A stretch of DNA of 64,000 nucleotides, from the NCBI GenBank assembly GCA_053919585.1, contig CM132804.1; one strand, 5' to 3'. A program made the translations under genes and the position numbers. The notes under the pieces were generated by a model, which had not been told where the DNA came from, ran no database searches, and saw only the letters and a program-made list of their open reading frames with translations. Source of the DNA: Euprymna scolopes. Taxonomy: Eukaryota. Of this stretch, positions 1 to 64,000 are shown piece after piece; positions within the stretch are counted from its first letter, which is position 1; every line of letters starts with the position of its first letter.

Positions 1-559
1 ATTGTCCCAGGTGTTTCCACCGGTGCTGTTAACCTGATGACCTGTCTATTTTGAAAAGACGCCGGGCAAAACGGTTCGGTAGTTCTTTCATATTGTGGAA
101 AAACAGTTTGAGTGCTATTATTTTGCTGCAGTAATATCTTTGAATAACATTCACTCTCAGTAAATAATGTTCAAATACTCGGAAAAATAGAGTTGTAACT
201 GGTACCTGTTCTGGTGTAGCTGAAGTTTTCATATCTAGTGAAAAATCGTCTGCAGGCTCATAGACATTTACGACTGGGTCCGTTGGCGAGAATCTCATCA
301 CTTTAGGACTAGCGATAGAGTACCCTGCCTGCTTTTGGTTTCTTGGTTTAAGGTCAAACGTTGTTTATGTTAGGGAAGAGCTACTTTTGTTCAGTCTACA
401 ACGATATCGGTTTGTTTGCACCTTTTGTTTGTTTGTTTTTTGTGGTCTAGAACAAGAAAAGTTTAATTTATTTAAAAATAAATTAATTAATTGGCCATCT
501 ATTGTACTTTATATTTTTGTTTTGCAAAAATTATTGATTGGCTAATTCTATCATTTAAA

Positions 560-1500
560 TTCATAAATCCAGTCCGAGCTCAGTAAGTTAGTGGGATTCC
601 TTAAAACATAATTTGTTCGTATTCCCCAACAATGTGACGTTCACTACAAATTCACCTTCAAAGTTAATTTGCGTACTGTTAGCGACCCTTGCTGTTTTGC
701 ACGTTCTCAACATTGTGAGTTTATTCAATTTCTTCCAGATATTCAAATTTACTATCGGAAGGTTTGAACCCGAATCTAGTTGCATTTATATTTCTTTATC
801 ATGAATTTTTATAGTCACATATTTTCTCCACCCTTCTTCGTTATTTTCCGTCTCTACCAAACACAGTCGAGTTTTGTATTTAATTTTATTTCGGCAATGA
901 GTACCGTTGTGTTCTATTTTTTTTTTTTTTTTTTTTTTTTTATATATTAAATATTTTCTTGATAAATATAGACAGTGCTTAATTCAATGTAAATTAGAAC
1001 AGAGATCACATGGAGACGGAATTTTTCTTTTTTCAAATTTTTTCTTAGACATCTTTTTTCTATCTGCAGAACTCCAGCTTCGATATCCATTGAATTTTGT
1101 AAAATAATTTCTATTTCTGGTAATCTTCCATTGACTTTTGTAGGGTTAGGTTTGGTTCATTTTCTAATTTTATTAGGACACGCCTCCTAATTTCTGCATC
1201 TCGACCAGACGTCAGTCCTTGTGCAAATATTAAACATTTAAAATTGTCTGTACTGAGGTCTGCAAGTTTGAATTCGTCGCAATGTTTATTTACCATGACT
1301 GTATTATGTTGAGAAATCATTTTCGTCATTCTTCTGCAAATTTCAGATATGACCAACGCTTATGGAATAAAGACAATTTCGGGCTAAATAGTTCTGTAAG
1401 AAGTTTCACCGTTTCGGCGACACTCTGAATTTGAAATAATTCTTTTCTGCTATTCCAGGTTGTTTAGAAGTAAAATCGCATTTCTATTCCAGCATAGCTT
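560..1500 (-). mobile_element. Degenerate Ty3/Gypsy LTR retrotransposon gag-protease remnant
   Basis: ORF 1111-1356 resembles Gypsy gag (FKCLIFAQGLTSGRDAEIRRRVLIKLE). A Zn-knuckle relic (PCDLCSNLH*IKHC) lies near 1000, and the aspartic protease motif LDSG is in ORF 588-785. Stops and frameshifts throughout. Confidence 0.7.
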
Positions 1501-1719
1501 GTACGTCTCTAACAAATCCAAATTTTCTTTCACGACAAAGAGTCATAATTATAAACTGGCAAAGATAAACATAAGAAAAGAAATCAATCATTAATAATTT
1601 CATTCATCTGTTTATTTCTAGTTTATGAAAAAATGAAAATGATTGCTCATTATTATGAAATCGATCATTATTTGTTTATTCATTAAATTAACTTTGTTTT
1701 TTTACTATTAAAGTCACCA

Positions 1720-2135
1720 TTTGCTCGTGCATGGAGCATTGTTGTCATCTCTGAGCTGGTGCATCTACCACTAGTCTTTCACTATTAGACAAGGTACAAA
1801 AACGAGCCTCAAATCTGATAGGCGCCACACTATCGGTCAAGTTTCAACCTCTGTCCCATCGCCGAAATGTTGCATCTCTATTTTGCAAGAACTTTCATGC
1901 AATGTGCTCTGATAAACTCATAGCACCTGTGCCCTTTAACGTCCATACTCTCAATTAACTCGACAATCAGCAAAATCCTAACCTTCACTCTTGATATCCC
2001 TAGATACCGGAAAGCCTTTTAATCTAATAGTTTCTTCACTCGGACTGCAAGACTTTGGAATTCCCTCCCTGTTTTCTGCTTCCTTAACTGTATTAACCTG
2101 CAGACGTTTAAATGTAATGTAAACAGACTCCCCAT
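1720..2135 (+). mobile_element. Decayed 3' fragment of CR1/Jockey-group LINE
   Basis: Similar to the LQPLSHRR..ASL and RTARLWNSLP..FP...NL..FK.NVN C-terminus of the LINE at 6433-8800. Confidence 0.7.
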
Positions 2136-2546
2136 GGTCCCCTGTTATACACAATCCGAATAGTAAATAAAAAATCGATAATCATACAACATACTTAGAT
2201 TCAATAAATAATAGGGGTCTGTCAGGTTATTTATTCAATTGAAATCTCTAAAACCTTTTTTTTTCATGGAAATTTCTCTAGAAAAAGCAGGAAATCACTT
2301 GATGTTAGTAACTTTAAAGAAAAATCACTGCAAGCTAATAAGTTTGCAGATAAATTCCCACCCAGAAAACAGCAATTCTTCCCTTTGGTAGAAACATTGC
2401 TTATGAAACGTGAGGACTAAAGAGCAAAGTAAGGGAAACGAGAATTATGATACTGGCGTAAGAAGACCTAAGGTTCACCGTCTACTCTCCTTTAATAATG
2501 AGGATGATGATGATAATGATGATGGTGGTGGTGGTGGTGGTGGTGG

Positions 2547-2577
<31 letters not shown>

Positions 2578-3544
2578 CGCTTATGAATTTCATCTCATCC
2601 TTTTTAATTATATTTACATTTTTCTTTTATCTTTCTGCATGTTTAAAATTATAAATTCAGTTGAATTTAATTTCTATTTCTTTTAATAATTCTATTTTAT
2701 TTTTATTCATGTGATATCTTCAATTATCAAAATGACTTTTGCATTTAATTGCTTTTGGGCATATTTTATAACTTGTTGTTATCAAATGTATTTATTTTAA
2801 TTATTTATACACCTACTTTTTTTTTCTTTCATCATGTATTTAAGTATTTTTCTCCCAAGGGAGCAAATGCCATTAACAGCAATCCTCTATCAAACATGAT
2901 TCTGGGATTTCTTTTCTGCTCACATCTAGTTATTTCCTCGTTCTCTTTGCTCATTTTTTTTTATTACCATGCCTACTGGTGTTTCTGACCATCTTTACGT
3001 CTTCTTCTATAAATTCCATGCTTGCTAGTTATTTCTGAACACAGATTCCCAGCAGACATAATTCTTTTTGCTTGACAACAGAATCGAATTCGCTTTTACT
3101 TTATTATGTAATTCCTTGCCAACTTAGTTCCACAATCGATTTTGAACTGTGTTTTATAAAAGAGAATTGGACCACTTGGTGAAAATTTCTCAACTGATGC
3201 GAATCTGTTTTTTTGTTTTTTAATATTCGATCACTATTTATAAAAGCCAATGGCCACTCGAGCATATGGGTTAATTGATTGTTTGAAGTACTGTTCTCAT
3301 CTTGGATGTTTGTTATTCTCACAAACTAATTTTTTGCAATTTAAAAAAGAAAAATAACTTACGAGGTATGATTCCAAAAATTGGAGGGTTGTTATATTTA
3401 TAGACACGAGTGATAATCAAACGAAGTCGCCCTCTGCTAGCAACTAATTAGAAACCGGAATCACTCTATAAAATATACCGAATCTTTTATAATTCCCACA
3501 CATACTTTTTTTTGTCTTCACACAAGAAAAAATTCTATTCTTTA

Positions 3545-3945
3545 TCTTAGGAAATTAATTTTATTTACTGCGGACTATTATCCTCATCTTTTAATTGCTG
3601 TTTTATGTTTTGGCCTACTATTCCTGTGGCTTTCGTCATGTGGTAACCGCAAGGGGATAGGAACTCTGAATGTGCTAACTGCATTCACAGCAGTTTTAAT
3701 CCTTCCCAAAGCCGGTCAGAGGCTTACTTAGCCAAAACGTGGTGAGACAACAACAGCTACAGAAGGTAGTAATTGCTGTGAATGCAGTTAAGAGATTCGG
3801 AGTTCCTATCTGTCGCGGTTACCACCTGACGAAGGCCAGAGGAAAAGTTGGCTGAAACGTTGTGAAACAACAACTAAAAGAAGATGAGAATAATAGTCTG
3901 CAGTAAATAAAATGAATAAATAATCCTCATCTCAATAATGAATTC
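3545..3945 (+). mobile_element. Family A tRNA/hammerhead element: 5'-truncated copy with inverted partner
   Basis: About 3560-3695 is the reverse complement of about 3770-3915. B-box remnant gttttaatcc near 3693. HHR core CTGACGA at 3826, then A-GGCCA..TTGGCT, GAAAC, GTT. Homologous to 18640-19270. Confidence 0.75.
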
Positions 3946-4540
3946 CAATTAAATAATATATATTTGTCTTAGGACTTCTATGGATTGGCTACCCACCAGA
4001 AACTTTATTCTTTGTCTCAGGACGTCTAATGATTTCGTTAGCCATTGGAACCTCTACTCTTCGTCCCAGGACTTCTAAGGATTGGCTATCCACCAAAACC
4101 TCTTCTAAAACAAAAACAAAAAATGGCTTACAGCTCAAAAGATTCGACCAATGTAACCTCTGAGATTTTTCAGGCACATGTGGTTGAAATGGTAATCTGT
4201 AAAAAGATTTGCCCTAAACCCTTCATTTATTTTATTATACAAATAACATCCCAGATGAGAACAGTATGATCAAAATAATACAAACTAGTGGGACCTGTGG
4301 ACATTCCACAATGAACTCTTTCATATGTAATAAATTTATGTTGGCATTCTGTGGATGCTCAGCATAAATGAAGACGCCTTGATATTATTGTAGCTCTTTT
4401 GTTAAAACTACAAAAGTATTTAGCAAAGTTAGCAGAGACGCTAGACGTAGCACGGTTATAAAATAGGCAAAAATATATTTTAATTCATGTAGATTTTGTG
4501 TATATTATTATAGAGTCAATTTTCTATCTATTCTTATGAA

Positions 4541-4621
<81 letters not shown>

Positions 4622-5489
4622 TGAGTTCTTTCAGCTATAATCAAAACCACACTTATTAAGAATTCTTGGTAAAATTATTCATTACAAGAAATGGAGGGTC
4701 ATAACAATTAAACGAAAATCACTCAGAAGAAAAAAGATATAAGCGTGACACACAAAATAACACTCACTATCGTATTAATATATAGAAGATATCCATCTTC
4801 ATTTCAAAAATCTTCCTTTGATGTGATAAGAGTTATCTCCCCCTGATAATTGATAGAGAATATGGTTTATAATCGTAGGTAATCAAGCGTTTCCATCGCA
4901 AATGAGCCACTTGCTTAGGGATAACATTGTTTCTTTCTTTACTTTTGTTCGCCCAAAACAAACATACTGCCACTAAAGTGTGAGGGGCTACTGTGATATG
5001 GGGTTTGATTTATATGGGAAACAAGGTTGGGAGTAAGTATGGCTGAGGAAATAAGGAGCAAGGGTGGGATTTTCAAAGTCAAACAGCCAGAGAAAGGAAG
5101 CAATTCGAGGATAAAAACTTCCGGCTTTTAGGGAGCTCTAGATTGGATGTGTAAGATTTTATTGCTTGTAGCATGGGTCGGGCGTATCTATGTTCAGGGG
5201 GGAGGATACAAGTGAAGTAAGTTTATTGAAGCACATTACGTAGAAACACTTGTGGAACAAGCAAAGGAACGCAGTGTTTTAATCGATATATGATGAATAA
5301 CATGGTTATATAATGTTGATATATTATAATATTAAACTTATGTAGATGTTTTGTGGATTTTTTAAGCGATAATACGTTTAATTAGCGTCTTCACATTGAA
5401 GACATTTTTCTTAGAAAATCGCTCATATTTTGGGACAAAAACAAATATTTATTTATTATTTTTATTTTACTCATAAAACAGTAATTTAC

Positions 5490-5575
5490 AACCATTCATG
5501 TTTCGAGGTCCTACCTCTCTTCCACGTACCTTGACTGTTTCTAGGAATCGAACCTCTGACTATATGTATTACGGT
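5490..5575 (-). mobile_element. Decayed tRNA-B-box + hammerhead-like element
   Basis: The minus strand reads GGTTCGATTCC, about 20 nt, then GTGGAAGA-GAGG TAGGA CCTC-GAAAC-ATG. Stem II and GAAAC are kept, but the core and cleavage site are mutated. Confidence 0.4.
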
Positions 5576-6432
5576 TTTATAAGTAAAATAAAAATAATAA
5601 ATAAATAATATTAAAGATATATAGAAGTTAAAGCATGAAATCTTTTTTTTTCAAAATTACTGTATTCGACATTGAATAACATGAAAACGGTTGATATGCC
5701 ATAAAACCAAACCTTAAAATATATTACATGCCTAATATAATACACAAACACTGTACAACATATCTTTTTCATTTCCCTTTCACCATAGCACATTTGAATA
5801 ACTGGTTGAAGGAAACAATATTTATTTGCAAATTTTTCGAAATGTTAAGTAAAATCTATCTTTTTTCTATATTATATTTCTCTTAGTCTGTCCATTACAC
5901 GTTTATCAGAAGCTACTGAGCCGATAAGATCTTAAGTTTTGTATGGATTTCATCATGATACTGTGCAGCGAACTAAGTATTATAGTATCTGTATCTTTAA
6001 AGATTAATATGGATTATTATTTAAGTTCCACTTTTTCTCGGAAACTACTCGGCCTATCTGGCTAAAAATTTTGTATGAATCTTTGTTATGATTAGATACA
6101 GCAAATTAAGTTGTATAGTATCCGTTCGCGGAACAGTTTGGGATTAACAGAGATTAGTATTCAATACAAAAATGTGTAGAAATTTAACCATAGTCAACCA
6201 TTATTTTGGCATAAAGCATTCATTCTACGTTAACAGTCTATAATTTTCGCCGGGGTTTTTTTTACAAAAAAAAAAAAAAAAATACAAAAATAAAAACGCA
6301 TAATAAGTTAAATATTATTATATCTAGATTAAAATACTTACTATTAATGGAGATTTGGTATCTGTATGTCTGAAATCGAAAGTATACTGTTATATTTACA
6401 TCGAAACAATATTATTACTTCTATACTTGAAA

Positions 6433-8800
6433 TTTTTTTTTTTTTTTACACAGTGATCACTACTTATCAAGGCCCGGAAGCCACTCAGGGATAAGGGTTA
6501 TTGCAAGTACATTATGTTAGTGTGGAGATTGGATGAAGTGTTTAAGGGGGCGGTTAATTAGGAATTTGTTAACGTTGGACTTGCACACATCCAAGTTGTA
6601 GTCGGGTGGGAAGCAGGCAGACGGAACAGAGTTCCACAGGCGTGCAGTTCTAAGAAAGAAGCTTTGTTCATGGAATCCGCGTTTTGATTTAGGCATAGAT
6701 ATAGAGTGGGGGGAATTTTTCACAGTGGATTCAGCTAGACGGGTGTTTTTCGTGAAAGATTGGCGAGGGGTGACCGGAGATTGAAGTTCAGACGAGCACC
6801 TGCCATGAAAATAGCGATAAAACAAGGATAGGCTCGCAACGTCTCTTCTGTGGGAGAGAGGTTGCAGAGTAGAGAAAAGGGCATCCCCCACTAAGCCACG
6901 AAGTCTATTTAGTACTCTGTCAAGGCAGGATAGGCTGTTTTTAGCAGCTCCTGCCCAGATATGGCAACAGTATTCCATACTTGGACGTACTTGGCTTTTA
7001 TATAGATAGAGAATTGCATCAGTAGTGAGATATCTTCTGGAGCGGTAGAAGGATCCCACCATCTTTCCAGCGACCTTGGCAACAGACTTGATGTACGTGT
7101 TCCATTTCAGATCAGGAGTAAAGGTCAAACCCAGAAGCTTGTCAAAACATGGGGCCTCACCCAGACGAGAATCATCCATCACAATTGATGCCAGATGGGG
7201 ATCAGAGCGTTGATGATGTAAGGATAGGAGTTTGGTTTTGGATGCATTAAAGGTAACCAGCCACATCTTCCCCCACTGAACCACGCGCTCGAGATCAGAG
7301 GAGAGAGAATCAGAGAGAACTTTGTCATTTACAGCCTTTGATGTGTTGCCGTAGATGGTCGTGTCATCAGCATAGATGTCAACGAATGATTTAAGTATAT
7401 GTTTAGGGAGGTCATTGATGTAGATCAGGAAGAGAGTTGGGCCTAGGATTGACCCCTAAGGGACTCCAGCATTTATATTGCAGGCCTCGGATTTTTTTCC
7501 ATCTACCACTACTCTTATGAGCCTATCGGAGAGAAATGATTTAATGATTGAGAAAACATTTCCAGTTATACCGTAGCTGGAAATCTTGTGAAGTAGACTC
7601 TTATGCCATACCTTGTCAAAGGCCTTTGATATGTCAAGAGCAATTGCCCTAGAAAGGAAGCCTTTGTCACGAGATTCACTAATTCTGTGGGATATAACCG
7701 TCAGCACATCTGCGGTAGATCTTGCAGAGCGGAAACCATATTGTGTGTCACTAAGAAGGTTATTCCTGCTGAGGTGGTTGACTATTTCTCTATTTAATAT
7801 GGATTCCAGCAACTTACTCATAACACACAGGAGACTTATTGGTCTGTACTGAGAGGGAGATGACTTATCACCTGAATTCTTAAATACAGGGCAAACTGAT
7901 GAGGTCTTCCAGGGAGTCGGAAAGCACTTCTCCTTAAGGCAGCGCTTAAATAGTTTCGTAAGTATGGGAGCAAGTTCTGGTTGAAGCTTTTTTAACACTA
8001 TAATTGGGATGCCATCAGGGCCAGTTGCTTTACTGGAATCTAGGTTCTTGATTAGCTTGGCGACCTCATGCACGGATATGTGTATGTTACCTAGCTTATT
8101 CTGTGTTATAGGAGGAAATATGGGGAGTTGATGGCCTTCGTCGCATAGGGTAGAATTAGCTGCAAAGTTCTTTGCAAATAGTTTGGCCTTGTCTGACGCT
8201 GACGAGATGACCTCTGGTCCATTGATAATGGTTGGGATAGAACGCACACTTCTGTTCAGGATCCTATTTGTTATTTGCCAAAACTGGTGGGAACCAAGCC
8301 GCTGATCAACTACCTTGGATTTAACAGACTGGGCATATAGCTCTCTTGCATTTTTTATTACTCTTTTACAGTGGTTGCTGCCAGTCCTGAAAGCAGTTTT
8401 AGTCTCAGTGCATTTATTACGTTGGTAGCTATGGAAAAAGTGATTTCTGTGCGCGATAGCAGCAGCACATTCTGGGGAGAACCATGGCTGGCTGTTAGGT
8501 TTTTGTTGGAATTTTTTAGATGGTATGAATTGGTCTATGCCTACAATTAACCATTCGGTCAGATCTGATACTATAGAGGACACTTCCTTTTTAAACATGG
8601 AGTGCAGAGGTAAATCAGATATGAATGTACGGAAGCTATCCCAGTCAGCCATAGAGTATCAGTATACAGTACGGTGGAGGGGTACGTCTGGGGACTTCTT
8701 ACATTTCGTTTTTATCTTAACTGATACGACGGAGTGGTCGGAGGATCCTAGAGGAGAATGAACGGAACATGAACATAGCTCAGGGGAAGTTGAGAGAAAA
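6433..8800 (-). mobile_element. 5'-truncated CR1/Jockey-group non-LTR retrotransposon (end of APE endonuclease + RT), ORF2 disrupted
   Basis: One reading frame carries SPLGSSDH (APE end), KATGPDGI, YRPISLL, QYGFR, LDISKAFD, GVP*GSILGP, YADD and LQPLSHRR. It is broken by two in-frame nonsense codons (about 8660 and 7456). The 3' UTR ends in poly(A), seen as the T-run at 6433-6447. Confidence 0.93.
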
Positions 8801-9919
8801 ATTGAGACTATATTATTAATTCTATGCCTATACTGTTACTATTTATTTGTCTCCCCACGAGGCCAAAGTTGGATTTGGTCGGTTTTTAATGTGGGGAAAA
8901 TCCAGCTCCCAAAAATGGGCACTCTAGATAAGAACAAAAATTTAAATTGTCTCAGTCATGAGGGTATTCTCCTCCACTGACCGAGGACAGAAAAGACAAC
9001 GTGCAATATCAGAACACTTATTAAAGGACAATACTGTTACTTTTATATCTGGAACTGAATCTTTGGAAGTGAAACTAGAGTATTACTTCCATGTCTAAAA
9101 CCGAAACTATACTACTACTTCTATATCTGAAATTGAGACTATACTTTTGCGATATTTTAATTTCGGATTTTGCGTAGCAGACTTTGCAGTATCTTCTATG
9201 TATATATTGCAAGCAATCTTAAGCCGAGGAGTTTGAATGTCATTATTTCTTTTGCTCTTTCTTAAAATTGTACTCATATGTAAAAACTTGTATATTTTAA
9301 TATCACAATTTTACTCTTTGTAATTCGTGATTTCCCAGATGACATTTAAATTCGATTTGTAACAAAAAAAAAAAGATTAAAAAATAAAAATACAGAAAAA
9401 CGAAAACATCAGAAGCATTTCTGTTTTTTGTTTTTGTTTTAATTTAAGCATGAATAATCCAAATAAGTCGTGTCTATCCTTAAAAAAAATGATTTTTAAA
9501 TTAATAACTTTCATTGGATATTTTTAAAAGAAAATGGCTTCCATTTGAAGCGAAACAATTTTTGCAAAGATTTAATATTTCCGGATCAATATGAAAACAA
9601 TTTGAAAGCTGAAAACCAATTTACATACGAATAAGGAAACATAACATTCCGATTTATTGTTTCACAATGCACAAAAATTTGAGTTCTGAAATTTACATAT
9701 GATTGAAATATTTTAATATTCAATCTTTAGCGTTTCGTAATTCACAAAGATTCGTCTTTCTCATAAAATGAGGAATTTTTTTTTTTTTTTAGCAATGATT
9801 GATTGAAATATTTGGACGCAGAAAAACAATAACGATATAATAAAATTATGAATAATTGTAGTAGTGGTAATAGTCCTAGCCGTAATGCCAAATAAGGCGG
9901 TTGGGGTAGGTTAGGGTTC

Positions 9920-10295
9920 AAATGCCCAGCCTTGTAGAATCCTCTTTGGTTAATTACTATAACGCCGACGCAGTGTTGGTGAGTAGAGGAAGACCACCTC
10001 AAGCGATCTCTGAAGAGGTCTCGAATAGATCCTTCGTCACTAGAGGAACTTGTTTCCTGCCGAAATTTCTGGCGCTCTCTCTGCTCACAGGAAGTAGACT
10101 GTATTGAGAGGCAGCGAATACAGGACCATCCAGTGAAGCATGCAAAGGCATGCTCACCAGGCCATCCCTGCTCCACCCGGCACCTCCTTCTGTGACCGTA
10201 CCTGTAAATCCAGGATTGGGCTATTTAAACATCAGCAGACTTACAAGAAGATCATCATCATTGAATAACGATGGACAAGCAACAAACAAGTAGGA
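9920..10295 (+). mobile_element. RTE-clade LINE 3' fragment
   Basis: Translates to RGRP...WRSL... and a terminal C2H2-like motif CDRTCKSRIGLFKHQQTY, typical of RTE ORF C-termini. Confidence 0.7.
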
Positions 10296-10679
10296 CGAGG
10301 AGGAGGAGGAGGAGGAGGAGGAGGGTTCAGCAGTAATAGCATCATCACCGTCGGTTTAACTTCAGTTTTACATGTTGGCATGTGCTGGACGATTTTTAGA
10401 AATTAAATTCCACACGAGCCGAAATCTGACCAGGTCTTTATTTATCCCTCTGCCTCAAAATTCAATCCTTACCACTTCATCTCATCTACTAACCCAAGAA
10501 GTTTCATTTCGTCAATTCCTTCACTGTGACTAAAGTAACGAAGTCTTCTGCTGTGCACGCACCTCTCTATTCTGTCCATTGTTTTTATTATGATCTTTTT
10601 TCTTCTTCTTCAGTTAATATGATAGCTCGTGGGGGACGGCTTTTATAAAATTACTTATATACTAACCTATTTCCGACAA

Positions 10680-10920
10680 CGCCTTTATTTAACTCTCTTT
10701 AACTCCAATGCATCTTTGTCATTTTCTCTCAAGTTTTCCTCAAATCTTTCTCTTAAATCCATCCTTATCACTTCCTTTTACGTTAGCCTTGGACTAACTC
10801 ACCCAACTAACACTGCTACCCCAATCCTTCGACATCCTCCAACCCAAACGGTCTCGACTATTCTTTAAGTGTTACTAAACCAACACAGTCTCCTGTTCAG
10901 AACACATCTGCCTGTACGCC
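10680..10920 (-). mobile_element. Decayed RTE-type LINE 3' fragment
   Basis: Relics of RL.WF.H and the following EVIRMDL region. Similar to 34540-34860. Confidence 0.45.
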
Positions 10921-10956
10921 CTAGATTTAGTCTTTTTTTATATGTGCTATTTAAAC

Positions 10957-11264
10957 CAAGGTTTTCCAAACATTTTTCGAACGGGGAGGAAGGGCATATT
11001 ACTGACCTTTTAGAACTACGGAGGACAAGAAAAAAAAATGAATAAATAAATAACCTGGACGTGTTTTATACTGTTTTGCACATTAGCTTTGCTTTTTAAT
11101 GAAACTCGTTTTCCAAAATCTCTTTCTTTTAATCATTTTATGAACAAAAAGAAAAACAAACAATTTCCTTAATATTTTTTTGTTCTCAATAAGAGCTCCA
11201 TAGACTGAATTAAATACTTTGGCAGGCCGGATCTAGCCCGCGGGCCTTAGTTTGGAGAGCCCCA
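10957..11264. mobile_element. hAT-type MITE
   Basis: Imperfect TIRs CAAGGTTTTCCAAAC / GTTTGGAGAGCCCCA, subterminal GGCCGGATCTAGCCCGCGGGCC, and a near-8-bp TSD atttaaac / atgtaaac. Confidence 0.7.
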
Positions 11265-12683
11265 ATGTAAACTAAGACTATATTTAAGGTTCACATTACA
11301 CATTCATCATATCATTATTTCCATGTAATCATTGGCCATACATTATCACACTGTGCACACGTGAGCATTAGATTCTTCTCTTCATATACAAATATCTTCA
11401 TTGCAGATCAGTCAATAATTAGTATTACGTAATATTTCTGAGATGATATAGTGCTGTTATTTATTTATCTTTTGTTTTTACAATTTAGTCACCTTTTATC
11501 AAGGCCAAGAGTCTCTCAAAGATAAGAATTAATGGGACTGAACGATTAATCAAAATGGAAAACAAAATTTCCACTCTAATAGATTCCACACTATCAATCA
11601 AGCTCCAAGACCTGTCCCATCACCTCAATATTGCATCCCTTTGCTTATTTTACAAGTATTTTAATGGAATGTGCTTTGAAAACTTTGTATCATTTGTGCT
11701 CCCTCAAGGTAAATATTTCTGCCCGACAAGAAGCAAAATCACACCTATTTATTTGTTTACAAAAAAATATGGGCGATGGTTTGGATCTAAGGGGAGACAC
11801 CATATATTGAATTTAATTATCGTTAAAATTCCACAAGAAATCGACATACATATATATATGTGAGTGTGTGTGTGTGTGTGTTTGAAATGGAATGTCTGTG
11901 GGTACATATGATGTTTGTGTATGCCTTATAGAAAGAAAAGTTAGGGAATCGACATAAGTGTATTCTTATGTCAAATTTACTGTACAAAGTCTAAATCTCT
12001 AAATGCACCCTTGGTGAGGCCGTGAGCTCATCACTCAATTAAAACTTCCAAAATATCTCATTCTTATAAAATTCATATCAAATGTATAGAATTTTACGGA
12101 AAAGACGCTGAAAGTGGTCCCAAATCTCTATGTTACCTTTTATGTGTCGAATATCTATGTGACCCTACCTCTGAGAGACGCAGAGAGACAGAAACCCTTT
12201 AAATTTTCAAATGCGCACATCCGATTTTAATAAAATTTAAATCATACCCATCAGACATAAATTATCAGAGTTTTCAAATAATGCGTCTTCTTCCGTCTCT
12301 ATTAGGAAGAGAGGGTGACGTGGGAGGGTAGTAGAAACATAAAAAGTAATAAGGTGATATGAACAGAGTGAAAAAAGTACATATCGGCGATTCCCATTTA
12401 CAAAAGTGCTCAATACCTTTGTAAAAATTATAGGGAAAATTATGTAAACATTAGGAAGAAATCATTATTGAATCTCTGACGAAATATGTTAACGTCGAAA
12501 TATTAGTCGACCTGTGTAAGTTTTTCTTAATGTTTATATAATCTTAAATNNNNNNNNNNNNNNNNNNNNNNNNNNNNNNNNNNNNNNNNNNNNNNNNNNN
12601 NNNNNNNNNNNNNNNNNNNNNNNNNNNNNNNNNNNNNNNNNNNNNNNNNNNNNNNNNNNNNNNNNNNNNNNNNNNNNNNNNNN

Positions 12684-12840
12684 AAACTGATGATCCCTTA
12701 AATTGATATTAGAACTGTTGTGAATTCGATAGAGCAAGTTCATGCAGTGATTGCAGGTGCTTATATGACTTACTTATTAAATAGTTTTCCAACGAATTTT
12801 TTTTATATAGTATTAAAGGCTAAAATCTTCCAAGACTATA
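12684..12840 (+). mobile_element. 3' end of Naiad-like PLE (second copy)
   Basis: Matches 36810-36985 (actgatgatccctt...gcagtgattgcaggtg...caagactata). Its 5' part is hidden by an N-run. Confidence 0.65.
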
Positions 12841-12914
12841 CATATCTCTCTTTCTCCCCCTCTCTCTCTATACACATACACACATATATATATATGTGTG
12901 TGTGTGTATGTATA

Positions 12915-13082
12915 TTTATATTATTAAATATTATTTTACGTGCATAAAAGTATACCTATGGACACGCATGTTTCTGGCTTTTAGCCGTCGTCAGCACATG
13001 TTAGGATCGAACTCATGACATCAGTATCCGTATTCTCATACGTTACCAATGAACCAGGATCGATCGCCACTTCAATGCACGG
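12915..13082 (-). mobile_element. Family B tRNA/hammerhead element
   Basis: The minus strand reads B box GAGTTCGATCC, then CTGACGA-C-GGCT AAA AGCC-A-GAAAC-ATGCGT-GTC-CATAGG. Homologous to both arms of 42365-42770. Confidence 0.8.
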
Positions 13083-13269
13083 NNNNNNNNNNNNNNNNNN
13101 NNNNNNNNNNNNNNNNNNNNNNNNNNNNNNNNNNNNNNNNNNNNNNNNNNNNNNNNNNNNNNNNNNNNNNNNNNNNNNNNNNNNNNNNNNNNNNNNNNNN
13201 NNNNNNNNNNNNNNNNNNNNNNAGCTCAATACGCAATAGAGAGTAGAACGTATTATAAGAGAAAGAAAA

Positions 13270-13813
13270 TTAAAATTTCAAGTTGAACTTTACAATCAAA
13301 ATTTATTGTTTGACTGAATACTCCAAAAAACAATTTACAAAGTCCTTATTCCGCGGAGTTTCAAAGAATGCTATTCTTCTCATCAGAAGGCCGAAAGAAA
13401 TCAGCAAACTATATTTGTACCAATGCTAGAATTTGCTGATTCTGGAATTAACTGAATCCAGAATGTATTATAGTCATAAATTGCCAAGAAAAACAAGTGA
13501 AAAAATGTTGAATATGTAAAAAAAATATATATAAATAAACTGCGCATAATATTTCAGCTTGCATGAAGATTCTCTCAAGGCAATCCGAAAGGCGAAAATA
13601 ATTCTTTAGAGAGAATGAAGTCCCACTTAATGCCTTCATCAGCAAATTCTAGTATTGCTACAAATATAAATAGCTGATTTCCTTATGTCTTCTGATGAGA
13701 AGAATAGTAAGAATAGCATTCTTTGAAACTCCGCGGAATAAGAACTTTGTAAATTGTTTTTTTTTTGGAGTATTCAGTCGAATAATAAATGTTGATTGTA
13801 AATTTCAACTTAG
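13270..13813. mobile_element. Head-to-head inverted repeat with a hammerhead-like motif in each arm (family F)
   Basis: About 13278-13440 is the reverse complement of about 13638-13813. The right arm has CTGATGA at 13692, GAAGAAT..ATTCTTT, GAAAC, TCCGCGGA, ATA. Confidence 0.7.
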
Positions 13814-15409
13814 NNNNNNNNNNNNNNNNNNNNNNNNNNNNNNNNNNNNNNNNNNNNNNNNNNNNNNNNNNNNNNNNNNNNNNNNNNNNNNNNNNNNNNN
13901 NNNNNNNNNNNNNNNNNNNNNNNNNNNNNNNNNNNNNNNNNNNNNNACNNNNNNNNNNNNNNNNNNNNNNNNNNNNNNNNNNNNNNNNNNNNNNNNNNNN
14001 NNNNNNNNNNNNNNNNNNNNNNNNNNNNNNNNNNNNNNNNNNNNNNNNNNNNNNNNNNNNNNNNNNNNNNNNNNNNNNNNNNNNNNNNNNNNNNNNNNNN
14101 NNNNNNNNNNNNNNNNNNNNNNNNNNNCACAAGTAATATATATATATAGCTGTTTTGACATAACAGATATATGAAGTGTGGTTAAATTTGATGAATGTTT
14201 CAAGCTGAGATTCAAAAGCTGACCATTTGTTCAGCCGTCGGATTTTTTAACCCATATATCGTCAACCACTCCACAGTTNNNNNNNNNNNNNNNNNNNNNN
14301 NNNNNNNNNNNNNNNNNNNNNNNNNNNNNNNNNNNNNNNNNNNNNNNNNNNNNNNNNNNNNNNNNNNNNNNNNNNNNNNNNNNNNNNNNNNNNNNNNNNN
14401 NNNNNNNNNNTGTGAGAGAGAGAGAGAGCAAAATATACACTCAATAACAGCCATGATGAACCCCCAATTAACTCTTTTTTGTGTGGACCTCTAGAAATGT
14501 GACATGGATACATCGAGGCCAGCGTGGATTTTGTTGAGAACAACTTATTTACTGGGACAAAATACTACAGCGACTATTATAGTTCTTTAATCAATTTTAG
14601 AAGCCACTGGTATCTAATAAGAAAAGAATGGTGTAAAAAAATATCAGCCTTTAAAAAGAAGACGAAAAAGATCAAACAAAAAATAAAACCACAAAAAGTC
14701 AGCTCTGCCCTGCTCCGCACCGCACCGCCCTGTCCGCCAAAAATAAATATTAAAAAAAGAACCAAAAAAAAAAAAAAAAGAAAAAGAGCCGAAAACTTCA
14801 TAGAATGATGTGTGCCTCTCAGCGAGTAATTTTGATGACAATGCTTCACCCCATAAATATATTCATAAAAAAAAAATCAATTGAAACGAAGATGAAGAAA
14901 TCTATTTTCTAACAAATCTCAACGAATGAATAATATCTCATGTAATAAATTCAGAATTATGACCATTATATAAATCTTGTCTGAAATATTTGAGGGTTTT
15001 TTTTTTCCTAATTCATAAAAATCCTTTCCATTCTCTCAAGATGACTGGAGTCTCTAAAAATGNNNNNNNNNNNNNNNNNNNNNNNNNNNNNNNNNNNNNN
15101 NNNNNNNNNNNNNNNNNNNNNNNNNNNNNNNNNNNNNNNNNNNNNNNNNNNNNNNNNNNNNNNNNNNNNNNNNNNNNNNNNNNNNNNNNNNNNNNNNNNN
15201 NATTCTACATTCAGCAACACAGCTATTTATAAACCGGTTTAAAGTATCTTCATAAACTTTGGGGGGGGGGGTAGCCGTGGCCATGAGGATTTGTCTGAGT
15301 GAAAAAAAAAATTAAAATTAAAAAACGAAACGAAGCAGCAATGCAGCATTCACCCGACGCAGGCTGAGTCAACTTCGATCATAGGAGGAAGTTTTAAACG
15401 AATATTAAA

Positions 15410-15482
15410 TACATATTATCTAGATTATCTGAACTACTGTTCTCATCCTAAATATTATTTTTCACAATGTTTCGGCCGATGT
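15410..15482 (-). mobile_element. 3' half of a family A/E-like hammerhead element
   Basis: The minus strand reads CGGCCGAAACATTGTGAAAAATAA..GATGAGAACAGTAG, similar to the post-core tail at 45610-45660. Confidence 0.5.
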
Positions 15483-16293
15483 AGTTAAATGAAAATTTTG
15501 ATAATGTTTTAATTTTCAAGTAAAAAAAAAAAAAATATTGGGCGGGGGGTAGCTTTATGGGGGTGGGGTAGCTTAATGTTCATGAACATTTATTTTAAAA
15601 GGATATGTTATTTCTGCTAAAGATAATTTTTTACATCAACAATTTTATTAGGAAATCAACAGATAAAAAGGAAACGTTCAAGAGCACTTCGAAAGCTATT
15701 TCCTCCAGAACACCCCAGTAATATTATCTCATATTGAGGAAAGAAAGCGGAGGGGGTAAACTCAAAGACAGGTAGCATCGGTTTGGCTCCAAAGTTCAAA
15801 CAAAGCAACATTTGGGAATGAATGATCTTCTGATATTGACGGTCACCACAGATAAACACAACCGGAGGAGATCATATTTCTTTATAGATTAATATTTTTC
15901 TTTTCTAAAATCACAGGCGGTGCCCAATTGAAATGAACCTTGAATATTCTTCCGCAACCAAACTAAAAAGCGGTGGCACATGGGAGAATAATCCCCGTCT
16001 GTCAGGCAAGTGTGGATTAACGGGAACAAACTTGGAACAGATTATTTCAATAATCCGAACAGCTAACCATCCACCGAGGTCACCGGTAGCTTTTCTTCTG
16101 AGAACCGGTGTAAACAAAAGGTGCTCCAATCCTGCAACATTCATGGAATTAGAATTGTTACTTGAAGAAGGGTGGGTTAGAGGTGGTGGTGGTGGTGGAG
16201 GGGTTATGTACAGGATTATCTAAAAGTGGAAATGTTGCTTTTTCATGTTCCCCCTCTCTTTCTCTGCCATTCTCTGTTCATCGTAAAATCCAA

Positions 16294-16349
<56 letters not shown>

Positions 16350-16767
16350 CCCAGTTTATATTTATCGATTCCCTTTCTCAGCTTTTATTGCTTTCTTTTC
16401 TTATCTGTCCTCCCACTTCCCCCCTCTCTCTCTCCTTTAACTTTTCCCCTATCTCCCTAATCTTTTCTCTCCCTCTTTCTCCTCTCACTTTTTTATCTCC
16501 CTCTCTCTCTCTCTCTTCTCACTTTTTTATAATCTCGTTGTCTTCTTACTTTCTTTTTTCTCCTCCTTCTCTCTCTTTTTTTTTCATTCTCCCTTTGTCT
16601 TCTGACTTTCTTTTCTCTCTCTATGTCTCTCTGCATGATATTTTTATTTTATTTTAACACAAGAAACATCATAATAAAAGTCGAAAATATAAAACGTATA
16701 ATTAAGTTAACATTTCTGTTATTTTTAACAATGTTTACTTAATTGAAAAATGCAACATATATATATA

Positions 16768-16833
<66 letters not shown>

Positions 16834-16834
16834 T

Positions 16835-16900
16835 CAGTAACCCTTATCCCCGAGTAGCCTCCTGGCCTTGATAAGTGGTGACTTCCATGTAAAAAAAAAA
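16835..16900 (+). mobile_element. 3' tip of CR1/Jockey-group LINE
   Basis: taacccttatccccgagtagcctcctggccttgataagtggtgac followed by poly(A). Matches the 3' UTR of the 6433-8800 element. Confidence 0.75.
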
Positions 16901-17040
16901 TTAACATGTTTTTTTATCTTTTTTTTTACTGTAATCTAGTAAAATAACAATATAATTAAATATTTAGTGATTGATAAAGAATCGAAATCGGAATCGGTAA
17001 TTGTATCGGAATCAGTATTAATATTGAAATCGTCCCATCA

Positions 17041-17104
<64 letters not shown>

Positions 17105-17106
<2 letters not shown>

Positions 17107-17442
17107 CCCCCAGACCTCTGGCCTTGATGGATGGACGACTAAAACTTGTTGCTATGGTTTCAAATGATCTGAAATGACAGCAAGGGGAGACTTGATTCCA
17201 AATATTTCTCATATGTTATATCTCTCATCTCTTGGAAACAGGGTACGGTTATGAATATCTCCAGTGTCAAATAATCCTTATACACTGTGAAATTCACTTT
17301 ATGTATGAAAACCAAAGAGGGGAGATATAACATATGAGAAATATTTGGAATCAAGTCTCCCCTTGCTGTTATTTCAGATCATTTGAAACTATAGCAGAAA
17401 GTTTCAGTCTCCCCCTCCACTAAGGCCAGAGGTTTGGGGGAA
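17105..17442. repeat. Foldback inverted repeat (about 130-bp arms)
   Basis: About 17105-17237 is the reverse complement of about 17309-17442, with a spacer of about 70 bp. Confidence 0.8.
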
Positions 17443-17696
17443 ATATCAGATATTTTTTAATTCATACGTAAAACTAAGGGGGGAAAAATGACTACAATTG
17501 AAACATTTTATGCGGGGAAAAAGTGCCAAAAATAGGCTCTGGATAATAGATGATCCCCTTAATTTGCAACCTTATGGTCAAATGTGACATAGCCTACTGC
17601 ACAATTCAAGTCATTAGCTTTCTAACGAGCCCTCAATTGTTTAATTCTGATCAGTAGTTGCTGACATTTGGAACGTTTAAAATTGCCGAAAAAGAT

Positions 17697-17764
<68 letters not shown>

Positions 17765-18072
17765 TAGCCCAATTGAATATTGAAATGCTCATATCTTTGG
17801 TTTTATGGGATGAAACTACATGAAAATTTGCAGGGTCTTTTGAAGATTATAATACTATTTTATGGTTAAAATTTTATGACAATTGCTATATTTACAAACC
17901 AATAAAATATACCCACATTTGCCTATATTTGTATATATATAGTGTCCTGGCAGGCTAGCTTTAGTTTTACAGCTTTGGGATGAATTTTACTTCGGGTTCT
18001 TATTTGCTTGGTTGTCTCCCCTCTCTCTCCAATTACTGTACAGTATAATCATCATCATCTTTACAATAAAGA

Positions 18073-18121
<49 letters not shown>

Positions 18122-18489
18122 CAAAGATGTTGATAGTACTGTAGAGTAATTTTTCGATAAGACATTGATACTGGCGGTTTCAGAAGGAATGGGAATTTCA
18201 AACAGTTGAGCTTGGAATACCGTGTCTCGTTCATCAATCAGTAAACCACCGGGATGGATTTCACATTTCGCCGATATGAACATCTAATTGAAAATTCACC
18301 GCATAGTCTTATATATAATAAATATGTTGCTCTCATAAACATAATTTAGTACGTTTTTCTCTTCCAAATGTACGTAGCTATAATATATATTTATTTATCT
18401 TCTCTGCAGAACAAGGTAAGATGGGGAGGGGAGTAACGATTGAATTGTGTGCACACAAGGTAAAGTTCACTATATATACGTATTTATTG

Positions 18490-18635
18490 TAATGATTATT
18501 AAATACCTACAGACACTAGTGTTTCATCCTTTCAGAAATAATCAATGTCACGATTAACACCGGTCGATAGATTCGAACCCGGCAACAGAAGCCATCTCTG
18601 GCATCATTAGTAAGAACCTAATCTATTTGCGAGAA
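18490..18635 (-). mobile_element. Family C tRNA/hammerhead element (decayed core)
   Basis: The minus strand reads B box GGGTTCGAATC, then TTGATTA-TTTCT GAA AGGAT-GAAAC-ACTAGT-GTC-TGTAGG. Homologous to 25058-25159. Confidence 0.65.
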
Positions 18636-18639
18636 ATAT

Positions 18640-19270
18640 TTATTTATTGAATTATTGAATTATTTATTCTAGTTGTTGTTCAGATTTTATTGAATTATTT
18701 ATTCTAGTTGTTGTATTTCTTCTAGTTGTTGTTTTCTACGACGTTTCGACCAATTATTCCTCTGGCCTTCGTCAGGTTAACCGCAACAGGATACATCCAC
18801 TTTCAGTAGTTGTTGTTATCTCACCACGGTGTGGTCAACTAATCCTCTGAGCGATTTTGGGTGGGATTGAAACCGTTACCTCCAGACAATACTCACTTGG
18901 AATCTTGGATATTCCTGCATCTCTATCCACTACGCCACGGGCTCCAAAGGGCAATCAAGGTTGGATTTTTTGATCTTATAAATCCACAATCTTCCAATTG
19001 TTGGGTCCGTACCGACTGTCGGTCAGAGGATCAGTTGACCAAACCATGGTGAGATAACAAGAACTACTGAAAGCAGTAATTGCTTTGGATGTAGTTTAAA
19101 GATTCTACATTCCTATCCGGTTGTGGTTTACCTGACGAAGGCCAGAGGAATAATTGGCCGAAACGTCGTAGAAAGCAACAACTAGAAGATGAGGAATAAT
19201 TGGCCAAATAATTAAATTAAAAAAAACAAAAACAAATTTACTCATCCCCAAATAATTCCAAAAACTTAAT
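18640..19270. mobile_element. Family A tRNA/hammerhead element: full copy on the minus strand plus inverted 5'-truncated copy on the plus strand
   Basis: Minus strand: A box TGGCGTAGTGG (18937-18927), B box GGTTTCAATCC (18874-18864), HHR core 18775-18740. The plus-strand arm has an HHR at 19119-19180. Confidence 0.85.
19119..19180 (+). ncRNA. Type I hammerhead ribozyme (minimal, loopless stem III)
   Basis: CUGACGA at 19132, extra A, GGCCA/UGGCC, GAAAC, GUC cleavage triplet. Stem I is UUUAC/GUAGA plus GUUGU/GCAAC. Confidence 0.85.
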
Positions 19271-19420
19271 TCAATATTTATTTTTTAAATGTTTTTTAAC
19301 GTCTGTCAGAGTGTCCTAATCATTATATGATGATCTACGCATAAGAGTTAAATTGACCGACTTTTATTTCAACTGAAAGTGCTCAACGATAAGAAACGAG
19401 CTTCTTGAACGGGCTGACAT

Positions 19421-20088
19421 ACTATTGTATAAAAGGAAGTTTGGGGGTGTGGGTTTGTGAGAGTTCTTTCCCTATGGACTCGAAAACAGCTGGGTTGATT
19501 TTTATGAAATTTCACACGATAGTACTTTATGCGCCTTGCAGTGTTCTTAGATAAGTTTTGTATTGGAATGTTTTAGATAAGAATCGATAATCAATAATCG
19601 AAATAATCTGATAAAAGAAGAAACAGGCTATTTTGATCAAAGTTAACCTATTACACAGTCTAACACCACAAACTGAATAGACCGACATATAAAATCAACA
19701 GTAGGTTCTTTGACATGACAGGGACGCGTTCAAAATGAATATTTCTGTTTAAAATACAACTGCACCATGAACCAGACTTTTCCATTTTAAATTTTAATTT
19801 CAACCATTATCACCGCACAAGCAGTAAGGTCAGACATATAGAATCAATAGTAGGCTCTTTGATATGACAAGGGCGCGTTCGAAATTATTATTTCTGTTTA
19901 GAGCACAATTGAAACAGGATACTTGACTGGTGCGTATTTAACTTTAATTTAAGCCATTATATATAAAAAATTAAAAAAAATCAACAGTAGGTTCTCTACA
20001 TTGCAATGTAGACAACAATGAAATATAAACTAAGTCACTTTTGCATGTCAAGATTTCTCCTAGTGCACCGCGATGGGTCCCCAACTAG
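19421..20088 (+). mobile_element. Non-autonomous Helitron-like element with internal ~125-bp repeats
   Basis: The 5' region is shared with elements at 20926 (+) and 21620 (-). It ends ...gggtccccaaCTAG. Confidence 0.45.
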
Positions 20089-22545
20089 GGCAGGCAATCA
20101 ATCGATTTGATTGAAAAATGGTCGATTTCACCGATTTCAATGACAATAGAAATATTGGAGTGCGAAAAATTTGTTGATTATCATTCAATCCCGGGCAACT
20201 AGANNNNNNNNNNNNNNNNNNNNNNNNNNNNNNNNNNNNNNNNNNNNNNNNNNNNNNNNNNNNNNNNNNNNNNNNNNNNNNNNNNNNNNNNNNNNNNNNN
20301 NNNNNNNNNNNNNNNNNNNNNNNNNNNNNNNNNNNNNNNNNNNNNNNNNNNNNNNNNNNNNNNNTGATCACCATCGCTTACAAAATTTTCTACATTAAAT
20401 ACAATTAAAACACAATTAAAAATAGTAAACACAAGACAAACTTCATGCATATAGATGGATAAACATGAACATTTTGTACTTTCGATACACATTCGTCTTT
20501 GAAACTGGACCGTAAAGAAAGAAAAAAAGAAATTAATTTGTCTTTTCCCTTGCAATTTAGAAATAGGTTGCAACTTGTTGAAAATCAAATCTGTCGCTCT
20601 AAAGAGGAAAATATTTTAATACAAATGCTTAGGATTTGCCGTGGTAATAAAACGATATTGCAAAACAAAACTATTTCTCATATTGAAATCAAAACAATCA
20701 TTGCAGTCAAAAACAATAACAAATTACAGTGAATTAATAAAATGACCTCTTTCAAAACGAATATGCAAATGAGTTTATTTTTCCAGTGAAATCGCATATG
20801 CATAAACAGTATACATAAAAAAAGACATTGCATCCATAGTGTAAAGTTGAGTTTACTTGAAATCGGATGTTTTTACATTACCGTTGGTGCGAGAAAGGGA
20901 CTCAACTTTCACATTTATTAATCAATCTCTATCTCTACAATTACATAAATGCAACTTTGCGTGCGTATGAGTTCGTTCCTTATAGACTCCGAAACGGTTA
21001 AATAGATTTATTTTAAAATTTACAGAACTTTAGTGTATAAGTCTGGGAGTGATCTTAATTAAGAGAGTTAAGTTTTGTCACAGAATACCCCAGATAATTA
21101 ATGATAATCGATAATCGAAACCGTTATTTTAATTTATCTATCATCGGTAAAGCCATTTTTTTCCATGTCGTCACTTAGCAACAATGACAGAACAACGGGC
21201 CGTAAAAATTCTACTGTGGGTAAGTTAATAGCGTGTTTTTTTTTTTTTTTTTTTTGCATGACGTAGTCTGTAGGTTCAAACCCCACACGTGTCCCTGTCA
21301 TATCAAAGAACTTTCTGTCGATTTTATATGCCGGACCTTTCTGCTTGTGCGGTAATAAAACTTCTCAAATGCACTTGTGATATTAGGCAGTATAAGGCAT
21401 TAACTTTGGTCAAAATCGCATGTTATTCTTTCATTGAATTTTTCCAATTATCGATATTTAGCGAATATGTTCTGATATAATTTCTATCTAAGAACACTGC
21501 CAGGCACATAAAGTACCTCCGTGTGACATTTGATAAAAATCGGCCCAGCCGTTTTAGAGTCTATAGGGAACGAACTCACAAACACACACATAGACTAAGT
21601 TCCTTTTATATAATAGATAGATGGAAATATATTAGCAGGACGAGTAAAATTCCTTGGACCGAACAGTTTTGAACTACTTTTATGTTCCTATGCAAAGATT
21701 GAAATGCTACTAAATCTTGTGTACAGAACCTTAATTCCAGTTTTGATCAAAATCCATTACATAATTTGAACTTGAAGAAATTTCTAAAATTAAAAACTTA
21801 AGCTTAAGTGCTCTTAAGAATAAATTAAAATTAGGGGAGATTTTCTTGTTCGAGGTCTAATGATCATCGATTAAATTCAACGCAAGTCTGAAATATTTGA
21901 ATTTTCAAATGGGAGGTAGTTCTCATATTATGCTCCTAACTTTAAAATATTCCAAAGAAACAGGAATTGTAGGAATGCTTATTAATTGATGTCTAATACT
22001 TATGTAACATATGAGCACATAGGAAAATATCAGCAGCAGCAAAGGATGGCTGGCTTGCGAAGAGATTAGCAGCAGCAGCAGTAACTGAAAAAAGCGCATA
22101 TGTAAATTAGGAAGTGTGTGCGAGTTGGTATGACAAGAGAGAAAAAGGACACCACGTGCTCAAGGTAAAGAAGCAAAGTGCTGTCGAAACAACTAAAGTT
22201 AAGGAGGAGAATGGGCTGGCTGTGGCCGGCATGTGGTTAGAAGAAGGAGAAATGCACACCAATCTAGATGAACATGTGGCAGCAAGAGACCTTAAAAATG
22301 GTGTCGAGAGGAGAGAGTAACAGTATTAAAATTTTTGATAAAAAAAAAAAATGCAAACCTGGTTTTTAATTTCTTTCTTTTCTTTGTTTCTTACACTTAT
22401 GGTTTAAACTTTACAAAAATCTAAATTTTAACTTTTTTGTCTCAAAGTAAATAAAACTAAACATAGCCCACAGTGAGATTATTTGCGCTTAACAGCTGTG
22501 CCCAATAGCTCCTAACAATCTGTTAACTGCCTTAGGAGTGTATCA

Positions 22546-22610
<65 letters not shown>

Positions 22611-22739
22611 CTGTATTCATATAAAATGTTATAAAGGGATAATATTTTATTTGAAGATTTTCAGTATTTAGGGCTCAATACGTGAGTCGAGCTAGTAAGT
22701 ATAGTAGTAAATTATAGAAATAGATGACAATTAAGTTAC

Positions 22740-23075
22740 ACATAATCTTACCTGTTTCATTCTTGTAGGAAATCGTTAGACTAAAATGCATGAAATTCGT
22801 ATATTCAAATTGTGTTTTCTTAGGTTAAGTCATCAATCAGAGTTATTATTCACGCCTGTGAGTTAACACTTTTATCAGGCAATGGCTGGGCTTCAATATG
22901 ACAATAGTTCGCCTGACTTCTTCTTCTGATTATATTTTCTGTATTATGATTTTAGTGAAGCGAGTGAAACTAAAATGCATATGTATGTATCAAAAACAAC
23001 AAGTAACACAAATTCCATGCATTTTAGCCTGACAGTTTCCTACGAGGATGAAACATGAAAGATTCTGTGTAGTTA
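22740..23075. mobile_element. Inverted repeat with decayed hammerhead-like motif in both arms
   Basis: Arms 22740-22800 and 23010-23075. Their consensus CTGACGA-TTTCCTACGAGGAT-GAAAC resembles the motif at 44816. Confidence 0.5.
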
Positions 23076-24209
23076 AAATACCATATGTTTTCAGAATTTT
23101 ATATGTTTGATATAATAGTAAAAATATTGATATCTATAAGACTGTATATACTTTCTATGTCTTTCCTTCCTTCCTTCTCTCTCTCTCTCTCTCTTTCTTT
23201 CTAGCTATCTATCTATACTCATAGAAGCTCTTTATTTTATTAATTATCTAAGAGCTTATTAAAATGATATATATATAAGTAAATTGAGGCAAAATCCCAA
23301 CCAAAACTTTTCTTTACCTTCAAATTAATAACAAAGAAATGCCAGTAGATTCTTAAGAATATATATCACAGACAATTTCAATAAAGATACTTGCAAAATG
23401 CGTAATTCAGTTAAAACTTGGAATTAATTCCAGACAGCGAAGAATTCTATAACCGTTTCCTATTTAGGTGAACAGTCTATTGAAAGATGGAAGATACGTG
23501 TGTGTGTGTAAATGTGATGAATATAATTTCATGCTGAGAATCTTAGATCACCTTGCTCATGAATACGTACATATATACGCATAATTAAATGNNNNNNNNN
23601 NNNNNNNNNNNNNNNNNNNNNNNNNNNNNNNNNNNNNNNNNNNNNNNNNNNNNNNNNNNNNNNNNNNNNNNNNNNNNNNNNNNNNNNNNNNNNNNNNNNN
23701 NNNNNNNNNNNNNNNNNNNNNNNNNNNNNNNNNNNNNNNNNNNNNNNNNNNNNNNNNNNNNNNNNNNNNNNNNNNNNNNNNNNNNNNNNNNNNNNNNNNN
23801 NNNNNNNNNNNNNNNNNNNNNNNNNNNNNNNNNNNNNNNNNNNNNNNNNNNNNNNNNNNNNNNNNNNNNNNNNNNNNNNNNNNNNNNNNNNNNNNNNNNN
23901 NNNNNNNNNNNNNNNAACATGTTAAAAAACACTATATATATATATATTTAGGGGATTAGAACAACAGTCTAAAGAGCAGATTATATTTTAATGTATTAGT
24001 ATATTCATTAATACAATTAAAAGAAAATAAAATAAAACAGTGCTCGTTGTAATGTAGATATATAATAAGCTCGATAGGCATATATATCCTAGAGCTATTT
24101 TAATATTGAGTAAGATGGTTGATAATTTATAATTAAAATTAAAAATTAAAAATCGATTTCACAAAGAAGAACAAACAAAATCAACAAATTGTACGATCGT
24201 TTCGGAAAT

Positions 24210-24265
<56 letters not shown>

Positions 24266-25002
24266 CAATTATTTTCAACTAAGGAAGAAATTGATAGGTA
24301 GTAAAATGGTAATACGACAAAAAGGAAAGTATCAATTTATATATTTAAAATATTTATAAAGTAATACCATTTCTTAATACTATTTCCTCATCACACACTT
24401 ATTTGACAATCGCATTTTAAAGTGCTATTCATTCTTTATCCAAGAGCGCCGTTTACATTTCAGAAGAATGAAAATATTTCTGAAGCTAAATTCCGAAGAG
24501 AATCCTTTAAATCCTACTGAGATGAGTAGCGAGAGGACGAATTGTTGCCAACTGGTCTGAGTTTTTGGACAGCAAATTAATTGCCTGCTTGATGAAAGAC
24601 AGATAGTTCTAATGCCATGTTTTATGCAGTGAGAGTTGGGTTGCGGGCGGAGGTTGTGTGGGATTATGTGGAGTAAACAGAAAAGAACAGTGTGATGGGT
24701 ATTATGTCACAGGCTGATATTGAACTTTAGAACAAACAAAGGGCAGATAACTGTAGCAACATTTTGGACATTAAAAAAAATCAATTTGTATTTACACTGT
24801 TCATAATGTTTTTTTTATTTGTTTATTTAATTTCATTCCTTTATTAATTTTACTATGGTTGCGCACTCTGTTGAAACAGTAAAAATATATTATGTTTCTC
24901 CAGTGTCTGCACTAATCTTTCTATATAATTATAGAACCCTGTGGACCTTGCTTGCTTGCTTCGACGATCAGGCTATTCGATCATTAAAAAAGGGATGAGA
25001 GG

Positions 25003-25051
<49 letters not shown>

Positions 25052-25057
25052 ATACTA

Positions 25058-25159
25058 TGATAATTAAATACCTACAAACACTAGTATTTCATCCTTTTGA
25101 GAATCATCAATGCAGGGTGTCACAATTAACACAGGTTGACCGATTCGAACCCAGCAACG
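25058..25159 (-). mobile_element. Family C tRNA/hammerhead element, abutting (AT)n; head lost in N-run
   Basis: The minus strand reads GGGTTCGAATC...CCTGCA-TTGATGA-TTCTCAAAAGGAT-GAAAT-ACTAGT-GTT-TGTAGG. Stem I is CCUGCA/UGUAGG. Confidence 0.65.
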
Positions 25160-25459
25160 NNNNNNNNNNNNNNNNNNNNNNNNNNNNNNNNNNNNNNNNN
25201 NNNNNNNNNNNNNNNNNNNNNNNNNNNNNNNNNNNNNNNNNNNNNNNNNNNNNNNNNNNNNNNNNNNNNNNNNNNNNNNNNNNNNNNNNNNNNNNNNNNN
25301 NNNNNNNNNNNGTGGACTGGGTTCAAAAATAGCCTACTGAAAATGGACTCTGATTTAGGAAAGTATGATAGGTTATAAAAAGAAAGCGTTGTAAAGAGAT
25401 AGCTTCGAATTTGGGGGTATCAAAACCAAAGCAAAATATGATGAAAGTAAAAACAAAAT

Positions 25460-25930
25460 AGATAAACCCCATAGTTTATTATACCATACCTGTTCACACT
25501 GAAACATTTATCACAATTTTCTGTGGATCTATATTAAAAAACCTTGTTAAACTTTGTGACATATTTCCATTCTATGGAGGCTAGGTACGAACGAACACCC
25601 CATAATTTTATTATACCATATTTCTTCAAACTGAAACAGAATTATCAAAGTATACTTACGCAGATAGATATGAAAAGTCTTTATTAAAGTTTGTGCCTAT
25701 TTCCATTCTATGGAAGCCAGGCGCCAACGCAGACCCCACAATTTTAATTTACCATCCCTATTTAAGTTAAAACATACTTATCAAAGTATTCTCATGCACA
25801 TCTATATCAAAAACACTTGTAAACATTTTTTTTTTTTAATTTTTCATTTCCATACTTTGTGGACCAAGCACGAACGCAGACCCCACAATTTTAATGAACC
25901 ACCGTTTTGCCAGATCAAACATACCCATTC
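25460..25930. repeat. Diverged tandem repeat, about 140-bp unit, 3-4 copies
   Basis: Recurring tttccattctatgga..ccccacaattttaat..acc blocks. Confidence 0.65.
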
Positions 25931-26029
25931 CTGTATCTCGATGCATCTATCATTATATGCAATCAGTTTTTTTTTAAATAGTCAACCATATAGGAGCCTA
26001 TTCGTGACCAGACACACACACACATTCAG

Positions 26030-26101
<72 letters not shown>

Positions 26102-26389
26102 CATGGTTCAGAGGCTTAGGAATGATGCTGGAAAGTTGTAAGTTTTTGTTTTGATTCTAGCTGATGGCACCTAAGTCATATGTACATATATATTAGCTTT
26201 GATTTCCTTAATATATATTAGGTTCAATATAATAATCGATAGAGAATTGTCTCTATAATGATAACCACGTAATCTGCATGAATTTAAATATCATATCAAG
26301 TGTATCATATGACCATGACTTGCTGAGCAGCCTGCTCGTATTTATAGAAATTAACATCTCAATTGATGAAATTTAAAAAAGAAATAAGA

Positions 26390-26735
26390 ATTACTTTTCT
26401 GAAATTCATAGATGGATATTGATAATTCGTATTTTTTGGATTCTTCAAACTAATGTTCTCATCTTGAGTGTTATTTTCACAACGCCTCCAACATTCTTCA
26501 AGTGTATCTTGTCGAACTCAGGAATCTACATAGAGTTTTGAATGAAACCCATTATTTAATCCAGGGGGAGGTAACATGCTTTCATTGTGTCAGCTGTGAT
26601 AGAGTTCTAACTAATTTGCAATAGCGTTTTTGACTATCACCTGCACTGAGGATTGAACCTTCAACCTCCAGAAGAGTGTAATTTCAAATGAATTTTTACA
26701 AAGTACTTTATCCACTGTGCCATTTGAGAATTCCA
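26390..26735 (-). mobile_element. Decayed family E-like tRNA-headed element
   Basis: Minus strand: A box TGGCACAGTGG and B box GGTTCAATCC. Body and tail (gttgtgaaaataacactcaagatgagaac) resemble 45350-45715, but the HHR core is partly deleted. Confidence 0.55.
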
Positions 26736-28507
26736 GGGGCTGTACTCCCCGCTTATCTTGGCATTGTTTCCAGTCGTCTAGCATTTCGCCTTGCCAGTGG
26801 ACTCAAGTAGTGACGATTCAGAAGAGCTGTGGTTGGGATTGTGCAACCCTTGCCTCACAATTACACACATAAGGGGTATCCATTGTATCTTGAGACTGAG
26901 CAAGCAGCATCGAACCTAAACACTTGAAATGGTTTCATCTTGCAGTTTGTTTGTTTTTTTATTCGCTAACTTTTGCTTGAAAGTGGATGTTTATGCAGAT
27001 ACAAATAAAAACAATTTGTTCCTTATTATACAGTGGTAGATGTATACTATAATGCACAAGTCGGTATAAATATTGTTTTAAACAAAAAAATAAATAAAAA
27101 GTGCTGCACTATTCCCTTTTAAACATTAAGAAATACTTTTTAGTTTAAAAAGAGAAAATGAAAAAATAAACTGTCCCATTATTTTTGTCCTTTGCAGTTT
27201 TCCTATTGTTCATTTTTTTTTTTTTTTTGGATCCTCCGACAAAAGGAGGGTGGACCTGTAAAATTTTGTACAAACATTAAACATGATATCAGTAAAAAAA
27301 ATGTAAGAGAACCGATTTTCCAGGAAAACTCCGCCCCCCCCCCCCTCCTACGTGTGCCTTTCCGGTTAAAATGGCTAAAATTGACACTTTTGTGCTTATT
27401 AAAAAAATTGATGCCTTTGGTTTTTATAAAACTTTCTGAAAAGTTATAACTATCTGATCTCTATATAATCTTGTTTGTCTATACTTCGCGATAACTCTTG
27501 GGTGTGCCCTAGGGGCTCTTTTAAAGCTAAAAAAAAACACTCCATTTTTGGGACTATTTTACCATATTTGTCCAAAATTTTCTGTGTATTGTCTATTTAG
27601 CAGTTTTGTGTGGTGCTGAACTCAAATTTAAATTTGTTAAAGCCTTGGGGACTTTCTGGGCTAAATAGGAGGCGGGGCAAATGATGTACTTAGTCATTTC
27701 TTTTTTTGCATGGTGCAGAACTCAAATTTACATATGTTAAGGCCTGAAACTACACCGTTTCTTCATTTTCACCCGGAATTCCCTGGGGACTTTTGGAGCT
27801 AAATGGGGGGGGCAAATGCTGAACTTAGTCATTTTTTTATGCCTTGTTCACTGTGCACTCACGGGGGACCATGCATGCTTCACTTGTTCTTTAATGGAAA
27901 TCCCTTCAGACAAGGTGTTAAGCCACTTGATGTAAGGATCTAACATGAACAACAGATAATTATCACAAAGACAGGAGATGCCTATTGACCTTAGTTTTGA
28001 AATGACCATGGCTATAGATAGGGTGATGACAGTGACCAGGAAGAGAGTTTCACAAGTTTGCAGTTCTTAGAATAGGAAGCTAACAATCGAGGTATCAAAA
28101 CAGTGAATTGATGAACACCACTAGATCAATGAGTCAAACGAGCTGGGACAAAAGAAATAGGTAATAGATGAGAATTCTGAAGAACACATGTCATGATATT
28201 GTTTATTAAAAAAAAAGACTAGCAATATCATGGCTGTTTAGAGAGGTTACAGAGTGTGATCAATCAAATTATACGTTATCAAGAACCTTCAAATGGCACA
28301 AAGATTCAATAACCTCCATTCAGTCTTAGAAACAATGGATACCCTCTGTAAGGGTTCCTGTGCATATAACTATCAAGCAAGATTTGTTCAATCCCCAACC
28401 ATGCCTCTCCTGAATCGACCCTGCCTTATTCCATTGGCAAGGAGGTTCAAGATGACTGAAAATAATGCCGAGATAAGTGGAGAGCACATACAGCACCTGG
28501 TACCATA

Positions 28508-28628
28508 TGCTACAGTACGACATAATCATGTGGACACACCAATTCCGTTAGATCATTGAAGTTAAGCAATGTTGAGCTTGTTCAGCACGAAAGTGGGTGA
28601 CCATTTGGGAATACTAGGTTCTGTATGT
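28508..28628 (+). pseudogene. 5S rRNA-derived pseudogene / possible SINE3 head
   Basis: Collinear with metazoan 5S rRNA: gatcattgaagttaagcaa (box A region), tgggtgaccatttgggaatactaggttctgta (box C and 3' end). Many substitutions. Confidence 0.8.
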
Positions 28629-30463
28629 GCTCTCTGCTTATCTCAGACAGAGATTAACCAGCCCAAATATAACAACAGTACCTCACACAGGGTCTGATAG
28701 TAGATTTGCTGAGGTAGAGAATAGCATTAGATTTGAAAATGTATTTAGAGCAATAGAAAGAATCGATTTTATGAGGAACCCTCCCCCCCCCCCAAAAAAA
28801 AACAATGAATCGAATATATGAATTTCAAGAAAGATTTGATGACAAAGAAAGCCGAAGAAGATTAGGAGTCGATTTGCAATCAGAAGAGGAGCCAACTATA
28901 AGAATTTCTGTAATACATCGGTTTAAATTCTTTTTTCAAAATCTCATCTGAAAGCACCTAATACTTTCCAGGAAATCCATTATTCACCCATTCACAAGAG
29001 ATATTTCATGTCAGAATTAAATAACCTAAAAATGAAAACGGGAACAAGAAGCACTTTTTTTTACTAAGGAATCACCTCTTATTAAGGTCAAAAGTCTCTC
29101 AAGGATAAGGGCTAATGAAATGGATAGCTTGTCAATTCAGCAAAACTATGGAACGGTTGAAAACCATTATGGTATGATAGTACCTATTTACTATGCCTCC
29201 CCACGGGACAGAGTTAGACACCAGGGTCGTTTTTTAACGTGGAGAAAAGGTACAAAAATAAAAATTGTCTCAGTCGTGAAGGATTTCTCCTCCACTGAAA
29301 GAGAACAAGAAATGGAAGTGCAGCATCAGAAGAACAGATGGTATTTATTTGCTCCCCCACTGAGCAAATTAGGCACAAGGCCGTTTTTAATGTGAGGTAA
29401 AAACCAGCTCCCCTAAAAGTAGGCAAAAAGGGGGCACTCTGGTTACCAAAAATAATAATTGTCCCAGTATAGAGGGTTTCCCCTCCATTGACTGGTACAA
29501 ATTATCTTAAGTGCAGCATCTGAAGAATAGATACTACACTTTGATCTTGACCAAAAGGCCAACTCTCATTATCAGGGAGTGTCTCGTTGCTGATTCAGTT
29601 GCATGAAGACTTGGGTTGATAATATCAGTCAAGGATTCTTTCTTGCCAATCAGTCCGACAGAAATTGTGCCATTTTGGTTACCTCTTAGCTGTCAAGCTG
29701 TAGTATTCCATCCTAGGTAGTATCTTTGCCACCCAGCTTTCAGCTAAAGTAAATTTCTTGCTTACTGCCTACGGCACAATGACCAGGGATTGCCGACGGG
29801 TTGCCAAGACAAATTTTAGTTGCTAAAATGCTCCTACAAGGATGCTGGCTTGATTCTCTCTGCTTTACATCTTCCTGTGGTGGGTAAGGAAGTAAATACC
29901 TACCCATCTTGTGAATATGGACTCTTTCAGACACTATGGTGTCGAGGAGATCAAAATGAAGTCTCGAGGTAATTTGGAAGCATTTTTTTTTTGTGTGTGT
30001 AACAACATATTTTGTACTTATGTAACTAAATGTTATCTTATTTATGAACGACCTTTCAATGTTACAACAAAAATGATGAACTGGATTTACAAAATTTGAA
30101 TTCTTATTCATCATTTTTGTCCATCCACTTTTTTTTTTTTTTTTTTCTTATCCACACATAAGAAGTTCTTGAAGAAAAACTCTGTTTATGGAAATTCCGT
30201 TTGATACTAATCATACAAAATGAAGGAAAGAAAGTTCTTGGCAGCTGTGGTAGAAAATAAGTTCTTGTTGAACATCTTCCATAGAAATAATGATAGAGTA
30301 GAGAAAAAAACTAGTGTCGACTCTTCTGTGAGAAAGGGGTTGTAGAAAATAGAAGAGCCCATCTCTTACTAGATTGCGAAGTTGGTTTTGTACTACATCG
30401 AGAATGAAGCATTTACAATAATTATCATGCTTGCATATTAAATAACCCAAAACATTATCATCA

Positions 30464-30977
30464 TCTGTTATATATAAAAGGGGCAGCTGCCTATGTGTAT
30501 GCGTGTTTGTATGTCCAGCAAAAAATTAAAAAAGCAAAAATAAAGTACAAAACAAACAACTACAAAGTTGGTATATTCTTGATCAGCATTACCTGGATGT
30601 ATAATATCTAAAATTTAGAAAAAGTTATTCATTCTCTAGGATTTTACTGGGTCATTTTTCATCATAATTTTTTTTTTTTTTTTATGTTATTATGTACTAA
30701 TTTGGAAAGAAAATGTCAATCCATTCCGCGAGGAGTCTCTTGTATAAAAGAAAGTTATCTGTGTATTAGTGTGTGTATGTTTAGCAAGAGAGGAATAGGC
30801 TGGGCGCATGAGTAAGAGGGGTTGAGGAGAGAAAGATAGAGAGCTTTGGTTTGGTTGTTTCATTTTACGGTATATTGCCGAAGCCAATAATTTTGGAAAA
30901 AAAGATTTTATGCTTCAAGTTTTTTATATCTTCAAATATTTATCTATGCTCGTATTTGGTTTGGTTGTTTGTAGGGA

Positions 30978-31018
<41 letters not shown>

Positions 31019-31238
31019 TATTATTATTATTATTTTGCTTTGTGGAACATGATTGAGTTTTGCAAAAGAAATAGAAAATAAAAACAAAAACAATATCAAT
31101 GTTTGCTGCAGTTTAGTTCAGCAGCCAGTATCGTAAGAGAACCTGATCTGGTAGCACCAATGATAGACAGATGTAGAAAGATAGATGTTTTAATAGGCTA
31201 CACTCTTTGTCCCAGGTAACGCCGGATAACCCTGCTAG
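30464..31238 (+). mobile_element. Non-autonomous Helitron
   Basis: 5' A|TC..tatataaaag; 3' hairpin cccaggtaacgccgg followed by CTAG. Confidence 0.55.
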
Positions 31239-32556
31239 ATCTGCTGAAAGTAGAGTTCCATCATACAACTTCTGCATCTGAGACGTTGTGTAAGCAGAAC
31301 TCTGTGCAATTGATACAAAGAAATTGACATTTTTACCAATTTTCTTTTAAAAATGATAAAAAGTAAAATATTTATTCGCATTGCCTTTTTCTTTCAGCTT
31401 TTCGAAATCATTTCATAGAAAAACACACAATGCGAAAATGGTAAAGCATTGAATTTTAACTTAATTAAAAGAAGCCATGTGTGTTTCGAAGCAAGTAAAA
31501 GAATACGAGAGCACTCAGCAACTAATGCTATTGGCACTAAAAATTTAAACAATCAAGTCGTAGTCGGTCTATTGGCATTATCATCCGTATTTTATTCGCG
31601 TATTAGTCGAGCATCTTTATCTGAACGGCGCATAAATGGCGATTTTTGAAGTCTTAAAATGATTTTTGAAAAAAAGTTTGAAAAAATATTTTCTTTTATT
31701 ATAATGGCAAAACAAAATTGTAAGAATAATTTAATGAAATTAAAAGAACATAAAACATGAAATAAAACTAAATTATTTTTTTCTTTTTAAATTACTTTTA
31801 TAGAAATTTGTTTTGGTGAGTCAGTTTAATAGAAAATCAACTGTTTTGTTTTTTAAAATATTTCATATCGACCATAATACTTATTGTTAATGATTCATTA
31901 TATATGCAACTATAAATTGCAATGTTCACCCATTGACGAAGAAGCATTATCGGTTTATACATTTTTTATAGCATTATTATCTAAATCTATATTCTAGTAG
32001 GCGAAAACAATTTCATATTCCTACGTACGTCATTGCAATACACCCTTTTTTCAAAAGATGAGATCGCTCGATCGTTGAAAATGCAATGCAAGAAAAAATA
32101 ATCTTCTAAACTTCATCTGATGCTTCTGTTGTGTCAGACGTGAAACTCAAAGTAAAATACATATTCTTAACCTCCTGGTGAGGATCAAAGTGTAGTTCGC
32201 CAATGAAATAATAATAACACGACTTTTTATAAAATTTTATTTTCTACAGGCAATACATATATATATTTTATTTAAAAAAAAAAAAAACACGATTTGATTG
32301 GGAAATCTTATGTAGAACGACCCTGGGTGTGTTTGTAAATGAGAGATTTAGCTAGGATAAGTGTAAATCAATCAAAGATACAGTGACGAGACATAGACCC
32401 TCCCTCCCAAATTTTTTGATCAGCCTTGTGCTTAATATTTTGTTTCGTTAATTTTCTTTGGCAGAAAAAAAAATATATATATATCAAAGTGTGGTATCTG
32501 TTCTATCAAAGGATGGTACAATAATATTGTTGAGTATGCGTTCATGCCAGAGGTTC

Positions 32557-32612
<56 letters not shown>

Positions 32613-32616
<4 letters not shown>

Positions 32617-32706
32617 TTTAAAATTTCGAATCTCGCTAGATACAGCCACTCTGATGAGTCGTAGACGATGAAACACGTGTCAGTGGATGATTACATTTTA
32701 AAAATA
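32613..32706 (+). mobile_element. Family D ~95-nt tRNA-T-arm + hammerhead element inside (AT)n
   Basis: TTCGAATCTC B-box remnant at about 32625, followed by a complete HHR. Flanked on both sides by (AT)n. Confidence 0.75.
32646..32686 (+). ncRNA. Type I hammerhead ribozyme, canonical core
   Basis: CCACU-CUGAUGA-GUCG UAGA CGAU-GAAAC-ACGU-GUC-AGUGG. Stem I is perfectly paired, stem II has 4 bp, stem III is the palindrome ACACGUGU. Confidence 0.9.
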
Positions 32707-32871
32707 ATATATATATATATACCGGTCCCCATGTGGGGGTACCAAATTGGTTAAAAGGGAAAATTATTCCCAACTCGCATTTAGGTAAAAATGCACTTTC
32801 GTAAATAATTGAATTCATTCAAAACATATCGCTAAAACCAAAACAAAACAATATACATATATATATATAAA

Positions 32872-33157
32872 TCCACTGTGAAAAATTTCCCCCACTCTAT
32901 ATCTGTGCCTAAATCAAAACGCGGATTCCATGAACAAAGCTTCGTTCTTAGAACTGCACGCCTGTGGAACTCTGTTCCGTCTGCCTGCTTCCCTCCGGAC
33001 TACAACTTGGATGTCTTCAAGTCCAATGTTAACAAATTCCTAATGAACCGCCCCCTTAAGTAAACACTTCAGCAAATCTCCTCACTAACTTAATGTACTT
33101 GCAATAACCCTTATCCCTGAGTGGCTTCCGGGTCTTGATAAGTGGTGATCACTGTGT

Positions 33158-33160
<3 letters not shown>
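32872..33160 (+). mobile_element. CR1/Jockey-group LINE 3' fragment
   Basis: Near-identical to the 3' end of 6433-8800 (ORF 32878-33063). Inserted among (AT)n. Confidence 0.9.
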
Positions 33161-33224
<64 letters not shown>

Positions 33225-33987
33225 TACTATAATACGCTAACAATTTTATGTAGGTTTTAATATTACCCCCCTTTCTTTTTAGATGAGACTGTCTGATCAC
33301 CGAAGATGCAATGCAAAAACAAAAATCATTTTTTTAATTCCACCTGATGTAAGTCTGGTGTCGAGCATGAAACTCGAACACAAATACACCCTCAGGCTAG
33401 GATCAAAGTGCAATATCAGTTTTATTCAAAATTGTTGAAATAATATTGTGACATCTGCGCTTCAAATATATTTCCCGTTATAAATAAAAAACAAAAAACC
33501 TTAGTAAGTGGTGAGACTGCATATCTTAACCTGGCAATGTAAGGATGGGCCAAAGTCTTATCTGGGCCTTATTTCTCCATATTGTATGAAGTATAATATC
33601 GTTGGATTTGATTTCATGCCAAGCGTATGGAAATATGTCACAAACATCTGCAAGGATGTTGGAGATAAAGCTGATTAGCTAGAGTGTTAGGTAAGTATGT
33701 TTCAATTTGAACAAAGGTAGTTCAATAATATCGAGGGGTTTGTGTTTGTGTCAGACGTTTATAGAATGCACAGCAGTAATATACAAAGCATGAAGAATGC
33801 ACTGTGAATTTCCACAGGTCACACGTGTTATCATAAAGACAATTTGATATGAACTCGGTTGAATGGACTTGTAACGTTGTACACTTTTATACAACATGTT
33901 GTAGCCTCAGTCGGAAAGTAGAAACAGAATAGAAAAAAACTTCAACTTGCTTTTTCTTTGTTTCTTCAGTGTTAGAGCCGTGACGTC

Positions 33988-34092
33988 ACTCATGTTATCT
34001 CGAACGTTCTTTCCGTGTCTCACGTGATCTTGAACATTCTTTCAGTCTCTCACATGATCTCGAACGTTACCTACACCTCTAACGTGATCTCT
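33988..34092. repeat. 30-bp minisatellite, about 3.4 copies
   Basis: Unit approximately cacgtgatctcgaacgttctttcagtctct. Confidence 0.8.
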
Positions 34093-34539
34093 TTTTAAAA
34101 ACTTTATTTTTCCCTGCTGATGATTTCATTTTGTATGCATTTTCATATACCTGTCTGCTCTATATTGCAGACTATAGCGCATGTCCATTTATTATAATGG
34201 CCAAAATAATTGTAAGAAAAAAATAAATTAGTTTGCAAAATAAATAAATAAAACAGAACATATCTATTATTTCTTTAAGATTTTTACAGAAATTTGTTTC
34301 AGTCAGTCAGTTCAATAGAAAATCATACGGAACGCAATATCTATCGTTAATGAGTCATTAACTATATGTGTTTGTATGTTCAGTGAAATAAAAAAAATCA
34401 ACAATAAAGTACAAAACAAATAACCACAAAGTTGGTATATTCTTCATCAGTATTACCTGAATGTAAAATACACGTAAAAATTGCTATTTTTAAATGCATA
34501 CCTTTCCCAACTGTCGACCAAGGAAGAGTCGATCAGGCA

Positions 34540-34860
34540 TACGTACACAGTGTGATGATGTCTGGAAGAGAAACCTGACCAGTGAAGATTAAGGACATGC
34601 GTTGCATGGAGAGGAATGATATAAAAATGATAGGGTGCATGAGTTTTAAAAATATGCTTAGATCTGACGACCTCAGAGGGAGATAAAATCTGGACAAAAT
34701 AAAGAGATGTATTCAGAGAATATTTCGATGGTATGGTCACTTTGAAAGAATGGATAACAGATGTAGAACAGTTGAGGTAGCAGATTCAGTTCACAAGATA
34801 GGCCAAGGAAAATAGGAGAGGAAGTGATAAGGATGTAAAGTTGCTGGTAAAAACAGAGGA
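34540..34860 (+). mobile_element. Decayed RTE-type LINE 3' fragment
   Basis: Relics RET*PVK, RWYGHFERM and RPRK..EEVIR. Confidence 0.55.
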
Positions 34861-35802
34861 AAGAAATGCATAAATCAATCCAAGTTTTTATTACCAATAA
34901 TTTCCCGTCTCAACACCACTTATAAGTTTCTCCCCATCGTCTATTTTGCCTGGTGTCCACTTTTCTTTTTCCTCTGACCTTATGCCGGCCACTGCTGGCC
35001 CATTCTCGTCCTTAACTTTATACGTCAGTTTTCTTCAACCCGCATTTTGCTTCTCTCCCAAGCACGTTGTGTCCTTTTTCTCTTATTTTTTTTTTGTTGT
35101 GGCAACTCGTATACGCTTCTTAATTTGCATATGCGCATTTTCACCTGCAGCTGCTGCTAATCTCTTCACAAGCCAGCCATCTTTCACTGCTGCTGCTATT
35201 TCCCTCGCATATGCACTATATTACAAGGATAGACTTGAGAGAAATAGTGATAGATAAAGATCTGATCAGAGCAAGCAAACCAAATACCGCAAATAAATAT
35301 TTGAAGATATAACGAACTTAAAGGATAAAATGACAAAATTCTGGATTATATAAGACGAAAAGGGTTGATATGTCATGTTACAAAACAATCAAACTAAACA
35401 TCTCGAGGAGATTAGACACAGGGCCAGATGAGGGTTTTGATGAAAATGTTTCTATGGAAGGAATTAAAACTGAAAAATTTAAAAACATCAAATTTAAACA
35501 AAGTAAAAAAAGTCTTATAAGCTTAAACTAAACACGTAGAGTATGCCTGGAGGGTCCGTGCGTCTCTTTTAATCAGAGAAAGGGTTTTTCTTCTACTCAT
35601 TTTCCTTCGCCGATCTGCAGTGATTTCAGACAGTTTGCCCCCCTTCCCGCATCATTTGGAGCATTACAAGTTCATAAATTTCTCATTGCAACTAGAAACT
35701 CAACTTCGCACCAATATAATTATTTTTAGTGTTCTTTTTTTATTCTTCAGAGTTTAGTGCTTCAGCCCCCAAAATCTTACACTTAAATGCTGTAGAAACA
35801 CA

Positions 35803-35882
<80 letters not shown>

Positions 35883-36985
35883 TCGAGGAGATTTATAGAT
35901 GACCTTATATGCATAAACGATAATGATGAATTCGAAAAAAATAAACATCTTATATATCCAAACGAACTAAAATTAAATTGTGAACATAGAGGACAACAGG
36001 CTACATTTCTGGATTTAGATATAAAAATTGAGGATGGGATTTTTCTTTATAAAATATTTGATAAAAGAAACGCATTCCCCTTTAAAATAGTACGTATGCG
36101 CTGTAAGGATAGCACCTGCCCTGTTTTTGTGTTTTATGGAACCATTATGTCCGAGTTTTTGAGAATAGCTCGCGTTACTCTAAAATTAACAGATTTTATA
36201 CCACCAGTTTCTAGCTTAGTAATAAGGATGATAAAACAAGGTGGAGATAAAAATAAAATATTTAAACAGTTAAATAAAGCATTTGTTCGTTATCCTGATG
36301 CTTTTGAATCGTTTAAGATAAACCAGACTATATTAATAAAGGAAATCCAAAACTATATTAGCAATGTATAAAATGTATTTATAATTACATATAATAAATT
36401 TATAGATATAAAAAAAAAAAAATTTATCTATGTAAAAATAAAATATTTTTAACCTTTATATATCTAATTTTAAATAAATAAGAATGTAAATATACAAACT
36501 ACTAACTATAGTGGGGGTGATAAGTAGTTAAATGGATTAATCCAAATCTTATAAATACAAGACTGATAAATTAAAAAATATAATCCATTTTAAATGTGGA
36601 AATTGATGAATCGCACAGGTAAGAAATTCATTTTTATACTATGAAAAGGTTAGTAATTGCAATTAAGAATAGGAAATTGAAAAAAAATTTTTGTAACATG
36701 TCTTCTTCCTAAGATTAAGGGTGGTGGTGTTTGATCAACACTGCTGGGGAGCCATGATGTAATATACTGTTTTGTTTTTAAATCCCCGAAACAGTGTTTC
36801 ATGGTAAACAACTGATGATCCCTTGAAAAGAAAAAAAAAAAAAATTGGTATTATAGTAAATTCGAGAGAGTTGATGCAGTGATTGCAGGTGATTAAATGA
36901 CTTACTGACTAGATGGTTTTTTTTAACGAATGATAAAAAGTAATTTTTTGTATAGTTTCAAATGTTAAAAACTTCAAAGACTATA
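35883..36985 (+). mobile_element. 5'-truncated Naiad-like Penelope-like element (RT C-terminus + 3' UTR) in a (TA)n tract
   Basis: Frame 35883-36371 is open: RFIDDL..IYPNELKL..ATFLDLDI..IFDKRNAFPFKIVRM..FYGTIMSEFLRIAR..RMIKQG. The ORF stops after the thumb with no C-terminal GIY-YIG. (TA)n lies on both sides. Confidence 0.8.
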
Positions 36986-37268
36986 TATATATATATATGT
37001 TTCAAATAATTTAATCTATTTTTTTTCTAAATAATAATTACGAGACCGGATCTTATGTTTTAGAACTTAAAATACTTTTACGGAAATAGTAAAAAAAAAA
37101 AAAAAGAGAGAGAGAGAGAGAAAGATAACTTATACGTGTGTGTTTTGAAAACAATTAAAACACTCAATGCAACTAAAAGCTGAGAGATGAACTCATTATC
37201 TACAGTCAACTGTACTTAGTTCATCAGCTAACATGAGCACAATTAATAAATAACTCATTTATAAATTA

Positions 37269-37665
37269 CTTGCAGAAGTACCCGGTGTTGCCCGGGAGAA
37301 AAATGTAACATAACTTCTATCATTCCTTTTACCTCTTCACACTCTGTTACCTTTTTGCCCAGCCCATTCCTCTCTCTCAGTATATAAAAACACATAAATC
37401 TAGTCAGCATAAGGGAAATAACTCTTTATGAAAAGAATCAGAGTTTATTCCTTTGACATAATAATATTACAAGATGTGTGCATGTCTTCATAACATTATA
37501 TGATATAAATGTCTCGTTCACCCCCAAATAACATTTATTTTTTAAATTTTGCATATTATACATTCAGGTTTATGCCAATTAAAAAAATACCAACTTTGTG
37601 GGTGTTTGTTGAGTATTTTTCAAGTTTTAGCTGGACATACAAATAGACATTTGTAGTTCATATAC
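37269..37665 (-). mobile_element. Non-autonomous Helitron (decayed)
   Basis: The minus-strand 3' end CCCGGGCAACACCGGG hairpin lies about 10 nt before a CAAG (mutated CTAG) terminus. Confidence 0.5.
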
Positions 37666-38648
37666 TAAATTTAAAAGTGTATTTTGTGTTATTTTTTTGT
37701 TACTATTAGGTCAATACTCATCAAGACCAAGATCCACTCGAGGATAAAGATTAATGAGATGAAAATGCTTCAAGCATAAAGATGAGGAACAATATGAGAG
37801 TACAATCATCGATTAATGGTATAAACTGATTTTTACGTATGGGGCAAGATTTTATTGACATTGGATTTGGCAATGATCAAGTTGTAATCAACAGGGAAGC
37901 AGTCCTTCGGTTATGTTTTCTACAGATAAGAAGTTATTACCAAGGAAATACTGCCTTATGCTAGGCACATAGAGAGAGACAGGGAAGTCTGTTTTCCATA
38001 TAGTAGCAAAACAAGAACTTCCGTTTCCTTTTTCTATGTATCAAATACCTAACAGAATTTCCATAAACTAAGTTTGATTTTTAGAACATTACAAAGTTTA
38101 CTAGAAAATACCGCAAGGATGCTTCCAAGTCGATTACAACATGATCATTTTCAAGTCTAATGTGAACAAATACTTGCTAAACTATTCCCTTGGATAATCA
38201 ATTGCTCTCAAATAATCTACCCATTCCACCTATTATTTCAAATCCTCTCATGGTGGCAATCATCATTCCAATGATAATCATAAACTCTTGAGTGGGTCGC
38301 TGGCCTCGATAAGAAGTATCTCATTAGAAAACGCACGGAGACACACACAACGATTGAATGCCTACTGGGAAGAATTTGAATAACTACTAGACACTATCAT
38401 CGAGTGTTTAAGGTCTCTCTGTACAAAGGTTTGTCAGGACAACCTGACATGAGTATACTTTCCCTGCAAGTAAACCCGGACTAAATATTCAAAATAATTT
38501 GCGGCCCAAAATAAGATCTGGCTTTTACATGGAATGGTGCACTTTCTCCAAGTGATGTTACCTCAAGTAACAGTACAAAGCTGGATACTCCACTAGATTA
38601 GATGAATTCTTGTCATGGAATCTAATAACACCAAGAGACCATAAGAAA

Positions 38649-39174
38649 GGGTACTCATGCAGATATTGATCCAGACATAACTCAGTGTTCGCTTGGCTTT
38701 CCCAAGAACATGACATAATAATAACGCGCAGTGATTTTCTACTTGACTGCCCCAGTGTAGCAGAAACACCCCCAATCTCCCAATGTTAAGAACAACTTTT
38801 GAGGTTGGAGGTGTTTATTCCGAAAGCCATTCTTAACATGGAGAGGTTGGGAGTGTGTATACTACGCTGGGGCAAGTCATAAAAAATACCTGTTAAAAAA
38901 AAAAATTTGTTTAAAAATTATTTGATACAACCCCCCTCCCCCCCAAAAAAACCTTTTCTTCACACAGATAATAAAAATAAAAAATTACTGTAGGTTTTTG
39001 CTTTTTTTTCTGTTCATGTTACTGCATTTAAAATTTTCTTTTTTTTTTCTTTTATGTAGCGTTGTTATGATTTCATCGGCAATGCTCGGCATTTTCTGGC
39101 TGTCGATGTCATGTTCAGGGGGAAAGCCGAGCGAACGCTGAGTTACGTCTGGATCAATATTTGCATGAGTACCC
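38649..39174. mobile_element. MITE with ~55-bp TIRs (GGGTACTC...GAGTACCC) and apparent 6-bp TSD AAGAAA
   Basis: 38649-38703 is the reverse complement of about 39119-39174. AAGAAA occurs at 38643-38648 and 39175-39180. Contains a second foldback at 38730-38892. Confidence 0.8.
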
Positions 39175-39299
39175 AAGAAAGATATACTGTAACAAATGGA
39201 AATGGTTAATTGGGGAGAGGAAAATTATGTTCCCAATGTCTTTACTAACTCAGTGTTTGAGAGGTATTTGAGAACTTTAATGAAATATTCGAATATCTA

Positions 39300-39760
39300 T
39301 GTATCTCATATAGAGATCAGGCACAGAATAAGGTCCCCGTTGATTTCTGAAAACTTCGCGTGAAGTAAAATGAAACACCCAAGAGATTGTCTATGCAATT
39401 CTTCATCTGCATACATAGAAAACCAAGCTGTTAAACCTGACATAGTAATATGGAACAAGAGAGAGTAAATCAGCCTAGCAGAAGATAGTGTTCCTAACAA
39501 TGTTGAATTAAAACCATCGGGGACAACGATAACGAAATACCAGGGTCATATATATAGGACATGAAAAGAAAATGGAATCTCAGAAAGATCTCCATTATTC
39601 CAGTAATTATAGGAGCAACCAGCCTCATGAAAAAAAAAAAATTTCCAAAAGTACCTGACGAGTATACCCGGTGAACCAATTGTAAGATAGATACAAAGAA
39701 GTGTACAGAAAAAAAAGACGGTTTAGAATCTTAAAAAAAGATCTTTCAAGTGAAGTTTCT
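39300..39760 (+). mobile_element. Decayed R4/Dong/Hero-like non-LTR element, restriction-like endonuclease end
   Basis: KPDIVIWNKRE*..EDSVP...TKYQ...KRKWNLRKISIIPVIIGATSLM, a PD-(D/E)xK RLE-type C-terminus. Confidence 0.7.
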
Positions 39761-40921
39761 GAAATAGCAGGTGAAACTTTGGCATCAGGTATCATGCCAA
39801 ATTCTAAACCAGCAAAAAAAAAAAAAAAAAATGAAAAAAAAAATGTGATTGCTCCTTTGAATATACAGCATCTAATATCGAAGTTAATCTATCGACTTTC
39901 CAAACACCCTGTATATGGAGTTCGGTAATTATTATTATGAATGCTACTGAAAACTACGCTATAGTTCATGTATTATTCAGATACTACCAGCTAGTACTAC
40001 TGGATGAGGCTGTCTGCAGATATCGGCTTTCTGTTAAATGCATCAAACATTGATGTTATTGTGTTTTTCCTTTCCCTTTGCAGAACTCAATCATGTTCTG
40101 TACCCTTATTCCAAAATTACTCGATTCGGTATTTAATGGCCTGTACCTATTACATATATGCCCATATCGTTTGAACAATTCTAAACACATATTTTCTACA
40201 CAGCTCTGTCTAAAATAGTGACTTTAGGTTAATTTACAAGTGAATCTCTAAAAAGCTGTACAACCTGTTAACCAAACAGTACACCAAATATGATAACGAT
40301 TAAGGTCTTTGGTCTATTCATTTGTTGCACCTTTTTAAATATGCATTTAAATCGAATCTATTTCCCCGTTTATCGTCTGTAAGTTAAAATGTTGACTATG
40401 AACAAGGGAATAAGAAAAAGAGATAGAGAATCATTTATTGTTTGAGCGCATAGCTTAATAAGTAACCAGCTTTTTTAAGTGTGTAAAATTTGGTCCAACT
40501 TTGGTGCATCTACTCATAACAATAACCTAACGGAGTTGGAAGTTCGAATTTGTCAATATGGATTTTTGACAACGTTTATTCAACGGAAAGTATGATATGT
40601 CTACTTAACAATTTTCCTTTAAATTGAACAGACACCGCTTGTATTTTATGTTTAATTTAATCCCAAGAGCAAGTTCATTATGATGTCTATTCAACAGCAC
40701 AAAAGAATATTATCTGGCTGAGGAGGAATCAATAGAACTAACGAAGAGTGCATAATCCTTTTATATTTAGCTGTCAACAGTTTCAAAAGGGATGTTTGCC
40801 AAAAAATAAAGATTTCCCATCTCCCTCCATTCAATCCAAGATATAAAAGTTTAAATTAAAAATATACACTAAAAAAAAGAAAGAAACGTTTAAAAGATGA
40901 ATTAAGAAATAAAATGCCTCT

Positions 40922-40954
<33 letters not shown>

Positions 40955-40959
<5 letters not shown>

Positions 40960-41142
40960 GAACCCCGACATACGGCATGAGAAATTAGCAACAAAATACA
41001 GCATAGTATATAATATACACGTATATAATCAAATAATATTATACATTCTTTGTAAGGCGGGGCAAATATCGTAAACAGGGGCCAGAAAAACATCATAACA
41101 TGAAAAAACATATCTTAGGAGCACCGTATCCCGAAGGTATAC

Positions 41143-41144
<2 letters not shown>
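40955..41144. mobile_element. Pogo/Tigger-like MITE within (AT)n
   Basis: Imperfect TIRs TAGTAGAACCCCGACATACGG / CCGTATCCCGAAGGTATACTG. Confidence 0.45.
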
Positions 41145-41210
<66 letters not shown>

Positions 41211-41213
<3 letters not shown>

Positions 41214-41284
41214 GGTGACCCAAACAAACGGGCCCCAACTCTAATTAATAAAGTGTACACGGGCCCGTTTTTTGGGTCACCCTG
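41211..41284. mobile_element. 74-bp Tc1/mariner-type mini-MITE
   Basis: TIRs CAGGGTGACCCAAA(C)AAACGGGCCC / GGGCCCGTTTTTTGGGTCACCCTG, flanked by TA. Confidence 0.85.
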
Positions 41285-41390
41285 TATACACACATACATA
41301 TATATATATAAGATTTGCTGGCGTTATTTTTAGCGATATCAACTTCGAAACGCTTATTTTTTTCCGCTACCTTAGGCGTTTTTATTCATA

Positions 41391-42263
41391 TCTATATATC
41401 TATGAAAGTGAAAGTGTCTGTCTGTCTGTCTGTGTACATTTCCCTACACAATAACTCTGTCAATATTCAGTTTACAGACTCGAAATTTGATATACAGGGT
41501 ACTGAGATTTGGGAAAATCTATGTGATCGGTTTTCGGCCAGAAATTTGGTTGTTAAGGGGTTAAAGTTCAACTATTTGGCCTTTGAGAACTCTACCAAAC
41601 TCCTCCACCAATTTTTGGTCTAAAAACTTTAAATCTTAGATATAGGTCCTTGGACATGGATCTAAATTAATAACTTAATTTGAGCCCAAAACAATAAATT
41701 TTAAGAGGTCATGATAGGGATCAAAGTTAAAAAAATTTGACCTCTGTGGTCTTTACCAAATTACTCAGACAATTTCTGGTCTAGACATTTGAAATTTTAC
41801 ATAAAGGGTATTCAGAGATAGGGAAAACTTTTAATCGGTTTGGGTCGAAAATTTGAGCTACCAATATATAAATGCATATATGTATGTTTGCATGTCTACC
41901 TAACACTTTCGACAGAGGTGACGAATTTTCACAAGATCAGTATCGTTTTGAAGCTCAACCATTCAGACGACAAATACCGAAACATTGGCTGAAAACATTA
42001 ATTTCTTTACCCTCAACTGAGCACGTTTCTACAGGGAGGGGTCGCTTTTTTCACCGATATTTCGTAAGTCATCCCCTCTTTTCGATTGCCTGGCCTTAAT
42101 TTAAACCTACGTCAATTCCGGTTTGCCGGTGGTCGTAACACCAAAGACGTCAGGTTTTTCACGTTCTTTTCCTCCTTCGTCGTACGGGTTCGAGCCTGCC
42201 TTACTACTACCACTTTTTTATTTTTTTGCTCAACACAGCGCCAAACACCCGGGCTGAAATGCT

Positions 42264-42265
<2 letters not shown>
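41391..42265 (+). mobile_element. Non-autonomous Helitron
   Basis: A|TCTATATATC 5' end followed by (TGTC)n, and a CTAG|T 3' end. The 3' part is homologous to 63502-63874 (-). Confidence 0.65.
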
Positions 42266-42320
<55 letters not shown>

Positions 42321-42364
42321 ATATATATGAATGAATCGCCCTTATTTTTTATCGAACGTATTTA

Positions 42365-42764
42365 TTCATTTATTTATTTACTATTAAATATGTACGTGCA
42401 TAAAAGTATACCTATGGACGACTTTTAGCCGTCTTCAGCATAGGTTAGGATCGAATTCATGACACTAGTATCCACAGTCTGACACTGATTAGATGTGCCA
42501 CGCTAGATCACCACTTGAACGCACGATTTTTTATCTTAAATATAAGATTTGTTGTTGGCGTTTCGAAGTTTCAACAACAAATCTTATATTTAAAAGCGAT
42601 AAAACATTGTGCATTCAACTGATGATCTAGCGTGGCACATCTGTTCAGTATCAGACTGCGGATACTGGTGTAAGGAGTTCGTTCCTAACCTATGCTGAAG
42701 ACGGCTAAAAGCCAGAAACATGCATGTCCATAAGTTCACTTTTATGCATGTAAATATTTAATAA

Positions 42765-42770
<6 letters not shown>
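42365..42770. mobile_element. Family B tRNA(Arg-like)/hammerhead element as head-to-head palindrome
   Basis: The arms meet at a 14-nt spacer (42558-42571). Right arm: tRNA-like 42628-42694 then HHR. The left-arm HHR has lost GAAAC and stem III. Confidence 0.85.
42687..42736 (+). ncRNA. Type I hammerhead ribozyme
   Basis: AACCUAUG-CUGAAGA-C GGCU AAA AGCC A-GAAAC-AUGCAU-GUC-CAUAAGUU. Stem III is the palindrome ACAUGCAUGU. Confidence 0.85.
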
Positions 42771-42796
<26 letters not shown>

Positions 42797-42805
<9 letters not shown>

Positions 42806-42988
42806 TGTACAGAAAGTTGTTAGTTGAGACAGGTCATTGGTACCGTCGGTTTCAAGCCCGATAATAAGGCCCGTTTAAGGTATCCTTATCGAGCTCTCTT
42901 CAGCCAATATTCGGGCCTTATTATCGGGCTTGAAACCGACGGTACCAATGACCTGTCTCAACTAACAACTTTCTGTACACAAAATATA
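42797..42988. mobile_element. Young perfect inverted repeat (about 77-bp arms) built from a hammerhead element (family G)
   Basis: 42797-42873 and 42912-42988 appear to be exact reverse complements. Abuts (AT)n. Confidence 0.85.
42836..42908 (-). ncRNA. Type I hammerhead ribozyme with extended stem II
   Basis: AUUGG-CUGAAGA-GAGCUCGAUAA(21-nt loop)UUAUCGGGCUU-GAAAC-CGACG-GUA-CCAAU. Confidence 0.85.
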
Positions 42989-43059
42989 AGTACGCTCTTA
43001 AAATTTGGATTTTCCTTTTAATTGAGCACTCTGCTGGAATTCTTTTTCCAAAAAAACTA

Positions 43060-43117
<58 letters not shown>

Positions 43118-43185
43118 ACCAGACTCCAATGTTTATAGAAGCATCATTTGATCAGTCAATTCACCAACGAACATTTACTATATCA

Positions 43186-43228
43186 CAGTACCTGAAAACG
43201 ACCTATGTGGGTTGAAAACGTTTGTGCA
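43186..43228 (+). ncRNA. Decayed hammerhead-like motif
   Basis: GUAC-CUGAAAA(G8 mutated)-C GACCU AUGU GGGUU-GAAAACGUUU-GUGC, about 75 nt after an (AT)n tract. Confidence 0.4.
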
Positions 43229-44807
43229 TTTGGCCAATTTCTCCACTCTCTCGTGCAAAGTTAGCCCACCAGATAAAATAAATGGACAAAAACAAAACAA
43301 AAAAATAATATGCAGAGTTTAGCACCGATATTCAACAAGACCTGTATAAATATATATAGTTATCATTTCGAAATCCATTTTTTAGGCAAACGCCTAGATT
43401 TTCACTTCACTATGTGTGTATACACACACATACATATAGTAGTGATGGGGTGATTTTAATATGTTTTTTATTCAATACAGTTATTGATTCCGGATCTTTT
43501 ATATTTTTTAATATTTTTTTTTTACAATTTTATTTTTCAGATTACCATGAAAAATTGTAATATGTGCACAAAATCTCAAATGTAAGAATGCATTTGTAGG
43601 AGTGATCGATATATCTTGATTTTACTAGTAGTTTGAAGTTAATAAATAGTTATATTATCATTGTGGTTTCCTCAACTTTCGTTCTGGAATCACCTCTGAC
43701 TCTATGATGTGACTTGAACTTTTACATTCAACCAACAACTTTCGCGATGTAACCCACATTCTATTTAAGCAATGAACGTCAGAGAAATATATGCAAAAAG
43801 AAGTGAAATGCAAATAAAAAGAAAAATTTATTTTAAAGAATAATATATGAAAAAAAAAAATTGCTGAATAGCCAAAACGTATTAGAAGCTGCAAGAGGAT
43901 TTTCATATATAAATGTAAAATAAGTGTTGCATGCAAATTATGTAAACAGAAAATATTTGTTTTATTTCCTTCCATCTTAGCTGTCAACATGAAACGGTGG
44001 ACAATTGATTTATTATCCACAGTTTCGTATTCTGGTCACGGACTTTAGCAACTAATATCATTTCAATATCAACACTTCCATGAACCCGTTTCCCAATTAA
44101 TACAGTTTCGTTAATTTGGCTGGGAGCAAAACGTAGTATCTAGTGTGATACTACACTTTATCATCTTTCTCGTCGGTCCGTGAAGGAGGAATCCGTCTAA
44201 ACTGAGCCCTTTTAAAATTATGTCCCAATCCAGACTTCACTCTTTTTGACAAAAGGGAGAACTTAGATTTTCTCCACATTAAAAACTGACCTTCATGGGC
44301 ATACAAGTAAATAGGAACACCTTTAAAATTTTAACAGGTATTTATTCAAGAACACTAAAACTCATAAGCTGGAAATAATTAAATTAATTGATAGATAACC
44401 CGACAACCTAAAGCAGATTTCTTCTTAACCTTTTGGCTAGGGGCAAAGTGTAATAACTGTTCTGACATTACACCTCAGTGTTATATTCTTAAATCTCTAA
44501 TATTTGAAAAAAAAAATATATCTTGATCTTAGTTGTTATAAGCAGTATTCTTAAACCTATGTAGCCTAAAACATTTAGATTCATTTAATTTCTATGTTTT
44601 TTTTTTTTCAAATTGTATTCATTTAGTACGATATGATTCAAAGTGAGAAGCGTCAAAGTACCTCACAAATAAAGGGAAGTCAAGCCTTTGTTTGAAAGCA
44701 GATTGACCATTGGTTAATATACAATAGTTCGAGAGATAGTGACAATGCCAACAGTTTATTAATTAATAAGAATAAACACTACTTATGCATAAAACAATAC
44801 ATGCACT

Positions 44808-44852
44808 TGTTTGGCCTGATGATTTCCTATGGGAATGAAACGTAATAAATAG
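44808..44852 (+). ncRNA. Hammerhead-like motif with decayed stem I
   Basis: CUGAUGA at 44816, then U UUCC UAUG GGAA U, GAAAC, GUA. Stem I pairing is poor. Confidence 0.45.
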
Positions 44853-44964
44853 TTTTATTCTACTAAGCTCTACTCATGTATTGAGAACTGATGAAGTAAA
44901 TGATTAAAATTTATATACATAATATATTATATCACCTAATAACATTATATGTGTACAGACATAA

Positions 44965-45004
<40 letters not shown>

Positions 45005-45006
<2 letters not shown>

Positions 45007-45746
45007 GAGAGGGGTTCCAAAAGTAATGCCTCCTATTTTTCCTATCTGAATGCATCAGAGGGGATTGAAAATTGTAGTGTTATGATGACTGAACTTATGC
45101 ATTCATGCCCTGAGAGTTTCTTCTATCTAGCTCTCTCTGTTGCAGATATTGGCCATGCAAGATTCTAAGAAAGCAACTCCTGTCATGAATTTGCGTCAGA
45201 AGCAGAGATGCATCATTGAATTCTTGGCAAAAGTACATTGAGAATGGTGGGAACTATATAGGAGAAACAATTCTGGGACACAAAAGGTTGCTCGTTTTAA
45301 TGCTACCACTCCCATCTTCGTAGCTCTTCAACTTTTTGAGTTAAAAGAATAGTCCTAGTGACATATGGCCGAGTGGTCCTAGACGTTGTATCAAAGTTTA
45401 CAGTTACCCAAAGGTGCTGAGTGCAATCCTGAACGAAGGCAGTGAAAAAGTAACATTCAAAAACAGAGAATCAGCAACTATGTCCTAAAGCCTAGCTGGA
45501 GTCCGAACACGGTACCCCCGTAATAATAATAAAGGGTTGGGTTCGAGACTCCTAACAAACGGTTCCCCAGTTCGATACAAAACTCCTGACGAAGGCCGGA
45601 GGGCAAAACGGCCGAAACGTTGTGACAATAACAACCAAGATGAGGAAGTCAGTCCGACAATCTCAATCAATGAAAACACCTCATCTCAAAAATACAGACA
45701 ATTACTAAAAGAATAGGACTTTATACTTTTTGGAACGACCCTTGTA
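45005..45746 (+). mobile_element. Internally deleted mariner carrying a nested tRNA/hammerhead element
   Basis: TIR-like ends cgagaggggttccaaaagta / tactttttggaacgacccttgTA, and transposase N-terminus MNLRQKQRCIIEFLAK at 45185. Confidence 0.65.
45350..45715 (+). mobile_element. Family E tRNA(Leu/Ser-like)/hammerhead element
   Basis: A box TGGCCGAGTGG (45366-45376) and degenerate B box GAGTGCAATCC (about 45419). HHR: CTGACGA at 45586, A, GGCCG/CGGCC, GAAAC, GTT. Tail similar to family A. Confidence 0.8.
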
Positions 45747-46439
45747 CATAATATATCACCTAATAGNNNNNNNNNNNNNNNNNNNNNNNNNNNNNNNNNN
45801 NNNNNNNNNNNNNNNNNNNNNNNNNNNNNNNNNNNNNNNNNNNNNNNNNNNNNNNNNNNNNNNNNNNNNNNNNNNNNNNNNNNNNNNNNNNNNNTAATAT
45901 TTATTTCTATATGTATTCCATAAGATCAGATCAGCATCGGTTTCAAATCCAATCAAATGGAACCTATAGTTGGTCTCCTACGCCGGACTCTGTATCCCAT
46001 TCAAGGTTTAAATGGCGTAATAAGCTTTTTTGTTATTGATGAAATAAATCTGTAATAATAATCAGGCCGGATAAAAATTCAGGGGTTTTATTAAAATCAT
46101 TAGGATTACTGCCTGAAGGATTCGTTTTATTTTGCGAATGATATTCAAAATTATAAGTTTATTAATAAATCCTGTACTCTTATGATATTGCGTTCTTATT
46201 TTAGAAACAAAAGATATCTGTACTGATTTGTTTAGATCGTAGCCAGTTATCGCCTCCTCCCATTCCATAAGCGCATTTGTTGAGTTGATGAAATTTGTGA
46301 CTACATCCGTTGAATTTTGTTTTAACGGTGTAATGATGTATGAGAAATAGATGGGGTAACGATGAGCTGAGTCCTGGGACCAATAATGACAGACATTTTT
46401 GTGGGTTTCTATGAGAAACACTTATTATCTGGACCCATA

Positions 46440-47021
46440 AAATCTTCAGTCTACTTTCGATATGTCAATGACACATTTAATGATCAAACAGAGGCAAATA
46501 ACTGTTTCTTCCTTACATAATAACATACATCCCTCGTTAAAATATACTTATGTAGGGGGGGGGCGTAACTTTACTTTAGCCTTCCTTGATCTACTGATAA
46601 CAAAACTTACATTAATATACCATAAACCAACGTTTACAGGATTGTATACACGCTGGGATTCGTTTTGACCAAGCAAACGAAAGATGAATTTAATTTGGAC
46701 CCTAACACACCGTGCTCTTATGATCTATTCAAAAGCAAAATTGGATAAAGAACCAAGAACGATTACGGATACAATAATGGGTACCCTCTCAATGTGATTA
46801 GTCATTTAAACGACAAATAACTGATTTTTTTTCCAAATAAAAGTCAATACGGTAGCTAAATGTCTAATTTATATTCGCTTATCGTGGTTAGTTTCAGTAA
46901 GTGGGAAATTCTCCAAGCAAATCTGTTCAACTGTAGAAAATTTTTTGTTTCCAATGTACGTGTTGTGTTCTCTATAAGACTGTTAATAGCATCCCCTCGA
47001 AACGGCATTCTATCTCCCACC

Positions 47022-47063
<42 letters not shown>

Positions 47064-47660
47064 TAATTTACCAACTTATATGTAGTTGCAGTGCCGACTA
47101 TGTGGGTCGAACAACATTAAGATTGGATAGTAGAGTCAAACAACACAAAGCAAAAGCAAAATCAGAAATGGACCCACATCCTAACTAAGGTTCTAACTAA
47201 CATATACGGGTCTTCCATAGCTGATCATTTGTTTAAAAATTCGTCGGACGCTACGAATTTCAGCATTGATTCATTTTCTATTTTGAGTTATGTTTACTTA
47301 GACTTTAATTTGCAGATCTTGGAGACTATTCACGTTCGGTTGAAGAGACCTTCTCTTTCTAAACAGAAATGAATGACTCTTACGTTTGAACGTGATAAGC
47401 CTTTAGGAGATTCTGTTATTGTACATAAACCATACCGTGGCTTGGATTTTAAATATATAGAGTCTTTCTTGTGTTTTTTATTGCCCATTAATAAATCATA
47501 ACACTGCTTTATTTCAGTACATATATTTTCGATCGTGTCTCTTTCCATTTTAATTATAAATAAAATACCTCAATTGAGCTCGAAAGGAGTGAGTCCGAAA
47601 CCAGTCAGCTGACCCCTTTTTTATTCTCTCTTCTCTTTTATTTATTAATATAAAAAGTCA
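46440..47660 (+). mobile_element. Decayed Penelope/Poseidon-type PLE (RT thumb + C-terminal GIY-YIG)
   Basis: [32 protein letters not shown]; GIY-YIG IIYQLICSCSADYVGRTTLRLDSRVKQH (about 47062), SSIADHL, LQILETIHV..RPSL. An HHR relic tccgaaaccagtc lies near 47594. Confidence 0.85.
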
Positions 47661-47701
47661 TCCCTTGAAATTTTTTACCCAACAATAATTATGAAATATA
47701 T

Positions 47702-47980
47702 TAGTGATGAGATGGTTCCAATATATTTCCCGATTCTGATACAATTACCGATTCTGTACTAAATTCTAGATTCTGATTCCAATTCGTTATAAATCTCTAA
47801 ATATTTAACTATAAAGTTATTTTTCCCCCGATTACCGTAAAACATGTTAAATATGCAGATATTTTTTCAAACATAAATGTGTGTGTGTGCGGGAGGGGGG
47901 TGATCTTTAGATTTTAGTTTTAGAAAAGTCCTGATTTTTTTGATTCCCCATTCCAATTCCAATTAATCGTCCCAACACTA
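47702..47980. mobile_element. hAT-like MITE with (ATTCCG)-type subterminal repeats
   Basis: TIRs TAGTGATGAGATGGTT / AATCGTCCCAACACTA. Related ends occur near 17043, 43440 and 62517. Confidence 0.55.
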
Positions 47981-49186
47981 ATGTATATATATGTATATAT
48001 ACTAATAAATCAAGACTTAACCAGCCTGAAAGCTATACTATAAAATATGTTAAAGAGATGACTTGATTTCCAGCTAAATGATGATGAACGTTATGCAAGA
48101 TCGAAAATAACTGATGGAATTGATGACTTATGAAGACGCTTTAAAACAAGTGTTTGTTGGCATTATACTTAAAAATGACCATAGTGCTTATTGTGATAAC
48201 GTGTTCTACTGATGTTAAGTTTTTGGAAAGAAACTTAGTTCATGGAAAGTGTGTTTCGTGTAAGGCAAACGGAGGAAGAAAGGAACATTCTATGCAATTA
48301 TGGCAGTAAGATGAGTTCTTGCTGCGAATATCTTATAAGCAGAAACTTGGAGCTCAGTCGAGCACTTTCCATGAGACCAATTTCTAACTCTAGTCTGCAC
48401 TGTTTTCAATGTCAAACATATAAGTTGTTTTACTGATTTTGAATATTATGCTAATTTTATTGAATAAGATATTGAATTGTGACCGATGTGATTCTGTTGT
48501 TGGTACTGATTTCCACAAGTTTTCTTTTTAAAGAATCAGGTACTTATCTGAAAGACAATGAAAAGTGTCCCAACATCCAGCATGGTGATGGTGGTGTGGA
48601 ACCGAAAAGATTTTAATTTGGAATGCCCAGGTTTCAGTCCACAACGTTATCGTCACAATAATAATCCTAGTTTCTATACCAGATTTACTGTTTATATCCC
48701 CTTCAGCAACAGGTTCGATGCTATCTGGATGTCCTTATGTTAGGTAATCCCGAAGTTATGGCATTGATTTTCGAAACACTTTGTATGTTGTTAATTTCTA
48801 CTTTCTTCAATTTATTTTGGAATTCAATTCCGATAATTCTTGTTTTGGTTTCATGTATTAGACGTCAATTTATAAGTATTCTTAAATTTCTGTGGAGTAT
48901 TTTTGAAAGTGTTTTAGTGAACATAATAGAGGAACAATCTTCCATTTGGAAATTTAAATATTCCTGAGTTTTTGGAAACTGGACAGGTAGTGATGAGACA
49001 TTAATTAAGCAAGATTATCTGAATTTCAATTTCTTCTTCAGAGTGTAGGAATATTCAAAAGCACCATAACTTTTTAAAAATATTATTGTTTTGGCACGTG
49101 TTTTCGAGAAACGTGACCACACTTCATGTATATTTATAAGGAAAGCAAAATTGATTGTAATCATTATTTTTTATATTTTTATTTTC

Positions 49187-49693
49187 GGGTTTGTATTACT
49201 GTACACATAGATTCGAAAAAGTTGTCAAGAAACAAATATATAACAAATAAATGTTATCAAAGGCAAAGGATGTATTCGAAAATTCCAGATGGCGTATCAC
49301 ACCCTCTTTAACACCGTAAGTATGGAAAAAGGTATTATAAATAAAAAACTATACAAAATACTATTAAAAACCCGCCGAATATATGTCAACCTATGTCAGG
49401 GTAACATATATTGAGCGAGTTTTTAACAGTATTTTATCGGTTTTTTATTTATAACATCTTTTCCCACACTTACCGTGTTAAAGAGAGAATAAGACGCCAT
49501 CTTGAATGTTCCAATACATCGATAAACACTGTATGTTTTTCGAGCTGAATAAACATGTTACATTGAATAAAAACACGAAAAATATATCCAGTTTGGTAGA
49601 AAAGTAACTTATCTTGCCTTTGATAACATTTATTTGTTATATATTTGTTTTTTGACAACTTTTTCGAATCTATGTGTACAGTAATATAAACCC
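49187..49693. mobile_element. Foldback MITE (MULE/Merlin-like) with 8-bp TSD
   Basis: Nearly the whole element is palindromic about 49395. Termini are GGGTTT/AAACCC, with TTATTTTC at 49179-49186 and 49694-49701. Confidence 0.8.
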
Positions 49694-49709
49694 TTATTTT
49701 CTTTTGGTT

Positions 49710-51190
49710 TTGGAATCCTTGAGATGAGGATTCATAATTTGTGCATTCATCCTTTTTCTGGACTGTTATCCTCATCTTTATTGTTGTTGTTTCACCATGT
49801 TTCGAGGCGTTGAGTGTTTACGGCTCCAGCTGAGCCTAGTCTGAAGATAGCAGTTTCAATCCTACCCAAACAAGTTAGAGGATTAGTTGGCCAAAGCGTG
49901 GTGAAACAACAAGTATGGAATGCAGTAATTACTGGGCATAAGCTACAAGACTTTTTTTCTTTTTTTTTTTACACGGTGGTCACCACTTATCAAGGCCCGG
50001 AAGCCACTCGGGGATAAGGGTTATTGCAACTACAGTACGTTAGTGTGGAGATTTAATGAAGTGTTTACTTAAGAGGGTCGTTCATTAGGAATTTGTTAAC
50101 GTTGGACTTGAAGACATCCAAGTTGTAATCAGGTGGGAAGCAGGCAGACGGAACAGAGTTCCACAGGCGTGCAGTTCTAAGAAAGAAGCTTTGTTCATGG
50201 AATCCGCGTTTTGATTTAGGCACAGATAAAGAGTGGGAGAAATTTTTCACAGTGGATTCAGCTAGATGGGTGTTTTTGGTGAAAGAGTTGAGAGGGGGGA
50301 CCAGAGATTGGAGTTCAGACTAGCACCTGCCATGGAAATAACGATAAAACAAGGATAGACTCGCAACGTCTCTTCTTGAAGGAGAGAGGTTGCAGGGTAG
50401 AGAAAAAGGCATCCCTCACTAAGCCACGAAGTCTATTTTGTACTCTGTCAAGGCAGCATAGGCTGTTTTTAGCAGCTCCTGCCCAGATATGGCAGAAGTA
50501 TTCCATCCTTGGACGCACTTGGCTTTTATATAGATAGAGAATTGCATCAGTAGTGAGATATTTTCTGGAGCAGTAAAAGGATCCCACCATTTTTCCAGCG
50601 ACCTTGGCAACAGACTTGATGTACATATTCCATTTCAGATCAGTAGTAAAGGTCAAACCCAGAAGCTTGTCAAAACATGGGGCTTTTCCTAGACGAGAGC
50701 CATCCATTTCAATTGATGCCAGATGGGCATCAGAGCGTTGACGGTGTAAAGATAGGAGTTTGGTTTTAGATGCATTAAAGGTAACCAGCCACGTCTTCCC
50801 CCACTGAACCACGCGCTCGAGATCAGAGGAGAGAGAATCAGAGCGAACTTTGTCATTTACAGCCTGTGATGTGTTGCCATAGATGGTCGTGTCATCAGCA
50901 TAGATGTCAACGAATGATTTAAGTATGTGTTTAGGAAGATCATTGATGTAGATCAGGAAGAGAGTTGGGCCCAGGATTGACCCTTGAGAGACTCCAGCAT
51001 TAATACTGCAGGCCTCTGAATTTTGTCCATCGACCACTACTCTTATGAGCCTATCGGAGAGAAATGATTTAATTCTTATCCCGTCGCGGTTAATCACGTG
51101 AAGAAGGCCAGAGGATGAGTTCGACGAAATGTGATGAAACAGCAACAACTATGACAATGAGGATAACAGTTCGCAAAAAGAATGAATGGT
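49710..51190 (+). mobile_element. Decayed family A tRNA/hammerhead element split by a LINE insertion
   Basis: 49840-49950 carries the B box (gtttcaatcc) and first unit. The element resumes at 51072 (ttcttatcccgtcgcggtt..gtgaagaaggccagagg..cgaaatgtg). An inverted tail copy lies at 49710-49805. Confidence 0.65.
49952..51071 (-). mobile_element. 5'-truncated CR1/Jockey-group LINE
   Basis: RT motifs QGSILGP and YADD, and the same C-terminus and 3' UTR/poly(A) as 6433-8800. Frameshift near 50380. Confidence 0.92.
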
Positions 51191-52699
51191 TGTCATCAGT
51201 TGAATGCAAACACGTAACGGTTTGCTTGTCAACTCATTCACCGATTTCTACTACCGAACCCGAACTTCTAGTATTGTAATAGAAGGGCATCTATTATTGC
51301 AATAATGAAATGACTTCTATTACAATAATAATATGGATCTGTGTAGGAAAGCAGCAGCTGGTGAGTGAGTTGACCAGTAAATCATTAAGTATTTTTCATT
51401 TCAACTTTAATATTACACTGACCCCAACTAGTTTTGCTCTTGTTTAATATACGTGAAGGAAGCGTAAACATGCGTTCGAAACCCATCACAAGAATTATAT
51501 AAATTATAAACAAAAAAAAAATATGACAAATTACTAAAGAATCGCCATCATATTTAAACTGCAGCAATCGCAACAACAATAATGTCGACAGCTTTAAAAA
51601 AAAAAATTAAATATTGAACTGTGATTCTTAAACAATATTTCTTAGCTTGCATCTTTGTTTGCCACGAACCATTTTCTTTATTGAGCTGTGGCTGTCCAAC
51701 ATGGCTGACATGCAAGAAATTGAAGCTATTGTGTTTTCGCTTATTTGTTTTTCTTGATGTTTGAAGAATTAAAATTTGTATAATAAAACATATTGAACTT
51801 GGAGTTGAGAGGATGTTTTGTTGTTCTTTTGTTTTCAATCTTATTTTCTAAATTGAGTATTTTTGCTCCAGATTGAAGTCTGACCTCAGCAACATGTCAA
51901 ATATATTGTTCCCAGTGAAAATGCTATTCTTTTCTTTTGCTTTGTTCTGAAGGTTTTGATTTGTTCAAAAAAAAAAAAATCTATAATGCTTTTCTAAATG
52001 TGTCTGCGTCTTTCTGTTTGTTTTGTGTTTGCAAAATGAAAATGGGATGGCACTATGAATCAGAGGGGAAAGAAAAGAAAAAATAATCAACGGGGGGGAA
52101 AAATGGTAAATAAAAAAAAGAAAAGAAAACGAAGGCGAAATAAAATAAAGAAAAAAAAGAGGGGGATTTAAAAAAAAGAGAGAACAAAAAATATCAAATC
52201 AATAAGAAAATCATGGCAAAATAAATGAATGAAATTTAAATGAAAGAGACAAAGTAAAAGAAACTGCAATGAATTAAAAAAAAAAGTGAAAGAGATAATG
52301 AATAGGTAAAAATAAGAAAAGAAAAGAATGAATAAGTTAATTATTAAATTAAATAACGATTAAAAAAACGGCTGTTTTTTACGACATATCAAACCTTTCC
52401 GAGTTATTTAATGCAGAATTTAGTAATTCTGGAAAAAAGAAGTTTTATGCTTCAAGTTCTTCATATCTTTAAATATTTATTCAAGGTGTTTAGTTTGGTT
52501 GTTTTGTTTTATGACATATTAGCTTTTTACGGATTCAATCATTTTGACAAAACTTTTTATGCTTAAAGTTCTTCATATCTTTAAATATATAAGGCCTGAC
52601 AAAACTGGTCTCTGGAAGTTTTGGTCAGGCCTTAAATGTTCTCACCCCCGAGGACTTCAGTCCCGTGTGCCAAGAATATTATTAGGTAGAGATTCACGA

Positions 52700-54435
52700 A
52701 TCTGAACCTAGCTACTTAAATACAAGGGGCATGAGATCCCAAAACAAGACTGCTCGTGTGCTGAGGGATCTCGTTGCCCTTTAGGTAGACATAGCTGCTC
52801 TTCAGGAGACCCACTTTGTGTTGTACAGGGATTGCAATGTACTGACAGACGACTTTGTCATCTACTCAGCATATGGCAATCTTTGTAGTCAGCTGGTTAG
52901 TCGCATCCTATCTGTGATGGTAAATGTAGTTCAAATGTCAGGAAAGGCTGATTGTGGTTGATGTTGTCGTTAAAAGCGATATGCTCCAGATCTTGCAGTT
53001 TACACAGCAAATATCACTAGTGACAGGGTTTCCTTTTTTTGATATGTGGAGGTGTTTCTCATGGGCCCGTTTTAATGGGAGACTGGAATGCCATCCTAAA
53101 CCCCAAGATAGATAAAGTCAAGGGCAGATAGAAGGTCAGATAAGTGTGAAAGCAGTCTGTCTGACCTGATGGCCTCGTATGATCTTGTTGGCAGGTTTCA
53201 TTTGGATCAACCAGGAAGGGAGATTTGGATGTGGCATACTAGTGTGGCCTTCTGTCTGAGTACCTACCTGGATAGAATGTTAGTTAGAAGAGGCTACATA
53301 GATTTTATATCTTGTCCCATGTTTCACTGGCTATGTCATTTGGGCTATGAATTGGTTATAGCCCATTCGAAGTTAAGTGATAGGCCTAGATTGGCTGGAT
53401 CCTGAAAATTGAATGCCTCCTTGTTTGAGATGGCCGACTTACAGGAACAGCTAACGTCACTAATTCAGCGGGAGTTAGTGGAGACGGTTATCATGAGTAG
53501 CTGGTAGAGTAATCTTAAGGCCCGAATTAGATGCTTTAGCATCCAATATAGCAAACACCTCACTGTAACTAGGGATCGGATGAAAAGCATGTAGAAAATA
53601 GGCTGACTCGGACAGTGGCTAGGGGGAGATCCCCTAGAGATAGCGTTAGTAAAGGGGGACCTCAATCATAATATGAAAGTCAGGTAGTTAGAGCTAGGTT
53701 AAATAAAGTCTCTACCAAAGTCATTAATGTTAATGCAATTGAGTGTAAGGAAACTTTATGCCGTGGCTTGGGCAGGTACATTCGGAAAGGGAAAAACCTG
53801 GAAGGACATACTCACGTATCAGCTCGTGAGATTTGCAAAAAGTTTCATAAGCATTTAGAGGAGCACTTCACCCAACTACCCAGCTTCAGTGGCCAGGAAT
53901 TTGGCAGCTATTTAGTTAGCTCACTCCACCTTACTGCGGTCTGAGTGGATGGTTACAGAGCGTGAGATCATTACTGCATTAAAGCAGGTTGGCTATAATA
54001 AATCTCCAGGACTCGATGATCTGCCCTACGAGAGGTTGTTGCCCGTGTTAATTCCTCTTCTGAAGGACGTGTTTAACCACTGGTTTGTTCAAGGATCCAT
54101 CCCTTGGCTGATTATCAAAGGAGTGGTCATATTACTGAAGAAACGAGATTGGCATGGTTGGGAGGACTTAGATGATGGCCTATCACTCTGCTAAGCACAG
54201 AGTTGAAAAATTTGAGTACGAGTTCTTGCAAACTGACTGCAGGTTGCTATCGGTAACTTGGTCGAACCAGATCAGAATTACACTGTGAAGAGGAGATTGA
54301 TGCAAAACAACTTGCACTTGGTGTGCACGATTATAGAGGGAATAGAAGATGACACAGAAGCCGGGCTGATCAATTTAGATCAGTCCAAAGAATTCGATAG
54401 GGTCGACTATGGTTTCTTGGAATCTGTTCTGATGC
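52700..54435 (+). mobile_element. Decayed Tx1/L1-clade LINE ORF2 (APE endonuclease + N-terminal RT)
   Basis: LNTRGM, AALQETH, GDWNAIL, YLDRMLV, KLNASL, KSPGLDDLPYE, NNLHLV..I, LDQSKEFDRVD. Many stops and frameshifts. Confidence 0.85.
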
Positions 54436-56274
54436 TACACATAAGTTAATTTGTCTTTAGTCAATGTAGAGGAACCCATCTATACTGAGGCAGTTTATAT
54501 TTTTGTCTGCCTTCCGAGAGACCCTTTTTGGAGAGTCGGTTTTCCCTCACATTAAAAACGACCTTATGTCACATTTTGCTTTCGGGGAGGGGGGGGAGAA
54601 AACAAATACCAATAGTAAAGTAAACAACCCTTAGGCAAACCAAAATATCACCAAACTTAGTTTAGAAGTAAGCAGCAAACGGTACTAGCTCAGATGTAGG
54701 CCCCATTATTAAATTTCCTCCATAATATAACTTCCCGTCAGAATTTAGCATCCCTAGAGATATTAATTTGTTCATTAAACTGTAAAGTGGAAATACAAAC
54801 TTTTTAAGGAAGCGCCCGCCCTCGTTCGTCAAGAATGGCTTTCTAAATAATATTATTCCAGCATGCTCCATAAACAGCAGAAGTACAAAAATAAATCCAG
54901 TCACCTATTAAATTGCTTATTTTTGTAAATGTAATTATTTCATATAGAAACAAAGACATTTGATTATATTTTCTTCAAAATAGTAAAACACCAATTTTAT
55001 TACTTATTTTTCTAAAAGAAATGGAAAATTAAAATTTAGTACAAAACTTTCACTGGTTTTCTTTATTTCATTATTACTATAGAGGAGAAGATTTTTTGGC
55101 ACTCATAGCCTAGCTCCATAAGACTTCCTATTTGGAAGTCAGTTAATATTCTGGTTGGCCCAAGTCTTTTTGTGTCCTTCAATAAAAATATATATATTAT
55201 TAACCTTTTGGATTTTTATTTTCAGGTGATTATTTAAAAATGTTTTATAAGATCAGTCGTCTGTGACTGACTAAGTAATTTTGTTGTAATTGTAACAAAT
55301 CAGGTGATTATATTATGACTACCATGGCGCAATAATAACAGATGAAAATTGATTTGGTAGTTCATTAATTTTGGAAGCACATCACATAGCTCCAACTCTC
55401 CCACCGTATTTTTTTCTTTTCCTGTCTAGATTTCAGTCCCACGACCTTCTTGTTTTCAGTTCCCAACAGGACAGAAAACAGTGGGTGGTCCACAATTAAG
55501 AAAGGGTTGGAAGGGTCTTTCTAACATCTGTTTATACTTGTTTGTTTCCCTCCTCCACCCAACACCAATAAAATTATTTTAATAAAAACGATTTATTTAT
55601 GTATGTTCATATTTATTTAAAAAACAAAATCAACTTGGAAATCTTAAGTAAGACGACCCCTGGAGTGAATGTAATATTATGGTGATTGAAGATTCTAGCC
55701 AGGAAAATGATGGGCGTATATAAGATACAGTGACAAGGATGACCACAGACACCCTTCCCCAACTCTTTGGAATGGCCTAGTGTCTAATTTATTTTTAGTA
55801 TTTTTCAGAAATAAGTAAAGTTTTCTAAGTTTGATTTGTCACCTGAAAGAGCATTTGATTCTTAATTTAAAAACCCAACAAGAAAGCTTTATATATTAGA
55901 TTATTTTATCTGTTTATAAATTATATGCTTCAAAACAATCTGAGCAAATTTAAGGTAGAAATCCTTGAGATAACAGATATGATAGAAAAGTAAAATGTTA
56001 ATACTGCTACTAATAGTGACATTAATATTAAAAATAATCAAAACTCTAAAACTATTAGGAAAAACTGCACTAAACTGAATTTGAAGGACAATTGGGAGAC
56101 TTGAGCGTGTCATAGTAAGGGTAGGGTTAAAAAATGTTAATATTTTTAATCTTTCTACTAAATATAAAAGAACATTTTAGGTGTTAAACTAGTAGTAAGA
56201 ATTGCATCAAATTGGGTATAAAACACCTTTAGAGATTAGATGCATTATGAGGGAGAGTAAAGATTATACTACTA

Positions 56275-57315
56275 CTGGCAAATGTACCTGACACTGCCCG
56301 GTATTAAACATAACGTTAAATTCATTAAAAAAAAAAAAAATCTTTTTTTTTTTTTTTTTTTTTACATAGGCATCACCACATTATCAAGGCCAAGAGGCCA
56401 CTCAAGGATAAGGGTTAAAGAGTGTACAGTAGAAATTGGACATTATAGTAATCATTAGTAATGAAAATTTGGTAAAGTTGATAACTTATATGGAACGGCT
56501 CAACAAGAACTTATTTACGTTAGACTTGAAGACAACCATATTGTAGTCAGCCGGAAAGCAGGAAAACGGAAGACAATTCCACAGGCGTGCAGTTCTAAGA
56601 AAAAAAGCTTTGTTCATGGAATTACGTTTAGGTTTAGGCACAGATAAAGAGTGGGAGGAATTATTGATAGTGTTTACAGCTAGACGAGTGTTTCTTGTGA
56701 AAGTTTGGCGAGGGGGGACCATAGATTGAAGCTCATTCGAACACTTTCCATGAAAATAACGATACATCAGAGACAAACTCGCAACATGTCTTCTGTGAGA
56801 TAAAGGTTGCAAGGAAGAGAAAAGGACATCTCCTACGAGGCTACAAAGTCTATTTTGAACTCTATCTATTTAAAAGCAGAAAGGAACTGAGATATGTGTA
56901 TGCGAGTTCAGTTCACTTCTTGTAAGTAAAAAAATACTCGAGCTAAGCTCGAAACCAAAGCCTAAAGACAGTAAGTCAAGTACGATAACCATTAGGTGAG
57001 CTTGACACGGATTTAAAAATTGATTTCAAACCTATATATTCTTAACATAAGAATGTGAATGATTCATGCATGGATATTCGTGAAACAGCAAACAGATAAA
57101 TATCCGACCCCCCCCCCCACTTATCAATTTTTCAATTTTTGCTTCTTAGCAACTCTTTTTCTCGGATGAAAACCGATTAAAAATTTTTCCACATGTCTGA
57201 TACCCTACATACTAAATTGCAAGTCTGCAGATCAAACATTCGTTAAGTATATAGGTTGCGAATTGTCCACACACACACACACACACACACATTCTCACTT
57301 TTATAGATATATAGA
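56275..57315 (-). mobile_element. Non-autonomous Helitron containing a nested LINE fragment
   Basis: Minus-strand 5' end TCTATATATCTATAAAAGTGAGAA(TG)n, with a 3' hairpin relic at 56287-56302. Homologous to 61638-62128. Confidence 0.6.
56342..56868 (-). mobile_element. CR1/Jockey-group LINE 3' fragment (divergent subfamily)
   Basis: ORF 56486-56812 (QPLSHRRHVASLSL..RTARLWN), with 3' UTR motif and poly(A). Confidence 0.88.
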
Positions 57316-58019
57316 TTACGATTAATAAATATAAATATTTATTCCATCAAATTCGCATGAACCACATGAGTTACAGCTGGGCAGATTGTCGAGAACATAT
57401 CTTTGATACATCTAAAATAAATTATTAATTAGTGTCGTATACATATGGTTTTAATTTCATTAAAATAGGATATACACATTTAAGAAGGTCACTTAGAGGT
57501 GACGGCACATAGCGAGTATCAGAGAGATGTAGAACCACTTCCATTGTCTTCCTGGCGGAATTTTAGACATATGGTGTGAATTTCATAAAAGAACATATAT
57601 TTTAAGTTTTAAAGCAGGTTCGGCTCCACAACTATCTTACTTAGGAAGAAAGTTAAAAAGTTTGGAGCAATTGTTTTTTTTTAACTCATGTTCACTCCCC
57701 AACAAGGCATATCGTCACTTGGACGTAAGGGGCTACTATTTGGGACCAAGAGGAAAGATTAACAAGATAAACTCTTCCATTGAATTAACCAGAAAACTTT
57801 ATACGTGGGACTATACATTGGCGTTGCTCGGTAGTAAAACACGCTTAAATATGATATTTTAATTCATGCAAATTTTGTGTTTGGTATTATAGAGTCGATT
57901 CTCTATTGGTTATTATATATTATACCCAATATGAGATAATTTATATTTTTATTTCAATCCAAATTGCCTCTTTAAGAGTAGCTGAATTTCACTCGCATTA
58001 AAAAGAAAATGGCCTTGTG

Positions 58020-58340
58020 TCTAACTCTGCCCTTGTAAGAGATAACATACTAAACCCCAAAGTTTAAGTTCTTGCTAATAAGACGACAAGATATCAAGCG
58101 TTTTTATAACTTCCTCGGGGAAGATCTTGGATATCTTTATAAATTATGTTTACGTTGAAAGGAGCTTTCATCCTCACCCAAAATGTGACATTTATATGCT
58201 AGGCATGTTCTCGCAACGACAACTTCAACGAGCTGGAGAATCTATGAATCACTATCTGAAAGCATTGCAAGTTCTGATAAAATATTTAAACACGTTACAA
58301 CAAACGTCCACAAATAGGAAACTATAAAACATGTTAGCCT
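58020..58340 (+). mobile_element. Decayed Gypsy gag fragment
   Basis: IYARHVLATRQ / QRAGESMNHYLKALQVL-like relics. Confidence 0.5.
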
Positions 58341-58434
58341 GTTAAACACGGGCAAAAGTTACAGCCCATTGCTTTAGAATAAGTACTTTATGACTGAATA
58401 TAGTCCAATTTGGGCTAATTTTTGCATAAAATAC

Positions 58435-58520
58435 TATTATGTTGGTGCAAAAATAATGCCGTTTTTTTTATGTTCAACTATATATATATATATAAACATT
58501 ATTTTTGCCCCAACCTAATA
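58435..58520. mobile_element. MADE1-like mariner mini-MITE
   Basis: TIRs TTATGTTGGTGCAAAAATAATG / CATTATTTTTGCCCCAACCTAA with TA flanks. Confidence 0.75.
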
Positions 58521-58870
58521 ATTCCAATAATCCCTAACTGCTTGTTGAACAGATGGCATAATAATTAGTTCGCTGCACATTATAAAAAAGATCCATACAA
58601 AATTTCAACCAGATCACTCTAGTATTTTCCAAGAAATCTTCTAGAGTAAATGTGGTATTGTGGTGTATTAATCCCTAACTTTGCATTGAATGGATATCAG
58701 AATACTTATTTCATTGCACCTTATCATAAGAAAGGCCATTAGAAAGTTTCAGCCAGATAGTTTCCGAGAAAAAGTGGAACAGGCACACAGATTAAGATAA
58801 AGATAGATTCGAGATTGTTTAATTGTTGCGTTATCTGACCCTTGTGCAGTTATATACTCATCATCATCAC

Positions 58871-59040
58871 GGAGGTGATGGTAACTAAGTGGTTAATGAT
58901 ATGGACTGACAAACGGTTGTACTGAATTCGAATCTAGTTCGTTTTGTGGCAACACTTTCACCTAGAGATGAAGGCAACCATTACATGGTTCCTACTGTAA
59001 GTACCTGTTGTGGGGTATTAATCACCCCTATTTCAGAACT
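58871..59040 (+). mobile_element. tRNA-derived SINE (decayed)
   Basis: A box TGGTAACTAAGTGG and B box GAATTCGAATC, followed by a non-tRNA body. No HHR seen. Confidence 0.55.
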
Positions 59041-59546
59041 AAGTGGAATCAACTAGTCCTATGAATAACACTGATTTCAGAGACTAAATGGGAGACATTC
59101 ATACCATGTTTAACCGCATGCTACGAACACGTTCCTCTCATACCACTTTAGTGGCTCCTGTATTCTTTATGATAAATACATATATTTTATACACTTTACA
59201 CTACTTGTGGTTTCTTTCATTTATAGTCCCTAGCATGGGTCTGCAACAGTACCCAATATCTTTTTAGAAAGATTTCTAACTAGAAAGATATCGGGGTGGG
59301 GGGAAAGAATGACAACAATAAAATAATCTGATTCATACGAAATGAATGAATGATGATCAACAACAATTATTGTCATCACATTCGGTTGTAAGTTCTGTTT
59401 TACATGCTGGCATGTGTTAGACAGCTTTTAGAAATTGACTTCCGAGCTTATTTCTGATCAGGTTTCTTTAGAAGTCATTTCCTTAACTGAGGCAATTTTT
59501 TTTTTATAAGCTGAACACCCTTTCTGATGTCAGTCCGGTGTAGAGA

Positions 59547-61050
59547 TATGAAGTGCCTTAAATAAATTTTCAAATGTTTTTGTACGGGCATTTAAAATCG
59601 CTGTAGACTCTTGAAAATTCAGAATGTTATTGCTGCCTAATTTTTATGATTTCAGGTTCAAATAAACAACTACAGCAGGAATTGGAATCCACCATACTAA
59701 TGCCTTATCGTCAAAGCTAGTGAATGACATAAAGACACTTTAGAAGAACGATATGCAGTAAAATTCTGTTTTAAACTTAGAAAAAAATGCCAGAGAAAAG
59801 TATGGAATGCTTCAGACTGCTTTTGAACCATCTTCAATGAATCGAGCATCAGGTTTTGAATAGCATAAGAGATTCAAGGAAGACATAGAGTCTATGAGGG
59901 ATAATGAGAGGCGTGGGAGGAATAAGGAAGTCAGTTAATTGGCAAAATAAAGAATTTCATGGATAAGGACTGTCGTATGTCTGTAGAAACAATATGTGTG
60001 CAGTTTGATGTCAGTAAAGGAACTGTACACACAATTATTCGAAAGTTACTGAAGGTGTGGAATATCTGTGCAAAGTTTGTCCGAAGGGTGCTCAGAGAAT
60101 ATCAAAAAGAAAGACGTTATCATGATAGCAGGGAAATGGTCGAGTTGATGAATTCAGACCCTGCACTTCTTGATGCTCTGGTGACCTGGTGATGAAATCT
60201 GGATCTACTGCTATGACCCAGAGAGCAAGAGACAGAGTTCCCAGTTGAAGCATACTTCCAGACCCAAGAAGACCAGACAGAACAAATTCACCCAAAAACT
60301 TATGATGATCCTTTTTTTTCACAGCACAGGCATGATCTACATTTACTGGGTTTCCACTAGACAGATAGTCAACAATGAATATTATGTTAAAGTTTGAAGG
60401 AAGTTCAGGAAGAGATTTCGCCGGAAGAGCTTCAAATCAGGCCAGTTGCATTTCCACCAAGACAATACTTTTTTGTTTTGTTTTTTTACATGGTAGTTAC
60501 CACTTATCAATGCCCGGAAGTCACTCGGAGATAAGGTTATTGCGTGTACAGTAATCAATGGGATAATATCATAGTAATCGTTAGTAATGGAGATTTGATA
60601 AAGTGCCTTACTTAAGGGGGCGGTTTATCAGAAATTTGTTTATGTTGGACTTGAAGACATGCAAGTTGTAATCAGGTGGGAAACAGGCTAATGGAACAGA
60701 GTTCCATAGGCGTACACTTCTAAGAAAGAATCTTAGTTCATAAAATCACAGACTATTTGACCAAGATCAGCATCAAGGCAGTTCCTCGCCCTCCCTATAG
60801 TCGAAGCCTTGCTCTCTATGACTTTTGGCTATTCCCTTAGCTCAAGGAAACTTTAGAGGCTGAGATGAGGGTCAGTGATATGCTCAGACAAGAAAACTTC
60901 CATAAGCCTTCCAGAAGTTGCTGGAACGGTATAACAAGTGTATTGCAGCCGGAGGAGATTACTTCGAAGGGGACTATAGTCTAATGTGTGTACTATCAAT
61001 AAAAGTGCCCATACGAAAATAGTCTGGAAACTTGTTGAAGGCACCTTATA
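59547..61050 (+). mobile_element. Degenerate full-length mariner DNA transposon
   Basis: Imperfect TIRs of about 45 bp with TA ends. Transposase relics ICAKFVRRVL, DEIWIYCYDPESKRQS, FHQDN and PPYSRSLALYDFWLFP. Confidence 0.88.
60468..60747 (-). mobile_element. CR1/Jockey-group LINE 3' fragment nested in the mariner
   Basis: Poly(T), 3' UTR motif and LWNSVP..CFPPDYNL, inserted just after the HQDN codons. Confidence 0.85.
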
Positions 61051-61586
61051 CATACGATTTTTTTTACTGATAAACCATCGCTAGATGATGGCTCACAAAT
61101 GCTACAGGAATCTCTTGGGGGTAAACATAAAGATAAGTGTGTATAGGCAAAACCTCAGTGCAATGGTCGATTTATAATAAAACCACTCATGTGAAAGATG
61201 GGGAAAACGAGAGAGCAATGGTTGGTAGAGTGAAGCTCAACTTCCAAGAACGCCTTTAGAAATGAATCAATGAAAAAAGGACACCACATGAAAAGGTATG
61301 GCAGTTTTTTTTTCACACACTCGATTTTGTCAAATGGTAATTCAATACAAACACATTGATGGCGAGAGTAAAGAGAAAAAAATTCAAAGAGTTCAAATAT
61401 GTAAATATTTCAGTTTTCTCTACTTCACACTGTGAAGGAAAGTGAACTGACAATAGACAGACTGCAAAACTGTTCAACCAGATCTATGACATGTCTATCA
61501 CTTAAAATAACAGTTAGAACTCAAGGGAGGTTATTATTATTTCTTTAATTTTTCTGATTGCTAGTGTGACTAAGTGATACACACAT

Positions 61587-61637
<51 letters not shown>

Positions 61638-61638
<1 letters not shown>

Positions 61639-62270
61639 TAGCAGATGTACCCGAAGTTGTCCAGAATTAAATGTAACGTTAAATTCCTTTTAAAAAATGA
61701 AGTAAAAAACAGAAAGAAACTAAGACATGGCCATGTGAGTATTATATATTTTCGAAACAGATCACTTCTTGTAAACAACAAAAAAATACTTGAGCTGAGA
61801 TCAAAACTAAAACCTAGAGACAGTGAGTTAAGTACGGTAACCATTAGGCCATTTTGACACGAACTTTAAAAACTGTTTTCAAGCCTACTTATTCTTAATT
61901 CATGTGAGCGATTCGTATATTTGCAGCCATGAAACAGTTGACAGATAAATATCCGATGACATACTAGTAACAATCTTTCAATGCTGACCCCTTAGCAGCA
62001 CAGTTTTCCGGATGAATACTGCTTAAAATGTTTTCCACATGTCTGAATATACCAAATTTGAAGTCTGTAGATCAAAGTTTTATTGAGTATATAGGTTGGG
62101 AGTTGTCATCACACACATATTCTCACTTACTAGCAGAGAGACCCGACGTTGCCCGGGATAGAATGATGATCAAGGAATATTTCACATTCCCATACTTTTA
62201 TTGTCATCCAAAATCAGTGAAATCGACCATTTTTCAAGCAAATCGATTGATTACCTGCTCTATTTATTGA
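61638..62270 (-). mobile_element. Two adjacent non-autonomous Helitron pieces
   Basis: CTAG termini at 61638 and 62130, each with a CCCGG..CCGGG-type hairpin about 10 nt inside. Homologous to 56275-57315 and 20090-20200. Confidence 0.6.
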
Positions 62271-62794
62271 TTTTAAACTCATAGTAAAGCTAAAATTTTA
62301 GATTATACCCCACAAGTCTGTTTTTACGTTTGAGAAATATATACGCATTTAACATGTGTTTTTACGGTTACCGAGGAGGAAAAATAACAACTTTATAGTT
62401 AAATGTTTAGAGATTTATAGAGAATCAGAGTCGGTAATTGTATCAGAATCAGGAATTTAGAATGGAATCGGTAATTATATCGGAATCAGGAAAAATATTG
62501 GCATCGTCTCATCACTGATATACATCATATTTATATATATATAAACGTAAATAAATTATAAAATATACATCATATTTATATATTTTTAAACGTAAATAAA
62601 TAAATAAATTTAATTAGTGTCCCCGTACGTTTGGCACATTTAATAAGTTCCCCTATAGAACTCTTTATTTTCGTTACAATATTATTTAGGTTGCTATCGA
62701 TTTCCTCCTGACGAGATGATAGCCAAAAGAGCTCTTGAGAAACTTCCGCCTATTACTTTTTTTAAAACTATATACAAATTCTGTATCTCTAAAC

Positions 62795-62841
<47 letters not shown>

Positions 62842-63442
62842 GTAGGAAAATAACTTTTTAAAAAATTACGGTGGCTGAAAAGATTATATAATAAAAAAAA
62901 AAGCAATCAGAACAAATTGAAGTTGAGTTTGTTTTATTCTTGAACTTGCCAGACCGTCTTCCACATCTCCTTTATTCTCTCTCTCCCATTTGTCTAGTTG
63001 GGTGATTATGGCTTGTGATTTGCTTCTGCAGAGCTAATAATGTGTCTGCGATGGAAATCTTCTCTATTTCTCCTGGTTTCTTCTTTTAGATCACCTGCCA
63101 TTGCTCATAAAATGTTTGCAGCATCTCTCAAAGATAATCAAAGACAATTGATGCGGCTATTCTGATTTTTCTGCCTGATTTCTTCTTTCTTCAAGAACGG
63201 AACACAGAATGAGAAATTATCCTTGAAAGAGCGCTAAACCTTAATGCCACAAATACCTGTCATTACAATTATATCTGCTTTAAAATATTCACGCCGAAAT
63301 AGAATTTTGAAATTATGGCAGATAACAAAGCACTATTTTAATAATCAAAGTTTTGCCTTCTTCAGAAAAAAAAAGACAAATCTTATAATTTTAGTACTAA
63401 TATCAGCAATAATAGGCTGCCTCCAGCTGCCCATTTTTGCTA

Positions 63443-63501
<59 letters not shown>

Positions 63502-63502
<1 letters not shown>

Positions 63503-63874
63503 TAGCCTGAGTGCATGGCGTTGTCCGGGTGTTTGGAGGTGTGTGTTGAGCAAAAAAAAAAAGTGGTAGTAAGCAGGCAGGCTCAAGAACTTGAAAATAA
63601 AAACAAAAAAAAAAAAGAAAATAGGACGTCTTTGCTGTTGCGTCCATCTCCAAACCGGAAGTGGCGAAGGTTTAAATTAGGGCTAGTCAATCAAAAAGAG
63701 GGGACGGATTTCGAAAATATCGGCGAAAAAAGCTTCAAAGCTTGTGAAAATCGGTTGTCTCTGTCAAAAGTTTTAGGCAGACATACATACATACATACAT
63801 ACATACATACATACATACATACATAATACATACAGACATACATTTAAACAGGCAGGTGAGATTTATATTATAGA
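63502..63874 (-). mobile_element. Non-autonomous Helitron
   Basis: On the minus strand: TC 5' end, (TATG)n, and a CTAG|T 3' end. Homologous to 42040-42265. Confidence 0.6.
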
Positions 63875-64000
63875 TAAAGTTTAGTGTTAGAAGGCCATCA
63901 CATAGTAGGAGAAGGAATGTTGTCGGTGTTGAAGAAGAAAGACAAAAACATGTGATATTATATATATTTATTTATTTCATTAATTTTTTAAAAGCTTACT

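Follow-up and report, generated by a model that had tools for sequence, protein, structure and literature searches.

Short non-coding repeats that join a tRNA-like segment to a hammerhead ribozyme motif raise the question of what class of element they belong to and which machinery moves them. A stretch of 64 kb (64,000 nucleotides; hereafter the window) from the 5.9-Gb genome of the mollusc Euprymna scolopes contains at least five abundant families of such repeats, A–E. The units are about 300–420 nt long, and consist of a degenerate tRNA-like segment with A and B boxes (the head), a minimal type-I hammerhead (HH) that follows after 10–110 nt, and an AT-rich tail of 35–100 nt. First-look candidates across the genome number 5,857 for A, 790 for B, 1,777 for C, 1,450 for D and 590 for E, all of which are lower bounds. 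We consider that these families are probably non-autonomous retroelements that combine a tRNA-like module with a Penelope-type HH, putatively mobilised in trans by the protein of a Penelope-type element (PLE). With a putative tRNA-like promoter module, a Penelope-type HH motif and a PLE-like mode of insertion, they appear to represent a Penelope equivalent of SINEs.

The A/B-box module and the HH form one conserved unit in all aligned copies of families A–E, which argues against chance nesting. The linkage of heads and HHs described in an initial annotation of the window is confirmed by complete HHs far above chance and by conserved units genome-wide. Its count of at least five sequence-distinct families stands for the heads, which are mutually unrelated, but A and E share one HH and tail module (80% identity over 66 nt), leaving four HH types, not five. 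Copies of D are 96–99% identical and those of E are 95–98% identical, indicating that both families were active recently.

Copies in the window

Family A occurs as three head-to-head pairs. In the first, a 5′-truncated left arm at 3553–3695 (minus strand; consensus positions 211–359) meets a 5′-truncated right arm at 3689–3948 (plus strand; positions 129–391), both placed by consensus BLAST; the strict descriptor defined below finds a complete minimal HH in the right arm at 3826–3861 (plus strand), with predicted cleavage after 3861. The second pairs a near full-length copy at 18685–19005 (minus strand), which has kept its leader, the tRNA-like module with A box TGGCGTAGTGG and B box GGTTTCAATCC, the body, the HH core (18775–18744) and the tail, with a 5′-truncated copy at 19018–19276 (plus strand) that has the long-form 3′ end and a complete minimal HH at 19132–19167 (plus strand; predicted cleavage between 19167 and 19168). 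The left arm of the third is a tail fragment at 49759–49792 (minus strand; consensus BLAST), next to a plus-strand copy whose 5′ piece (49825–49934; positions 105–218) and 3′ piece with the HH module (51072–51170; positions 242–335) were split by a later LINE insertion on the minus strand (49956–51073).

Family B is represented by a minus-strand copy at 12913–13081, with a complete HH at 12994–12961 and its 5′ part cut by an assembly gap at 13083, and by a head-to-head hairpin. The left arm of the hairpin (42328–42563, minus strand) is 5′-truncated with a decayed HH; the plus-strand copy at 42572–42783, also 5′-truncated, has the tRNA-like module, ends in (TA)n and carries a complete HH at 42695–42728 (plus strand; helix III palindrome ACATGCATGT). 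Both window copies of family C have lost the HH: at 18465–18625 (minus strand; perfect B box GGGTTCGAATC) a 7-nt deletion removed the 5′ strand of helix I and C3, and at 25037–25158 (minus strand; assembly gap on the 5′ side) the core is mutated to TTGATGA. The true core, CTGATGA, is seen only in the genome-wide consensus, and the CTGAAAG given in the initial annotation was wrong.

The family D copy at 32623–32709 (plus strand) is 5′-truncated, beginning inside the B box, and its tail runs through TTTT into (TA)n. It contains a canonical minimal HH at 32651–32681 (plus strand; predicted cleavage between 32681 and 32682), with helix I CCACT/AGTGG and helix III palindrome ACACGTGT; after the internal (TA)n, the family D 3′ region continues at 32722–32854 (plus strand) and ends in (TA)n. 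Family E is present as a full-length copy at 45352–45707 (plus strand), 99.2% identical to the consensus, with A box TGGCCGAGTGG about 15 nt from its 5′ end and an A/E-type minimal HH at 45586–45621 (plus strand), the helix I of which is weakened in this copy. Two further sites proposed earlier, at 26.5 kb and 5.5 kb, match no family consensus by BLAST, although by eye they are degenerate relatives; the former (26440–26690, minus strand) reads as a B-box-like motif with a decayed A/E-type HH and tail module. The B copy at 12913–13081, an inverted pair at 13280–13811 and the C copy at 25037–25158 adjoin runs of N. Conclusions on families A–E rest on no continuity across assembly gaps.

Hammerhead motifs

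The core pattern CTGANGA-N6–30-GAAA occurs 17 times in the window, against 4.7 expected. A strict descriptor, which demands the core and GAAA, H17, a palindromic helix III and at least 3 bp in each of helices I and II, finds five complete minimal type-I HHs in the 64 kb, starting at 3826, 19132, 32651 and 42695 on the plus strand and at 12994 on the minus strand, whereas 0.005 are expected from 200 simulated windows. Rfam recovers the family D motif only, which matches the whole Hammerhead_1 model with 23.4 bits, below the gathering threshold of 34 (E = 8e-4 in a 151-nt search). The helices of B, C and D show covariation: 86.5% of cells are paired, compared with 69% in shuffles (0/500) and 21–44% in slid controls, and 9 of 15 base pairs are changed on both sides. 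Helix I likewise compensates among A, E and the PLE described below (TAC/GTA, CAC/GTG and CTC/GAG). The HHs of A, E and B show the hallmarks of PLE minimal HHs as set out in PMC4209133.

Dimers of B and of D, folded without constraints, give double hammerheads as their minimum-free-energy structures. Families B, C and D could plausibly cleave themselves as dimers that pair at the palindromic helix III. The A and E motifs, with a helix I of only 3–5 bp, do not fold as HHs in silico. Self-cleavage is probably not needed for insertion. In polyA RNA-seq, family E is represented on both strands, mostly by read-through from other copies, and read ends do not accumulate at the cleavage site predicted for the window copy (between 45621 and 45622).

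Insertion signatures and a candidate helper

Neighbouring copies on opposite strands are head-to-head in 23 cases and tail-to-tail in none, and all 15 inverted pieces of family E adjoin the 5′ end, with the junction displayed at loci L094 and L096. (TA)n either terminates the copies or surrounds them. Earlier descriptions of 5′-truncated, head-to-head inverted copies near (AT)n, and of HH families free of poly(A), are borne out. The absence of target-site duplications (TSDs) is not: the 8-bp AAAGAATA stands on either side of the full-length family E copy, at 45344–45351 and 45708–45715. The 3′ ends, measured from the predicted cleavage site, are bimodal in A (+48–61 and +90–102 nt) and B (+37–49 and +96 nt), the two alternatives being separated by about 45–50 nt. 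Head-to-head neighbours, inverted pieces at the 5′ end, direct pairs one unit apart, dual 3′ ends and terminal (TA)n agree with the PLE insertions described in PMC8557442 and PMC11167929; partial tandems, an inverted 5′-truncated copy at the 5′ end, two alternative 3′ ends and AT-rich targets with short, variable TSDs are scars typical of PLEs.

A very young, hugely abundant PLE in the same genome (PLE-1) is the likely helper: its HH design, its (TA)n terminus and its head-to-head bias are those of the short families. PF01541 candidates number 15,395 genome-wide, with intact open reading frames of about 805 amino acids, and the PLE-1 endonuclease (EN) peptide has 22,049 candidates, the best 150 of which are 99–100% identical. 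Read from the match table, neighbouring copies on opposite strands have the order (−,+) about 30 times as often as (+,−). At its 3′ end, an HH-like motif of the same design as in A and E, with U at position C3 (CTTGAAGA), is followed by about 60 nt and (TA)n. Comparison with this one PLE family revealed no extended similarity to A or E beyond the approximately 45-nt HH design, none to B, C or D, and none between its UTR and the heads; no PLE with a B-, C- or D-type HH was found in the genome sequence that was read. The proposal that tRNAs were repeatedly fused to PLE 3′ ends is therefore not established, whereas a PLE-dependent, SINE-like and non-autonomous mode of life is supported by the insertion asymmetry, direct pairs one unit apart, dual 3′ ends, (TA)n, minimal-HH hallmarks and the presence of a young PLE.

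Several of these features could also be expected of ordinary metazoan non-LTR retrozymes, in which tandem transcripts (from Pol II or read-through) would be cut to unit length by the HH, circularised by the tRNA ligase RtcB and reverse-transcribed as rolling circles, the tRNA-like segment being incidental or serving RNA processing or ligase recruitment and not acting as a promoter. Unit lengths are close to the published range of 170–400 nt for retrozyme RNAs, direct pairs lie 304–406 nt (one unit) apart, and D, A and B copies can begin inside the preceding unit, so that their templates exceeded one unit. Amphibian retrozymes likewise have type-I HHs that depend on dimers (PMC7229834); in A–D the head has an internal position, and in B and D TTTT lies 12–17 nt after the predicted cleavage site. 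We nevertheless regard this explanation as unlikely. Loci with one or two copies predominate over arrays (54 of 90 hold a single copy); family E lacks tandems and begins sharply about 15 nt ahead of an A box; polyA RNA-seq yielded no back-joined reads at its predicted cleavage site; and, for the families in general, 3′ ends 35–100 nt past the predicted cut imply that the inserted RNA was uncut there. As retrozymes would still rely on PLE machinery, the two readings overlap.

The tRNA-like heads

Rfam gave no tRNA match for the E and D heads searched alone (search spaces of 121–151 nt) or in any scanned locus, including those holding A and B, and default ARAGORN called no tRNA in the heads. Relaxed ARAGORN (80% thresholds) calls the heads of four of the five families, or 4/4 with C excluded, against 2/400 shuffles; the C head fails, and 5% of its shuffles pass. 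With relaxed calls in four families and no match to a tRNA model, the derivation of the heads from tRNAs is not established. Nor do the heads generally stand at the 5′ end, as had been thought: a conserved leader precedes the module in A–D, and only in E is it 5′-terminal.

The missing covariance-model matches, and a density of B-box-like sites (up to two mismatches) of 0.6 per kb per strand within the window, would suit internally deleted PLE remnants, that is, solo or hairpin pseudo-LTRs in which A and B boxes without promoter function arose by chance in AT-rich DNA. This is very improbable, as five unrelated heads all carry box-like motifs in the right order and spacing, with perfect or near-perfect boxes in C (GGGTTCGAATC), A (TGGCGTAGTGG) and E (TGGCCGAGTGG); the relaxed calls compare with 0.5% of shuffles, no part of family A is better conserved than the head (column identity 0.95–0.97), and similarity to the PLE-1 UTR is lacking.

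Short tandem repeats terminate the elements of some LINE clades. Mobilisation of the families as tRNA-SINEs by such LINEs (RTE/CR1-type partners with microsatellite tails), with a fortuitous HH-like sequence, is scarcely credible even though LINEs are abundant (RT open reading frames at 6517–8652 and 50315–51148, minus strand) and a 66-nt LINE 3′ end is common to other short repeats, because the HH families show no similarity to the LINE 3′ end in the window, have no poly(A), bear PLE-specific HH hallmarks, and form dual 3′ ends and head-to-head duplicates each with a 3′ module (23:0) that are not products of LINE target-primed reverse transcription, in which twin priming yields no second 3′ end.

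Proposed mechanism

Under PLE-dependent mobilisation, the HH and its downstream tail would mimic the RNA segment bound by the PLE RT/EN protein, and reverse transcription would start there internally, as shown for the Anolis PLE PAc (PMC11167929). The PLE protein could then copy the RNAs in trans into AT-rich DNA. The tRNA-like module, a putative promoter, probably supplies Pol III transcription, a role that is clearest in family E, where it lies at the exact 5′ terminus. As the head is internal in A–D, a Pol III start at the head alone cannot give the inserted RNA; inserted copies reach back beyond the head and can be longer than one unit, which implies templates longer than a simple Pol III unit. 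These may have been read-through, tandem or circular RNAs.

Relation to known systems

Our literature searches did not find a multi-family class of this kind described, although the architecture itself is already known, its closest precedents being Sm-alpha of Schistosoma and the retrozymes of metazoans. Among PLEs themselves, the minimal HHs of pseudo-LTRs (Cervera & de la Pena 2014, PMC4209133; Lunse et al. 2017) share the palindromic 15.2–16.2/loop 3. The PLE minimal-HH/PAc module (Frangieh et al. 2024, PMC11167929) shares 3′ ends tens of nucleotides past the cut site, an optional 3′ extension (30–40 nt, against about 45–50 nt here), AT-rich targets and the absence of RNA-seq ends at the cut site. 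In PLEs the module sits beside the RT-EN open reading frame, whereas here it lies behind a tRNA-like segment in non-coding units of roughly 300–420 nt. Ceph-SINEs and other cephalopod tRNA-SINEs (Akasaki 2010; PMC5786205) also have tRNA-related heads and modular evolution of head, body and tail; unlike the families here, Ceph-SINEs are linked to a LINE (RTE), their Ceph-domain being CORE plus an RTE 5′ UTR fragment, and no hammerhead or PLE link is reported for them (PMC5786205).

PLE-dependent hammerhead retrozymes ‘regarded as SINEs’ have been published (PMC7761336; bioRxiv 10.64898/2026.07.22.740005). Metazoan non-LTR retrozymes (Cervera & de la Pena 2020, PMC7229834; Li et al. 2026, bioRxiv 10.64898/2026.07.22.740005) are non-autonomous hammerhead units with RNAs of 170–400 nt that resemble our families in their dimeric type-I HHs, partial tandems and supposed PLE mobilisation. 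Neither PMC7229834 nor bioRxiv 10.64898/2026.07.22.740005 mentions a tRNA-like or Pol III module; arrays here are short, mostly solo or two copies, and family E, which has fixed ends and TSDs, acts like a classical SINE.

The combination of a Pol III promoter with a hammerhead in a SINE-like repeat is known from Sm-alpha and Sj-alpha of Schistosoma (Ferbeyre 1998; Laha 2000; summarised in PMC6765202). As far as these elements are covered in that summary, they too are short non-coding repeats in which a Pol III-type promoter immediately precedes a type-I hammerhead; they occur as tandem copies, as the families do here, and place the promoter at the 3′ end of the unit after cleavage, which is the order in B, C and D. 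The likeness between the flatworm elements and the mollusc families is one of architecture. Most HHs here are predicted to be PLE-type minimal or dimeric, in contrast to the canonical, efficient ribozyme of Schistosoma. The mollusc set further differs in that it spans at least five families, whose heads are unrelated and whose HHs fall into four types, and in its explicit, documented PLE insertion scars.

Short families with a common plan

The short (~300–420 nt) non-coding retroelements of the window fall into five families, A–E, and in every one of them a tRNA-like A/B-box module (the head) and a hammerhead belong to one conserved unit (alignments of 5–28 copies per family). The initial annotation had claimed this linkage, and the modules always lie together across the family alignments, which argues against chance nesting. 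The families are abundant in the genome of the window itself (5.9 Gb of assembly searched; the window is part of contig C22), in which first-look candidate counts, hence lower bounds, reached at least 5,857 for family A, with scored matches ~76–84% identical to the window copy (full-length copies); at least 790 for B (~80–85%); at least 1,777 for C (85–88%); at least 1,450 for D (96–99%); and at least 590 for E (95–98%). Public sequencing runs that contain repeats of the window bear a mollusc label.

The units differ in detail. Family A has a ~75-nt leader, a tRNA-like module (TGGCGTAGTGG ... GGTTTCAATCC), a body, the hammerhead and a tail. Units of B and C consist of a leader, a tRNA-like module, a hammerhead 10–40 nt past the B box and an AT-rich tail that ends in (TA)n. 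In D, the tRNA-like module is followed after 9 nt by a canonical minimal hammerhead, TTTT, an internal (TA)n and a ~165-nt 3′ region that again ends in (TA)n. Family E, at 356 nt, has a classical SINE layout, with an A box (TGGCCGAGTGG) ~15 nt inside a sharp 5′ end, a fixed 3′ end (…CAATTACTA) and short, variable target-site duplications (TSDs); its window copy (45352–45707, +) matches the family consensus at 99.2% identity, with AAAGAATA on either flank.

By BLAST, none of the five heads is related to another. The hammerhead-plus-tail module is common to A and E (80% identity over 66 nt), and a weak match in part of the tail links B with C. Per-column conservation is not decisive, the head and hammerhead being only slightly better conserved than the remainder in A and B. 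The spacer between the inverted family B arms (42526–42608) is a near-perfect palindrome (…AATATAAGATTTGTTGTTGGCGTTTCGAAGTTTCAACAACAAATCTTATATT…) that originates in the B leaders of the two arms.

Insertion signatures

Integration by Penelope-like elements (PLEs) leaves partial tandems that resemble LTRs (pseudo-LTRs), places an inverted, 5′-truncated copy at the 5′ end, may include a short additional tail and favours microsatellite or AT-rich targets (PMC8557442). The insertion marks of the short families are these published signatures. Among opposite-strand hammerhead cores of one family lying no more than 800 nt apart in the fetched loci, 23 pairs are head-to-head and none is tail-to-tail, an orientation bias expected with a probability of ~1e-7 under random nesting. 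All three A loci of the window and the B locus at 42.3–42.8 kb hold such head-to-head pairs. In family E, 15 of the 40 full-length copies carry a short inverted piece of the same element, which abuts the 5′ end in 15/15; the junction is visible in the family E loci L094 and L096. Twin priming by a LINE leaves the 3′ module unduplicated and therefore cannot account for the head-to-head arrangement. The spacing of direct pairs equals one unit (356–406 nt in A, 321–378 nt in B and 304–358 nt in D), and short direct repeats occur at 16 of 90 loci.

The 3′ ends are bimodal, lying +48–61 or +90–102 nt past the predicted cleavage (cut) site in A, and +37–49 or +96 nt past it in B. Two internal start sites of reverse transcription have been mapped downstream of the hammerhead of the Anolis PLE PAc (PMC11167929), with which the dual ends of A and B are consistent; the 3′ extension is ~45–50 nt here, compared with 30–40 nt published for PLEs. 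Copies of B, C, D and of PLE-1, a PLE family of this genome, end in (TA)n. In B, C and D, the copy is often flanked on both sides by (TA)n runs, which are plentiful in this AT-rich window (G+C of ~33%). Copies of E occupy A-rich sites with short TSDs. The PLE-type insertion proposed in the initial annotation is borne out by the head-to-head bias, the one-unit direct pairs, the paired 3′ ends and the (TA)n or AT-rich sites.

Hammerhead structure

The hammerhead core pattern matches the window 17 times, against 4.7 expected. A strict descriptor, which demands the core, helix II, GAAA, a self-complementary helix III, H17 and helix I, retains five complete minimal type-I hammerheads (3826+, 19132+, 32651+, 42695+ and 12994−), whereas simulated windows (n = 200) average 0.005. 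The conserved core, C3-U4-G5-A6-N7-G8-A9 ... G12-A13-A14-A15.1 ... U16.1-H17, is complete in these five copies and in the consensuses of all five families. The consensus is GTTTAC-CUGACGA-A-GGCC(12)GGCC-GAA-ACGU-C-GUAGA in A, and E follows the A design with GGCCG/CGGCC as helix II and CAC/GUG as helix I. The others read CCUAUG-CUGACGA-C-GGC(UAAAA)GCU-A-GAA-ACAUGCAUGU-C-CAUAGG (B), CCUGCA-CUGAUGA-U-UCC(UGAAA)GGA-U-GAA-ACACUAGUGU-C-UGUAGG (C) and CCACU-CUGAUGA-GUCGU(AG)ACGAU-GAA-ACACGUGU-C-AGUGG (D).

Covariation was assessed on an alignment of B, C and D, A and E being left out because MAFFT misaligned their 3′ halves against B and D. In register, 86.5% of cells form standard pairs, compared with 69% in shuffles (0/500 reach the observed value) and 21–44% in slid controls, and 9 of the 15 hammerhead pairs have changed on both sides.

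PLEs carry a minimal, dimer-dependent type-I hammerhead (min-HHR) with a nucleotide between 9 and 10.1, a G10.1–C11.1 pair and a palindromic 15.2–16.2/loop 3 as its hallmarks (Cervera and de la Pena, PMC4209133). These hallmarks recur in A, E and PLE-1 (GA-A-GGCC..GGCC-GAAACGU). Families B and C have the extra nucleotide and 10-nt palindromes, and D has an 8-nt palindrome and lacks a clear bulge; the 10.1–11.1 pair is non-canonical in B, C and D. Co-folding without constraints brought two B or two D segments into a double-hammerhead topology, which was not obtained for A, E and the PLE motif, consistent with the weak activity in vitro reported for such min-HHRs. Dimerization energies were no different from those of shuffles, and only the topology is informative. 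As judged from sequence, the hammerhead structure is conserved, and catalysis is predicted.

At the Rfam gathering threshold, the window contains neither a hammerhead nor a tRNA, and the sole match is 5S-like. At permissive E-value thresholds, the only hammerhead match is that of family D to Hammerhead_1 (RF00163) at 32644–32688, which spans the complete model with 23.4 bits (gathering threshold of 34) and a local E-value of 8e-4. The hammerheads and tRNAs of the initial annotation were recovered by Rfam in part: the D hammerhead stood, below threshold, and no match was returned for the hammerheads of A, B, C and E or for any tRNA.

Ceph-domain was considered as the identity of the hammerhead module and rejected on the basis of PMC5786205. 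An inverted pair at 13280–13454/13624–13811, with arms 83% identical, has a hammerhead-like core (CTGATGAG), a 7-bp helix II, GAAAC and a palindrome (TCCGCGGA); its helices I and III are imperfect, it is without a B box and it adjoins an assembly gap. It may be a sixth, decayed hammerhead family.

A young PLE as likely helper

A genome search with the GIY-YIG domain (PF01541) returned 15,395 candidates, many within intact open reading frames (ORFs) of 804–870 amino acids. A query with the C-terminal endonuclease (EN) peptide from a single PLE-1 copy returned 22,049 candidates, of which the best 150 are 99–100% identical, which marks PLE-1 as a very young family; many of its ORFs, of ~805 amino acids, are intact. 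Adjacent opposite-strand copies of PLE-1 occur in a ratio of ~30 (−,+) to 1 (+,−) by reading of the match table, an asymmetry that is also that of the short families.

In 5/5 PLE-1 3′ flanks examined, the stop codon is followed by ~480 nt, the motif CCCUC-UUGAAGA-A-GCCCG(7)CGGGC-GAA-ACGU-U-GAG, ~60 nt and (TA)n. The motif is of the A/E design, with compensating changes in helices I and II, but departs from the conserved core by a U in place of C3. Two long poly(A) runs also lie in the PLE-1 3′ untranslated region (UTR) (L097–L101, five loci of the genome). BLAST of the fetched sequence found zero similarity between the PLE-1 3′ UTR and any of the short families beyond the ~45-nt hammerhead motif, and searches for further PLE families returned PLE-1 alone. 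The derivation of the hammerhead and tail from the 3′ end of an autonomous PLE, as initially proposed, could be followed for PLE-1, in which the ~45-nt hammerhead design and the helix I covariation with A and E are present but extended similarity is not. PLE-1 is the likely helper of the short families.

tRNA-like heads and candidate transcripts

Motifs resembling A and B boxes are present in all families, at the 5′ terminus solely in E; a conserved leader precedes them in A–D, and B-box enrichment within the window is weak. With thresholds relaxed to 80%, ARAGORN called the heads of A, B, D and E, a setting at which 2 of 400 shuffles also passed; the C head was not called at this setting, and 5% of C shuffles pass. 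Default ARAGORN found zero tRNAs in the window and 29 loci, and the Rfam tRNA model matched neither the heads of E and D in isolation (search spaces of 121–151 nt) nor the loci that hold A and B. The heads had been described as tRNA-derived, a candidate ancestry for which the relaxed calls of four heads speak and against which stand the C head, default ARAGORN and Rfam. Because a tRNA is detected by neither Rfam nor default ARAGORN, the Pol III reading is a motif-based one; the box motifs, the way in which they are ordered and spaced, and the 5′ terminus of E point to a putative promoter.

Inserted copies of A–D reach upstream of the head and can be longer than a single unit, and TTTT lies 12–17 nt past the cut site in B and D. 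It follows that the transposition templates were something other than simple head-initiated Pol III transcripts. The templates of A–D could have arisen by read-through of tandem copies or from circular RNA, routes that have been proposed for Sm-alpha and for retrozymes.

Raw polyA RNA sequencing covers both strands of family E, with read-through from other copies making up much of the signal, and loose read ends confirm the E boundaries (45345/6 and 45705–7). Read ends do not pile up at the predicted E cut (45621|45622), and family B has zero coverage, in these polyA libraries, a type that suits neither Pol III transcripts nor cleaved RNAs. A hammerhead that is active with a PLE protein likewise has no RNA-seq ends at its cut, and cleavage is dispensable for insertion (PMC11167929). 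Two independent opposite-strand joints were seen in a few RNA reads and contigs (reads of X23, X24, X7 and X8), one connecting 45355 with 45621 and the other 45489 with 45620. One side of either joint (45620 or 45621) is the predicted E cut position, so some inverted copies may break exactly at the predicted cleavage site.

Other elements in the window

The 5S rRNA-like sequence at 28512–28625 (+) scores 47.5 bits, above the Rfam gathering threshold, with helix I pairs that are often broken, and probably represents a pseudogene or a SINE head derived from 5S; its neighbour at 28320–28500 is an inverted repeat of 26733–26899. Fragments similar to U2 snRNA score 21–31 bits in the window (32470–32556, 32159–32240 and 44417–44569 on the plus strand, and 29378–29566 on the minus strand) and 54 bits in another locus of the genome (L086, 946–1158, −). 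The piece at 32.47–32.56 kb, immediately upstream of the family D copy, has a (TA)n run on each side, and the same machinery may mobilize U2-derived copies into (TA)n.

LINE fragments with reverse transcriptase (RT) ORFs (YADD motif; open frames of 398 and 277 amino acids) occupy 6433–8652 (−) and 49956–51148 (−). A 1.1-kb repeat beside the A copy at 51 kb was considered as a PLE 3′ end and rejected, being part of a LINE RT on the minus strand and unrelated to the copy beside it. The last ~66 nt of the LINE fragments recur at 16835–16900, 29055–29118, 33102–33161, 56354–56417 and 60478–60536, which suggests LINE-dependent short elements distinct from the hammerhead families. An 86-nt near-perfect palindrome at 58435–58520, to which mir-548-type models align on both strands at ~36 bits, well short of the gathering threshold, resembles a MITE-type hairpin.

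Implications and comparison with known systems

How PLEs choose and copy RNA is poorly understood, and the role of the hammerhead is an open question in the field. We tentatively suggest, as a possibility to which we would not yet commit, that PLEs have true SINE partners, in which independently assembled tRNA-derived Pol III heads were fused to a hammerhead-containing RT-binding module; that these, numbering tens of thousands of copies in a mollusc genome, were recently active (D and E); and that the hammerhead fold serves mainly as a handle by which the PLE RT/EN dimer recognizes the RNA, rather than as a ribozyme for its processing. If true, this would be the first PLE–SINE system of multiple families, and would provide natural minimal templates of ~350 nt with which to dissect PLE retrotransposition. 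As different heads are combined with the same kind of hammerhead and tail, in some families young (E and D), their comparison would reveal what the PLE machinery needs. Many of the ‘unclassified SINEs’ and dispersed hammerheads of large mollusc genomes may be PLE-dependent, and their annotation would change.

The papers on cephalopod and mollusc repeats that we examined connect no SINEs with hammerheads or with PLEs. Metazoan retrozymes have a proposed dependence on PLEs, as do the families here (PMC7229834; bioRxiv 10.64898/2026.07.22.740005), and a review holds that retrozymes ‘could be regarded as’ SINEs (PMC7761336); tRNA-like heads are reported in none of these three sources. The SINE-like Sm-alpha and Sj-alpha of Schistosoma place a promoter before a hammerhead (PMC6765202), the same layout as in families A–E, and a Pol III promoter combined with a hammerhead would reach from flatworms into molluscs. 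The promoter-plus-hammerhead layout of Sm-alpha and PLE-dependent retrozymes were known already, and the elements described here would extend such designs. What is new is that several families of tRNA-like, hammerhead-bearing elements, some of them young, form a guild in a mollusc, for which the evidence of PLE-type integration is unusually clear.
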